A stretch of 63,429 nt of DNA, filler included, from Folioceros fuciformis (lineage: Eukaryota): the NCBI GenBank assembly GCA_049999805.1. It is 4 parts of 4 records of this genome, joined end to end, with 100 filler letters (N's around TTAATTAATTAA, not from the genome) between each part and the next. Parts side by side here need not be neighbours in the genome. Positions count along the whole stretch, not along the records: positions 28,925 to 52,937 come from JBNGIO010005395.1; 3 more parts are not named here. One strand, 5' to 3'. Positions within the stretch are counted from its first letter, which is position 1, and the number at the start of each line of letters is the position of its first letter. Positions 1-63,429 of the stretch are shown here, in pieces. The notes below the pieces were generated by a model that saw nothing but the letters and a program-made list of their open reading frames with translations, made no database searches and was not told where the DNA came from. A program made the position numbers and the translations under genes.

Positions 1-24
1 AAATGCTACTTTGACTGTGACTCC

Positions 25-610
25 TTGCCCAAGAATATGAGTGTCATCAGGCACGAAAGGGAAAAGGCATTTTCGAAATGCTAAGGCAGTAGAAGACAAC
101 GCACAAAAATGTGTCATTGCAAAAAGAGCACCCCCCAGCGGATCCCCTTGCGTTGTGCTTGTTGCTGAATAAAAAACTGAGACCCCCTCAATAGTCGGGC
201 TGTGTTGGTAGAAGAGCTTGGATGGCGAGCCATAGAAGGAGCGAACAAAAGGGATAAGACTTGCCAATTGACCTCCTGCACTCTTGAGCTCCAAGAAGAT
301 GGTGACCTTAGAGACGGTGTTGAAAGCATTCTCAATATCAACCTGCAAAGCTACTCAGTGAGGATGTAACTCAAGGGCCGCCTGGATGCAGAGAGCGGTA
401 AATTCATACCCACTTGGGATAGCAATTCCAAATTGGTGGGGTGTAAGATGCGCTTGGAAGTACTCCCGAAGTTGAATTGTGATACTTTGGATGATAATGC
501 GCAAAAATACCTCCCCCACAGCAATAGGGTGCACTCCTGAGGTGGGCTTTTTCAATGCAAGTAACTTACTAGCCACCAAAACTTGAGAGATTCGATTGGG
601 AACTTCATCC
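25..610 (-). mobile_element. Degenerate non-LTR retrotransposon reverse transcriptase fragment (CRE/R2-like early-branching clade)
   Basis: Minus-strand translation gives RT motifs LLALKKPTSGVHPIAVGEVFLR, HQFGIAIPSG, VALQVDIENAFN, TQGDPLGG and a PDD (YxDD-like) site, broken by a stop and frameshifts. Confidence 0.72.
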
Positions 611-611
611 C

Positions 612-688
612 TAGCTACAACAATTGCTAGTGTATGAAGCTCCAAAAAATAGCTACAACAATTGCTAGTGTATGAAGCTCCAAAAAAA
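612..688. repeat. 38-bp tandem duplication
   Basis: tagctacaacaattgctagtgtatgaagctccaaaaaa occurs twice in a row at the edge of the RT remnant. Confidence 0.9.
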
Positions 689-952
689 ACCACTTAGAAT
701 TCTATGGAGAAAAATAATGACTAAAGATGCCTTTCTCGATTTGTCCGAAAACACCTCCGTACTGGCCCAGACGTTCTGGGGTTGATGAAAACCGATGTGT
801 GCGTAATATTCATAAGTATACTCAACTACTTCGCCGCCCTCCCAAACTGACCAAGTGCTTGGGTTTGTGTTGTCGTCCTCCTTTGCTCTCACTGTTCCCC
901 GCCGCCTGCTTCAATTCTGCCGCTGTTGGCTGGCCTGGATGCGGGTGTCGCG

Positions 953-3110
953 ATGGCTGAGCAGCAGGCGGCCCCGGCGGCAGGGGCTTCGATGCCGGCC
1001 CGCTGGCGAGCCAACGCCCGAGTTATGCAGCACAGAATCCGGGCCCGGCTCTCCGTTGCCTTTGCCGAAAAATTTTCCGCCTTCTCCTTCCTGAGGCATC
1101 AACCGGGCGTTGCGGTAGCTGGCTGGCGCGGCCGGAGAGGAGCAAGTGCCACCAGCTTGGTGGTGGCGCGCGTCTTCAAGGGCAATGTCATCTTGGCACG
1201 CTTTGCCCGCGCGCCCTCGCCTTCCAGTTTCTCTTCTTCTCCTCCACCGCCCGCAGGCCCTATGTCCCCTTCTTCTGCTGCTGCCGCTTCTGCCGTCGCA
1301 TTTCCCTCTGCTTCGACTCCTTCTGCGGTCGTGTCTCTGCCAGGTGATGCACTTCACTCCATTTCACCTCACTCGACCGTCAGGTTACCTAGTCGTCTCG
1401 CCCTGCCCGCGTGGTGTTGGCAATTCCCTCATTGTGTTTGATTGTCACCACAGATCCAAATCTGGCGGCAGTGGACTCCGCCGTCGTGCGTATGCTGCAA
1501 GCGGTGGCTCTCCCTTTTATTGGGAATGTCTGTCACGCTTTCATGCATGGATTGAACCGAACCCAGGTGCCGCCACCTTCGCCACGAGTCTTATGATGGC
1601 ACACGGTCCAATTCTTGTCTCTAGCAGGATTCCGGTGGTTTGTTTACTCTTTTTGCTGGTGCACAGGTCATTGGCGCACAAAAAATTCAGACGGCTGTTC
1701 TCGAACGGCCTCCCGGTCAAGCCCTAATCACTGTAAGTGGCTCTCAATATTGCGCGTGAAATCCATCCCACCCCCTTACCTTCCTTGGACCGAGTATAGA
1801 AGCCTTGGAACAAGAGCGTGATTTCGGGGTTGACATGTGCTCTCGACAGGTTAGCAATCACGTTGCATCCATGGATGACCCCCTTGTTATTGCATCCATG
1901 CTGCCGCCAAGTATGATGATGAAGGCTAGTAAGTTGCGATGGACTCTTTGTGCCACTGACCGATGCTTTACCAACGTAGCTTCATCAGCTTTTTTTCGCT
2001 GCGTCAAAGTTCTGCCTCTCTCCCGGGGAGCTGGCGTTCATCAGCCGGTGGGTGTTCTTTTTCGTCAAGGTGGATATTGTTAGCTGTGTACAATCCTCTT
2101 TTAGGATTTGGTTACTCACTGGGGATTTCAGGATGTTGCAGGGTCTGGACATCGCTATTTCTAAACTCCGTCAGGGTGATTGGGTACACATTTTCCCAGA
2201 GGGTAGCCGCTCACGAGATGGAGGGAAAACAATCGGGCATGTGAAACGAGGGATTGGAAGGTGGTCTTCAACACCTTCTCATCTGTCCTGATTATCTGTT
2301 TGCCAGTGGTAAGATTAGGCTCTGATTTAGATTCGATGGCTGCCGTCAGGCCTCCTTTCACTCTGACCTGACAAAGTTTACTTACCTCAGGCTGGTGATG
2401 GACCTTGATCACGTGCCCATGGTAGTGCCTTTCGTGCACACGGGCATGCAGGACGTGATGCCAGTTGGTAGCAAGCTGCCCTCTATTTGCAAGCAGGTGT
2501 GTACTCGAAAATTTACCGGTACATGAACGAATGCGCCTTGTTCACTGTTTCTGTTTTTCTCATTTGCTCTGAACATGGCTTGTGTCAGGTGACGGTGCTT
2601 GTTGGAGATCCAATTGATCTAAATGACCTTCTTACAAGTGGCAAAGAACCGGGTCTGCTATATGATGCCATTGCACAACGGGTTGGCAAGAAATTGCACG
2701 ACCTGAAGGCTGAACTCGACGAGATAGTTCTAGACGGCAAGCAAGTCCAGGAAGTGCATGTGTTCGAGAAGAGGGGCGAGCTCTGGGAGTACGTGGATTG
2801 GGATAATAATGGGCCTCTTGGTCATCTCGCATCGCTCAGGACTAAGGACACGTGTCCACCCCTTGACAACGGAACGAGGGCTGGTGAGAGTGAGCGTCCT
2901 CTTGATCCCAGTAGTGCCATAGGTGATTTGAGATATTTGACCGATGAAAATGCGGTCCTGATTGCAACAACGCCATCGTATGCGCTTGCGCAACAGATTT
3001 CCTTCAATTCTCCTTCCTACAGGTTGCGAGCCTTCGTAGACCCATCGACTTTGGTTGGCTTTGCTGCCAGGGGCTTTCTTACCAGCAGCCAGTTAAAAGT
3101 AGCTACTTGA
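953..3110 (+). CDS. TAZ: Tafazzin-like phospholipid/glycerol acyltransferase, 7 exons (approx. 953-1343, 1454-1566, 1667-1732, 1850-2047, 2142-2260, 2391-2496, 2590-3110)
   Basis: Spliced product has VRMLQAVALPFIGNVCHAFMHGLNR, VSNHVASMDD (HxxxxD), LRWTLCATDRCF, WVHIFPEGSRSRDGGK, PMVVPFVHTGMQD and VTVLVGDPI, matching plant tafazzin (At3g05510-like). GT-AG junctions keep the frame. Confidence 0.93.
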
Positions 3111-3675
3111 GGACAAAGCACTTCCGTGTTCATTCTCCTTTTTTTTGTTTGACAATGAAGGACGTCGACGTCTTCATCAGACTACACGAAATTGCAAGAA
3201 GAAAATTCGCCTGACAGGCCGAGGTTATCTGACCGTCGCTCTCACAAAGCAAATACAAAGCCTAGACCCCACCCTGTCCAGACTGCAGCCCTAACAATGA
3301 ATCTCGTGGGATGTCAATTCCGCTGCGAGAAATGCAGGGACCGTGTATCCAGTATACATCTGGTGAATGTTACATCAGTTTCCCATCACGATACTCCGCA
3401 TGACCTCAAAATCACCGGAGGCAAGCATACGCTTAATTTATCAGCCAAATCGTGTGAAGACAGCACCTCTGTCCTCCTGTTTCCTCACCAGAATTCCAGC
3501 GCACTGGCTCTTCCGAATCTACGAGGCGTACGCTTTCATGGAACCTCAAGTCTCAGCACACCTTCCCAGGGAAGTGCACTGCAAGTCCATCCAAATCGCA
3601 AGAGGCATGCAAATAAACCTCTGAGATCGCATCCTTGCTTCCTTGCCAGAAGGACACGACCTGGTTACATAGAAC

Positions 3676-6600
3676 TCAGCTCAGATCAAAACCGGCGCCT
3701 GCAGTTATGGCATAGAGGAGTTTCTCTTGGATCACTTCTTTGCTGCAGATGCAGGAAAAGACTTTGCTCAATACATGATCCGCAAGACGTTACCAAGCCA
3801 AAACGAAAAATTCAAGGCAGCTGATACTCAGTAAGAGGTTTAAGAGCTGGGTTGCAATCGTACAGGTTTCCACCACACATTTCTCACTTTTGCGTTTGCT
3901 TGTACTAAATCAATTGAATTGACGCAATACAGACCTCTTATAAGGCGGAAGCTTCAAGAGATTCATGCAGGTCGCAGAGGTAGGCAGCCGGTCCAGCGTT
4001 TCATCTGATACATCATCTGTCGCAGCTCTGGGAGATCACACTATCATAATACATGAGCACAATAGACAGTAAAGAAGTAGTGAACAATCAGTAAACAATG
4101 CAGAATCCAAATTCATAGGACCTAAGGCTGGCGCTTGTATAAAGTTCTCACCGATGTATACAGAATTGTGGTTCAAGATACTTGAACCCTAATAGAGGTC
4201 CACGAGAGCATCCGGTAACAAATCTGCAGTGGACAAAAAAAATTCGGACATCAGTTGCTAGCCCCTTCACGAACGAAACGAGCTTGTAGCCACAAAACCA
4301 TTTGAACAACGAAAAGTTAGAACATGACTTCACACGTAGGACTGAACACGTACTTCAAAAATTTCTGTTGAAGCTCTGAGTCGAGAGTTCTAACTACCTC
4401 CCAGAACATTTCAATCACAGGATGATGCTGCCATGTGCGGGGGCAAACAAAACATTATGCTTTAGCTGTTCTATTGTCGAATTGTGCACGAATAAACACT
4501 AATTTAAGCCCACTTACCTCATGGTAGCCATTTGTATAATGCACATTTGAGNNNNNNNNNNNNNNNNNNNNNNNNNNNNNNNNNNNNNNNNNNNNNNNNN
4601 NNNNNNNNNNNNNNNNNNNNNNNNNNNNNNNNNNNNNNNNNNNNNNNNNNNGTATAATGCACATTTGAGCGAAGATCATTTACATCCATTCCTTCATGTG
4701 AGCCTGATATAAGAACCTGTTGAAGACCAAACATTTGCAAATGGGAGTGCCTCCAAATGACTTCCGATTCCTACTTATGAAAAGCTACATGCAATCACCA
4801 CACAGGTCAGCTGTACCTGTAGCTCTTGCTCATTGAACATGTCAATCCATTCTGTCTTTATCAACTGCTGAAATCCAACAAGGAAGTGGCGGCTTTGCTG
4901 ACGTATCTGGAGCCACAAAAGTCCGCCAACCACAATGAGTTGATGATACATAAATATGCGAGAGTATGCTATGAATGGCACAAGCTTCCTTCTTTTGTTG
5001 AAGAAAAAGACAAGGAAAAGGTATCACAGGACACTATCACGCACCTGACTGTTCAGGCGGTGATTCGCAACATAGTGGATATACTTTATCACATTGGAAT
5101 TTGTCACAGGTATGTCCTTGCCACCTGGTTCCAGTTCCACCTCATCTTGTTCACCATACTCATTGTTTACCACTACAAAGAACAGATTCAACTGTGACAG
5201 ATCTCCTTCATAGTGCTGCATAGCAAGGCCCACACAGGTGAGACCGGATCAACGAAACAAGTTGTGCTCCTGAACATATACTTCATGAACATCTACCTTC
5301 AAGAACAAAAGGTTGCGATAGAGCCCAGGGTCAAGAGATGGAAGATCATGCAAATAGTTGTATCTGCAAGATACATAAAACACATTGTCTTCACATTGAT
5401 GTCGGACGTGCATAACTCACAACAAACTCTATAATTAGAGCCAGCTAAAAGACAGCAAAAAGCCCCTCACAAAAAGAGGCCCGGTGCATGGACTCACGAT
5501 TCAGAGCAAACAATTCATGCTCTGCTATGCCAGGTGACAAGTGGGCGAGGATGTTTTTCAGAAATATCGCTACCCACAACAGTCATACTTGCTAGTTTCA
5601 CAAGCATAAAGCTCCTTAAATAAAAAAAGCCACAATACCCTTAGAGTACAAACAGGACCCAGTTCTCTATCACGACCCCTCAGGCATATTTGAAAAGTAC
5701 CCGCATAGCAAACAATGAAGAGAGAAGGTAAAGCTTACTTGTTTCGCAGTTTGCTCAGGAAAAATGTAGCAAAAGGAATATCCACCAAGATGCCTTCAAA
5801 CATAGCCTACATACAAAAATAATTGTCTAAGCCTCATGAATAAATCAGCCTTTACAGAGAAAATTACCAGCAAACACGACAAGCGTAGCCCAGAATCGAG
5901 CTTCTCTTCCAGCACTGAATTTGGCACACACAAAACTTTCAGAGAGTTATTCCTCACCTTTCCCAGAATCTTTCCAAGAAACTGGAAGTATTGCAGATGA
6001 TCATCATGAGCCATGTGAGAAGCTGGATTTGGATACAAAAGATGATCCGCCGTTTCCTGAAATATTCATCACAACAAACAAGCAGTTACTTTTGTTACCT
6101 GAAGAACATCAACCGTGGAGGAAAAAAAGATTCACAGATACCAGAGGCCTTTCTTACCTTAAACAGGCCATACTGTATGTCGAAAGCTGCCTTTGTAATG
6201 TTCTCCATGAAATCTTTGAATAGCCCACCACCATCAACTCCTGCTTCTTCCACACCAAGCTCGTTCACAAAGGAGACTTGAATCTGCAAAATCCAGTGAT
6301 GGAAATTAAGAAGGTTGGCGATGAAAATTCCCGGCGTAGTTGAATGAATGACCACTAAAATGTGCCCTGACGTACACAAGTGCTGATCTGAATGTCATTT
6401 ACCGTGCCACGCAAGACCTCCTCTGGCAAACTGTTCAGCTGAGAAAATGCATCTTCAATTATGCGATCTCTCCGTATATTTACTCGTAGCCTTGAGAATA
6501 TCGTGTGTGGTGAACTTTGCTGCCTAGCTGCACTAACTTGCGACTGCAAAAATACTTCAATAACCAGCTCACAGCAGTATCCAAAACTCGACAGTACCTT

Positions 6601-9600
6601 GGCTGCTCTTATTTTGGGTAAAGGACACATGCTATCAGGCAGAAGTGTAAGGGCAAAACAAATTACACATTCTACTCTCGGTCTCCCAGGGAGATGGCAG
6701 TGATCTAAATCCACAGGTGTGAAAACTAGCTGTGATCCCCAATACCTTTCATACCAGGCACTATCCCTTCTTCCACATCTCCAGCAAGTACAAAACTCAG
6801 TTCAACCAACACCATTAGTTCATGCACCACATGCCCAGCCCGTAGCTTGGGTCATAAGGAGATCTTACGTACAGTGTAAATGCGCACTCGATCAGTGAAA
6901 GGCACAAGAAATGGGGCTTGATGCAGTAAGTCACGGGCCCTTGTATTCTCTGTTTCAGCCTGTGGAGCTGAAACTTGTCACAACCACTATTTCCAGATCT
7001 CAGAATGCAACTGTGATGATCAGCAGAAATGACCCATGACCTGAGTAAAAAAGTTCTCATCGACTGCCTCCCTTGCGTGGAAAGTTTGTGGCTTTGTGAA
7101 AGCCCTTCTGCTATTGCGATCATGCAACTGCCAAACAAAGCAATGAATGCTATCAAATATTTACCAGATAAACTTGAAGATAACCAAGCTTGCTTAAGCC
7201 AAGCACCAGCTCAAATAGTGACCTCAGCTAAAAGTCGAGCAGCCTCTGCACTGACACTTTGTCGCATAAATTGTGAGGAAAATATCCTATGTCGGTTAGA
7301 TGGCACTTGGATTGCCTTTTGAGTGGTAGAAAATGGTCCAAAACCACTCTTCGAGGTGAGGACCCACAGCAACTGCCAGAGCCACTACAACAACACCGTC
7401 CATAGAATGAGAGATCAGAAAAGAGCCTCAAGGATCACCCAGACTGACAGGGAGAATTGTAAGCACAATGGTAAGCAGCAATTTACCTCCTTAAGGATAA
7501 TCACAAGCTGTGCAAGATCATCAAGCCTAAGAGGTCGCTGTTGCTCATAGAATTCCTCATTATCAATACTTGTTAGTAAATAGCTGGTCACATAGAACGG
7601 AGGCATTAATGACAGGAACCATCATGCTAACAGAAGCAGACCAGTAACCACCAGAACTTCAAATGCCACAATAACATACACACCTATATACAGAAGAAAA
7701 CACAGCAAGGGGCAGCATCCAGCCCATAAGATCAGGAGGCAACACGTTTTCAGTGGGCGTTTTGCTCCACAAATCCAATGCTGGCCAAGAATGACCAAGA
7801 TGACACCGCTTCATGTACTGCCAGAGGTGTGGAACCAAATTGCCCTTATACGCAAGGCCAGTCACAACAGCCTTCTTTGGCAAAATTGTGAATATAGCGA
7901 AGAAGAAAGCACACGCAGCACCAACTGCTCCAGCTTCCGTAGATGATGGAGGTTCAGAAAGACCACTCATCTCTGAGCCAGCACCAGAAAATACAACCCT
8001 CACCTGCATACATCCCAACCATGTAAATCGAGATGCCCGCTTCCACATTCACAAAAGATCAATGAAACGTGAGGGTGGGTGACATCACACCAGATGGTGC
8101 AGCAACTCGTAATTTGCTGCTTGTTGAACCTGCTCCTCCAATTCAGGTGCAGAAACAGCTGGCTTTGTTGCCGCTACTCCATCAATCTCCATCTCATCAT
8201 CAGATCCTGAAAACTCGGAAGGCCAAATCAGCAATGGCAAAAGATGTAGGACACAGCAAAGTTTCAGGAAAATCACGACATACACAATTTTAGCACGAGC
8301 ACTCTGCCTTTTCAGACCAACAATCAGAGTTCCAGACATGTACAGGACTGGCATTACCTTCTTCGTTAGTGTCTGCTACAGATTTGAAAAATTGAGGTGG
8401 TAGCTCCTCCATCAGACACCTAGCAACAACCGAAAAATCCGTAGCCTGCGATCAGACCCACCATCTTGATGAGTCCACACTTCATGCATTGCACAAAGAA
8501 GAGACAAAAGCAATCACAATCATACCAGTTGAAGGTCACCCTGTGGTTGTGATAGCGCTGCAGCTGCAACCTCTATCAAATTACCCAGAAGACAGATGCT
8601 TGATGGAAAACCCGGAGTTGTATCTGGAGGCAGGACAGTAAGGCATTGTGGTAAAGACGATGCCAGCTGGTGGACCGAGAAAGCCCAGAGGCCATTACTT
8701 ACACACGCCTGATACAACCCCAACAAGTTACAAAATGCCAAAGTTTAGATTTTGAGCCTGTAAGATCATCGATCTGCACATCTAAGAACCAATACAACCA
8801 CTATGTTCATTCAGTATCTACAAAAGCTCCTCTATCACGTCCAGTCCAAAGTCGGGGGCTTCACACACTACTACCAGCCTAATACAAGGGTAATACCTGC
8901 TTCAAAGAAGGAAAGTGCTGCCATAGCAACGGGATTGTCAGGACTTGGGTGGCAAAGGTGCAATCCAGAGAGGTGTAATTTTTCTCCTGCACTCTGTGCA
9001 AGTACCGGGAAACCAGCACAAGGATGGCATGCTCTATGTAGCTAGCGCTTTCTGCATAAGACCTGCTTTCTGGTTTCTGCCCAAAATGCATCCACCATCG
9101 GCAGTGTTATGGATAAATTTGAGGCCCCAATAAAGGATGTGACGAAATAATTCATAAAGAGAGAGAGGAACAGCAATCAAAGCGCCATTATGCATACCAG
9201 TCTCAGCAGAATATTTCGGATAAGGTGAAACAATCTGCACTGCATAAGGTAATCAATCACTGCCCCAGTCCAGGGGAGAGCATTTTCAGTCAGGGTGAGA
9301 ACCGTTTCCAGCAGCATGGCACCTGAATTGAGCACTGACCCCGTTCGTTCAGCAGGCAAAAGCAGCTCTGCCTTGAGTGTCTCACTATGAGGACAGCAGT
9401 AAAACGGTGCAGGAACACATTAGAAAGAGACAGTTCGAGTATCTACTTGATGTCTTACAATACCCCCTCATTGGGCTCATGACGAGCCTGAGCAGAGGTC
9501 GAGCCCTGCTGTATGGCATAGAGGAGGACGATAAGAACCACTTACATGTTCCCATGAATGGCCTGCATACAAAGGCTTGCAAGACGCTTCACACGGTGCT

Positions 9601-10446
9601 CCACCGTGGTCCTATCAGTCGGACGACAATTGTCTGTGAAAACAGCCTGAACACTTCCTGCAACATGGCAGCCAGTGGTGGCGGTAGACCAATCCAATGA
9701 GTCGGGAAACAGATGCAAAAGCTCTTTCAATCTGCATCACAAGGAGGAAAGAAGACGGTGCTTAACCAGTGCAACAAGCCTCTCATGCACACATCCTAAA
9801 TCCTGGATCCCGGAGGAGCTCTCCTCACCTGTTTCACTTACGCACGTGAGCAGCAATCGGCAGGCGGAGACCAGACGGATGAAGTCAGTAGGATCATCCG
9901 GCCGGTAAAAAAATAACAGTTCAGTAAGAAATTTGGATGCAGGCTTGAACGCAGCCCTGGTCAGCCCAAGTAGCAAAACGATAACACATTAGAGCTATGC
10001 AAAGCTGACGCCCAAACACTGCGGCAATTCGAAAGCTCAAAGCTAACCTGTCAGCCCTTTCACCATGCTCTCCAAAAGCTTGACAAAAATCTTGACGAAC
10101 CATAGGCCGCTGGAAGGCCACATCCTTCCTTCCTCTGAAACATTTCTGTGATAACACAAGCATGCGTGAGAGCAGCCCTAACGCCTGTTGCCGGAATCGA
10201 ACCGGTCAAAGTGACTGAATCCTTTGACACGGTGAGCACCATGAGATGAAGGCAGAAAAGGGTGAATGTAGCTGGAATGAAACTAACCTGGATGCGGGTG
10301 GCACTGAGGGTGCGTTGTCGCAGACGTTGGCGTTGCTCCCGCTCACTGCGCACGCGCTCCACGTGCTTGAGTCGGTCCTCTTCCTTGCTGCTTCTGCCGC
10401 CCAAGTCTACCTTTCTCCTACTGGACGGGTCACCGGTGAAGAACAT
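3676..10446 (-). CDS. UPL6: HECT-domain E3 ubiquitin ligase UPL6-like (multi-exon, N-terminal IQ motif)
   Basis: N-terminus [26 protein letters not shown] motifs [67 protein letters not shown] and [16 protein letters not shown]. Ends [15 protein letters not shown] (stop 3676-3678). One exon is crossed by the N gap at 4552-4651. Confidence 0.94.
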
Positions 10447-11172
10447 AATTGGGCTGGCCTTGCTGCGAACACGCAACCTTCGCCCACGATTTGAAGCAAT
10501 TCGCTTGCTCTTCCTTTGCGTGCGTAAGCACTATCCCGATTCCTTCACTGGGTCGATGCACCGGATCCTTCCTCCCTCACAACATAGTGCATAGCTTTTC
10601 CGGCTTGGGTTGCTGCCATGCTTGCCTGTATCGCGCTCTGGTGCCGAAACACAAGCCTGTACCTACATATGCATATAGACCCATTGAACCTGGTAAGTCG
10701 TTCTTCTTTTCTCGTTCAGAATGGACGACCCGAGAATGGTACCAAGTATTTAAAATGAGCAAGGTGATCTTGTATAAATATTATATAATAACGAAAGACT
10801 TTATTATAAAAGAAGAGATAGAAACTCGTCTATCCTAAAAATAAGAAGTAGGACAAATCAACTAAGGGTACTTAAATTAGGAGACCATCAATCTGAAGAC
10901 TATAGAATAAAAGAGATTGAAGTCCATCTACTCCGTGAGGGGAACAACCCACAATAGGGAAAAGCCAAGAATGGAGGCCTAACCCTCTCATCTGCCTAGC
11001 CTATAACTCCCTATCGCCCATAAGATNNNNNNNNNNNNNNNNNNNNNNNNNNNNNNNNNNNNNNNNNNNNNNNNNNNNNNNNNNNNNNNNNNNNNNNNNN
11101 NNNNNNNNNNNNNNNNNNNNNNNNNNTCGCCCATAAGATGTATGGCCTACTTACCACTGGGGCTGTTGAATT

Positions 11173-11410
11173 GCATCTAATGTGCTTAATGTTGTCCGAA
11201 TAATCATATTTGCCAAGGCCCTCTATGTAGCGCAATCGAAATTAGAAGAAGCCGCATCTAATGTGCTTGATGTTGTCCGAATAATCACGTTAGCCAAGGC
11301 CCTCTTTGTAGCGCAATGGAAATTAGGAGAAGCCGCATCTGATGTGCTTGATGTTGTCTGAATAATCACGTTTGCCAAGGCCTCTTTGTAGCACAATCGA
11401 AATTAGAAGA
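11173..11410. repeat. 81-bp tandem repeat, about 3 diverged copies
   Basis: Units start with gcatct at 11173, 11254 and 11335 and share atgtgctt.atgttgtc.gaataatca...gccaaggcc. Confidence 0.9.
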
Positions 11411-14400
11411 CTAGTCCTCACCTTTAAGGATGTGGTAATTATGAACCTCGAAAACTTTCGAGTCAAGGTGAAATGGTGTGCCCACCATGGAAATGCGAAG
11501 AGCAAAGAAGTTGCTTCCCTATATTCTCTTCTCTAGTGTCCTATACACCCAATAATAGCCAATGTTCCTTATAGAGGGATGAATATCTTCTACCAAAAGC
11601 AAGCAACTTAACAAGAAAGGAAAAGACTAGCCCCTATCTTATGGCTGTAATAGGCCCTAGGGCATGTTTTTAAACACTTGAAAGACTTTACCCATGGCCC
11701 CATGAGTCTTAATGGTGAAGGGGATGAGTGTATTGTTATACTACATAGGAGAGTATTTTGAGATCTTAGCTATTGCACAACCTTCTATCGTCCATCCCAA
11801 AGGGTTTAGAATAACATGGTCACATACTTGTCCTAGGTTGGATCAATAACAACCACATTTGCAATAAAACTCTTATCCATAAGATCAAAACCCAAAGGAA
11901 AACCACATTAAACAACATGTAGGGGTGATCTCTACATGGGAAGAAGTCAAAACTGGGTCAACTCAAAGGAAAACCATATTAAACAACATATAAGAGTGCT
12001 CACCTCTAAAATACCTCTCCAACAAGGGTAGGGCACACCTTAAAAACATGCTCTCCATCACCTTGTAGACTTTATAGTCTGACATGCTTAACGACCCACA
12101 AAACTACCAACGCGTAAACGTAGTAGTGCCCCAAACTACTATCCCAGAGCCAGGTTTGTATGGTGTTGTAGAGGACCCCCTCCACAACCTTAAACCCTAA
12201 AACCCAAAGAAACAAGGCGGGTGGGAACGGGCTGCAGATCACGTGCCATTAACCCAAGATGTAGTGAGAACATGGATTGTGGTCCTCAGAACACTGAGTG
12301 AGGTCCCAAGGCAAGGTCCCGATGCAGGGTGATAACATTTCAGTGAGAACCCAATCCCGAAATCCACCTTATCGATGCCACTAGACGAGCTTGATCTCAG
12401 GTCTTAACCTTCTTCTGAGCCCTAATAGACATACGGCATGCCAAAGCAAACACTCTCTCACTGTAGCTATTTTAATGGTTTCTCCTAGGGTATCTTCGCA
12501 AATCTTCTCTTTCGATACCTAGTTTTTTTTATTTTTCCTTTGACAAACCTATTAAACTAGTCTTTGCACCAAAGGGGACATGGCTCAACAATCAGAACCA
12601 TGTAGGAGTAGGTTGTGGTTGGCTGGTTGTGGTTGCGACAGTAGGGTTCAGGGTGGAGGAGATGTCACTAAGATGGTTGTAATGGCCACCACTACATTTG
12701 AGGGTAGTTTGACACATTTTTTGTAACATTTTTGTACCTACATTTGTCACAGGTTGTAACATGATGTAATTCTATTCTCATGACCTAGGGTCGAGGCCTG
12801 TAACCGTGTGTTGATCTATCCCTTATACTTATACTGTAATGAAGTACGTTACATGTTAAGTACATCTTGGGTATCATGTGTCTCGTTTAGCCCTTTTTGT
12901 TTTTGCTTCATGACCTTTGGTCTTCCTCCTTCGCTCCCATACCACATTCCAGACTGGCCACTTCTACTGCTTCAGCCTTGGTCATATTTGTGTCCACCAC
13001 AATATTATGCTGTACTGCTTCCTGCTCAACCATATTTGTGTCCACCACAACATCAGGTACGTGATGCTCTTTCGGTGTACCCACGTCCTTCTCTACACTA
13101 GACTTTGTCTCAATAGTTCCATCACCCCTTCCTCTCTTTCCACTACAGCTCTCGGCTAAGCTTGTGAAGTCTCTGTTAGCCTCTTGCTTCATTCTTGCTT
13201 TACATTTGCTTGCTCCATGCATGTCCATCATCCTTGGTGCAATTCTTTCATGTAAAAACCCTCGCGTTACTGTTCTACGATTAACCTACATGCTAGTACA
13301 AATGCCTTGCCCATGTGTAGTCCTCCTCTCCACTCTCACACACTCACAGATGTCAGCAATGAGCAATGAGCAACTCGTTGCCCCATTGTTTGCGCTAGCA
13401 ACGGAGTAGGAGGCTGTAAGGGACCAAGGTAGAGAAAATGGAGCCTGAAATGGCTAGATGCCGAGTGGCTTGAGGGTAGAAAGCCCAAACACTGCAAGGT
13501 GCCCGGTAACAATGGATGGGGGCGCAATCGTGCTTGTTGAAAGGCAGGCACGGGTCCCAAAAGGTTTGCTTGCAAGGTGGTGGCATGTTTTCAGTCGATT
13601 TTCAAGGCATGTGCACAAATGTCCTGTTTGGCCTTGACCCAAAAACTCGCATATGCGTCAAAGGGAACACGTGTAGCCTCTGTTTGTAAAAATACCTAGA
13701 GAGAGGCAACGCACCCCCTCTAGCATGCCATACAAACGAACTATGTCGGAAAGATGAAGAGTTAATTAAGAGCAAAGGCCTAAGGGTTCAGCTTGTCGGA
13801 TGGTGTATTTGCCAATTTAAGACTACGGTTGTTGGCGAGAGTTGAGGTCTTCAACGTGGTGAGAGTTGAGGTCTTCAGCACCACTGACCATAATTTAGGG
13901 TAAGAGTCTATGTCATGCCAAAGGGGACACTCCCTCTCTCTATGTATTTTATTGTTTTCTCTCAAAGTATCTACTAGAATATCCATCCTCCATTTACGGG
14001 AAGTCGACGTCCGGTTTGGGCATCCTTACAAACTGGACACTGCACCAAAGCGGACACAACAAGCACACAGAAGCATACATAGCCTAACCTCAAAAGCATA
14101 GGAACATAGGCTTACAGTTTCAATGTAGTGGAAGCGGTGAATCCCTAGTTTTTTGCAACTCATACCCTATTTTTGATGGTGCAAACTCTTAGCATCATTG
14201 CGAACGTGATTTTTGGAGCTAATCTAATTACTCATATATGTTATGATAAAAATTTACACGTTTAGAATGCCCACAATCACAAGGTTGCAACTCACTCGTT
14301 CTCTGGGCATTGCACGTTCCATGCATTTGCAACCACTCTCTCATTCTCTATGCACCATGCATTCCAGGCATTTACAACTGCTGAACTTTATGCCATGGGA

Positions 14401-15189
14401 GTCCATGTGGTGCGTGCATCGAGTTGCTTAGCTTTGGGCCCAGTGTAGCCTCAAACCCTCAAAATTGAGAGGGTCGCTTGACGTTCGAGCCACATCTAGT
14501 TTGCATCCATGCTGCACCTGCCTACCTACGGCTATTGAATTCATAGCCTAAGCTATGCCGGGGGGGAGGGAAACTCAAACCCAAACGTGAGGGTTTGTGT
14601 GGCCACAAGCAAGCGAGTTGAAACCGCGTGCGCGTTAGTGGAGAGTTCAAGCGCTAAACCCAAATGGTTTGCACCAAAAAGTGCTGGCAAGAGTTATGCG
14701 AGATAGGGTACAATGAAGGCTCTCGTGCCCTCTGTTGTCACGAGCCATGTGCATTTTCGTCGTGAACCCTGAGATGTCTCCTTCAGGAAGGAGGGTACCA
14801 TTAGGTTTGGGACTAGAGCGGACTCTCGACTTTGTGCATTGTGGTGAAAGAAGATAGATAGTCTATGTCTTCTTTGGTATGCCATAAGAGTCACCCTCCA
14901 TTGACTTAAGTTATGAATCCTGCATCTGGTCTATGACTTGTCCAACCCACAGCCTAGCAATGTCCCTTGTGTCTTAGGCCAAGGCAATCTGCCTTTCGTC
15001 ATACACACAGAAGTTGTCAGTTGTACCAAATCACTTACAAGGGCTATGTTGAGTCAAACCAAGCCCCTCCAACGGCGTGCCAAGAAGCCACCTTCCTTGA
15101 GAAAATTCGGAATGCTTTCACTATCATGCACAAATTTGTTCCAAAGCTTGATCTTCGAGCTCTAGAAATTGAATACCAACGATAAAAAA

Positions 15190-15480
15190 GTACCCTTAGC
15201 TTCCTTCCCCTCCTCGTTTTTGCTCCCCTCTCCTTTCCTCTCCCCGCTTTTCTTCTCCCCTCCTATTCCTCTTCTCTCATTCCCCGTCTTATTAGTTCTC
15301 GTTTCTCATCACCCATGCTTTCCCGCTTCCCTCTCGTCCTCGGTCGCCAACCCATTTTCCCATTCTTCTTCTCATTTCTTTTTTTCTTTTCCTGTTTTTC
15401 CCTTTATTTTTATTTTTATGTTTCTTTTCCTTATTTTTCTTGATTTATCACAAAACTTTCTGTTTTACGCTTCCCTTCTA
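15190..15480. repeat. CT/T-rich low-complexity tract
   Basis: Almost pure pyrimidine stretch on the + strand. Confidence 0.7.
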
Positions 15481-16086
15481 ACTATCCGACATGCTTGACA
15501 GAGGACTATTTAGGCACCCTTGGGTTGAACTCCAATAGTTGTGGCAAAATATTTGCCAATCTCGTTTTTACTATAAAAATGAGCGTTTTTTAGTGCCTAA
15601 CTTTAGCTCTTGACCTCCTTTCCTCCAGTCACTACGCCTGCTCATCCCACTACTCTCCCTAGCACCAGGGGACTTATGTCACAGGACTCTCCAAGAGTGG
15701 AGCCATCCAACCGACTCTTGGAAATTTTCAGCTATACTGGTGTTTACTAGCTTTACTAATCTGCTAGCTAGATAAGTTGCTTGCTTGGGTCCCATCTTGA
15801 TTACTTAAATTCCAATAGTAGATTAGCTCTAGTAACTCCCCATTAACACTTATGCTATATTCTTCTTGGTGTGCCATTAACTTGCCTCAGGTAGGTTTCA
15901 CCTATTGATCGTCGGCCATTAGAACCATTCTTATGTTTGATTGGCCGGGTTGAAGGGCTTGGGAATTGACTTGAAGGAGGGCTATAAGGTAGTTACTTGA
16001 GGGGTAGTTGGAGAGTTTATAAGTGGGAGCTTAGGCCGTTGACCAAGTGGCTAACTTAAGGGCTAAGGGCTGACATAAAGACTAGA

Positions 16087-16291
16087 TGTTAGGAATTTAA
16101 TCTTACTCACTTACTGTTAATTATAGGGTTACTTATACTAGATTATATGATGAAAAGATCATCTAGTGAACAGGCACCTAGTACACATATATAGACATAC
16201 TTTAAAATCTTTTTGTATTCATTCAATTATTTTATGTTTATTCTCTCTTGCTCTTTTGGTCATGTCCTATTGTCATGTCCGATAATTGTCA
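16087..16291 (+). repeat. 5' LTR of copia element 1 (TG...CA, 205 bp), followed by a tRNA-Met-type PBS tggtatca at 16292
   Basis: Starts tgttaggaat, ends tgtca, immediately followed by tggtatca. First ~100 bp match 22111-22214. Confidence 0.85.
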
Positions 16292-19200
16292 TGGTATCAT
16301 GTCTAAGTTTGCTGACATTGATATCTTGACCGATCATGGAGTTTATTAGGTGATCATTTGCAAGCCTTTATTTACAAACTTTGCCATCGTACACACTTCC
16401 ACTACCTAGCAGGGATGAGAAGCTAAGAATCTAATCTATATGAGCTGATATCTAGACAAGTAAGAAGAGCAGCTCGGAATTCAACATAATTCATCACCTT
16501 CTCCGGATGCTGGCTGAATTTTGTCGAAGACCCCGCTTCCCTTCCTACAAGTCAGAGTTAGCCTAATTTCTATGGATTATGCTACTAATCTAGAATGATT
16601 ATCCAGACAGACACCCAACTTGTATAGAGGATTGCTGTTGTATGTACTCTAAAAGATGCCTAGACGCAAAAACAAGCAGGCCACAAGGCCATCATTTCCT
16701 GGTCAACCCAGACCTGATGGATTGCCTGCAAGATATACAACGAATGGCAACTGTCAGCAACAATCACCATCACAGCCAATTCAATTATAAGACTACGTAT
16801 CGGTGAAATTGACAGATCTTAATAGGTTGGAACAAAAATTGTGAGTTTTGAGTGACTAGTTGTCGCGCCTACTTCTCATTGAGAGATCAGCATCTGCATT
16901 TGCTATAAGAAATTATCTTGAGCGTGTGAGGTTTAGATCACGTCAGGATTTCTCTCGGCTAGATTCTGGATGTTCAACTAGCAACTCGAGATTCCAACTG
17001 TGGTGAAGAATCACAGGCTGTAGAGGGGAAAGGCACAGGCGGATGCGCCTGTTCTGCTTCTGTCCATGTTTTGTGACTTTCCACATCCTAACTGCCAGCT
17101 GTTTTTAGTTAGTTCATTTAATGTTTTATTCCTAACGGGATACCGTTTCGAGAGGGGGTTTGTGGCTTACTTACTTAAGCACCTTAGCACCTCTTCACCT
17201 TAGTTGGTGCCTCCTCCTATCACATATGCCTGTTATCAAATGGTTCTATTCCAGAACTAGCATCCACAACAACCAAAGGAGAAAAGGATCATTGGGCGCA
17301 TGCCAACAGCATATGCATGGCCCTACTCATCGATGGTCTTTCTGAAGACCTCCTCCCCGATGTAGAGTTCCTCACCATGGCAAGTCAAATATGGCAATAG
17401 CTTGCTGACACCTATCAAGTGCGCAATGTCATAACATTATGTGCACTTCGCTTGGAATTCTTTGGACTGAAAATGAAAGAAGGGGATAAGGTACTTACAC
17501 ATTGCAACAAGTTCCGCCACTTGTGAGCTCAACTTGCTGCTGTAGGCACCAAAATGGATGAGATTGATGCAGTGGCTCAATTGCTTACGAGCCTCCCTCC
17601 CAGCTACCAAAATTTCGTATCTTCACATAATGCTCCCATTAGAACAACAAATGTTGATGTTGCTGCTGGACAGGCCTCACTACTCACCCTTGACGGGGTG
17701 ATAGGCGCGTTAAACCAGGGAGAGCAAAGCAAGCTCATGTCAGGGTCTAGATCCAAGTCCAAAGCTGACAAAGTGTTTTCTGCTTCCCGTGGTAAACCAT
17801 TCTAGAGGGGCAAACCAAGAAACGTGCTAGGTACATATCCTCCTTGCCATGAGACTCGCCATGAGGCTAGTTCATCACCTACCAAGCGTCAGGGCACATG
17901 TAACTGGTGTGGTATCCCTGGACACTAGGCGAAGGAATGTCGTAAGAAGAGAGCTGGTGAACCTCAGAAGGCTCCCAAATCTGCATCCACTGCCACTGTT
18001 AGAGAACAACCTACTAAGCCAGTATTAAAAATATTGACTATATGTCTTACCTCCTCTACACATGACAGATCTTCATGGTTTCTAGATTTTGGAGCCACAG
18101 CACATACTTGTTGTGATGCATGTCAGTTCACCAGTCTTCAACTCACATCAAGTGTGGAGCGTGTCTACCTGGGTGATGAACAGAATGACACCAGTTTGCA
18201 GATCCTTGGTCAAGGTTGCTGCAAATTTAGACTGCATGATGAGACTATTCTTACCTTAGCTGATGTCCTGTATGTGCCTCGTATGGCCAAGAACTTGTTG
18301 TCTTTGAGCAAGTTGATGAAGACTCAGCAGTTTCTCCTCCAAGTTTCAGATACATCTTGCTATTTCTATAGGAGATCTGCCCCTTCTGTATGTGTCATCT
18401 GTGCATATCTTGACCAAGATTTATATCTTTTGGACATCAAGTGTATCATTTGTACTTCTCATCAGGCTCATTCTGCAAGTGTAGGAAACCTTTCAACTCA
18501 ACAGCAAGCATTCCTATGGCATGCACGTTTGGGTCATGTGAATAGAACCACACTTATTTCTATGAGCAAGTATGATGGTTACCATGAACTCTTACCATCT
18601 TACCTGAAGGATCTGCCACTCTGTGAGACATGCGCATTGGCTAAACAAAAGGAGCTCCCTTTCCCCAACACCCCAGCTCACAGATCTTCACGACTACCTG
18701 AACTGGTTCACGCTGATATCTCTGGCCGCCTCTAGGTTTCTTCACTTGGGGGGGCAGACTATTATCTAACTATCACCGATGACTACAGTCGCTACACATG
18801 GACATTCTCCATGCATAAGAAAAGTGACACCTTTCCCTTATTTAAGGACTGGTTAGTCATTATGCAACGACAGACTGGTTGCCTCTTGAAGCTGTTCAGG
18901 TCTGATAATGGCTCTGAATTTGTGAACCAAGCTTTTTCCACTTTCCTGGAATCACAAGGCATTATACATCAACTCATTGTACCATACACGCAGCAACAAA
19001 ATGGTGTTGCTGAACGTAAGAATCATACACTTATGGGAATGACAAGAGCTATGCTACTATGGTCAGGCTTACCATCCCCATATTGGGCCAAAGCAGTAGT
19101 CACTTCCACATACATCCTAAATAGATTGTTGACCAGCTCTCTTACAGAAAGCCTAGCTTGCTGCATCTTAGATTATTCGGTTCTAAAGCTTTTACCTACA

Positions 19201-21558
19201 TACCTTCTGAGAAGAGACGTAAGCTTAATAACCGATCTCGCAGCCTTATTTTCATTGGCTACAACGAAACTATAAAGGCTTATAAAATGATTGACCCCTC
19301 CTCACGTCAGCCTGTCCTAGCACGTAGTGTGACCTTCCTTGAACCATTACAACCAGTTACACAATCAGTAGTTTTTGATACATACTTTGGTTCAGATGGG
19401 TCACCTACAAATGTGGATGTCGAGGATGAGTCTGCTGGACATATTTCAATTTATCCCCTTGATGCTGATGGTGATCCAGGTCTTCCCCATGTCCCTCCAG
19501 TTCTCATATGCCTGTACTTGATCCACCATACCAGCCAGATGTTCCTGCTCCAGCCCTAGATCATGATGTAGCCCAAGCATAGTTAGATCCAGATGACTTA
19601 GTCATTGCGGACGATTCTGCAGAGGAGCATAGACCAAATTTACTTGCAGCAGTAGAGGAGGCCCCCTTAGTAGATGTCCCTGAACCAGATGGTGGCCCTC
19701 GACGATCTACTCGCCATCGCCCTCCACCATCTGATTGGCAGCAGCCGAGATACACATCCATAGATTTCAGAAGAACACATTGTTGGTGCTTCCACAACCT
19801 TTATTCCTATTGTCCCACCTGAGCCTTCAACTCTGACAAAAGCATTCACGGGTCCCGATAAGGAAAAATGGAAAATTGTTGTTAATGACGAGTACAACAG
19901 TTTGATGAAGAATGGAACTTGGCATCTTGTCCCTCACCCTGCAAACTGGAAACCTATCACATGTAAGTGGGTTTTTAAACACAAGCTGAATGCAGCTGGG
20001 GAGATTGCTAGATATAAAGCACACTTATGCACTCGAGAGTTTACACAAATTGCTAGGTTGGACTACTAGGAAACATTCTCACCTGTGGTTTGTGCTCAGT
20101 CCATTCGTCTTATTCTTGCCCTTGCAGCTAAGCATGACTTAGAACTCCAGCAGATGGATGTCTGCACAACTTTTCTCCATGGCATCCTTGAAGAGGAGCT
20201 GTACATGGAGGAGCCCGAAGGCTATATTAACCATGAACATCCAGACCACGTTTGTCTATTTGTTAAATGCTTGTATGGGTTAAAGCAAAGTACAAAAAGA
20301 TGGTACAAACGCTGTGACAAAGCATTAAAATCCCTTGGTTTCCGATAGTGTACAGCAGAGTCCAATGTGTATGTCCTACAAGATGGAGCCGATTATGTTC
20401 TCCTAGCACTGTATGTAGATGATGTTATCCTGGCTGCTAATAGCACTGAACTCCTTGCCCGAGTCAAGGGTCTTCTTAGCTAGACCTTGGAGATGACAGA
20501 TAGTGGTGACCTTTGGTTCTGTTTAGGCATCCAACTACTTAGGGTTAGGTCTGAACGGCTTTTGATCATTCATCAACACAAGTACATAGCAGAAATTTTG
20601 CATAAGTTTAACATGCTTCAAGCACATCCCGCTAGTACACCTGGAGCCGTTGGGACTAAGCTTACCCATTATGAATGCCCCATGACTGATGCTCATAAGG
20701 CAGATATAGCTGATGTCCCTTATTGTCATGCAGTAGGTAGCTTGATTTTTGTGAGCAACTAGACTCACTCTAACATTCAACACTCGGTTAGTACAGTCTA
20801 CCAGTTTATGGAGAACCCAGGCCGAGCACACTGGACTACTGTAAAGAGGATATTCCAATATTTACGAGGAGCTCACATCTATGGCCTTTGTTATAAGCAT
20901 ACTGGACAGTCCCCACGTACCTTGCATGGCTTCACAGACGCAAATTGGGTCTTTCGACAGTGACTCTAGGAAGAGTCTCTTGACCTCAGTTTTTCTCCTT
21001 GCACAGGCTGCAGTCAGCTGGAGCTGCAAGAAGCAAACCAGCATTGCATTATTGAGTACTGAAGGAGAATATAAATCCCTATCAGATGCAACTAAGGAAA
21101 TCGAATGGAAAAGGTCTTTTCTTGCTGATATCGGACAAGAGCAATTAGGTCCCACTCACCTGCACTACGATAACCAGTCAGCAATCGCTCTCGTCTCCAA
21201 CCCTCGGTTCCATGCTTGTACAAAACATATCGAGATCCAGCATCATTATGTCAGAGATGCTGTTGAGGGGGAATTACCAAGGTTTTCTATGTTCCCATAG
21301 ATGATAACACAGCAGACATTCTGACCAAGGCTCTTCCCAAAGACAAGCATTACAAACATATGGAAGGCCTTGGGCTGATTGATTACCAACCCTACTTTCG
21401 CAAAGAGTAACTTACAAATGGGGGGGGGGTGAGGCCTTAGACCTTAGATGTGGAGATGCTACTCGTTTTCTTTTCTCTGTTTTTCAAGCGCCTGTGTGCA
21501 CCGACAGGGAGGGCTAGCAGCTACACCACTAGACAGGTGGATGAATCTCAACGCCATT

Positions 21559-21861
21559 CTAATCACCTGGATACTGGTGCCCTTCCTCCTCCTGCAGTAT
21601 CTTCAACAGACCAAGCAGCCTCTGCGCTTCCTGAAGAGGTCTGAGCAGGCTAGCTTCGTCACCAGTATCCTCTGGAGTTTCTCCTTCCCTCCCAGGCTTC
21701 GTCCAATAGAGTTTTATGTTGAAAAGAACTTTCCAGCCTTTGACCCTGATGGCGGCGCCAGCTATGTGGGTTTCATCCCACTCCTCTTTAGCAGGCTTCT
21801 TCTTGGCAAACTGCTCCTTCTGTGTCCTACGCTTGGACCTCTTCGAAGGCATTGTGCACAC
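21559..21861 (-). pseudogene. Antisense accessory ORF remnant in the 3' region of copia element 1
   Basis: 100-codon K/E-rich ORF between the pol stop (~21410) and the PPT (~22101). Its C-terminal LLRPLQEAQRLLGLLKILQEEEGHQ aligns with the antisense gene at 24600-24688. The frame is interrupted by a stop upstream. Confidence 0.5.
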
Positions 21862-22100
21862 CAGGACAAACGCTTACAACTTGGACTCCATTAAAGATGC
21901 AAGTGATGAGAACCTAGTATGCAGATGCGAGATTTGTAACAGTCTCCATTATTCTCCAGCTCACTCGTCCGTGTTTGGTGATGATCGCCGCAGTTCAAGT
22001 TCTTTGTGTCTACCTCTGCCTCGTGACTGTCCCGTGTCTTCTTCATTGATGACCCCGTCTGTAGTCAGTTGCGCCCTAACCTCCCTAAGCTTGTTTCGCT

Positions 22101-22220
22101 TAAGGGAGGGTGTTAGGAATTTAACCTTACTCTCTTAGGGTTAATTATAGGGTTACTTATACTAAGATTATATTATGAAATGATCATCTAGTGAAGAGGC
22201 ACCTAGTGCACATAGGACAT
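22101..22220 (+). repeat. PPT (taagggaggg) and truncated 3' LTR of copia element 1
   Basis: LTR copy begins at 22111. I count about 8 substitutions and 1 indel in ~103 bp versus the 5' LTR, after which similarity stops. Confidence 0.85.
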
Positions 22221-23850
22221 AAAGAGGACTTCTACGCTGGAAGTGCCAAAGGAGGAACTCACCATGTTGATCGAAGGGATGGATGCTAAGACCCGAAATG
22301 GTTGGCAGACTAACAAGATGGCATAGGCCAAGTGGAAGTTGTTCACTAACATTGTGTTGGTTCTAACATGTTGTTAAAGGATGTATTTCTCAAACTCTTT
22401 CTTTCATTTCTTATGGAAGGTTAAGCAAGGGACCCATTCAAATTGGGGGGCTGTTGGGTGCTTATGAGTACCATAGGGACAAGTTGATGCACCAAAATCA
22501 AAAGGACAATGACAGGGAGAGGCACACTCACATCTACACCTATCTGTTTCATTTATGGTAGGCCCATGGAATTAGCCTCTTTTAAGTTAATTGATGGATG
22601 TGAACGAGGAAATGATTAGCAATCAAGAGTGAGTCTCCCTACTACAGGAGCTGTATGTAGGAGCTGGAGGATAGACTAACCATTGTCGAAGGGGAGCTAT
22701 TGGCTGCCTAAAAGCAATGGGTCCTCCATACCCAAAAGTTGGGAGAAACCAAAACTTTGGAGTTGGAGAAGGTTTTGGGACGGTTGAGGTTGGCAAAGGA
22801 CAAGTGTTAGAAAGAGGAAAACCACCATTAGCAAGTCATCCACGAGATGCTAGTCACCAAGAAGAGGAGGTTCCAAACAGATTTTGGGTGGCAACAATAT
22901 TTTCATGAAGCCATGGCAAAAGGAGGCAAGAAAAATTGTAACCCTCTAAACCCAATTGTTGGAGGTCACCACGGAGAGGGATACCTTGAGGGAGAGGTTG
23001 CGATCTGATCAACCAGGTTTTGAAGATTGTTGTATCAAAATTAGGAGATGCAAGCCCACCTTTATGGGAAGATCACCAATTTCTCTTGTGAGATGAGTGG
23101 GCTAGTCAAGAGAAGAGTGGTGGGACCTCACGACGATGATAGAGAAATGCTGGAGAATTTGAGGCCCAAGGAGGGAGACTTTGAGTGCTCAGACAAGGAT
23201 GACAAAGAGTCAAAATTAGCATGGGAGGTACCCTCGCCAAGGGAAACTTTAGTCCCTCCTCAAAAGGGGCAAGGTGGATCTCATAAGGGGACAAATGGAG
23301 GAGAGAACCATGTAAGCAGCATGCCAGTACCCAAAAAGGTGGCACCTTGAAGAGTTAGGAGGCAATAGGCCACTAAATCCAAGAGACCAACCATGATCTA
23401 TTAACCTACAATAGTTTAATAGGTTGATAGTACTTGCGGTGATAGGGTTAGTAGTTAGTATGGTTTAATGCAAGGGAAGGTAAGCGGGGGTATGACCACG
23501 AGCACAAGAGCACACAACAAGAGGAAAAAAGAAAAGCGATTATCTTCATTGAACAAAAAGGATGAAATATATACAAAAGTAAGTATGTTTGTTGTAACTG
23601 ATTATGAAACTACTAATGTATATTTAACTAACTCACAAATCACTATTATTTCCTTTATGCCTTCTTAGTTGAAATAATCAGCATAAAGGGCAATATCGGA
23701 AATAGGTAAAGTATAAATTAAACTTTAAACTTTAAATCCTGAAACGAGTTCCTTGTGAAATCGGGTTTGAATGCAAATACGGCCAGTCTGGTCACATTTG
23801 TTCCTCGTGCCTACTACACTTAGTATGGTTCAGTTTCTGTGATAAAAAAC

Positions 23851-24688
23851 ATGATGTCTCACCATTCCCACTTGGAATTGTGCAATCTCGCTGCTACCCT
23901 CCTGTTGGCCTGGTTCGCAATCATCCTGTTGGGCATCTTGCTACTAGAATGTAGGCATTGCTATCTGTTGATGGAGCTCTCGACTAAGACGGCAACAAGG
24001 GGAGTTGAATGTATCCATTGTGGTAGGGAATGGATCCCTACCACCAAGTACTCCTGCCGCCAGTGGACTCTCCATAGGATGATATGTGAGCATCCAGGTA
24101 CTGACGTCGATGCTCTCAAGACAGAAGAGGAGCAAGCCCAGAAGGATTGGGCGAAGGTCAGATTGAAAACAATGACTCCTACTGGATTTAAAGTGCAACC
24201 TTATGATACTCCTCCACAGGTATGCTTTGACAATGTGAATCTGAGCAAACAGGGGAGACTATCCAAACATGAGTACCAAAGGGAAATGGAAAGGATATTC
24301 CCAGAAGAAGATTGGGAGCTGGATTACAATTATACATACAGGATTACCTCTGAGTGTGCTAGGCAGAAACTGAGCAAGGAGGAGAAGATGGTACTGTTAC
24401 GTGCAACCAAAATACCTTGTAAAAATGTAGATGCTCCCTCTAGAGGAGGAGTGCGTAAGAGGGTTAGATACGATGATCTAGATGAGGAAGGGCAAGCGCT
24501 TACTTGTACATTAGGCTTCATCCACCTTGCCCCTACCTCACTTATGCATTCATTTATGCCTCTGATAAAGTTCTGACCTTCTCTCTCTTTGTCCTGCAGC
24601 ACTGCTAGGAGAATTAAAGAAGACTGAAGAACTGCTGAAAGTCTTGAAAGGGAAAATCAAAGAGAAGGGCTATCATATTAGATGCTGA
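23851..24688 (+). CDS. Putative spliced antisense accessory gene of copia element A: N-terminal transmembrane/signal anchor, C-x2-C-x17-H-x3-C motif, C-terminal amphipathic helix
   Basis: ATG at 23851; LAATLLLAWFAIILLGILLL; CIHC...HRMIC. Candidate donor gtaaga at 24455 and strong acceptor ctgac...ctctctttgtcctgcag at 24599 give LLGELKKTEELLKVLKGKIKEKGYHIRC*. Converges on the pol stop at 24710. Confidence 0.55.
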
Positions 24689-24709
24689 GACATAGTGACT
24701 AGAGAAAGC

Positions 24710-24966
24710 CTAATGTGCAGTGTCAAGCTTGTGTGATGCTGCTATAAGCCTGAGACCTGCTGTTGTGGTGTGCTTAGCATGTAGAACTCTCGGTAGAGCC
24801 TTTGTTAGAAGGTCCGCTATGTTGTCACTTGTAGGCATGTAGTGTACCTCAACTTCACCTGCATCAACACCTTGACGAATAAACTGGTGAGTAATTTCTA
24901 TATGTTTCGACCTTGCATGAAAAACAGGGTTTTTTTAAAGTGCAGTAGCAGATTGGTTGTCACACC
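24710..24966 (-). mobile_element. Ty1/copia RNase H 3' end (element A, outermost layer of the nest)
   Basis: CDNQSATAL..NPVFHARSKHIEITHQFIRQGVDAGEVEVHYMPTSDNIADLLTKAL...*, cut off at 24966 by an LTR. Confidence 0.85.
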
Positions 24967-26159
24967 TGAAGGACCGCAACAAGGAGCTACATGATGAAGG
25001 AGGAGAGGAGGAGGCAAGGAGGAGAGGAGAAAAGAGGTCACACTCTCACACAGAGTCTCTATAGCAAGGGAGCTCAAGGGGGTATTTATACCCTTTAGAA
25101 GAGCTCCCTAGGAAGCTTCACAAGAAGCGCATAAGAAGCTGCGCAAGAAGCTTCATACAGATTATCTTAAGCTAATCTAAACTAATGGTACTTAACTAGA
25201 CACTAATCTTAGACTAAACACATTAGTCTAAGCACATTGGGCTTTAATAACCCTACAACCTCCCCCTTAAAGGCCAATTTACCTTTATAAGAGAGTGGTC
25301 TACCTCATGCCCATGAATGTCCGAGCTTGTGCGAATTGCTCCGAAGAGAGCCCCTTGGTAAGAACATCTGCAGGGTTATGACTGGTGTGAACTTTGACAA
25401 GCTGTACCCTCTTGTCTTCTAACACCTCTTGAATACAGTGATACTTTACTTCCACATGTTTGGTCTTCGCATGAAACACTGAATTCTTCGCCAATTGGAT
25501 AGCACTCTGGCTATCACAGTGCAACACTAGCAGCTCAACCTTGATCCCCAAATCTCCCACTAAACGAGCAAGCCACATGGCTTCCTTGCACGCCTCAATC
25601 ACCGCAACATACTCGGCCTCTGTGGTAGATAGTGTTATGCACGATTGCAAACGAGATCGCCATGAGACTGCCCCTCCAATGCACATGAAGACATAACTTG
25701 ATGTGGACCTCCTTTTGTCCATATCCCCTGCATAATCAGCATCCGTATATCCCACGACAAATGCATCTTCACTACCAAAACATAAGCACAAAGCTTTCGT
25801 ACCATTCAATTACCTCATAACTCCTTTCACTGCCTCCCAATGCTTCCTGCCAGGGTTTGACATAAACCTGCTAACTTTTCCCACTGCAAAAGCAATGTCA
25901 GGACGTGTAGCAATAATTGCATACATCAAACTCCCTACAGCTGAAAAGTATGGAACCTTCTCCATTTCAGCTTTGTCCTTCGTAGAGCTTCGGCAATCCT
26001 GGTTTGAAAGTTTCACATATGGAGGCAACGGCGTACTCAATACCTTCCCCTTCCCCATATTGAAACGTTGAAGCACCTTGTTAATGTATTAAGTCTGAGA
26101 CAAGTACAAAAAACGCTTTTGTCTGTCTCGACAATTACACATGCCAAGAATATGGCTTG
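24967..26159 (-). mobile_element. Ty1/copia 3' part (element B, Tnt1/Tork-like): RT end, RNase H, PPT and 3' LTR 24967-25257
   Basis: VPYFSAVGSLMYA, TRPDIAFAV, GYTDADYAGDMDKRRSTS, LSTTEAEYVA, CDSQSAI. PPT aagggggagg is followed by an LTR tgtaggg...ccttca containing tataaata. Confidence 0.88.
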
Positions 26160-28824
26160 TGTCAGAGTTCTTGGAAGAACATGGTTAATTAATTTTCAGG
26201 AAATTGCAACAAGGGTTTTTAAGGTGTTTTCCTGAAACGTCGTAACTATTCCTTAAGTGGCTATTCGCTTAATTATGACATAAACGAAACGCTATCCCTA
26301 ACGGGGTTTAATTTCCAACACGCCCCCGTAAGCGAATCGGCCAGGTTAGCGACGGAAACGCAAGAGCAGAATGGGAGAAACACTCCTCGTCATTCTGAAC
26401 CTGTGCGTCCTGGCAATCGCAATATACATCCTTCACCAGCAACAGGGAAAGAATGCGCAGCCTGGCACGACACAACCACAGCACGAGCGACGCAAAGCAC
26501 AGCATAATGTGGAGAAGACGTGCACGATGGAGCAGAGATGGACAGCAGCGGGATGGAAAATCCAGCTGATGTGCATGCTGTCACTGAAGCGTAAAATAAG
26601 AATTGCAGGGGCTGAGAAAACGGTGGAAGAGCTCCAACTGAAGCATCAGCTGAAGCAAGCAGCAGGATGTCCGCTGCCGAAGACTCCAAGACGTGCAGCA
26701 GAACACCGAGGACTGCAGGAAGATGGCGATTCAATCTGAAGGAGAGCTTCATCCGCCAAAGTCTGCAGTCGCACAGCTGTCCAAGGATCACTTAGCTCGC
26801 GAGAGAGAAATCTGTGACTCCCAGAGTAGCCATATGTCGCGCATGTAGAGAGGAAGGCAGAAATTTTGTGAGAAGATCAGCAGGATTCTCCTCTGTAGGG
26901 ATATACTCAATTTGTACTTCCTTTTCTTGCATAGAGTGGCGAATAAAATGGTGATGCACCTCGATGTGCTTAGTTCTCGCGTGAAGCAATCGTGGACATA
27001 TTGTCACACGAGATCACAGTGGGTTGAGATGGCAGAAACCCTAAACCACTAAGGAAACTGCGTTCCCAAATGGCCTCCTTGGCTGCTTCGGTCAAGGATT
27101 TGTATTCCGCTTCCGTCGAGGAGAGGGCAACACTAGCTTGTTTCTTTGCAGCCCAGTGCACAGCAGAATCGGAGAGAAGAAAACAGTATGCGGAGATGCT
27201 TCGACGAGCATCAGGGTCGGTGGCCCAATCAGCATCGGCAAAATCACACAGAGCCTGATCCCGAGATCGCCCCCGGAAGCAGAGCCCATACTGTTGAGTG
27301 CCTTTCAGGTAACGCAAAATCCGTTTAACGGCACCCCAGTGCTCCTTTCCAGGATTGTCCATAAATTGAGAAACGACACTAACCGAGTACTGGATGTCCG
27401 GGCGAGTCCAGCAGCTGATGTAATTGAGACAACCAACTGCATGGCGATAGGGCACTGGAGACATAGCTTGCCGATCTGCATCAGTCTGAGGGCACTGATT
27501 GCGAGAGAGCTTAGCACCAACTGGGCCAGGAGTAGAAACAGGCTTCGAAGAATCAAGATGAAATCGTCGAAGAGTCTCTGCAATATACTTAGCCTGATGG
27601 AGAAAAATGGTACGAGAGGCTGGCTCACGAACCAACTGTACCCCCAAAACGAAAGTAAGTGGACCGATGTCTTTCATGTCATATTTGCTGTGCAGCATCT
27701 GCTTTACCCAAGCTAAAAGTTCAGGTTTGTTTGAAGCCAGAATGGCATCATCGACGTACAACGCCAAAATCACCAGTTTACCATTCTGGGAGTACAAGTA
27801 GACATTAGCATCACCAGGATTTTGTATAAAGCCGATGGACTTAAGGTATTTGTCGATGGCCTTATACCACTCCCGTGCTGACTGCTTTAAACAGTAGATG
27901 GTCTTCTTTAGTCGACAGACCCAATCTGGGTGTTCAGGATCCGCAAAGCCCTCGGGCTGCTGCATGTAAATATCCTTTTCTAACTCGCCATACAGGAATG
28001 CTGTACAGACGTCCATTTGTTGAAGATCCCATTCATAGGCAGCAGCAAGAGCAATGATCATGCGTATAGATTGGGTTTTCACAACCGGACTAAAGGTTTC
28101 AGTGAAATCCACACCAGGAACTTGAGTAAACCCACGAGCAACAAGGCGAGACTTGTATCTGGAAATCTGGCCTTCAGCGTTAAGTTTGTGTTTAAATACC
28201 CACTTGCAGCTAATAACTTTTCTGCCTGCGGGAAGAGGACAGAGCTCCCAAGTGGAATTCTTGATGAGTGAATTATATTCATCTTGAATGGACGGCTGCC
28301 AGTGATGTTTATCAGGTCCTGTAATGGCCTCGGTATATGTGCGAGGTTCGAGCTTAGAAAAGGGTTGCTCAGCAGAATCCAGCAAAGCAACGCCAGCTCT
28401 TGAACGACGAAAATCAATTGAGGCATATGGTGGCTCCACCCACTCTGAAGGAGGTGGACGAGACCGACGAGGATATCTTGATTCAGTGGCATCCATGGAT
28501 GGTGGAATTACCACAGGAATTGTAGCATGGGAAGGCTCCTCAGACGGTATAGCAGGTGAAGCATCTGGAGGAACATTTGAATGGGCATCAGATGTGAAGG
28601 AGGAGGTAGGTATACCCGTCGCGGCTTGATCCTGCTCAGATGCATGTGGCTGATCTAAAACATCAGCCATACCAACTTGGGGACCAGCAATTTCCCTTTC
28701 TAATTGTGGTAAGTAAGAGGAGTCCTGTTCTTCAGACAAAACTGCAGATGTATCTGGCCCCAAGGAACCAGGTACAAAAGTAGCAGGGGAATCATCTGAA
28801 GGATACTCTGAAACATCTTCATCC
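26160..28824 (-). mobile_element. Ty1/copia 3' half (element C, innermost layer): RT-RNase H, 3' extra region, PPT and 3' LTR 26160-26320; runs into a gap
   Basis: 597-aa ORF with CKWVFKHK, RYKSRLVARGFTQ, QMDVCTAFLYG, LYVDD, DADWA and SSTEAEY; a small frameshifting deletion near 26985; PPT gggggcg then tgttggaa...ctgaca. Confidence 0.92.
26371..26739 (+). CDS. Putative antisense accessory ORF of copia element C (122 aa, N-terminal hydrophobic anchor)
   Basis: Intact ATG-initiated ORF MGETLLVILNLCVLAIAIYILHQQ... filling most of the space between the 3' LTR/PPT and the pol stop (26792), antisense to pol. Confidence 0.5.
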   Translation: MGETLLVILNLCVLAIAIYILHQQQGKNAQPGTTQPQHERRKAQHNVEKTCTMEQRWTAAGWKIQLMCMLSLKRKIRIAGAEKTVEELQLKHQLKQAAGCPLPKTPRRAAEHRGLQEDGDSI

Positions 28825-29706
28825 NNNNNNNNNNNNNNNNNNNNNNNNNNNNNNNNNNNNNNNNNNNNTTAATTAATTAANNNNNNNNNNNNNNNNNNNN
28901 NNNNNNNNNNNNNNNNNNNNNNNNGCGGGGGAGGTCCAGAGAGAGAGGCGTGCTTCTTCTCCGTCTGGCTGGCAGGCGCCAGGGCTCCGGGGGAGATTCC
29001 GACACCCGGCCACCCTGGTCCCTTGGTAAGAATACCCTCCAGGCGGGGGCGGGCGGCCCTGTCTCGTCTGAACGGAACCGGGGACGGGATCGGGACTTGT
29101 TCACTTCTCCATGTACCGAAACCATGCGACCAACACCTGGAAACGCCACGGAGTCCAAGAACAAATTGTGAAAATGTTTCCGCCGTAGCTCTCGCGTGTG
29201 CTTGTTCTTTTCTGGTGCTAGAACATGCGTTAAACTACAGGTCTGAACTACAGTCCTACAAAGCCAAGTAGTGCGGGAAGTTACATCTTCTAGCCATACA
29301 CCTGTCGTCAAAATGAAAGTTCAACAGCTAGGGAGTCGGGGCCACGCACTCCCCGTCTCACATGTGGCCCAATTTGTTGTGACTACTCTTGTTGTTGTGG
29401 TTCCTTTTCCTTCCCTTTCCAAGGCAAGGAGAGAAGAAGAAGGAGAAGGCTACTAGAGCTACTTTGAGCACTTGTTCCGAAGATCAGGCCTTCCCTTTCC
29501 ACACCCATCTAAGTGCCCATTTGAGCAGAGGCTGTTCAATCCTAGAATTCTTACAAACATATGTGGCTTTGGCCTGAAGTATTCGGAGTTTGGTCCATCC
29601 CCTTTGGTCTCACCACACCACACTTCTGCAATGTGCCTCTTCCTTTGATGCAAGGCGCATTGATATGCAAACAAACGATGGCCCTCGTCAACTTCAAGTA
29701 CACAAC

Positions 29707-29773
29707 CTAGGTAGGCAGGTAGGTAGGTAGGTTGGTAGGTAGGTTGGTAGGCTGGTAGGCTGGTAGGTAGGTG
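29707..29773. repeat. (TAGG)n-type degenerate microsatellite
   Basis: taggtaggcaggtaggtaggtaggttggtagg... Related ACAT/TAGG tracts lie at 30235-30304. Confidence 0.85.
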
Positions 29774-30303
29774 GGTATAGTATAATAGAGAATCGTAATC
29801 GTACGGTGATCTTTCTTTCTCCTTGGCAAGGAGGCAAGCGAGTGGCGGCCCGGGAGACCCAATTGATGGAGCGAGGGGTTGATTCGGACAGCCTTCTCCT
29901 CGCTTTCTGTCGTGTTTTCAATTTGTCGGTCAATAGTCGCATCCGTGTAGGGGACGCACTTAGTCTATACGTCACAGCCCTGCCACCTGCATCCCATTGA
30001 CGAAGCTTCCTGGACACCAGCACCGGTCTCCCCGCTTGAATCTCACGATGGAGAAAACGAGGCACAAAGAAGACGGAAAAATCCCCTATACAGCGACAGG
30101 CAAATGGCAAAATCCACAGACATGTATGTATGTACGTATGTACACAGACTTGACACCCACAGCGACATGCATGCTTGCATCACATACATACATAGCATGC
30201 ATACCATGGCGTGGGAAGGAAGATGTGAGCGTGCGTACGTACATACATACATACATAGATACGTACACACAAGGTAGGTGAGGTAGGTAAGTAGGGAGGT
30301 AGG

Positions 30304-31576
30304 TCATGTTGCTTTGGCCACAGTGGAAGGATGCTGCATGAGCTTCTTGAGGACGACGCTCCGCGCTCGGTGTGTGCTCTGCTCGCACGTGCTGACGTGG
30401 TCCGCAAGGCTCTCCAGCTCCGCGATGAACCTGTCCTGCTTGTGCTTGATCTGGCCCACAGCGGTGACCAGGGCGAAGGGCTCCTCCCGCTCCTGCGCGA
30501 ACCGGACGTTGCGGGCCATGGAGTTGATCTCGTTCTGGAGTTGGTTCACCAGAGCCTTGATGTTGTCTAGGTCACGGATGGCGATGTAGGTGCCCCAGTC
30601 CGCCGAGTCCACCACGCTGCGGCTGGCGGCCAGTTCGTCCTCGTACTTGGTCCACAGGGACTTGAACCAGCGGCCCATGGACTCCATGGGGAGGGCGGAC
30701 AAGGTGGAAATCCCTGCGACGATGGTTGGGGAGACCAGCACCGCGGCCACCACGGCGCAGATGAGCACCGCCGCGCAGGTGGCGGCCAGGATGATGGTGG
30801 AAACCTTCATCCATCCGCGCACGTGCTTCAGCTTCTTGTCCAGCTTCTTCTTCTTGCGTTGGAGCTTGGTCTGCATCGCCTGATGCTGCGTGTAAACCGC
30901 TTGAAACTGCTGGTAGAATTCTTCGGAAAACGGGTTGGCAGCCTGCACCAGGGGTCATTGGCAAATCAAGGCAAAGCATGGCAAAGCGAAGCAGCTCAGT
31001 GACTTTGACTAGTCAAGTCTGAATCACACGGCAAACAAAAAAGATACCATTCCATGCATGTAATTCAATTCAATGTCATCGGAACCATGGAATCAGCACC
31101 TCCATGAAGTTGGTGAGCTCCTTCAGCACACGGTGGCATTGCTCCTCGGTAGGATCACCGGATTCCGGCATCAAGTTGATGGCCACCTCAATAATCATCT
31201 GGTTGTCGCGGGCCTGCTTAATGCACTTGTCCAAAACGTGGCAGAAGTCCAGCACAGCCAGACTGCTGTCGAAGTACTCTGTCACCAGCTTCAGCAGGTG
31301 CTTGTCCGCCCATACGTCCTCCTTGTACTCCAGGATAACCTTCATAACCTCCTGATCCACCTCCAGAAGTGTGCTGGTCACATCCTTCAATGACTCGAAA
31401 GTCAATCCTGTGGAATCCGCTCCTCTCGCCACCGAGTTGATGGCTTTCCCTGTCCTATTCTTGAGCTCTTCATCGAAGTTCTTGACATCAGGATCGTCGC
31501 GGCACAGCTCTTCGAACTCTGACAGATCAAGAGGGAGCACATCGCTGCTCCTCGATTTGCTGAACGTTTTCCCCAT
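30304..31576 (-). CDS. DUF677/UPF0496 (At14a-like) protein, 371 aa, 2 exons (31576-31100, 30942-30304)
   Basis: MGKTFSKS (N-myristoylation-type start), ELCRDDPDVKNFD, LVTEYFDSSLAVLDFC, NPFSEEFYQQF, hydrophobic hairpin VSTIILAATCAAVLICAVVAAVLV, GTYIAIRDLDNIKALV, RARSVVLKKL. Phase-0 GT-AG intron. Confidence 0.92.
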
Positions 31577-32412
31577 GATCCTTTCCACACTGGACGTACC
31601 AAATAACGCCTGACAGTGTAGTGTGCCACTTGGTGAAAAGCAGGAGCGAATCGGATACCAAACTCACTCCGTCACAAGAGATACATCTCATTCACCGCAA
31701 CTCTGCAACACATGTCAAGCACTAATCCTGGCGTTCCAAGCTTCACTAGTACTACCATGAGCGGCCTCGCCAACCTTACCATGTACTGCGCTTGTACATG
31801 TCCCCCACATTGTGTTTCATATTCAAATTCCACTGGCCACACACATTATGCAAAGACCGCGATCTTCTTGGGGAAACGCTCTGCAACTTCCGATTCAGTC
31901 GGACATGGATGCTGATCAGGAGGCTAAGATCTCACTTCCCATATGCTCTCCCAGCCTGCACAGCCTTTCCTGTACTTGAAGACTTGGTGGATTTGCAATT
32001 ACGGCCATGATGTCCTACATGCAGGCAAGTAAAGCAGACTGTATTGCATCACATCAAATATTCCACATTCCAGAGCTCAAACTCCTGCTACCTACATGCA
32101 GTCACAGGCACTTAGCCTAGCCCCTGCTTCTCCTTCCGCTGCTACATGCTTCCAAGGCCCTGGCGTCCTCGTCCCCGTCCCCATCCAGCCCTCTGCTGAC
32201 CTCACGCGTCGGGGTGGATTTCTCTTATCAACAGCTACGATGCTGTCAGTCCAATGTCCTGCAGCCGCACACTAACTAGTTCAACGTTCGACGACTGAAT
32301 TCGCAGCTAGGAAGTGGATTGAAATGCGGGTGGGGACTGTACTGAATTCCATCGGATGGATCAACCTGATCATGCAAACCAGCCATAGCCGGTGGGAAGC
32401 TACTGGGAACAA

Positions 32413-32466
32413 AGTCACGGTGTTGGAGCCTCTTTGCAGAGTCACGGTGTTGGAGCCTCTTTGCAG
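32413..32466. repeat. 27-bp tandem duplication
   Basis: agtcacggtgttggagcctctttgcag occurs twice. Confidence 0.9.
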
Positions 32467-32723
32467 GAGCGAAGTCGCAGCTTCATTGGGAAGGGGAAGG
32501 AAGGGCGCTGGGTGCGCTAGTACCAGCGTTTTAACACGCTGGTATCCCCCTGTGCCTATGACTGCACCCAATATAGGCGGTGGGTGGTCGTGACCGGTCC
32601 ATCCCGTCGCCCACTTGCCACGATCCTCATTTTGTTACTCATTTCCAGCAATGATTGTGCGACACATTGTACTTGAGTGACCGGCTACTCCAAAATCAAC
32701 CCTGGTACCAGATGCACTTCAAT

Positions 32724-32815
32724 ACAGGCTTGGCTCATGAGATTTAGGATGGTCGCCTTAGGCGCCATTACCGGAACCCCCGAAAGAGTCTCGGGTTCGA
32801 ATCCTGGATCCTGCT
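32724..32815 (+). other. tRNA-like/Pol III B-box-containing sequence (degenerate tRNA or SINE head)
   Basis: T-arm-like tcggg-ttcgaat-cctgg, hairpin atggtcgcc-tta-ggcgccat and partial acceptor pairing. D-arm and A-box are poor. Confidence 0.3.
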
Positions 32816-33378
32816 TAAAGTCAAAGGATATTCTAATTCGATTCTGTGTCGGGGCTGTCAACAAGGTTTTATGATCTATCTGTTAGAGATAACTTTAATA
32901 TTATTCTAAGTGTGGCCTCTAAACCCTAAACCCTAAAATATATATTTATATTTATATTTTAAAACTTGTTATCTAATTTTTTACTAATTGTTTCAAGCCA
33001 ACTATCTAATAATAGAATCACAAAACGAGGAGATAAGTTCATATTAAGTAAACATGGAGCTGTCGTAAAAGGATTAATTAAAATTATGTATCGGGACTCG
33101 GTCCCAACACCGCCTTGCAAATCCTGCAAACGACAATGTGGAAGGAAGGAAAGGAAGGAAGGCATACACTCCGAGGATGTTCCACCAACCGATTCTGTTC
33201 CCTGGCACAGCAGGATGCCAGTGGGCCCAAGAATGTAGCGTCGGCAAGCACCCTTCCGCAACTTGGCTGCCTGTAGATTATAACCAAGGAGAAGGTGCGT
33301 GGAACGACGTTTCCTCGGAAGGGTAAAAATGTACACTCGCTCGGGAATGGCAAGCCCAGAAAGAAGACAACCCGGGTT

Positions 33379-33637
33379 GTTCCAGGACTGCCAGCTCTGG
33401 AGCTTGGAGCCTGAGGTGATGATTTATCGGCTAGAGTGCTGGTGGCCCATGGTAATTCAGTCCATGAGCTTCCAGGAGGAGGCACTGTGTTAGTGTAGGC
33501 CTGCAGGACAGCCCCGGATACGGAGATACGGGTGCAGGAAATCGAACAGTGTTCGATCAAACAGCATCCTGTCGACTACGGTAGCAAGTCTGCAGGGGCG
33601 TGTTGGAGGCGTTGAAGAACATCTTCTCCGTGCCAAG
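33379..33637 (+). pseudogene. Degenerate duplicate of the 5' end of the DUF677 gene at 34332
   Basis: Colinear nucleotide similarity to 34259-34533 (tccaggact.ccagctctgg, ttcagtccatga, gatcaaaca, agcaagtctg, ttggaggc, atcttctccgtgcc), with indels and stops. Confidence 0.85.
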
Positions 33638-34331
33638 TGCTGCCCGAGGAAAGCACTATTCACTGATCCTCGAGTGGACGAATACGGATGGATGTCCTTC
33701 GCACGCACACGATTGCTGCCTACAGACGCAACAATGGAGCTGTTTGTACGCCACTTTCCTCATAGTACCTTCTCCTTGTCCAAAGTTTTTACACGCACTG
33801 AGGTTACGGAGTCTTATCCCGCCTCTGCTAAACGATGGCACAGACAGCAATGTCCAAGGAAATCGCACACCCCGAGGTTTGTTTCACCAAACGACTGCAG
33901 ATTTTTCGTGGCCGTGCGGCCTGAGCCCCATCTCACTGGTACTGGGTGGACGTCAGTGGGCCCTTTCACTGGGCATGATCTAGAGAAAGCACCCCTACGC
34001 AACTCGGCTGCCTACAGATTAATTTAGGGCCATGGCTTACCACAGGGAGCTGAGGGAGCTGCTTTCTTTCGGGCTCCGCCCGCACGAAGAGGAAGGTGGT
34101 TGGAAAGAGGCAAGATTGAAAGGGTGAGAACATGTACACTCGGGGGGCTCCCAAGCACAAAGACAACCAGCAAACCAACTGTCTACCATTTGTAGTGTAG
34201 GCTCGAGACTTTCCATGACAATGCTCTGGGGCGGAAGTGGCATGGCCCTTGTGCCCGTGTTCCAGGACTACCAGCTCTGGAACTTCGAGGTCACAATCCC
34301 TCGTTTAGAGTGCTGCTGCCTCTGATTGCCC

Positions 34332-35991
34332 ATGGCTGCTGCTAGAGCTAGTGGACTCGCGCGGTTTCAGTCCATGAACTTGCAAGAGGAGTACAAGAAG
34401 GCCTGCCGGACCAGCTCCTACGTCGAACTGTGGATGAAGGCTCGGTGCCAGATCAAACAACAGCCTCTCGACTCTGGCAGCAAGTCTGTGGGAGACGCGT
34501 TGGAGGCCCTGAGCAATATCTTCTCCGTGCCCAACAAAAAGCACTTGGTCAAGTTCCTGTCGCTTAAAGACGATTCCACAAGGGGCGACTGCGCCAGCAG
34601 CAGGACCGCGGACTCCGACAAGATCGATATCATCGCTGCTAACCTCTTGGACCCTGATCAGGTGAGGCAGAGTCGGACGTATCTGGTCCAGGTCTGGATC
34701 TGTGTTAGGGCAAAGAGTGAGTTTTTGTGACGCATTTCCCAGCCTGTTGGAATTTGTCGCAGGCAGAAGTAGATGCGGTGCTGAGAGACATGGACAACCT
34801 GTGGACCACCTCGGCCTCCTTCTTCAAGCTGGTTCTGGACTACTTTGACAACAGCCTGAAAGCATCAGATCTGTGTGGCGAGCTTCTCAAAAGTGTGGCG
34901 CAAGCCCGAGAAAACAACAGGATTGTGGAAAGTGCCATGAGCATCATTCACTTCGAGAGCACCTTAGATCCCGCCGATCGCGACACCTCGCAGGCGGCTG
35001 ACACTAGAAATTCCGATACCGACGACTCCATCTTCTTATCCGAGGACTCCAGCACCAGCCGCTCTTCCCGCAGCAGCAGCTCATCCAAAGCTGCTGATGG
35101 TGACCACCCGACTGATGTAGACGACGAGATTTCCTTCGCTGTCGGCTCCCACAGCCGTCACAAACGCAGTTACTTGCTCAGATCCGTCCACCAGGAGCTT
35201 CACTACTACGTCGAAGCAGAGAACCCCTTCTCCGACATGGAACAGTTCCAACCAGTGTTAGGAGGATTCGCTGACATGCAATGTCGTCTCGACAGGAAGA
35301 AGAGGAAACTGGCTACGAGGATGCGCATTTGCAAAGGAATGGTAAACATCTGTTCTGTTTTGCTGGTTCCTACATGTGAAGCAGTAGGGGTGTTCAGGCC
35401 AACATAGTAGGATGAAAAGGGCCGGACTGACTTCGTTGGGTCTCCCATCAAGACCTGTCTACAGAAATGCCTCTATAACAGCAACATGCAAGCGATTACG
35501 GTTCAGGTATGGCATGATCCCTGATATCAATGGAGGAACGTCTTCGTGTGGACCCGTTTCCATGTTCACCCATCCTGACAAAACGTCCACGGCAGCTTGA
35601 CGCAGCATCCAAAGGCACATACGTGGTGACCCAAGACCTCGACACCATCAAAAGGCTCGTCGCCCGACTCCGAAACGAAGTCGAACATACCAAAGGTAGC
35701 ATAAGGTTTTGGAATCGCCAGCGTGATGACCAGAATCCCGTTAATGTACGAGCCTCTTCAACCTTGAGATTAAGCTAGATATACTACCATCTGTATCCGG
35801 TACCTGCTTGGTCGTTGACCCAGTACGCGTGTGCTCGCTTGCAGGTCATGGTCGGCCATCTGACGAAGAACCAAGCCATCTGCTCCCAGCAACTGGATGA
35901 TCTTGAACAGCACATTTACCTATGCTTCATGACTGTCAACAAAGCTCGCACCCTCATGGTTCAGAAAATTCTTTCGAAGGTAGCGCCATAG
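34332..35991 (+). CDS. DUF677/UPF0496 protein (At3g19330-type), ~415 aa, 5 exons (34332-34661, 34763-35341, 35465-35506, 35596-35745, 35845-35991)
   Basis: [99 protein letters not shown]. All junctions GT-AG, phase 0. The 42-nt third exon is inferred. Confidence 0.85.
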
Positions 35992-36167
35992 CCTTGCGTT
36001 TCACCATGCCAACAGTACGACACCATGTTTACGTCCAACTGTAGAATCTGTACTGTTTAAACTTACAAAATTGAATACATGCTGACCAAAGCAGACTTGA
36101 ACCGATCCTTTCAGTATGCTGAATGAATGCGTTGCTCCCTCCAAACCAAAGCACCTTTTCTCATACA

Positions 36168-37736
36168 TCAAGACATTTGTACACTTGTTTTTGGTTTTTC
36201 CAACCAGCTTGGCCGCCTTGCTCCGTAGAAATAGTGGGCGGCAATCTGACAGAGCTGATCTGAAGCCATGAACCCTGATTACGGCACACCAGACGTTTGG
36301 CAGTCATTAAGAGTTGTCAAATCCAGATGCTGCGCAAATTTTGTCGGTCGCTTGAACCATGAGGGAAAGGAACAAACCAGCAAAAACTTGTATTGCGCAA
36401 CACGTTGCTCACCTTCAATGTGGTGAACTATCTTTCCCGACTTGATCAGTAAAACAACTGGGGTCTTTTCTATCTTCATTGCCCCAACCAGATCCACCTC
36501 GGTCGCAGCATCCAATTTAACAGCCTGAAATGCCCAACACGGTTCATTATCTAGGTGGAGCACATCAGAAACCATGCACTGAGAAATGGAACCTTGTTCC
36601 CCACGTACCCGAACTGGTACTCGTGTCCAAATAGTATCCACCGTCTTCTCCACCTCCTTCAACATTTGCCATCCCACACGACCTCTGGAGAACAGCAGGA
36701 CAAGTCACGACGTTAGTGCTCACACCATAAGTGCTCGACACTCGAAACAGCTTCACAGACAAATGACAAGGGGACTGTACCCTGTCCCATATCGTTCATA
36801 CACATAAACCACCACAGGACTCATGTTATCGAACACAGTGGGTTCCCATTCGGCAGCTGTTATGTCTCTGACGAATCCTTTCTCATAATCCTCGTCCCAA
36901 TTCAGGTCAAGCTCGTCATCACTGTCACTATCGTCTTCCCCGCCCTCTGTCCTATCCCTGGTTACCTTCACTTTTTTCTCGTCAAAGAACTCCGACACTC
37001 TGAATCCCCAGCCAGTCTCCCCCTCAGCAGGCCACGTAGGGTCGTCTTCATCCACAATGAGAGGATAGTCGTCGTCTTCGTCCTCGTCATAGTCGGGATC
37101 ACTGGCACGTAACCTTTCCAGCTCCTTCTCAATCCTTGCGTGCAGTGCTTCATATTGCGCACGGTTAGACGAGTTGTAACGTGCATGCCTTGTCTGGCCT
37201 CCCCCAGTGGAAGCATTCCCCACGTCTTCTTCATCATCCGCTCCAGTTGAGGGCTCATTCAATATGGGCAGGCCTCCAGCACTGGCCCCTGCCACAGCAG
37301 AGGAAGCACCAACATCTTCTACCTTCTGGTTCTGGGCAGCCTCTGAGCTGGACGTTGACGAGTCCTGTGCAGTATCAGACTCCAGTTCACGAGATGCATC
37401 CTTCGCTTGCTCCTCAGGAACTTTAACCTTCCTGGGCCGTCCTCTCCCTCTTTTCTTCTCAACATTTGGTGCAATCTCTTGACCTGCGGTGGAACATCTT
37501 ATGCCTGTTGCCACCCTCGCAGCCGTCCAGTTACCGGTCAATGGGAATGGACGATCAATCCCAGCCCCTGCAAAACAGAACCAACTCAGAACAGCAACCC
37601 TCAAAGGGAATATGAAAAGGAGCTACGAGAGGCAAACCATACAACGGATTGCCGAATGTCCATCCTCCACTGCATCCAATGACGATGACCTTCGAGCAGA
37701 CGCCACCGCTCCAAACCATCGGACCGCCGCTGCCAT
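36168..37736 (-). CDS. MRL7: MRL7/RCB-NCP family thioredoxin-like-fold plastid protein (no CxxC), about 5 exons
   Basis: Transit-peptide-like start MAAAVRWFGAVASARRSSS, acidic tracts, ETGWGF, VRDITAAEWEPTVFDNMSPVVV, EVEKTVDTIW, AVKLDAATEVDLVGAMKI, IKSGKIV, QIAAHYFYGARRP. Confidence 0.85.
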
Positions 37737-37754
37737 GAACTCCTCGAAAATGAG

Positions 37755-37770
37755 TTAAACCCTAAACCCT
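37755..37770. promoter_or_regulatory. Telo-box-like (aaacccta) repeat just upstream of the MRL7 start codon
   Basis: taaaccctaaaccct lies ~20 bp from the ATG. A similar tract occurs at ~32920-32938. Confidence 0.45.
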
Positions 37771-38144
37771 CAGCTGGGCTTCGTTAGCTTTCAGCTCCAG
37801 GCACCCTATTTCGTTTGCAGTGATCAGCTGTCTTGACCATGAGTGTGTCCAGATTACTGAACCGTAGCCATGTGCATCCCGTGTTAGCCTACAAGGTGAA
37901 CAGCTTTGATGCCATCTCCAAGCTCTCATTTTCTAGTTGAGTGCTGCGTGATGTTGACGTTACATTGTCCTAGGCCTCACGTTCATCCAAAGCTGCGGAT
38001 GCTTGTTTTCCGCCCGGTAGACGACGAGGCTTCCTCGCTTGTGTAATGGCACAGCCGTCACTTCATTCTCTGACCCAGCCACTAGGGAAGCGGGATGGGA
38101 GGGGTGGACCTCACTCCGTTTCGCCCACCTAGCCACTACAGGGT

Positions 38145-38700
38145 TTTGCTTCTATAACCCCAGACTGACATCGTCCACTGTTCAGGATGAAGACAGCTCG
38201 TCTTGTATGGATTTGGATGTCTGTGTACTCACCCTGACAAAATGACGTCGACAGCTTGGAGCCTGCAGGATCCAAAGACACTTCTTACGTGCTGACCCAG
38301 GACGCGCACACGATTAAAAGACTAGTTGCACGACTCCGAGACTGATTCAAAAAGACTTTGAATCGCCAACGATGACGACAACCCAGGCCATGCAACTTGA
38401 GCCCCAAGGTCCCCCTAAATGTATTAGCTGACTGTTTGTTTGACCTGAGATTGTGCTCACTTGACGGTCATGTTCGACCATCTAACAAAGAATCAGGCAG
38501 TCAGCTTCCCAACAGGTGAATGCCCTTAGACAGTGCCTTCACCTGTACTTCATGAGTGTCAACAAAGCCCGGACGCTCATGGCGCAGTAAACACTGCCGG
38601 AGGCAGCTCCTCAACCTTGCCCGTAACCATGCCGGCAGTACACACTCCTGTGATACACTTGTAGAAACAAAGGTCACTGTCCTGTTAAAGCTTACAAACT
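38145..38700 (+). pseudogene. Degenerate duplicate of the 3' part (exons 3-5, introns, 3' UTR) of the DUF677 gene at 34332
   Basis: Colinear with ~35470-36070: cctgacaaaa..cagctt, tacgtg.tgaccca, cgactccga, gaatcgcca, ggtcatg.tcg.ccatct, ttcatga.tgtcaacaaagc, ctgtt.aa.cttacaaa. Contains frameshifts and stops. Confidence 0.85.
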
Positions 38701-41700
38701 TCACCCGACATATCCGCTGACGAAAGCAAAAATGTCTTGAGCAGCAAGCTGCTGACATCCAATGAGGTGGACCGTTCAGCTACATCAGGCAGCTCTGAAG
38801 GGGGACGTGGTTGGGTTGCTTTCGCATCAGCAACGTTGGATGGTTTTTTGGTGAATTTGATCGGAGGACAATGGACAGAAGTGGAAGAAGCCTCTACGCT
38901 ACACACCCAATCAATTCTGATACAGGAGATAATTTTGCAAGATAATCATGTTACTCGTAACAGGTAGATAACGCATGAAAGAAATGATTCGAGAGTGTCA
39001 AGCTAATCAACGAACCAGGAGGCAAGCCGAGCAGGAACTTGTCAGAGTGCGGATGGGTGGGGACGATATGCTGGATGTACGAGGCTCGTCGTCGCCTTGA
39101 ATCCTTCCTGTAACGACTGTGCTTCCCAAGAATCTTCCGGCATCTCCTAGAATACACCGGAAATTACACGGCCCCAGGAAACGGATAACGGATAACGGAG
39201 AATGGATGTCCATACCCCTTCAAGGGTGCAGCTTCCACAGTCGGTTTCAACGTGGTGCGGGGTCCATGGCGGGATTCCAACGAATTAAACGCTACCACGT
39301 GCAATACAGACATCAGCAGGGTACAAGGGGTGACGTTCAACAAGGTGAAGTGAAAAAAAGTCGGGTGTTGTGGGTTGGATAGAAGTGTAGCAGTGTCTGC
39401 CGGCCATTGCTTTGCGGAATGGCCGGAGATGTCGATAAGGGCGGTAGGCGAAAGCAAGGTGGCAGCCACAGGAGCTACCGAGACCGCACGTACAGATAAA
39501 TCCGTGAGAGTCATGTGCAGAGTGGAGTAGTGTTGTATGTGTTTGCAGACTGTAAAAAGAAGACTCCCTCTTTTATGCGATTCCCCCGGCCACAAAGAAA
39601 GGGAGTAAATTCTGGATAAAGTATTTTGGCGATTCTCCCTGGGGCTGCCAATGCCATGAAGAAATGGGGTCGTTCTGAAAAAGCTAGGCCCTCTCTCAGC
39701 TGGCGGGGGGGCGGACATGCCGCAGACTGTGGCAAAGCGAAGCAAAGAGGAGCCTCTCATATCTCTTCCTTTGAGGAGGTTCCCTTCCCTGGATGTGCAC
39801 TCATTCATCGCACTTGCATGATGTTACAGTACATATACACTAGACAGTCTAGACTGGAGCTGGAGTGAGTGGATGTGAGGTAAAGGAGGGATACATATAC
39901 ATACAGTATGCATACCCGGGGCGGCGGGGCCAGCTACAGCTGGTGATGAAGCCAGAAGCGACGGTTGTTGGAACTTGGGTCACACCAAATGAGCCGCTGA
40001 TGAGTGACAAAGACAGAATGTAAGATGCAGCTGGCACCTCTGTACAGACATCGAATTCAATTGGACAGAGGCTGCAGTTAATACACCAGCAGCTATGAGC
40101 CGTGCGCTTTTTGGCCACCACTCTACACTGCCTTCACTCTTCTGACAAGCTCACGGCCTGTGCACACGCACGACGCACTGCCTTGATGCTCCACTCGAGT
40201 CACTATAATACGTAAACATGATCGGAGCTGTACATTTTTATACATCCCTAGGCACTGCCTGCACCACTGCACCAGGAAGAAGATGCAGCAGCAGGCGTCA
40301 CGGTTGGCGAAGAGCCTCCAGCTGGACAGTTTGTGTGTACAGTGTGAGAGACATATCTGTCCATCGCAGTTCCCAAGAATCACATGTTCACAACAATGAT
40401 AAGCCGCGAGCGAGAGGCTGCACATCACATCCATGAAAGCCAGATGAACCCCTCCACTCCACACAAAGCCCTCCAATGAGAACCGCCCACTTGGCAGATG
40501 CCTCCGACCTCGTCCTTGGCCGGTGATCAGCAGTTCTCATCAGCCGGCTGTTTGTGTGTAACGGTGCGTACAGTACTCTGTCCCCCCACCCCCTGTACAG
40601 TAACTCGAGTCCTAAAACACGGCCGGCCATAACATAACCCCACCTGCCATGTTCTGGACCACAGTACGCCTCCCTTGCCCCCTGCAACCTGCAAAGCACA
40701 GAAACCTAATCCTCAACAGCTGCCTGCAGGCGCAGCACGGCGCAGCCCTGCCCATGTGTCTGTCTATGAGCTTCGGGATGCGTCCATGGTGCAGCAGCGG
40801 GGGAATGGCGCGCAACCTGAGATTTTTCTTCTCCTTTCCCGGCACGACAAGGATGGAAGGCCGAGCGGCATGGGAAGTCGGGCTTGGTCCACAGCATCCC
40901 TCCAATGAGCGACACATTTCTCATCATTTGTACACATTTCTTATGCTCACCAACCCCCGCCGCTGCACGGCTGAGCTGAGCTGAGCTCTCTTCCCTTTCA
41001 AATCCCGGTTCCCGACGCGTCTTGCTCTTGCTGCGGCTTCCTGCTTCATCCTGGCGGGCCCGCACCTCCGGCCAGCGTCGTCTCAACGGCTGTTATCTTA
41101 AATCCCGTCCGAGCAACATGTGAGTGATGATGCAAGTGCCAGAGTCCGTTGTGTATGTTCTCTGTTCATGGTGACACGAAGGGACAAGGTCGTCCAATCC
41201 GCGGGATCCTTTTGATCCCGCCTGACGCCATCGCGCTTCGCATAACAAGTAAACAAAGGAAGAAAGGGCTGCAGCGTGCTGGGGTCGCAGACTCTCATGA
41301 GACGCACGGTACGCACCACTTGGAAGAGAGTCCCCGTCCTCGGGAAGGCGAGGGGATGGGAAGGGAGGGAAGGATGGTGGGGATAGAATATATTTGCATG
41401 TACATACATACAGACGTACATACATACATACATGGTGATGCCATATGGTTCGGGCATTTACGCAAGCTATATCGGGCTTCCCATTTTAGAGGCCAAAGCA
41501 TTGACTTCCGTCCCAATGCCATCAAGTACCACATGAGCTGGAGGCTGGGCCCGGGCCGGGTAGCGTATTTATCCGGCCCGACCCGGGCAGCTTGTGTCCG
41601 GGCGATTGCACGCTTTACATTGTGGCTCGTGTATGCCGTGAAAAATTGGGATGAGATGTGACAACCTGGGTTTAGGCATTAATGTCTCCGGAAATTGACC

Positions 41701-42007
41701 GCCTCGGGTGCCGGTTGCTTGGAGCAGCGACCGCGCTGGTCGTTGGGTCGCGGTCGGGCCGATCCGTGGATCCCGTCCAAGTCTCGCCGTTCCGTTCACC
41801 CGGGCCACGTCCCCGTCCCCGTCCCCGCTAGGATTGTATCGGGATACGGCGGGATTGGGAGCCTGGAGGCCCGATCCGTATCCGGTACCGGCCACGAGGT
41901 GGGCGAGGCGGTCAGCGTAACGAAACGGGCGTCCTCTCACCCGGTCATTATTACGGGGGTCGGGTCCCGTTCCGTGGGGAGTGGTGGAAGTGGGCAGCGC
42001 AGTCCGC

Positions 42008-42101
42008 GGCTGTTGCTGCTGCGGCTGCGGTTTGCTGTTGCTGCTGTTGGGCTGCGGCTGCTTCGGATGCTGCTGTTGGGTTGCTGCTGCTGCTGTTGCT
42101 G
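42008..42101. repeat. Degenerate (CTG/TTG)n trinucleotide tract
   Basis: gctgttgctgctgcggctgc...gctgctgctgctgttgctg. Confidence 0.75.
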
Positions 42102-43064
42102 AGCTTGCCGCTGATGATATAGCCTTTGCTTTGCATCTTCGTGTGATGAGAGACGAATCAGATGATACAAGCCGCGCAGAGACGAAGCCAAGTGGAGGTT
42201 TTGAGCAATGAGAGGCAGCCACGTGATACTTCCGACAGGCACCGGATCGCGGCTCGCTTCTCTTGATCGCTGTTCAGATTTCCATTTTTAGTGCACAGCT
42301 GAAATCCAGAGGGAGGAGATTGAGAAAAGCTGGCATGAGGACCATCCGGGGCCTCTCGATCGCTCTGCTCTGATCTGCTCTCCTCTGCTCTTCCCCTTCT
42401 CTCTCTTTCTTGGATCCCAAGCTCGGTGCCGTCTGCGAGGTCGGAGGACNNNNNNNNNNNNNNNNNNNNNNNNNNNNNNNNNNNNNNNNNNNNNNNNNNN
42501 NNNNNNNNNNNNNNNNNNNNNNNNNNNNNNNNNNNNNNNNNNNNNNNNNGCGGGAGGAGGTAGAGGAAGAGGATGAGAAAGTAGCTGACTTCGGGGTAGT
42601 GGAGGAGGAAGTAGCTGACTTGGGTAGAAGTTTCTGGGTAGGAAAGAGTCAGGCAGTCGGGTCCGCTGGCAGGTTGTCTCTGTGAGCCTGCTGCCTGCCA
42701 TGGTCGGGACAGCGGGGGCCAATTCCGGGGAAGGCTACCTCCGCAGCGCAAGCGGGCGCCGCTGGTGTTGCGTGGGCGGGAGGTGTGCGGGGACTAGTAG
42801 TTAGACGGCGCTTGTGCCAATTCATTGCGGCGGCTTTGCCTTTGCCTTGGTAATTCTGGCGCTGGCCTCGGTTTGAGGAATTTGGGGTGTTGGAGCTGGG
42901 ATTTGCGTGGAGGCTTGTGGGCGCCATGTTGTTGTGGGCGACCGGGAGGAATGTGAGATCGGGCTCGGAATTCGGGCAGGTGTCGCCTTCGTCGTCGTAG
43001 AAGTTGTGCAGGAGAGCAGGATTCAGGGAGGGAGGAAGGGGAGTGGGCTCGCTAGGCCGGAGCG

Positions 43065-46000
43065 ATGGTGTCTTGGAATAATCTGTGTCGCTCTCCGGCG
43101 ACGGCCAGGTTGAATCCGGCCCTGCAGCAGTATTACGCCGAGGAGACAGAGGAATTCTACACCAATCTCGCCAATGGGTTGGATAACCTGGTTGTGACCA
43201 TGGGGGCGGATAGCGTGCGGGTGGAGTGGCTTGAGCTTGCGGTTTCCTTTCTGCGGTCCACGCATTCTGAGGTGCACGTTCTGGTGGACAAGCTCATCCA
43301 CTACGCGTCTCCGAGTATCAAGGTGAGCTTGAGTGGGTCGCCCACTTGGCCTTGTCTTGTTGGGTTTGTGTGTATTGCTGCATCACAATGCTTGCTGATT
43401 CCTCCTCTTCTTCTGCCGGGTTGAGCTGTTGCAGCCCGAGTGGATGGAGGCCTACATGGAGGAAAGCGGGAGGCTGCTGGAAGTCTGCGAGAAGCTCAGG
43501 CCAGGGATTGAGCGAATTGAGAGATATGAGATGTGTGTGGAGCTGGCTTCCCGTGCGCTCTCCAATCTGGATCTGGATGCCATCCAGGCTGACCTTATGC
43601 GATGCCTCACTCGGGAAGCAGCCAGCAGCAGGAGCATGAAGATGACCCCTGAGGAGGACCCGCCCTTGAGGAGGGCTCCTCCGAGCAGGGAGTCTTTCGA
43701 GTTTCCTGTCACAGCCACCTCACCCATGGACACTTCTCCGGTCATGCCCAGCTCTCCTCTCATGGTGCTTGATGTTTGCAAGAAGGCAGACAAACTGATT
43801 CAGTCCATTGAGTCCATGAATCTGGGCAGCAGTGCTGATTCCTCAGCTGGACAAGGTGGAGAGCCTGAAGGTTCCCTGGCTCGTGATGCAGTGTCTTTGA
43901 GGTCACAGTTCATAGCGCTTGATCAGCACACTGGGGGGGATGAGCAGCTCGATCCCTGGCAGTATGGCATGGAAGATTTGGAGTCGCTGGTGGCGGAGGC
44001 GGAGAAGCTTTTGTACATGAGGAGACCTGGCAGCTTGACTGAACCGCCGTCTCCCCCTCCTGGCCTGTTTGATGGGCCCGTTCCTGTGCTCCCACGACCC
44101 TCAGATACTGGCAGCCCCTTGCGTCCCTTCAAGATGGATTCCAACTTCAAGATAGACATCTCTCCTTCCAAGTCTTCTGACAGCTCCAGCTCACCTCATA
44201 GCAGTAGGCGTCGATCAAGCGAATCCAAGTCTGGATCCCGAAAGCCGCCTATCTATCCTCATTCTGACAGACAACTGACGGCCGCTACTAACAGTGATGC
44301 GGAGGCGACAAGCAACAGGCACAGCAGCCGAAATCTCGCTGGTGAAGCAGAACCCACCAGCAGCAGGCATAGCAGACAGATGTCGTGTGACTCTGTCTCT
44401 TCGGTGAGTACCACGTTTGAGCAGATTTCAGCTCCCATCATCTCTCAGTTTGAGGCCAGCTTGACTGCTCTTCGTGAATGCAAGGAGGAGATATCCAGGG
44501 AATGGACGTCTAGTAGAACAATGGAGACCCAGGAGTTGATTGCGGATGGAGATGGTGATGGCTCTTCCAGGAGTGGCATATCTGCAAGCTTTAACAAGTA
44601 TTTTAAAAGCCGCCCGAGTATGGAGTCAGGCAGGACGAGTAGTAGCCGAAGGAGGTTGTCGACAGAAGGGAGTAAGCTTGCACAGTTTCTTGAAACCCTG
44701 ACCAGTGACAATGAAGAGGACGAGGTACCGGGGATAGGGGTCAGAAGAAGTTCTTCAGACCTGAGTGATGCGCACTTGCGGTCAGAGAAACCGATGCAGA
44801 CCATGAGCCCCATAACGGAGAGGGAAGATGATGCTGCAACCGAGGTTTTTGCGATGCGGGGTAGTGTGGCGGGAGTAAGCGGTAGTGGAGATGCGGGTGT
44901 GCATGATGAGCCTTCAGTGCAGGCAGAGGTATCAGAGGAGAGAGACTTGCTGAAGGTTGAACCGGAGAACACCCGTCAATCATTGAAGGGACTGGCAGGA
45001 CAAGATCCTCCGAGGGTCCCATCTCGAAGTGCTCCATATGTGGCGAGTAGTGGAGAGCAGGTTGCTCCGGGGTCCTCAGAGCATTCAGAGGTGCCAGACA
45101 AGAGGAACTCGTGGAGGGCTAGACCTAACAGAAGTTTTCAGGCAGAGAAAGGACCAATACTAGATTCTCCAAGCTTTCTAGTCCAAGATGCTTTGGCAGT
45201 GGTGGACAGTGGGGAGCTGGTTGCTCACGACACACCAGCTCAGACGAAGCCTCCAGAACAAGGAGACTGGACGAGGGGCAGCAGGGCTGACAGAAATCGT
45301 CAGGAAGTGAAAGGGACAGGACCTGACTCTCCAAGGTATGAAGGCCTGGCAGCGGGTAAAGTAATAGGTGGGGAGCTAGTTGGTCGTGAGCCACCACAGG
45401 CACAGGCAGAGGTACCAGCAGAAAAGAAAGTTTCCCTGATGGATAGAACACAGCAAACAGGCGAAAGAGCGGATTCTCCCAGGCGGAATGTTAAGGGTCT
45501 CTTCTACATGCACAATTCAGAATGGAAGGACCGTGTGGAACCTCCATCCAATGCTGAACAGCAGCAAGCTGAGTCTTCTCGGAGTAAGAAGGGACAGGAT
45601 GCCAGGTCGACAAGCCCTCGAAGACGAATAAGCCAGAGTCTGGATGAGATTGCAATCGACAGGCTCCACGCCGAGATGAAACCTTTTCTTAGCAGGCCTG
45701 CTAGAGGGAACGATACTGAGGCTAGCACTATTAACCAGGCTCCTCTCATGCTGGAGGAAGATACTGCTCGCTTTGGACGGCAGGAGCAGGGATATACCAC
45801 CGCCACAAGCAGTACCGGGAGTGGTGGACGTATGCACAGAAGAAGTGGAAGTCTTGATGCAGCAACGCGCGCGACAGGGAAGGGGACATGGCAGAATGAC
45901 AGGACGGAAGCCATACTGACGGCTTATTTGACTAGGAGGAAAGCTGAGAGTCGGCTTCTTTCTCTCAACTCTGAGATCACAGAGGAGAGCCATTCATCTT

Positions 46001-48120
46001 CTGCAGGAGCTAGTCCAAGTCGACGGGACACTCGAAGTACAGCGAGGGTGAAAAGGTTGGATGAGCCTGAGAGTGCTTCACTGTCCGACATCTTCCCAGA
46101 AGTAGTCGCTGATTTCAGGAGAAACTCACGGGGTTTAGTAACTGGGGAATCACGGCCTCTGGAGCAAGCTGGTGCGTCATCGGAAGCCCGTGTTGAAGAT
46201 GTGAGCAGGGAGTCTTCGACGGACCTGAGGAGTAAGAGCTCAGAAGCGGTCAGTGTTTGGCGAGCGGCTCAATTGTCTACTGATGACTCTGCCAATGATG
46301 CCATACATGCTCGACAAGAGTCAGCCAAGCACCTGAGACCAAGCGGGAGAGTGGAGCCTCAGCACTTGTCAAATGTGGTGGCGAAGTTTGAATCCTTCTT
46401 TGATGCAGAGTTTGATGCAAAGCATGACATCAAGGGTGCAGAGAAACACGTGCCGAAGAACTTGTCAACAGATTTTGCACCCAAGATGAAGGTGTACGAG
46501 AATCCTCTGCACAGGCCTGAGCCTGGGGGACCCTTGCCGGCTCCGCTGATGAAGCGCAGGATTAGCAGGGATATCCGCCGCAGCATGGCATCCGCATCTC
46601 CCTCTCGATTTTGGAGAATCGAATCCCCTGCTCGTCTCTGGAGGAGGAGTACCTCGCCTGGTCATTTTCGAGGTAGAGGTATGCAGGCAAGCCCTGGTCG
46701 ACAGCGACAGTCATTTGCATCTTCCGCCTCCCCCCACAGACTGAGCCTGAATTTCTTCAGCCATATGAAGCATTGGATTAGTCATCACGGAGAGCATGAT
46801 GATGAGTATGTCGGGGATGATACAGCACCCGATAACCTGAGAAGATCCAAGTCTGCCAGCAACTCCAAGGCAAGTCCCCATCATCGTTATGCTCTGATGA
46901 AAAGCCCTGGTAGAATGAGCTTGAATCTTTTCACGTTCCAAAAGGGTGCAACATCCTTTGTGAAGAATTTCGGGTCTGCGGCCATGAAGCAGTGTGCACA
47001 TCCCACTCGCGGCAGTTCCAAGTGGACCGGCCTCGGAGGTGTGTTCCTGGCCACTAAGGCGTCTACAGGGGTCGTTTCAAGCTTCCTTCTGTGGATTTTG
47101 GCAAGAAGTGATGCTGATGTGCACCCGAGCTTACTGCACGCGGACGTGCAGTACACCATTCGCAAGATAGAAAATCACTGGTCAAGCTCACTCAGCAAGT
47201 TGCAGGAAAGAGTGTCCAGGTTCGATGTGGAGCAGAGGCAAACTGTGTCTAACAGGAAAGGGGCAGATGCAGGTGGAATGGAGCCTAGCAGGCATAGTCA
47301 TTCTTCTTCTGATGAGAGGAAAGGCAAGAAACGGTTTAGCCTGGATCTCAAGCCTCGTCCACGCAAGTCTGCTGATCACGGTGACAAGAGGCCTACGGAG
47401 CAGGGCAATCCCAGGCGGTCCATAAAGATGGAGAGACCTGCGTCTTTTGATCACGGGAGCACGGAGCCAGTAGAAGGATCAGAGAAGCCGTCCAAGCCTA
47501 GAATCAGCCCCTGCTTCCACATCCAAGAGCTCAAGGAAGTGCACAAATGCGTGGAAGAGCTTCACGTGGGGCTTGAATTCCTTTTCTCAGCTTGCCTATC
47601 TGCCTTAGGGAAAAATTCAGCGACGCTTGACCAACTTCCGCAGGAGAAGATCATCAGAGAATGCGTACCCACAGAGAACCCGTCGAATTCGAGCAGCAGG
47701 AGGAAGCTATTCGACACGGAACATAAAGACGGACAAGTTCAGGGACACGGAACTTCAAGCCCAACCCTCCCCATGGAAGCGAAGAACAGAAACGTGGGTG
47801 AGGACGGCGAGAAAGGTGCGACCTCGGACCCCACTTACTCGGAATTGAAGTCGCACAGAAGAAAGACTACCGAAGGCAGATCCCAACCTGTTTCCTACGC
47901 TGGATCCAGTTTCTCCTTCGAGTTGGACAATGTGAATAAGGAACAGGTGAAGGCAGTGGAGGCCATTTTTGAAGACTGGAGATCAGGCAAGATGGCTGAG
48001 ACGGTGCGCAGATTGCATCAGAACATGGAAGAGTTTCGGTCAAGCCTGAAAACCGTCTCCCGGGAGGTGGATGATCTCTGTGCAGAGGTGCAGAGCGGCA
48101 GGAAAACGTTAGGAGAGTAG
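43065..48120 (+). CDS. Giant BPS1/DUF793-like protein, ~1647 aa, 2 exons (43065-43322, 43435-48120), domain split by a >1000-aa S/R/E/P-rich insert
   Basis: N-half VRVEWLELAVSFLRSTHSEV..EWMEAYMEESGRLLEVCEKL. C-half GVFLATKASTGVVSSFLLWIL, HWSSSLSKLQERV, ELKEVHKCVEEL, LKTVSREVDDLCAEVQSGRKTL. 4.7 kb stop-free exon; phase-0 gtgag...gcag intron. Confidence 0.85.
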
Positions 48121-49601
48121 GTTCTGCTCTGGCGTGAATTTCGACTCTCTCATGAATTTGCACATGGTCGATGTCCTGCAGTCTGCAAGGAACATGCCAT
48201 AGAGCACATGTTGTAACATAGCTTTACTTGTGTGTGCCGACAAATGCTCGTCACCCTTCAAGTTGGATCTTGATCAATGCTTAACAGGACTCGGACTTGA
48301 CTCTTCTGATGAGAGTGCAGAAGGTTCCCGTTATTGGCTTGATCAACACATCTGCCCAAGTGCATGGTTTCACGTGCTAGGTCGGCGGGTGTGTCTGATT
48401 CCTTGATCTAAAATCAGGAAGGTTTGGGCGCCCACAATAAGACTAGTAGACGAATCATCTTTGTTTATAAATAGCTCCCATGGCCGTGCACTCCACTGCC
48501 TGCACTGTGAAGCCCAGTGTCCGCCTACCATTCTCTAAGCGTGGCCCCTCTTCCGTTGTGGCAACAGCGTGGCGTCCATATCTGGCCATAAATCAGCAGC
48601 ATGCGTGGCTCACGCTCTTGTACACAGACCAGTCGCAACTTTGTACAGGTCCTTGGGTTGCTATTTAGATGGGGTCTGCTATAATAGGGTTCCACAGCTA
48701 AGCATCAGGCAATCCACGCAGGAAAACCAAGTCTTGTGGGCTGGCCGACAAATAAAATGGTCTCGCTGGCCCTCCCCAGATTGGCCAGATGTGGCTTGTT
48801 GCCATATTCTGCTTGCTAGTACGACATATTATGTATATACAACAAGAAGCAGCGGCCTGCACCGTGTTCTACTCGTTAGTCATCTGTGCACTGAGAGGTC
48901 TCCATCCAGAGGTCATCTACTGTCGTGCTCGTCCCTGAAGCACGACAGTATATTCTGGTGATTTTTGATGGCCTGAGTGGAGAGAGATTTTGTGGAGGCA
49001 CCAACCGGGGCTAGACCATGGTGGCGTGAGCATATTGTATTTGTTAATGTTGTACCTGTTCATGATGTGCTTACAGACTATTCGGGTCCATCTCAACTGT
49101 CTGCTGCCAGGCTACTGGTGAGTGTAGATCGTCCAATAGGCAAATGAGGACTTAGGCGGTTTCACAGTCGACTGCTGGTGCATGTGGGTAAACAATCTTG
49201 AACAGGTTGCTTGATTCTGCGCTCTCGTGGTTTTGCTGAGGATTTTCCGGTCGCCGTCCTGCTTATCATCTGCTCTTGGAACATGTTGCTTCTTTGTGAT
49301 GTCGATCACCTCTCCATGAAATCGGTAGCTGGGTTGATGCACCTCACTATCTTCTTTGGGCTTCATTTCTGAACATCATACTTGTCAGCCTGAGGCCAGG
49401 GCCTTTCTTTCCTTCCTTCCTTCATGCCTCATCTGGATGGATGGATGGATGTGTGTCAGTCCTAGCTGCTGGTGACTGATCTGGTTCGTGGATCGCTTGT
49501 ATTCCGCGTTGAGAAGCAGCGTAGAGATTTAGCTGGACAAGGAGCTAGCAGAGGTCAGAGCTTTAAGAACGTTGGAGACAGGGCTAGTGAGTGAGTGCAC
49601 C

Positions 49602-50933
49602 ATGTCAGCCGCCCCGAGCTCTTCATTCTTTTCCAGCTTAGGTGCTGCTTTGAAGCTTCCCCTGTCTCCTGCCAGCAACATCTTCTCTGGATCAAGCAGG
49701 CGTGGAATCAGCGGGATACAGAATTTTGATGTCAACCTCACCGATAGGCTGGAGGGCCTGAAGCCGTCCTCCGAGACATATTTCCTGTCATTACCATGGC
49801 TGTCTAAGGGAATGTCCATCGTCCTCGCTTCGCACTCGGCCGTAGAGAGCCTGATTCCAGACCTCGAGCAGTCTCCTCTGACGAAACGAGACGAGAGGTG
49901 GGTGTTGGACTTCCTGGACGAGAGTGCCAAGCTGCTGGACGTGTGCAACGGGTTGCGGGAGGGTGTGGCTCAGCTGGAAGAATGTCAGATGCTGGTGCAT
50001 CTGGTGCTGCACAACCTGAACGTGAACTCTGCAGCCGCTTTCGCGGAGTCCCAGGTGCAGAAGGCGAGGAAAGCGGTGCTGGATTTCCAGGCTCTCACAG
50101 AGAGACCTGCGGGGGACGACGACCAGGACTTGTCGTGGCCAGAGAGGACAAGCAGCTCTGGGAGCTCTGGAAGGCTTTTCTCGCTGGAGAGGAAGAGATC
50201 TAACAGCTGGGGGATATCCAAGGACAAGGCCGCTCTGCAAAGGCTGCAAAGCAAGTCCAGCAATGGCAGCAGCCACGGAGGGAGCTCTAACGGGAGCAGC
50301 TTGTCGGAGCTCCGGGAAAACGGAAGCGGGGCCAAGTCGGTGAAGAAGTTAGCGGATCAGATACCGGAGATCGAGCTGCTCAAGAGCATGACGGAGAAAT
50401 TCCTCCCTCCCAAGGGGGTTGACAGCAGCAAGGGAAGGAACGCCTTCATAGCCGGGATCTACGCAGCGAAGGTGACCACCGTGTGCGTGCTGGGCGTGGT
50501 GTATGTGACCCTCACCAGCAAAGCTGGCGGAGACGGTCTGAGCCTGCTCATGAGCTGCTCATCCCAGATCAGCCGTCAATTCATGTGGGCAGCGCCTCTT
50601 CTGGATTTGCTGGACAGGGTGGCCATGGAGATCGGATGGCAGAGAAAGCAGACGAAATTGACGTCTTTCGTCGCGGAGCTGGTGAGGATAGACACCAGCA
50701 TGAGCCGGCTGCTGGACATGATCCAAGCTGCTCGAGCCGGGAGAGTGTTCCCTGTGCCTGCTAAATTGGAGGATGAAATGCGGGAGGAACTGACCGTTTT
50801 GAAGCAGCACTTGGAGGATTTCGAGCACGGGCTTAACAACCTGGAGGAGCAAGTGAATGAATTGTTCCGCATGTTGATTGCCAGCAGGACGCAGCTACTG
50901 GATGTGTTGGGCAGCTCCAAAGGGCTCTTCTGA
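49602..50933 (+). CDS. BPS1/ROH1-like (DUF793) protein, 443 aa, intronless CDS
   Basis: FLSLPWLSKGMSIVLASH, RWVLDFLDESAKLLDVCNGLREGV, FIAGIYAAKVTTVCVLGVV, FMWAAPLLDL, LEEQVNELFRMLIASRTQLLDVL. Confidence 0.9.
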   Translation: MSAAPSSSFFSSLGAALKLPLSPASNIFSGSSRRGISGIQNFDVNLTDRLEGLKPSSETYFLSLPWLSKGMSIVLASHSAVESLIPDLEQSPLTKRDERWVLDFLDESAKLLDVCNGLREGVAQLEECQMLVHLVLHNLNVNSAAAFAESQVQKARKAVLDFQALTERPAGDDDQDLSWPERTSSSGSSGRLFSLERKRSNSWGISKDKAALQRLQSKSSNGSSHGGSSNGSSLSELRENGSGAKSVKKLADQIPEIELLKSMTEKFLPPKGVDSSKGRNAFIAGIYAAKVTTVCVLGVVYVTLTSKAGGDGLSLLMSCSSQISRQFMWAAPLLDLLDRVAMEIGWQRKQTKLTSFVAELVRIDTSMSRLLDMIQAARAGRVFPVPAKLEDEMREELTVLKQHLEDFEHGLNNLEEQVNELFRMLIASRTQLLDVLGSSKGLF

Positions 50934-52212
50934 AACTGTGGCAAGCAGAAGCAGACATAAGTAGACACTAGCTGCGTCCTACAAACCAGTGGCTTCCCTG
51001 GATATGTTTCCAGTCCTAAGGGCTGGATGAAGCACAAAGCCACAGGAAACATTGCCTTGCTCTGTGTGATCAGGTCTGGCAGGGTGAAAGCAGAGGAGCC
51101 AAGGACGACGAGCATTCCAAAGACCAACAGCCATTGCTGCAGGGAGAACCAAGTCCAGTAATTCCGTCTGTACATTACTTTAGAGGATTGGAGTTTTACC
51201 GGGAGGGATACCCAAGACAAAGAGAGAATCCTTGTTGATAAGTGTGTTTGCAAATAGTAAGCTGCTTATACGAGGCTTTACGGAGGCTCTCTCCAGCTTT
51301 CTCCTTGGAATGTACTTGAAAACTCTTGAGAACGTGATGCAGGTCACTAGAGCAATGCGTTAGTATAGTTGCAACTGGCGTTTCCTGGGGTCGCTTACTC
51401 GTAGTTGCCACACAGCTTATGCCTCCTTTCTCACCTATCATAGGCACAGGCACAGGTTCTCATGTCCCGCCTTTTACAAGTCATCAGGGTCAGCTACTGG
51501 ATTCCGTACTGAGGAAATAGATGTCACGATATTCGGTACTGCGTCCTGACACATTGAACCCGATCCTTCGAAAAAACTTACGAAAAGGCAAGAGGCCAGC
51601 AACATCCCAACCTGCTGAAAGACAACGTGCTTCCGTGTGTCCTGCACGTGGGAAACTTCCACGGAAATGTTTTACTCCGCTTTGGAGTGTGGAGAGCCTA
51701 CAGCAGCGCATCTCACAGGGATTTAACAATACAAAGAGGTACTAGCGTACCCACAATGTGCTGGACCAGGGAAGGGAAGGCTTGATGTGTGGAAGTGCCA
51801 CCGTAAGTTGGTGTTGAGCCTGAGAACCCTCTTCCCTGGAAGACCTTGGACAAACGTGTTTGAGATAAGGGTATGCATTTTGGTTCGTGTTTTTCATGTG
51901 GTATGTGACTTCTAGTGTAACTCGTATGAATTTCAGAGCAATGCGATCTTGAAGTGTGAGAGATTGCCCTGGGCGACAGAGTAAGAACGTTGGTAGAATA
52001 AGGTGGAATAATTTCTGGAAAGTTAAAAAAAACAAGCGGACATAGGTAGTCTCAGTGACGTGAGAAAGGGATCGTGCGAGTGAGTAATTGACTGCATTGT
52101 TGCTTCTGAGCAGCAGCAAACAGTGTTCTGGAGCTGGTGTGGTATCCGGGCAGGTGCCGTGCACACACAGAACGAGCTTGTCGATTTTCAACTGCGTAAC
52201 CACATAGCATAT

Positions 52213-52937
52213 TCATAAGAGAGTGAGGGAGCTGGAATTCAAGCTATCCAGAACATTGATCCGACTAGTAATCAAGGCCCTGAACAAGTAGTTGATACGG
52301 TGCTCCAAGGACGTCGATCCTGTCTCCAATTCCGTGGCTGATGTGCGCAAAATCTCCACTACCTTGCCGAGATCGTTCACCTGCTCCTGCTTGAGGGGGA
52401 AGGGTGCCCTGCTGGTGAGCAAAGAATCCAAGAAGAGGAACGCCTTCCTGACCGCAGTATCCACGGAGTCCAGCTGCTGAAGAGGGTAAGAGGCGACCTG
52501 GCCCTGCGGCTGTCCGTGTCCTCCTTCACCTTATGCTGCAGGGTGAGAAACGCTTGGGACCATAGATGGCCTTGGCCGACGGTTTTCGCGGCCGGAAGGA
52601 GATGGCGGCCACGAGCAAGGCGCACACGAAAATTGTCATCACCTTGGCGACGTAGGCGGCGAGCAGGAAATCCTGGCCCTCCCGGACAGTCTCCTAGTGC
52701 GGCTTGGATGCGACAACCTTCTCCTCCATGCTCCGGAGGATGGAGCCGTAACTCTCGAGCCAGGCCTTGTTATTGCGGTGCGAGAGGGATCCGGGCCAGG
52801 GAGACAGCTCGTCCCGCCGCGCCACCGCCTCCTTGCAATCCACCAGCGCGCTCCTTGCGTGGCGGGACTGCACCTCCGTACCACCGACATCATGCGGGCC
52901 GGACCCTAACGCATGCAATGCAAGATGCAGCAGGCGC
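52213..52937 (-). pseudogene. BPS1/ROH1-like (DUF793) pseudogene, C-terminal half; 5' part lost in the gap
   Basis: LRSMEEKVV, DFLLAAYVAKVMTIFVCALLVAAIS, HLWSQAFLTLQHKV, LDSVDTAVRK, LEHRINYLFRALITSRINVLD. In-frame TAG at 52694-52696 and two frameshifts (~52580, ~52475). Confidence 0.82.
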
Positions 52938-53037
52938 NNNNNNNNNNNNNNNNNNNNNNNNNNNNNNNNNNNNNNNNNNNNTTAATTAATTAANNNNNNN
53001 NNNNNNNNNNNNNNNNNNNNNNNNNNNNNNNNNNNNN

Positions 53038-56000
53038 TGTTCACCTCATACCATGGCACACTCTCGGACCAACATGTCCTGCTCGGTGACGACAGCGCCC
53101 TAGCTATCCAAGGATCGGGAGAAATTCAGCTCTAATTATCTAACGGGGAGCTACTCACAATTAATGGAGTCCTCCACATCCCGGCAATGACAAAGAACTT
53201 GATCTCAGTTCGTAAACTTGCAACTGAGCACGATCTCATCATCGCTTTTTGAGGTAATCACTGCACAATCCACCACTCGAGAGATCAGAATTAGATAGTG
53301 CTTGCTCATGGTCTCGCGTACAATGATCTTTACCTCCTGAACATCCAGTCGACCTCATCCTTCCTTTTGGTGGATAGCTCCACCGCCACTTCTCCAAATC
53401 ATCAAAATCATGTCCTTCTTTGGCACTGTCGCGCCGGTCACATGAACCCCCGCTATCTACATGCTTTTGCTAACCCCAGCATGTACAAAGACCCTGTGAC
53501 AATCAAAGTACATAAAGACTTCTTCTGTGAGATTTGTCAGTATGCTAAGCTTGCCTAGTTACCTTTTAAACATGTTGCTCCCACTCGAGCCCGTCGCCTT
53601 TTAGAGACTGTCCATTCCGACCTTTGTGGCCCCATGAGCACCACCAGCTTTGGGGGTCACCTCTACTTTATCACCTTCCTCAACGAGTGGAACAAATACT
53701 ATCATGTTTACTTTCTCCGTCACAAAGATGAGGCCTTTTCCTGTTTTCAGGAGTATGTCACCACTGCAGAAAGGCAGACGGGGTTTCAGGTTCGCACCCT
53801 TAGAACAGACAATGGCGGGGAATATACCAGTTAATCCTTTCATTCATTCTGTACCTCTAGAGGAATTCTTCGCCAGTACACAGTTCCCTACACGCCTTCT
53901 CAAAACCCCTTTGCCGAACGACTGAACCGCTCGTTGCTGCAAATCTCGCGCTCCATCTTTAAGTTGGCAGGGCTTACAAAAGGTTATTGGGCCGAAGCTG
54001 TCTCTATAGCAAACTATCTAAAGAATCGCCTACCTACTAAGGAGCTTGTCAACACAACACCCTATGAACGCTAGACTGGCCACAAGCCCAGAATTTCTCA
54101 CCGTCGAATCTTCGGCAGCCTAGCTTTTGCTCACATCCCTGATGATCTCCATAAGAAGTGGGATGACAAAGGATGCAAACTTATGTTCATTGGTTATTCA
54201 AATCAATCCAAGGCTTACAGACTTTTCGACCCTTCTACAATGCAGGTAACCCTATCCCGTAGCATTTACTTCCATGAAGCCACTCTTATTCAAACATACC
54301 TCCATTTCGTCTCTATCGCTATTCCTTTGCCTGACCCTAGTATTTCTGGTTTCTCACCTCATTCCCGTTCTGACCTTGAGGGGGACACATATAACCCTAG
54401 TGATTATGAGTTTGAGGTTCAAGGTCCAATAGGGAATCATCCACCTCCAGCTTCACCTTGTCCCATCCAGCCACTTCAATCAGTATCTCCAAACCAAGCT
54501 CCCACTCTGCCGCATCCACACGACTCACCATTAGGTCACGCCACACCGGACAACCATACGGACAGCTTGCCTCTCCTCAACCAGCCAGATTATGAGTTCA
54601 GTACCCCTCAACCTGAACCACCACCTCTTAGGCGATCCACTCGCCACATGCCACCTAGCCATCAATGGAGAAATCCACCCTCCGTTCCCAGAGAGTCTTT
54701 TTCTCGTCAAGTAGCCACACCATCTGTAGAGGTAGAGGTACCCTTAGTTACTCCACCCGTACAATTGTCAGTTCCACCACGAGCTTCCGAGAATGATTCA
54801 ATTCAGCTTGCCCTTCATCAAGCCCTCTCTGCAATCGAGATGCAAGGTGTACCAGTAAGCATAGAAGAAGCACTTAGTATACCTGAATGGAAAGCATCAG
54901 TATAGTCCGAATACAATTCCCTAATTGCAAACGAGACCTAGAAGCTTACTGACCTGCCTGCTAGGCAGAAACCAATTTCCTGTAAGTGGACCTTCAGAAG
55001 AAAACTTAATCTAGATGGCACTGTATCAAGATTCAAGTCAAGACTCATAGCCCGTGGGTTCACCCAGGTGCCGGGCTTCAACTACGAGGAGCATTTGCTT
55101 TTCAGCCTAGTCGTAAAATCCACGTCTATCCAAATTCTTCTTGCTTTCGCAGCTCACCACCATCTGCAGATACATCAAGTTGACGTTAAAACAGCCTTCC
55201 AGTATGGAACATTGCATGAAGATATATACATGTTGCAACCACCAGGTTTCATTCAAGACCCCAGCAAGGTGTGCAAGCTTCTTAAAAGCATTTACGGCCT
55301 TAAGTAGTCAGCACAAGTGTGGGATGAAATAATGGATTTGTACCTCCGTAAATATGGTTTCTCCAGCCTCACAGCAGACAAGAGCGTATATGTTCTGAAA
55401 TCAGGAGACGAGTTTGCAATTGTGACACTTTATGTCGATGACAATTTCATTTTCAGTAACACTCCTAAAATCATTCAACATGTGAAGGACTTACTAGGTA
55501 AGGAATACGACGTTGTAGATATGGGGCCTCTCCACTTTGCACTCGGAGTCTAGTTTGAGCACAACCCATCCGATGGCTCCTTCTTCATCCATCAGGAACA
55601 TTATGTTAACCAGCTGTTTAATTTGTTAGATGCCAAACTAGTTGCTACACCAATAGCATTCGGCGACAAAGTGTCAGCACTGGACTACCCCATGTCACCA
55701 GAAGATGCCAATGAGAGGAAGAATGTACCTTACAATGAGGCTCTAGGCAGCTTGCTGTACTTATCAATATGGACAAGGCCAGACGTTGCATTAGCCGTCA
55801 ACATTGTGGCCAGATATATGTCAAACCCCGGAAAGGCTCACTGGACAAGCGTGAAACGGATCCTACGCTATCTAAAAAAGACCAAATCCTTTGGGCTACT
55901 GTATAAGGTTGATCATGCAATTAATCTCAAATTAACTGGCTTGTCAGATGCAGATTGGGCTGGCGACCCAGACTCGAGGAAATCAGTAGCAGCCTATTGC

Positions 56001-56760
56001 ATGCGCATCAACGCTTTAACAATTTCTTGGGCAAGTAAACAGATGCAGACAATCTGCACATCTTCAACCGAGGCTGAGTATGCAACAACAACCCTAGCTG
56101 CGAAAGAGATTCTATGGATCAAGCAATTTCTTTCAGGATATCAATGAGTCACAATCAGAACCAACTGAGCTGTTTTGCGATAATCAGTCTGCCATTGCAA
56201 TGACTTATAACCCAATCTTGCATGCCAAGACGAAACATGTGGAAATTCAACACCATTTCATCCGTCAGACCGTGGCCAACAAGCAAGTGATTCAGGTATA
56301 TCAGCATAGCAGGGAATACAGCAGATCTCCTGACCAAGGGTTATCCAAATCACTTCATGAGAAACATGTAGCTGCAATAGGGCCTTTCAGCAAGGATTCT
56401 TATCTTAGGCTCAAGCGTGAGGGGGAGCGACTCAATCGCCCGTGACTATTAGCCATCACACATTCTCTTAAGCAGCATCCAAATTTCAAGGCTTGCGAGA
56501 TCGGATCCATGGTGAGGGGGAGTGTTGGCGCACCGCGCTTTGGGGTACCGCCGACATACACCGCGGACCGATGCACAATGTTTTTAGGGCACGTTTCGAT
56601 TTACCCTGCTTAAGCACACATAATAGTAAATATCACAGTAAGTGTAGTTACGAACAGTTAAACTGCCCAAACCGAATAGCAGTTTATACTTTCCTATATG
56701 TGGCCATCAGCCATAATGATCGATGTTCTTTTCATGAGAATCGTTCTCTCCGTTTTCACA
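53038..56760 (+). mobile_element. Decayed Ty1/copia element (protease end, integrase, RT, RNase H, PPT, 3' LTR 56523-56760)
   Basis: LWHCRAGH, LRTDNGGEY, MFIGYS, QVDVKTAF, LYVDD, SDADWAGD, SSTEAEY, KHVEIQHHFIR. PPT tgagggggag then tgttgg...ttcaca. Multiple stops. Confidence 0.92.
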
Positions 56761-57259
56761 AAATATAGCTCAGCACTGGGATACCTTGAGGTATGCGCAC
56801 ACACGGAGCGGGAGTTTCAGACCGAAACTCAAGAAGTTTCGAGTCAAAGATTTCGTATATCTTCAGCGTTAGACAGCGGATACATTGGAGCTAGCCAACA
56901 GTCGGTATGTATTGCGGATTCATGAAGTGCGACCCAATGTTGTTCTGGTACTCAAGGGATCAGATAGCAGGGTTATTTTAGATCATACTAAGAACTGCAC
57001 AGCGTGTCATCTACCAAATCTTGACCTGGCCATCGTCACTGCAGATTGGATTCCGCCAACCGATTATCCTTGCCAGATCTGCACGACGACTGATGACTCC
57101 GAATTAATGCTTCTCTGCGATGGATGTAATGGTGGCTTCTATCTCTTCTGTCTGAAGCCACCTCTACAAGATGTGCTGGAGCACAAGTGGTATTGCCCCA
57201 AGTGCGTGCCCACCGATGTGAGTTCTGCCCACATCTTCCAGCATTTCCTCGTAGACTGA
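56761..57259 (+). mobile_element. Ty3/gypsy integrase C-terminus with PHD finger (non-chromovirus, Selgy-like), interrupted by the copia insertion
   Basis: IAQHWDTLRYAHTRSGSFRPKLKKFRVKDFVYLQR*...NCTACHLP, followed by the PHD pattern CQIC..MLLCDGCNGGFYLFCLKPPL..WYCPKC. Confidence 0.8.
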
Positions 57260-59148
57260 GCAAGTGTTTTAACATTGTTTATGAAGTGTTCACCGCTGCT
57301 TTCCCTCGACTCCATAAGCTGGGGGTGGTGTAAGTGGAACAATTTCTTTCTTTTGTCACAGGCGGACTATCAATGGCCTACTCGACTCCTTGGCTTACGA
57401 ACTATGCAGCTGAAGCAGTTTCGGGCGCAACGCTACCCACTTGTTGCCATGCTCGTTAATGGATCTGATGCCCAAAGGCACGACAATGGAACCATGGGAT
57501 CTTCTGGGTGGACTTGTGTGGGGTTAAAATATGGTACCCGGGGGTACTGCGAGGTCCACACAAGCCCTCTATGTCGTTGTAGCTCTGGGATTCGATCCCA
57601 AGGGAATGATTCGTGTTAAACTACGCAGGTTAGCTTCTAAAGTCAATTAGCACCTAAACTCGACTGACCCACGCACACACGTCCAGTGCTCGGTCCTTAC
57701 CCAGCCCCCTTACTTCTCCCACCAGACGACTCTCCTACCACCCAGTCGCACCAGGGACTACCTCCCCCTGGACTACTCTTGGTGGGCCATCGGACTACCC
57801 TCCGTTCCCCAATGGACTACTACCGTCGTCTTTCGGGCTACCACTCGTGGGCCCCACTCTCTCTCTATTTCTCTCTCTAGGATTTTCTCTCTCTCCGAGT
57901 CGTCCCTACCCGACTGTTTTCTCGCGCTTTCCCTTTTGCGCTTTCCTTCCTTGGTTCTCCACAAAATCGCCTCTCACCCTCAGGATCAAACGCACACACA
58001 TATGAACAGCAACAATCTGCCGGTCGCCTTCCACCCATGTGATTTCACACTCTAGGTACACCCTCTGCAGTCTCAAATCAACTTCCTCACAGTCTCTCCA
58101 GTCTCATCGCGGCTAGTCACTCATACACACCACGTCTCGTTACACATTACTCACCTCGCTTCCAGGGTTTCTCCGGCTTCGTTCTCCACTCACCAGTTTT
58201 TGATATACGTTCTCCTCGTCTCTGGTTACTCGCTTCTCCTCTTTCTCACACACGCGCACCCTCGCGCTTCTTTTTTATCCAATCCTCCGTCTTCTTTCTC
58301 AGCAATGCCCCTCCTGGGCTTCCATGAACATTGNNNNNNNNNNNNNNNNNNNNNNNNNNNNNNNNNNNNNNNNNNNNTTAATTAATTAANNNNNNNNNNN
58401 NNNNNNNNNNNNNNNNNNNNNNNNNNNNNNNNNAAAGGTGCCCTAGTGAATAGTGCCCTATACCTAATATATTTCATCAGTCCCAATAAGAGCCGCGGCC
58501 AGGTAGACCAGCCAGGGAGCAAGGCACTGCTCTTGCGATTGTGGCTAGGTGTCGTTGGAGGTTGAGTCTATGCGGCTGATCCAGGTCGGCTAGCTAGCAG
58601 CCTCCAGGAGGCCTAGCTGAATCAGGCGACCGGCGGGCGGCCGGTGGGCCGGCAGATCTAGTCAGCCGGGAGGCAGGATATCGAGCGAGGGGGTCAGCGG
58701 CAAGCTCGCCAGGCAGCCAGGCCAGTCCGGATGCAGACAGGCAGCTTGGTAGCGGCCAGCGGGTTGGCTATGGCTGGCCGATCCTGGGCCAGGCAGGCGG
58801 CCCGGCATCGGCGCAGGTAGACAGCCAACAGGGGTTGGCGGGACAGGTGACTGATCAGCAGCCCAGAGGATGGTCGGGCCAGTAGCGGCCTGGCTGTCTA
58901 GCTAGCAGATCCATGGCCGGCTGGTTTGGATCACGTCCATCGGGACAGCTGGCTAGGCGGATCCAGGCAAGCAAGCGGCCTAGCCAGCCAGGTAGCTCGG
59001 AGCGCAGCAGGAGCAGCCGGCTTGCCTGCTGGCTGGCATGCAGTCTGGCTGCGGTTGGTTGGGCTGGAGGTAAGTGGGCAGCGCTGGATCTGCCCTGGCT
59101 GGCTGGATGATCACGGCTGGCTGGCAGGTAAACTTGCCAGCCAGATCT

Positions 59149-60304
59149 GGCACTGCCTAGTAGGTGGTCCAAACAGATGCTGGCCGGCGACCTAACAGCC
59201 CAGAGGCTGGCGGAATCCAAGCTAGGCAGGTGGCGACCAAGTCTAGGCGGGGTGATCGAGCTGCACGGGCCGGGGGGACGAGCCGGTCAGATGTGGAGGA
59301 ACTGCAAGGGGCACTGCACAGGGCTGGTTGGTCGAGCTGGAGGTGGCGGCGCTGGATCTACAGAAATAGCAGTCAAGCCGCCTGGCTTGCAGGGGCTGGC
59401 CGGGGTGGACCTAAGCCGGGTCGGAGCCAGGAGGAGGCCGAGGGCCGGTTGGCTGGCTGGTTGCTGAGGAGCCTAGCCAGCAGGCCAGCCCGGCCCAGCA
59501 ATAGGCAACCCTGCGGGCTGGTTGCCTGGCCAGATCCAGGATGTAGGGTAGGTCGGGGGAACAGAAGGGGCGGCTGGCTGGGCGGGAACATGGCAGATCC
59601 GGATAGGCAGTCGGGATGGACCCAAGTCGGCCAGTCAGGTGGCCTGGCTTGTCGGTGGGCAGGTTGCTGCAGGCAAGAGANNNNNNNNNNNNNNNNNNNN
59701 NNNNNNNNNNNNNNNNNNNNNNNNNNNNNNNNNNNNNNNNNNNNNNNNNNNNNNNNNNNNNNNNNNNNNNNNNNNNNNNNGGCACTGCCTAGTAGGTGGT
59801 CCAAACAGATGCTGGCCGGCGACCTAACAGCCCAGAGGCTGGCGGAATCCAAGCTAGGCAGGTGGCGACCAAGTCTAGGCGAGGTGATCGGGCTGCACGG
59901 GCCGGGGGGACGAGCCGGTCGGATGTGGAGGAACTGCAAGGGCCGCTGCACAGGGCTGGTTGGTCGAGCTAGAGGTGGCGGCGCTGGATCTGCAGAAATA
60001 GCAGCCAAGCCGCCTGGCTTGCAGGGGCTGGCCGGGGTGGACCTAAGCCGGGCCGAAGCCAGGAGGAGGCTCAGGGCCGGTTGGCTGGCTGGCTGGCTGC
60101 TGAGGAGCCTAGCCAGTAGGCCAGCCCGGCCCAGCAATAGGAAACCCTGCAGGCTGGTTGCCTGGCCAGATCCAGGATGTAGGGCAGGGTGGGGGAACAG
60201 AAGGGGCGGGAACATGGCAGATTCGGATAGGTAGTCGGGATGGACCCAAGTCGGCCAGGCAGGTGGCCTGGCTTGTCGGTGGGCAGGTTGCTGTAGGCAA
60301 GAGA
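59149..60304. repeat. ~530-bp GC-rich direct repeat (59149-59680 and 59781-60304) within a GC-rich low-complexity block (~58.5-61 kb)
   Basis: Both copies run from ggcactgcctagtagg to ggcaagaga, with scattered substitutions and small indels, and are separated by an N gap. Confidence 0.88.
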
Positions 60305-61296
60305 AGATGGGCTGGCGGATCCATCCAGCTAGGAGACCGGATCGACAAACAAGCCCAGTTGGGTCAGCGGCCTGGTGGAGGGCTGGTTGCGGCTGGAGGC
60401 AGGTGGGCGGCTGGGCTAGTCGGATGGCAGCCAAGTAGGGGCTGCCCAGCAGCGGCCGGCTTGCCAGGGGGAGCCTGGCTAGGGGGGAATCCAGGCCATG
60501 CGGGCTGGGTAGGCTGGCCTCGCCGGCCCGCTGGCAGGAAAACCTAGTAAGGTAGCCCAGCCGGGCAGCGGGGCCAGACCGGCTTGCAGGCGGTCTAGCG
60601 GGTGGCTGGGCTAGCAGTGGCCCGGCTGCTGAGGGCAGAACAGGCGCCTCATCAGTGCGGACAATCGACAGGCATCCGGTAGGCCGCCAAGCAGGAAGGA
60701 GCTTGGACTGGTCAGCAGCAAGCCAGGCCGAAGCCTGAAGCAGGCCAGGGCCGGATTCGGAAGCAGGCAATGGCCTGGCTGCGGGATCCCAAGTAGGCGG
60801 GCTGATTTGGTTGTAGGTGCCGGATCTGGAAGGCGGGCTGGCTTGGGTGGATGCCTACCTAGATCGCCAAGGCAAACTGCGCAGCCCAGCAAGAAGGCAA
60901 GCCAGACGGGCAGGATCCGGCCGGACTGGCGGGCAGGCAGATGGTAAGAAGGCCGGGGCGGCAAGCTGGCTGGCAAGGCGTTGACCCCATCCTTACTCAC
61001 CTACCTGCAAGGGGAGGTTGAAGGTGGCGAGTTAGGGGCTGAGCGCTTTGGGCTCTAGACAGCAGTGAGGGAAATGGGGAGATTAGATAGCCTGCTGCTA
61101 GCAGAAGAAAGTCAGAGGCTGATGGCCCTAGATGGGGAGTTCTTATGCCCTCTCCAGGAGCGCACCCGTGTATAGGGAAGGGAAGGGGTTGATCTTAGAG
61201 AGTAGAGTGTTGAGAGGCACTAACGATTTTGGTAGTCTTGAGAGGTTGGTCAATTTTGTAAGGGCACCAAGTGGTGTCAAAGGGACACAAACCCTC

Positions 61297-61402
61297 TTAG
61301 GTCAGGATTAAGGTTAGGTTAGGGTCGGATTAAGGTTAGGTCAGAGTTAGGGTTAGGTCAAAGTTAGGGGTGGCTTAGGTCAGAATTAGGGATAGGCTTA
61401 GG
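61297..61402 (+). repeat. Degenerate telomere-like (TTAGG/TTAGGG) tract
   Basis: ttaggtcaggattaaggttaggttagggtcggattaaggttaggtcagagttagggttagg... Confidence 0.7.
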
Positions 61403-61740
61403 TCGGAGAGAGAGACTGTTGGTAGTGGACTGAGACTAACCCTATTAGACAAAGATGGGGGTCCTGGGCCTGGGTAGTATAAGAGGCTAGGCCTCTCATT
61501 AAGGGGTGGGTGGTCTTACAGTATGATTTCCCTTGACCTCGTGTGCAAGCTACCGGATTAGAGAGGCTGATCCAATGTGAGACTAACCAAGGGCTTGATC
61601 CCCCTTGGTGTGAGACTAACCAAGGGCCATGAGCCAAGGAGGCTATCCAGCCTTAGTCCTCATACCTCTGCCTTGAAGACTGCAAGGGGAAAGGTTGTTG
61701 TGCCCTAAATTCCAGGTTGAGCTGCAGATTTTGGGATTAG

Positions 61741-61992
61741 AAGATGAAGTGAAGCGCTGGAGTGAGTTGAGGAGAAGTGTTGAAGTGTTGGAGTGAGTTG
61801 AAGAGAAGTGCTGAAGTGTTGGAGTGAGTTGAAGAGAAGTGCTGAAGTGTTGGAGTGAGATGAAGTGAAGTGTTGACGTGTTAGATGGAGTGTTGGAGTG
61901 CTGAAGTGTGAAGTGAAGTGAAGAAGTGAAGGGCTGAAGTGAAGAAGTGAAAGACTGAAGTGAAGGATTGAAGAGCTGAAGGACTGAAGTGT
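61741..61992. repeat. GAAGT-rich minisatellite with ~31-bp higher-order units
   Basis: gaagtgttggagtgagttgaagagaagtgct repeated, grading into (gaagt)n. Confidence 0.85.
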
Positions 61993-63429
61993 TGCAGCGT
62001 GGAATTGGTATGTTGAGCTGAAGACAGGGCTAGAGATTCTGACCTTTTTGCTGTAGCGTGATCAAGGCTAGGAACCGGCTGATAGTTAGGGTTAGATTAG
62101 GGAATTGTAGGTAACCTTGACACTAATTCACTCCCTTGGGAGCAAATCATAAGACTCCAACGATAATAAGGGGAAGTGTGGCCCCTTGGTGGTTCTTGGG
62201 TGTAAGAATCACTCCACAGATACCTACCCAGGTTTGTAGTTATGGAGGACCTAATTGAGGGAGGGATCATTGATCCAAAGGCCTTGTGAAGGGCGACTTG
62301 GACATCCTTCTCGCAAGCATGGCTGCCAACTTCTAGACAATTCTACAATGGAGTCACAACGGAAGAAGCAATGCATGCGGCCTGGGGGCGCATGCATTGC
62401 TTAATTGCTTGATTGTGGTAGAAGAACAAGCATGGTCTTTCTCCAACGTCGCCTCTCGAGAGGGAGAAAATGTAGCTCTTTGTTGGCAAATGAGAGAGTT
62501 AGCGAAGCAACTAACAGTTCTCAGTGAAAGAGTGGTGGATGCCACTGCTGGAATTTGAGAGGAGTCCAAGAACCTGCACACAAAGTGTGACCATGCCATG
62601 CAAGAGGCTATGAAGGCTAAGGCCTCCATCCTAGTACTCTAGGAGTTGATCACTTCTTAGGAGTTCGAAAGGTGGAGGTGTTTAGTCAGCTCGAGGTGGC
62701 AATGAGGGCAGCATGAGCTACTGAGGAAGATTGTGTTTGGCTCCAGCATGAGGAGGAGGCTCATACCCATGGGGAACAGGGCGCAGCTAAGGCTGAGGCC
62801 ATGGAGATGGCATACATGGAAGAGCGGGCCAACTGGGCGAAGAAGGCCGAGATGCAGGATACATATCGAAGTCCTATAGCAAATGTCCTGCTATCTTGGT
62901 TGCATAGCTATTATGGCTAGTTACTAACAATAGTATCATATTTTTCTATACTAACCGTATATGTGTCTTACTTATGGTCCACACCTAACCAAATCCGTAT
63001 CGATAATTCAAGCATCTAGTCTTGTTTGCCATGACGTTTGTGATAATTAGCGTGAAACCACTGCAATTTGTCTGGCCGCTTGCCCACAAGCAAACATCAA
63101 GCAATTCGACTACACGGGCTACCTACGTCTCTTTTAATCTGACAGGCACCGTCTTATCTTTAATGCTACCCGCCGGATCCCGCAAATGTATCTTGCCTGT
63201 TAGCTTGCTTAACTGCTCCTCACTCTATGTAGTATCTCATGGCACTTTTTGCACCAACACCATATGATCCGATCATGTGCTCATGCTCGTCATCCGCATG
63301 CCCATCATGTGCATGTGACCATCCCCTCACACATGCCCGGCTTCTCTTACATACGGCTTTGTGCCACAACACGGATCGGGACTCCTACTGGAGAGGGGAA
63401 TCAAGCGCGGGATGGAGAGGAAGGCCTCT

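Follow-up and report, generated by a model that had tools for sequence, protein, structure and literature searches.

Antisense open frames in the 3′ spacers of Ty1/copia elements of Folioceros fuciformis, possibly independent extra ORFs of the eORF-3′R kind

A review covers the antisense ORFs that retrotransposons can carry between pol and the 3′ LTR (PMC7264820), and examples of this aORF-3R or eORF-3′R kind include maize Grande gene23, rice RIRE2, Silene Retand and Phaseolus PvRetro13 (PMC7264820, PMC11963269, PMC6317226). The elements of the Retand survey are described with spacers of 2.9–6.6 kb and ORFs of more than 600 nt, often with a Transposase_28 domain (PMC11963269). The REXdb survey, which includes an eORF-3′R category, reports extra ORFs of at least 250 codons in 582 Ty1/copia elements from 45 groups (PMC6317226). 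Antisense, non-coding or copy-number-control RNAs are also reviewed, the cases being apple Mdoryco1-1 and Arabidopsis AtRE1, with their antisense promoters, and Drosophila micropia (PMC7264820).

Here we describe a locus of Folioceros fuciformis (GCA_049999805.1). The analysed DNA, called the window below, comprises 63,429 nt including filler; it is made of 4 joined parts, and positions 1 to 28,824 come from JBNGIO010005394.1. The interval of interest consists of convergent Ty1/copia 3′ ends from four insertions (1, A, B and C). Element 1 lies on the + strand, and the other three form a nest on the − strand, with C inside B and B inside A. This order follows from the junction sequences together with matching depth steps and contig breaks. 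A single-copy spacer (22215–23590) separates the convergent elements, and one contig of depth 9 covers 22258–23590 with 1 difference.

The distance from pol to the polypurine tract (PPT) is long in element 1 (700 nt), A (about 890 nt) and C (471 nt), and each of these spacers carries one antisense open frame that occupies much of it. The preliminary description of this DNA had placed opposite-strand frames 3′ of pol in the same three elements, and the distance from the stop of the frame to that of pol is indeed 148 nt in 1, 21 nt in A and 52 nt in C. Long spacers are not obligatory: the PPT of B comes 42 nt past the pol stop, so that B has no spacer ORF, and the spacer of a further element, D, measures about 85 nt. 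Overall, that earlier observation was partly confirmed and its interpretation partly supported, in that antisense frames do occupy these spacers; a single lineage-specific, membrane-anchored accessory gene is not supported.

Element 1 is bounded by a 5′ LTR of about 100 nt (16087–16189, +), found as a direct repeat of the 3′ LTR (22111–22214, +). The pair is 91% identical over 104 nt, and contigs connect 22208 back to 16186. Its decayed gag-pol (17527–21410, +; pol stop 21408–21410) contains several stops and frame breaks, with Pfam matches in the order Retrotran_gag_2, Pol_BBD, gag_pre-integrs, rve, SH3_retrovirus and RVT_2. The spacer, as read from the sequence (21411–22110, +), ends in the PPT ttaagggaggg. 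Frame o1 runs antisense to the element (21559–21873, −), with 104 codons stop to stop and 97 aa from the ATG at 21852. Its predicted product has a basic N-terminus and a Leu-rich C-terminal helix, and no transmembrane (TM) segment (Kyte–Doolittle 19-residue maximum 0.86). The sense strand of the spacer is likewise open (148 and 142 codons). Because o1 contains no TTA, CTA or TCA codons, we read the longer sense frame (148 codons) as a shadow of o1. By composition this sense frame does not resemble coding sequence, its scores being reached by 372 and 290 of 816 chance ORFs.

Element A ends in a putative 3′ LTR of 228 nt (23591–23818, putatively −; termini TGTAGTA...TACAACA), delimited by contig breaks at 23590/23592 and by depth. 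Arithmetic on depth bins gives a summed depth of about 290 for its last ~95 nt, where single-copy DNA has about 10. In a single sample, two runs each gave one contig connecting 23686 or below with 24792 or above. The spacer read from the sequence (23819–24709, −) would measure 891 nt with an LTR start at 23818. Beyond it lies a pol remnant truncated by the insertion of B (24710–24966, −; stop 24710–24712), which comprises the RNase H C-terminus and has one internal stop.

Frame oA (23851–24576, +) is antisense to A and ends 133 nt from its pol stop; it encodes 241 aa from the ATG and spans 250 codons stop to stop. The product would begin with a TM-like segment, followed by CxxC...CxxC and a charged region. 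A separate frame, overlapping oA by 8 nt, is an open run of 39 codons that bears a helix (LLGELKK...; 24569–24688, +). The preliminary description had given A a single ORF with both features. Its stop, at 24688, is where it was said to be, 21 nt from the pol stop, but that frame has only 39 codons and no ATG, and the TM-like start and the helix belong to two different frames (23851–24576 and 24569–24688).

Element B contributes a 3′ LTR (24967–25257, −; from sequence and depth), with TATAAAT on its sense strand at 25084–25090, and a pol fragment with the RT C-terminus and RNase H (25300–26159, −), whose boundary near 26159 was set by a depth drop and loose contig ends. Its family is very high-copy, the summed LTR depth reaching tens of thousands. 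Within the RT of B sits the 3′ LTR of C, of about 160 nt (26160–26320, −; from sequence and depth), followed by the 471-nt spacer (26321–26791, −; from sequence) and by pol with linker, RT and RNase H (26792–28823, −; stop 26792–26794; RVT_2 4.6e-68), which has one frame break near 26985 and ends at the N run at 28825. Contigs matching C pol have about 5 times the single-copy depth and differ in 3–6 letters. Pol itself is often faced by long antisense frames as well, such as one of 223 codons at 27045–27716.

Frame oC, antisense to C, has 129 codons stop to stop (26350–26739) and 122 aa from the ATG at 26371 (26371–26739, +), with a TM-like N-terminus. The hydrophobic N-termini claimed earlier for A and C are real (Kyte–Doolittle 19-residue maxima 2.73 and 2.45); TM-like starts are frequent in the window, at 11 of 62 ATG ORFs of at least 90 aa. 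The kinship proposed for elements 1 and C also held. They have a common PPPS(D/E)W..SIDFRR linker, their pol is 53% identical over 377 aa (tblastn), and the passage from PPT to LTR agrees, with cgcttaagggaggg followed by TGTTAGGAATTTAAC in element 1 and cgcttacgggggcg followed by TGTTGGAAATTAAAC in C.

Each spacer yielded one non-random signal, and in each case a different one: frame length in A, coding-like composition in element 1 and three-base periodicity in C. It is worth stressing that about a dozen tests were applied to three frames, each of which passed a different one, and this weakens every single P value.

The strongest case is oA. No mononucleotide shuffle and no dinucleotide shuffle (0 of 2000 each) reached 250 open codons, and stop triplets on its strand have an ordinary density (46.7/kb), yet none is in frame across 750 nt. 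Among the six frames it has the top score. Its composition resembles coding sequence only mildly, with 25 and 28 of 300 chance ORFs reaching its scores. Three-base periodicity is weak (chi2 14.7, P 0.16), language-model recognition is low (1747), and an AF2 single-sequence fold is confident in the first helix only (mean pLDDT 44). Among relatives of A at 80% identity or more, the summed depth, again by arithmetic on depth bins, is about 26–35 over oA, against about 82 at the pol end and about 290 at the LTR end. Most relatives with both ends of A do not carry the oA stretch, which makes oA subfamily-specific or fast-evolving. Most likely, oA is an antisense extra ORF of the already known eORF-3′R / aORF-3R kind, carried by the element and genuine now or until recently.

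For the spacers as a set, we tentatively favour independent antisense extra ORFs of the eORF-3′R kind in copia 3′ spacers, with at most one or two of the three being real. Against this explanation, the 250-codon threshold of the REXdb survey is reached by oA alone, and then only when counting from stop to stop. Under it, antisense transcription would start in or beside the 3′ LTR; in A, a TATAAAT 132 nt upstream of the oA ATG is a candidate start signal. This transcript would be convergent with the genomic RNA at its 3′ end and, in A, would encode a small Cys-containing protein with an N-terminal anchor. Another possibility, proposed for ORFs of this type, is that the RNA rather than a protein is active, through dsRNA/siRNA or copy-number control.

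A second explanation, which we regard as rather unlikely, is that all three frames are non-functional. They would then be runs driven by chance or composition in decayed, stop-poor spacers and chosen post hoc, and the helix would reflect Leu/Glu/Lys-rich stretches in register. The lengths of o1 and oC fit this well. They are matched on the antisense strand in 262 and 115 of 2000 dinucleotide shuffles of the respective spacers (615 and 367 of 2000 on either strand), and such runs occur in 2302 of 4576 random window segments of equal length for element 1 and in 949 of 4710 for C. The spacer of C has 14.5% A on its sense strand and stop triplets depleted on both strands, at 17–25.5/kb, roughly half the window's density of 40.5. 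Several frames are open in it, on both strands, among them a sense frame of 133 codons in frame with pol. The length of oA speaks against chance, as does the composition of o1, the top scorer among its six frames: of 300 chance ORFs matched for length, 1 reached its position score and 2 its codon score. The periodicity of oC (chi2 29.3) was reached by none of 300 chance ORFs and none of 30 presumed non-coding chunks, and no tandem repeats account for it. Short spacers, as in B and D, also argue against this explanation.

We conclude that o1 may be another real antisense extra ORF. By contrast with its periodicity, the composition of oC does not resemble coding sequence, its scores being reached by 84 and 191 of 300 chance ORFs, and this frame is indistinguishable from a side effect of a spacer poor in A and in stops.

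Searches of Pfam and a word-indexed protein collection returned no homologue of o1, oA or oC, and the frames contain no Transposase_28, gag-like or other Pfam domain. For oA, 1.84 billion representatives gave no credible homologue and the PDB nothing usable; the Atlas, searched with oA and oC, gave no homologue. The lack of homologues counts against the favoured explanation and for chance frames.

It is improbable, in our judgement, that oA does not belong to the spacer of copia A as such. In one variant, most of oA would fall within an LTR of ~930 nt that starts at 24524, after a better PPT (gaggtaggggcaagg); in another, the 228-nt piece would serve as 5′ LTR to an independent + strand element with oA as its first ORF; a captured foreign or host fragment would be a third. 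The PPT from 23819 upward is indeed weak and the one at 24525–24539 better. Moreover, TATAAAT (23712–23718), the PBS-like TGGTTCAG about 8 nt past the piece, both on the + strand, and the ATG at 23851 follow the canonical order of 5′ LTR, PBS and ORF, and a paralogous contig matches 23592–24407 only (110 differences, 39 gap letters) and stops short of the pol end. However, single-copy DNA borders the 228-nt piece at 23590, the very place expected for the 3′ end of a − strand element, and no other LTR lies between it and the pol stop of A. A multi-copy contig connects the pol end to the LTR end in that order (short side 35–39 nt), oA has no gag-like or other Pfam domain, and the window contains no second copy of the piece.

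As for similarity between the frames, comparison of the four spacers by tblastx and blastn gave no hit better than E 0.049, and shuffles reached the Smith–Waterman scores in 97 (o1–oC), 310 (o1–oA) and 303 (oC–oA) of 500 cases. The best reading of these comparisons is that the three frames are mutually independent and do not represent one conserved gene. The sole exception to this lack of similarity is an amphipathic stretch of 26 residues, of borderline significance. The helix peptides at 21574–21648 (−) and 24602–24676 (+) are, as reported earlier, identical at 9 of 25 positions as written, and at 10 of 25 at the best offset.

Taken alone, this pair withstands shuffling. At least 9 identities were reached by 19 of 1000 shuffles, the Smith–Waterman score of 40 between o1 and the helix frame of A by 1 of 500, and the match ties for first among 705 open runs of 30–50 codons in the window. 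Family-wise across three spacers the control fails, with at least 9 identities in 47 of 200 shuffles and at least 10 in 11 of 200. Across the six frames of the window, the helix peptide of element 1 finds 5 further matches at 9/25, including one at the same place on the opposite strand, and nucleotide identity beneath the helix is 35/81; like the family-wise count at 9 identities, these figures agree with chance. Matches by codon position are 9/27, 19/27 and 7/27 for positions 1, 2 and 3, and such an excess at position 2 is the pattern expected from protein-level rather than DNA-level similarity.

The preliminary description had seen in elements 1, A and C a copia lineage with one fast-evolving antisense gene, combining an N-terminal anchor and a C-terminal amphipathic helix; on this reading the gene would by now have diverged past ordinary detection. 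In its favour, besides the pairwise helix score and the position-2 excess, both helices lie at the extreme C-terminus near the pol stop, the frames of A and C begin 33–50 nt from the LTR and cover over 80% of the spacer, and the pol C-termini are about equally similar (A–C 31/58; A–element 1 34/63, in two pieces; element 1–C 53%). This shared gene is nevertheless decidedly improbable, as o1 and oC are dissimilar although their elements are demonstrably related, element 1 has no TM segment and C no matching helix (140 of 500 shuffles reach the score of oC against the helix frame of A), that frame has no ATG and is not the one with the TM-like start, TM-like starts are common, the family-wise helix control fails even at 10 identities, and D has a similar pol end but a short spacer. 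With products lacking detectable similarity, inconsistent architecture, o1 and oC lengths within chance and no homologues, the comparisons do not support a shared accessory-gene system.

Among known systems, the env-like eORF-3′F of SIRE (Maximus) resembles these frames as an extra ORF 3′ of copia pol that often has TM-like segments and is very heterogeneous between families, but it is described as a sense-strand ORF of at least 250 codons (PMC6317226). Ours are antisense, and the sense frames in the spacers of element 1 and C are not coding-like.

HTLV-1 HBZ-type retroviral genes, an analogy drawn in PMC7264820, share the convergent antisense position at the 3′ end and a promoter in or near the 3′ LTR. 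Element A repeats this layout with its TATAAAT in the LTR-like piece upstream of the oA ATG. The likeness is one of layout only, here known from DNA alone, and there is no sequence relation to HBZ. Mdoryco1-1, AtRE1 and micropia offer a parallel in antisense transcription at the 3′ part of the element, for which a protein product is not needed (PMC7264820). Their transcripts were measured, whereas our frames are read from genomic sequence.

The hosts here are Ty1/copia, with spacers of 0.47–0.9 kb, frames of 97–241 aa and no Transposase_28, unlike the named aORF-3R examples, which, with the Retand survey, we take to be Ty3/gypsy. What our frames have in common with the described aORF-3R / eORF-3′R elements is the position between pol and the 3′ LTR, the antisense orientation, the lack of likeness to known proteins and high divergence between families (PMC7264820, PMC11963269, PMC6317226).

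The preliminary description had proposed a single membrane-anchored antisense accessory gene common to elements 1, A and C, three of the Ty1/copia insertions. The observations behind it largely held: the antisense frames and their distances to the pol stops are as described, and the helix peptides were confirmed, as were the TM-like starts in A and C and the relationship between elements 1 and C. For A's ORF the account was wrong on one point. The TM-like start belongs to a 241-aa frame (oA, 23851–24576, + strand), but the helix lies in a separate 39-codon run (24569–24688, + strand), which has no ATG, is in a different frame and overlaps oA by 8 nt. The sequence features are real and the three-element system is unsupported, as the frames have no mutual similarity beyond a borderline helix. 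Our tentative reading is that these are independent antisense extra ORFs and belong to a known kind; oA would be genuine, o1 (the antisense frame of element 1, 21559–21873, − strand) perhaps as well, and oC (that of element C, 26371–26739 from ATG, + strand) is doubtful.

The window is plant nuclear DNA with ten N runs and at least five Ty1/copia insertions. Copia elements are marked by an RVT_2-type reverse transcriptase (RT) with the integrase upstream of it. In element 1 (+ strand), Pfam recognized gag, a protease barrel, integrase and RT in Ty1/copia order (gag, Pol_BBD, gag_pre-integrs, rve, SH3_retrovirus and RVT_2). Its direct TG...CA LTRs (16087–16189 and 22111–22214) are 91% identical over 104 nt, and its pol, which several stop codons and frame shifts interrupt, ends at 21408–21410. 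The spacer of this element, i.e., the stretch from the pol stop to the PPT and 3′ LTR, is 700 nt long; its last bases form the PPT ttaagggaggg, after which the LTR opens with TGTTAGGAATTTAAC. In B, C and D, only a PPT and an LTR start are visible.

A 1.4-kb stretch of single-copy DNA separates element 1 from a nest on the − strand (24710–28823), in which C sits inside the RT of B (at ~26159/26160) and B inside the RNase H of A (at 24966/24967). This nesting places three copia 3′ ends in line; the 5′ parts of the nested elements are missing past the N run at 28825–28924. Element B has its LTR at 25257–24967 and its pol stop at 25300–25302, 42 nt before the PPT, and its RT is cut by C at ~26159. 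The B family (24967–26159) is extremely abundant, with a summed contig depth of tens of thousands as against ~10 for single-copy DNA. Element A, cut by B's 3′ LTR, retains pol at 24966–24710 and is known as copia from these last ~85 residues alone.

Element C comprises a 3′ LTR (26320–26160), a spacer (26791–26321), a pol stop (26792–26794) and pol up to the N run at 28825, all on the − strand. Its pol matches RVT_2 at 4.6e-68 in Pfam, and the pols of B and D were found as tblastn matches to it. Elements C and 1 are related: they have in common a PPPS(D/E)W..SIDFRR linker, a PPT/LTR junction of cgctta..gg followed by TGTT(A/G)G, and 53% pol identity. The C family looks young. Contigs of its copies (26292–28800) reach ~5x single-copy depth and differ from the window in only 3–6 letters, and an indel between copies at ~26984 falls on the sole frame break in the pol of the window copy. 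A 223-codon open frame (27045–27716, + strand) lies antisense to C's RT; on the strand opposite pol, these elements often have long shadow frames.

The best-surviving alternative, which we nevertheless regard as unlikely, is that o1, oA and oC are all products of chance. We compared their lengths with 2000 dinucleotide shuffles of each spacer. The length of o1 was reached on the antisense strand in 262 shuffles and on either strand in 615, and that of oC in 115 and 367, respectively. No shuffle reached the length of oA on the antisense or on either strand. Mononucleotide shuffles gave 205, 54 and 0 of 2000 for o1, oC and oA. Runs of such length were also present in same-length random segments of the window (2302/4576 for o1, 949/4710 for oC and 523/4369 for oA), a background that includes real genes. 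The spacer of C is poor in stops (17–25.5 stop triplets per kb vs. 40.5 window-wide). Its sense strand contains 14.5% A and is open as well, for 133 codons in frame with pol. In the oA stretch, stop triplets are about as frequent as usual (46.7 per kb), but not one of them falls in frame across 750 nt. Among the three frames, only oA is clearly longer than chance.

Composition points to a different frame. Models trained on the Pfam-supported coding pieces of the window put the true frame in first place for 15 of 19 chunks withheld from training. By these models, o1, oA and oC each came out at the top of the six frames, oC by a slim margin. When compared with 300 length-matched chance ORFs from shuffles, the position and codon scores were reached 1 and 2 times for o1, 25 and 28 times for oA, and 84 and 191 times for oC. 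Three-base periodicity was strongest in oC (chi2 29.3), a value reached by 0/300 chance ORFs and 0/30 presumed non-coding chunks. It was 20.1 in o1 (2/300 and 1/30) and 14.7 in oA (P 0.16), with a median of 22.7 for coding chunks (n=16); the measure is noisy, rising to 19.7 in single-copy DNA in a sliding scan. Tandem repeats as the source of periodicity were ruled out, as the spacers contain none, and Rfam and tRNA scans of the region left the spacers empty. Each frame passes another test out of about a dozen, so the individual P values have to be discounted.

Sense-strand frames were considered too. In the spacer of element 1, a sense frame of 148 codons is complementary to o1 exactly codon for codon. 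Since o1 has no TTA, CTA or TCA codons and its sense counterpart does not look like coding sequence, we consider the latter a shadow of o1. The sense frames 21448–21891 (element 1) and 26393–26791 (element C) were rejected as env-like ORFs, as they score like chance ORFs.

It is improbable, in our estimate, that oA is part of another unit or of the LTR. Left of A's pol stop, an 891-nt stretch is followed by a 228-nt LTR-like piece (23818–23591, − strand, TGTAGTA...TACAACA). The piece stops precisely where contigs change from repeated to single-copy DNA, its final ~95 nt have ~25–30x single-copy depth by arithmetic on depth bins, and two runs of one sample each contain one contig that links it to A's pol end. 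From this edge, the depth and the linking contigs, we infer that the piece is A's 3′ LTR. The PPT of A is poor and there are + strand signals by the piece, namely TATAAAT at 23712–23718 and a PBS-like TGGTTCAG; together they may leave room for other readings of it. Both o1 and oC lie on the opposite strand between the pol stop and the 3′ LTR (the eORF-3′R or aORF-3R position). With an LTR start at 23818, this holds for oA as well; the alternative start is 24524. Contig depths hint that most relatives of A are without the oA stretch at an identity of at least 80%.

The single diverged gene of the preliminary description appears quite improbable. When the four spacers (elements 1, A, B and C) were compared by tblastx and blastn, no match had an E below 0.049. 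Smith-Waterman scores between the frames were reached by 97/500 (o1–oC), 310/500 (o1–oA) and 303/500 (oC–oA) shuffles. An alignment of element 1's spacer with that of C showed no match past the pol end; a 14-nt island in it was judged to be chance.

The helix is the exception. Between o1 and A's 39-codon run, the Smith-Waterman score of 40 was reached by 1/500 shuffles and was joint top among 705 open runs of 30–50 codons in the window. In a family-wise test that took in all antisense runs of at least 30 codons in the three spacers, at least 9 identities occurred in 47/200 shuffles and at least 10 in 11/200, and the helix peptide of element 1 also matches at 9/25 in five other places of the window read in six frames. 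Identities fall mostly at codon position 2 (19/27, against 9/27 at position 1 and 7/27 at position 3; 35/81 nucleotides); what is common is a hydrophobic/polar pattern rather than DNA. We regard the likeness as borderline.

If there were one gene, its transcription would come from the side of the 3′ LTR, and its small product would be membrane-anchored, with an amphipathic helix at the end; all that survives of it would be the helix, in element 1 and A, and the anchor, in A and C. Copia would then have its own equivalent of the antisense genes of Retand/Grande and of retroviruses. That elements 1, A and C form a related group whose spacer frames descend from one ancient, very fast diverging antisense gene is most doubtful of all.

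Searches for relatives of the three frames gave little. At E up to 10, Pfam yielded only sub-threshold noise for o1, oA and oC, with no Transposase_28 (PF04195), and a word-indexed protein search among candidates of similar length returned no homologue. A phmmer match of oA (E 7e-4 among 1.84 billion representatives) was discounted, being built from 11 short repeated stretches. The PDB search with oA found no relative; in the Atlas, neither oA (best score 0.84) nor oC had a usable match. The single-sequence AF2 model of oA has a mean pLDDT of 44 and is confident for the N-terminal helix only. A metagenome scan with C pol gave one locus at 23% identity, which was of no use. Of 6 listed sequencing runs, 2 contain the stretch, and no RNA run was listed as containing it. 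A run guessed to be RNA provided 5 contigs, all on or adjoining element B's repeat. In another run (X3, 16000–28800), C>T (690 places) and G>A (691 places) account for nearly every difference, the pattern expected from bisulfite-treated DNA; this run could report methylation of the region of elements 1, A, B and C.

Elsewhere in the window, the fifth copia, D (+ strand, ~53.3–56.5 kb, within 53295–57256), has its PPT/LTR start at ~56513–56527 and a spacer of just ~85 nt. About 350 nt past this start, a + strand frame (56873–57256) encodes a PHD finger (Pfam 6.8e-11; KDM5/CHD4-like PDB matches), which may be a host exon or tied to D; N runs flank the region. A 1558-aa uninterrupted ORF (43444–48120), rich in Ser, Arg and Glu and with no Pfam match, probably encodes a disordered product. 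It adjoins a DUF677/ROH1-like/BPS1 gene cluster (30307–31663, − strand; 34721–35404 and 49602–50933, + strand). Tandem repetition was seen at 11173–11415 (three copies of an 81-nt unit) and at 59149–60304 (a ~630-nt duplication with 92–96% identity and an N run within).

The present value of the analysis is chiefly negative: what looked like a three-element system turns out to be a nest of insertions that are unrelated, and the case illustrates how stop-poor spacers and shadow frames can mimic accessory genes. A real antisense gene in copia, above all in the young C family or in the A subfamily, would offer a compact system for studying the function of such a gene or of antisense RNA. To our knowledge, the extra ORFs of plant LTR retrotransposons have been catalogued and their function is unknown; the well-studied antisense ones are in Ty3/gypsy elements. 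Our literature search on copia and antisense ORFs surfaced no such description, and we do not claim that none exists. The env-like ORF of SIRE is a sense ORF downstream of pol, whereas o1, oA and oC are antisense.

Antisense ORFs located between pol and the 3′ LTR have been described as a class, which in the available portion of one source includes Grande, RIRE2, Retand and PvRetro13 (PMC7264820). Those of Retand, according to excerpts of another, are long and mostly carry Transposase_28 (PMC11963269), the mark that Pfam (E up to 10) did not find in our frames. As far as the accessible text of the REXdb survey goes, eORFs of at least 250 codons were scored by position and orientation, such eORFs were present in 582 copia elements from 45 groups, and SIRE's sense ORF is the only extra ORF named as characteristic (PMC6317226). 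Under the length rule in that portion of the survey, o1 (104 codons) and oC (129 codons) are too short, and oA would qualify just barely, by its 250 codons from stop to stop as against 241 from ATG.

Follow-up and report, generated by a model that had tools for sequence, protein, structure and literature searches.

Two plant gene families, DUF677 and ROH1-like/BPS1, have members lying close together in the genome of Folioceros fuciformis, and the question is whether they form a functional system, an ancient relic or an ordinary neighbourhood of paralogues. Proteins of the DUF677 (AT14A/AFL1) and ROH1/BPS1 types are plant-specific, little-understood regulators with ties to the drought response, to secretion and to growth signals that act over long distances. 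In the window, i.e., the whole stretch of 63,429 nucleotides that was analysed, the 23 kb between 30.3 and 52.9 kb hold seven whole, broken or partial pieces of one superfamily (Table 1). We favour, with a probability of roughly 0.6, the reading of the cluster as a birth-and-death neighbourhood, in which the paralogues belong to a single plant-specific superfamily of helical proteins, over that of an operon-like system.

Table 1. Positions of the cluster members and neighbouring features in the window.
Feature	Position	Strand	Description
Copia-type remnant	17929-19556		left of cluster
Gene A, intact DUF677	30304..31576	-	371 aa; exons 31576..31100 and 30942..30307; stop 30306..30304
DUF677 pseudo-fragment 1	33555..33634	+	decayed bit of gene B exon 1
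Gene B, divergent DUF677	34332..35991	+	four exons: 34332-34661, 34763-35506, 35596-35745, 35845-35991
MRL7-like spliced gene (label from the earlier note)	35845..38175	-	four CT..AC (= GT..AG) introns
DUF677 pseudo-fragment 2	37983..38620	+	decayed gene B exons 2-4, several stop codons
100-N scaffold gap	42450..42549	.	all DUF677 pieces left, all ROH1-like pieces right
Giant ROH1-like gene	43065..48120	+	1647 aa; exons 43065-43322, 43435-48120
roh466, ROH1-like/BPS1-type	49602..50933	+	443 aa; coding region intronless
ROH1-like pseudogene	52216..52937	-	residues ~145-352 of a canonical member; ends at masked stretch
Copia-type remnant	54075-55304		right of cluster

Make-up and transcription of the cluster

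The DUF677 set consists of the intact gene A, the stop-cut gene B and two partial copies that derive from the latter and have decayed, and the ROH1-like/BPS1 set of a giant gene, the smaller roh466 and a frameshifted, N-truncated pseudogene. With four of the seven dead or damaged, the birth-and-death turnover suggested in an earlier note on this DNA is visible. The transposable-element blocks that it had placed on both sides were recovered as Copia-type remnants. Our own HMMs, run against 1605 six-frame ORFs, matched at these loci exclusively, and each of the seven family matches, taken singly, is far beyond chance. Pfam gave no DUF677, ROH1-like or BPS1 match at E <= 0.05 on 122 short ORFs, which were 116 of the 162 listed ORFs of at least 45 aa between 31.7 and 43.0 kb plus six from 48.5-52.9 kb; this set took in the pseudogene pieces, the 3' exons of gene B and the ORFs over fragment 2. 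In the profile check for DUF677, DUF793 and DUF241 that had been proposed earlier, gene A, gene B and roh466 pass, but the giant has no Pfam match.

Read contigs span the cluster from 33000 onward, i.e., gene A lies outside them. Runs X3, X4 and X10 are RNA-like by a software guess and X1 is a DNA run; contigs of the first three are taken as transcript-derived because they are without the GT-AG introns that X1 retains. The X3 contigs carry eight GT..AG or CT..AC joints, those of X1 none, and X3 coverage is interrupted in three of 30 bins (33000-33664, 38320-38984 and 39650-40314). Gene B, the MRL7-like gene, the giant and roh466 are each found on separate contigs, whose depths are unsuited to ranking expression.

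These observations bear on the proposal that the cluster is a co-functional module, in which DUF677 and ROH1-like proteins would act jointly, for example as membrane anchor and exocyst regulator, and be kept together by selection. Circumstantially, the available parts of the Arabidopsis work tie both families to the membrane and to secretion or stress (PMC7840542, PMC13471261), and signalling loci show a similar birth-and-death turnover. However, there is no shared transcript, orientations along the cluster are mixed (-, +, -, +, +, -), the unrelated MRL7-like gene sits inside the DUF677 group, and more than half of the pieces are dead or damaged. Terms of both families occur together in no paper among the matches listed. 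With homologues on three chromosomes of another plant and a gap between the two groups, nothing indicates a conserved system, and we consider joint function highly unlikely.

The DUF677 group

Gene A matches the DUF677 profile PF05055 at E 5.2e-51 in exon 2 and 3e-31 in exon 1 (174 and 109 bits; cut-off 29.1), and covers profile positions 2-335 across both exons. Its single intron is a phase 0, GT-AG intron of 157 nt, with splice sites read from the sequence, and the frame is unbroken through the central hydrophobic segment (residues 202-245) and the C-terminal helices. It shares 53% identity over 327 residues with protein P0001 of the lycophyte Diphasiastrum, and its GC3 is 0.86. By homology to the proteins studied in Arabidopsis, its product would be anchored in the membrane, as a protein of the AT14A/AFL1 kind. 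The AF2 model of P0001, itself a DUF677 protein, was poor (pLDDT 57.7, pTM 0.33) and was set aside.

The earlier note had counted two intact DUF677 genes, which holds for gene A but not for gene B. The latter matches PF05055 at E 2e-13 (50.4 bits, cut-off 29.1), its 3' exons match our own HMM at E 6.6e-10 and 8.3e-5, and every exon junction is in frame; three GT..AG joints are seen in RNA-like contigs and none in the DNA run X1. Since exon 2 contains an in-frame TAG TAG at 35405-35410, gene B is read as a transcribed pseudogene or as the source of a truncated product. In related organisms B and C, the contigs are two letters shorter at position 35407.

Both pseudo-fragments described earlier were recovered by comparison with gene B, at 72-80% identity; they went undetected by protein HMMs and were found through DNA comparison only. 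Fragment 1 aligns with gene B 34451-34531 in blastn (80% over 81 nt, E 2.9e-14). Fragment 2, located at the 5' end of the MRL7-like gene, gives three blastn matches (74% over 159 nt, E 2e-22; 72% over 116 nt, E 1.5e-11; 73% over 82 nt, E 1.7e-4), and tblastn with the C-terminus of gene B reaches E 2e-14 with stops within the aligned translation.

The 3' end of the MRL7-like gene overlaps the last exon of gene B. Its X3 contig of 1938 nt has joints at 36273/36412, 36523/36608, 36684/36781 and 37566/37642. The gene shows a weak thioredoxin match (E 0.0054, below the Pfam cut-off), and its best match in the atlas comparison, at 0.89, is an unnamed streptophyte cluster.

The ROH1-like group

Two intact BPS1/ROH1-like genes, one of them giant, had been claimed, and both are recovered as genes. 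The first, roh466, matches PF05633 at E 4.4e-30 (105.4 bits, cut-off 21.5) over profile positions 33-384 of 384. A match to the BPS1 profile PF03087 (ex-DUF241), secondary to that of PF05633 (E 1.4e-10; 41.8 bits, cut-off 23.5), is seen in roh466 alone among the window genes. Its transcript is represented by a joint-free X4 contig (49205-51316). It is 61% identical over its full length to protein P0008, and an S-rich insert of ~85 residues is common to both. The AF2 model of roh466 consists entirely of helices, with residues 173-252 at pLDDT < 50. Foldseek of this model against PDB gave no match at E <= 0.001, and the best VIA-align hits (Z 11) were designed and talin-type four-helix bundles; a function drawn from fold likeness was dropped, Z 11 being under the level that is meaningful for helical bundles.

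In Arabidopsis, ROH1 is described, in the available part of the source, as binding EXO70A1, EXO70C1 and EXO70C2 and as a presumed negative regulator of secretion (PMC7840542), and the accessible portion of another study reports that the N-terminal half of B1L binds 14-3-3 lambda (PMC6607965). By homology to these proteins, ROH1-like members would work in the cytoplasm or at the membrane periphery as adaptors, binding EXO70 subunits of the exocyst and holding back secretion. More generally, we infer the putative functions of the cluster members from homology to angiosperm proteins at ~20-50% identity.

The giant is a real two-exon gene. Its 112-nt GT-AG intron (43323-43434) is absent from the contigs of all three RNA-like runs (X3, X4 and X10; three related species), and the 4.7-kb long exon is covered by contigs of 5398, 5857 and 5849 nt. 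The X3 contig shows no differences from the gene, and those of X4 and X10 are ~89% and ~88% alike over 5.1 kb. Pfam returned no match at E <= 0.1, and the assignment to the ROH1-like family is made because of profile and BLAST comparisons. In hhalign against the ROH1-like alignment A1, exon 2 reaches a probability of 94.8 (E 5e-8) and exon 1 E 4.8e-4, and the spliced N-terminus is 35% identical to Diphasiastrum P0011 over 105 residues (69.7 bits). The C-terminal part is weak, with 9.1 bits against the ROH1 HMM (reached by none of 300 shuffles) and E 0.054 in hhalign.

The layout of this protein comprises a ROH1-like N-core (~30-150), an S/R/E-rich, disorder-type insert of ~1,100 residues and a hydrophobic helix at 1289-1309, followed by weakly conserved C-terminal helices. 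The insert lies at the position of the loop that stays disordered in the AF2 model of roh466, which is also the loop occupied by the insert of roh466. When the first 1200 residues of exon 2 were compared by phmmer with 1.84 billion representative proteins, nothing reached E <= 0.001; a word-indexed search among proteins of 865-2753 aa likewise found no match at E <= 0.001, the atlas comparison gave no usable match, and self-BLAST detected no internal repeats. R[RK]x[ST] motifs number 11, vs. 3.9 +/- 1.9 in 500 shuffles, and strict 14-3-3 mode I and mode II motifs, at 0 or 1, are not enriched.

By homology, and as part of the reading that we favour, the giant would have retained the bundle-forming N- and C-terminal helices, its naturally disordered inter-helix loop would have expanded into an S/R-rich linker of ~1,100 residues, and this linker is predicted to be probably a phospho-regulated docking region. 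A more ambitious reading can be built on this gene. The cluster would be the trace of a tandem duplication that split an ancestral helical-bundle gene into the DUF677 and ROH1-like/BPS1 families, still linked in this lineage, and the giant a functional new architecture, a ROH1-like bundle with its loop turned into a phospho-regulated scaffold coupling exocyst regulation to signalling. Taken as a whole, this second proposal is a long shot. The central loop of this family tolerates an insert of ~1,100 residues in a gene that is still transcribed in three species, which would mark the loop as a regulatory surface and a candidate for work in model plants.

The third member is the BPS1-like pseudogene that had been noticed earlier; its remains are spread over four reading frames, and the N-terminal ~145 residues are absent. 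The pieces match our own HMM at E 5e-18, 2e-12, 7e-9 and 9e-4, hhalign against the family alignment gives a probability of 97.8 (E 6.8e-13), and the largest piece scores 14.2 bits against PF05633 (E 0.023; cut-off 21.5). For residues 1-144, tblastn with P0009-P0012 finds nothing. The C-terminal piece is 39-46% identical to P0009-P0011 vs. 31% to roh466. The organism has a second copy at another place, ~93% identical, with one additional letter at 52482 and 16 at 52580; the X1 (DNA) depths of the two are 12.1 and 11.2. Their likeness stops ~120 nt past the stop codon (about 52092), and no poly-A trace, sought there as a test of retroposition, is evident.

Origin of the neighbourhood and comparison with known systems

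The shared AT14A-like clan named in the earlier note agrees with our comparisons. The DUF677 and ROH1-like families are homologous: alignment A1 matches the DUF677 alignment A2 in hhalign (probability 97%, E 1.1e-10, 183 columns), and exon 1 of gene A clears the cut-off of the ROH1-like Pfam profile as well (34.6 bits vs. 21.5). Among papers naming several of the family terms, the parts available present DUF677 and DUF793/DUF241 neither as relatives nor as linked. In a gene tree of 13 rows and 380 columns, the split between DUF677 and ROH1-like proteins and the pairing of roh466 with the foreign P0008 are both supported at 100/100, and no supported clade unites two window genes. Since these are never supported sisters, the members are judged from sequence to be anciently diverged, which excludes a young array, in line with the earlier view that they are too divergent for recent tandem duplication.

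Random placement would not be expected to put five loci plus two fragments of the same superfamily into 23 kb. From ~6 DUF677 and ~12 ROH1-like loci among ~30,000 genes, sizes borrowed from other species (PMC13471261, PMC6607965), the chance that any DUF677 locus would fall within five genes of a ROH1-like locus is a few percent, as a rough estimate; a non-random cause may therefore lie behind the adjacency of both families. One such cause would be an ancient relic, in which the locus keeps the tandem arrangement where DUF677 and ROH1-like/BPS1 split, linked since early land plants. This agrees with the low chance estimate, with families that are homologous and collinear, and with members that are deeply diverged and not recent copies of each other. 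However, the three nearest named Diphasiastrum homologues carry tags O6H91_05G..., 21G... and 23G..., i.e., chromosomes 05, 21 and 23, in a weak comparison of three named proteins from word-indexed searches that may miss paralogues. In addition, the pseudogene is a comparatively recent arrival, given its close copy elsewhere, and the link spans a 100-N gap that follows repetitive DNA. We regard the relic as unlikely.

This gap also raises the question of whether the scaffold join at 42450-42549 is wrong, such that the two groups are not true neighbours. It parts the DUF677 pieces cleanly from the ROH1-like pieces, and the left contig, which has loose ends at 42009-42113, terminates in high-copy, low-complexity DNA (X1 summed depth 607 at 40980-41644 vs. 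about 13 elsewhere). Among the contigs listed, none bridges the gap: X1 ends at 42449 and resumes at 42787, and the X4 contig of the giant begins at 42656. However, the contigs are short, with N gaps at 4552, 11027, 42450 and 59681, a pattern that suggests local mate-pair or long-read scaffolding, and either family group holds up regardless of the join. We consider an assembly artefact improbable.

In the birth-and-death reading that we prefer, each group would have grown by successive duplications, both local and dispersed, with decay afterwards, and the DUF677 and ROH1-like groups would be neighbours by chance or as a remnant of old duplication, without joint function. The locus then offers a compact view of turnover, in which live genes stand next to one recently hit by stops, a copy broken by frameshifts and old fragments, and a direct display of the homology between both families. 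Conserved linkage of the two, if true, would date and place their origin; without it, the cluster is an ordinary neighbourhood of paralogues.

Compared with the DUF677/UPF0496 family (PF05055; Arabidopsis AT14A and AFL1), gene A is typical in its profile coverage and central hydrophobic segment. Gene B matches in all four exons but differs in an acidic, serine-rich insert and in the double stop soon after the hydrophobic segment begins. A survey of cotton DUF677 genes records no tandem duplicates in the part available (PMC13471261), whereas here gene B gave two local partial copies. With the ROH1 and ROH1-like family (PF05633, ex-DUF793; Arabidopsis ROH1A-D, B1L and BPS1), roh466 shares a match to the whole profile, an intronless coding sequence and the predicted all-helical bundle fold, and the giant and the pseudogene carry the conserved core motifs. 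Two features set the window genes apart: (i) the S-rich loop insert of roh466 and P0008, absent from P0009-P0013, and (ii) the length of the giant, which is ~4x the usual, the family members retrieved here having 333-462 aa and legume and Arabidopsis BPS1 proteins 184-358 aa (PMC5793164).

The run of DUF677 genes on Arabidopsis chromosome 3 is an example of a tandem or proximal array of plant paralogues. The present cluster resembles such arrays in holding paralogues and decayed copies within tens of kb, with retrotransposon remnants around them, but it differs in bringing together two Pfam families of one superfamily, anciently diverged, in place of near-identical repeats.

DUF677 genes, interloper and flanks

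The window is eukaryotic DNA. Pfam was run on its long ORFs (12 proteins) and on 122 further short ORFs; the latter yielded no additional family members. When HMMs of our own were applied to 1605 six-frame ORFs of at least 25 aa from the whole window, only two DUF677 and three ROH1-like loci were found; the DUF677 model was built from three sequences, gene A among them, and the ROH1-like model from an alignment that includes roh466, so that these two genes match by construction.

Features of the cluster and its flanks, with positions in the window
Feature	Position	Strand	Details
Ty1/copia-type remnant, degraded	17929-19556		Gag-pre-integrase, integrase core and SH3-like domains
Gene A, DUF677	Exons joined by GT-AG phase-0 intron 31099..30943	-	Pfam E 5.2e-51 and 3e-31 for the two exons
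DUF677 fragment 1	33555-33634	+	Part of gene B exon 1; 80% over 81 nt, E 3e-14 (DNA comparison)
Gene B, DUF677	Exons 34332-34661, 34763-35506, 35596-35745, 35845-35991	+	Pfam E 2e-13; transcript-like contigs
MRL7-like interloper	3' end overlaps gene B last exon	-	Four spliced introns
DUF677 fragment 2	37983-38620	+	Gene B exons 2-4; 72-74%; E 2e-22, 1.5e-11, 1.7e-4 (DNA comparison)
Giant, ROH1-like	ATG 43065, donor 43323, acceptor 43434, long ORF 43399-48120	+	Gene model of 1647 aa
roh466, ROH1-like	49602-50933		443 aa; PF05633 across whole profile, E 4.4e-30; PF03087, E 1.4e-10
ROH1-like pseudogene	52216-52937	-	Four reading frames; family-alignment match probability 97.8
Ty1/copia-type remnant, degraded	54075-55304		SH3-like domain and RVT_2, E 2.5e-35

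Gene A encodes an intact product of 371 aa with a hydrophobic segment in its centre. In gene B, all junctions are GT..AG and in frame, and the gene is transcribed and spliced, yet it is not intact because exon 2 carries an in-frame TAG TAG at 35405-35410, shortly past the start of the hydrophobic segment. Downstream of these stops, the frame is open and homologous up to the last exon. The contigs of two related species have 2 letters fewer at 35407, and one of the two also has 4 fewer at 34974. Fragment 2 contains numerous stops. In one contig of X4 (an RNA-like run from related organism B), the donor of gene B exon 3 (35745) is joined to 38467, where the decayed copy of exon 4 in this fragment begins; the join skips 2721 nt with the MRL7-like gene and has GT..CG ends. 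It could reflect alternative splicing onto a duplicated exon, a rearrangement in related organism B, or alignment ambiguity.

The MRL7-like label is tentative, as the gene matches only thioredoxin, weakly, and unnamed streptophyte clusters. The last exon of gene B (35845-35991, +) overlaps the 3' end of the MRL7-like transcript (-; 35845-36273), and one contig of X3, an RNA-like run from the same organism, extends from 35845 onward through every MRL7-like exon. Between this gene and the scaffold gap at 42450, the interval 40980-42309 is covered by RNA-like contigs from three species and includes a high-copy microsatellite-like repeat (depth 607 in X1, a DNA run from the same organism; reads cut at 41341-41377), as well as a Q/A/S-rich ORF of 234 codons (41569-42273, -) without a Pfam match. 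Possibly, this interval is a UTR or a low-complexity gene that lacks annotation.

The downstream copia-type remnant lies a short way past the point where the ROH1-like pseudogene is truncated and is itself followed by an ORF (56873-57256) with a PHD-finger match (E 6.8e-11). Scaffold gaps of 100 N start at 4552, 11027, 42450 and 59681. Unlike these gaps, positions 28825-28924, 52938-53037 and 58334-58433 show identical patterns of 44 N, 12 bases and 44 N, one of which cuts the upstream end of the pseudogene.

The observation made in an earlier note on this DNA is thus mostly confirmed, with corrections. Its two DUF677 pseudo-fragments, its two ROH1-like genes (one giant), its single BPS1-like pseudogene and its TE blocks on both sides of the cluster were all recovered; as for its two intact DUF677 genes, gene A stands as a two-exon gene and gene B does not.

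ROH1-like members

The long ORF of the giant (1573 codons) has no Pfam match. Its residues 14-58 align with the ROH1-like family (hhalign probability 94.8, E 5e-8), and an ORF upstream corresponds to the portion of the profile that comes before this (E 4.8e-4). The exact 112-nt intron between them is absent from the contigs of X3, X4 and X10 (the last another RNA-like run from a related organism), and no splice joint within the 4.7-kb exon (1,561 codons) occurs among the contig joints listed. The X3 contig is without differences from the window over 43433-48511, while those of X4 and X10 show 496 differences and 56 gap letters over 5075 nt and 546 differences and 84 gap letters over 5179 nt, respectively. 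Over 105 residues, the N-terminus of the spliced product shares 35% identity with Diphasiastrum P0011, a retrieved homologue (69.7 bits). The C-terminal 392 residues give a weak score against the family HMM (9.1 bits, in two collinear stretches) that none of 300 shuffles reached; by itself, this part obtains E 0.054 with hhalign.

Between these cores lies an insert of ~1,100 residues with a high content of S (14%), R and E, in which no internal repeats were found and which has a single hydrophobic helix (1289-1309). Relatives of the insert were found neither among long proteins, nor among 1.84 billion representatives (0 matches), nor in the atlas. The basophilic kinase motif R[RK]x[ST] occurs 11 times in this loop, compared with 3.9 +/- 1.9 in 500 shuffles. 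GC by codon position is flat in the giant (0.55/0.51/0.545), against GC3 values of 0.86 in gene A and 0.74 in roh466; with 0.64 in gene B and 0.50 in the MRL7-like exon, GC3 varies strongly from one neighbour to the next within 30304-50933.

Over 49625-51619, X1 depth is 27-40 against the usual ~13 (~2-3x), and at many positions two letters occur at near-equal depth, both of which are also present in X3. It therefore seems that this organism has, besides roh466, either a closely similar second copy or a diverged allele of it.

The pseudogene spans only residues ~145-352 of canonical ROH1-like members. A second copy, ~93% identical, is present in X1 at equal depth (12.1 vs. 11.2) and carries 1 additional letter at 52482 and 16 at 52580, which identifies the window copy as the frameshifted one. 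The likeness ends ~120 nt past the stop codon, where no poly-A trace was seen.

Age of the families and their linkage

The earlier note placed DUF677 and ROH1-like/BPS1 in one clan, and this relatedness holds in our own comparison of the two family alignments (probability 97%, E 1.1e-10, 183 collinear columns). Exon 1 of gene A scores above the Pfam cut-offs of both families. In a tree of 13 rows (380 of 638 columns; the five fragmentary proteins P0003-P0007 excluded), the families separate at 100/100, roh466 groups with the foreign P0008 at 100/100, and no supported clade unites two window genes; the exact positions of the giant and gene B are unsure because of their long branches. Over its C-terminal piece, the pseudogene has more in common with P0009-P0011 (39-46%) than with roh466 (31%). 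The window members are therefore old lineages, in agreement with the claim that they are too divergent for a recent tandem array. The exceptions are the pseudogene, a later copy of an outside gene, and the two fragments, later copies of gene B.

The further proposal that this ~23-kb cluster forms a candidate system is unsupported. Gene orientations are mixed, and separate contigs represent gene B, the MRL7-like gene, the giant and roh466. Among named proteins, the closest homologues of the window genes belong to the lycophyte Diphasiastrum complanatum (45-53% identity), which makes a lycophyte affinity plausible. The locus tags of the three named ones place them on chromosomes 05, 21 and 23, which disfavours conserved linkage, weakly so since the search returned only word-sharing relatives. 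In addition, all DUF677 pieces lie to the left and all ROH1-like pieces to the right of the 100-N gap at 42450-42549, with high-copy DNA immediately to its left, so that the mixing of families rests on one scaffold join. With borrowed family sizes, namely six DUF677 genes in Selaginella (excerpt of PMC13471261), at least 12 DUF793 proteins in Arabidopsis (excerpt of PMC6607965) and ~30,000 genes, the chance of any DUF677/ROH1-like pair lying five or fewer genes apart is roughly estimated at about 2%, which makes the adjacency notable, not compelling. A literature search found no link between the two families in the excerpts returned. A neighbourhood of paralogues under birth-and-death turnover is the best reading of this locus.

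Possible roles and comparison with known families

The AF2 model of roh466 is an all-helical bundle (pLDDT 70, pTM 0.70), disordered at residues 1-36 and 173-252, and resembles only generic four-helix bundles in fold searches. Its disordered loop is the site of an insert of ~85 residues in roh466 and P0008 and of the ~1,100-residue insert in the giant. According to excerpts of the literature, ROH1 proteins of Arabidopsis interact with EXO70A1/C1/C2 and presumably regulate secretion negatively (PMC7840542), and B1L binds 14-3-3 lambda through its N-terminal half; a candidate phosphoserine 213 was proposed in B1L, and binding persisted when it was mutated (PMC6607965). By homology, roh466 and the giant would be EXO70-type adaptor proteins. 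It is hypothesized that the kinase-motif-enriched loop of the giant may be a phospho-regulated docking region. The product of gene A, for its part, is probably an AT14A/AFL1-type protein with a membrane anchor. Among the elements of the locus, the giant is the most novel: a ROH1-like gene that is transcribed and genus-restricted and represents a variant within a known family.
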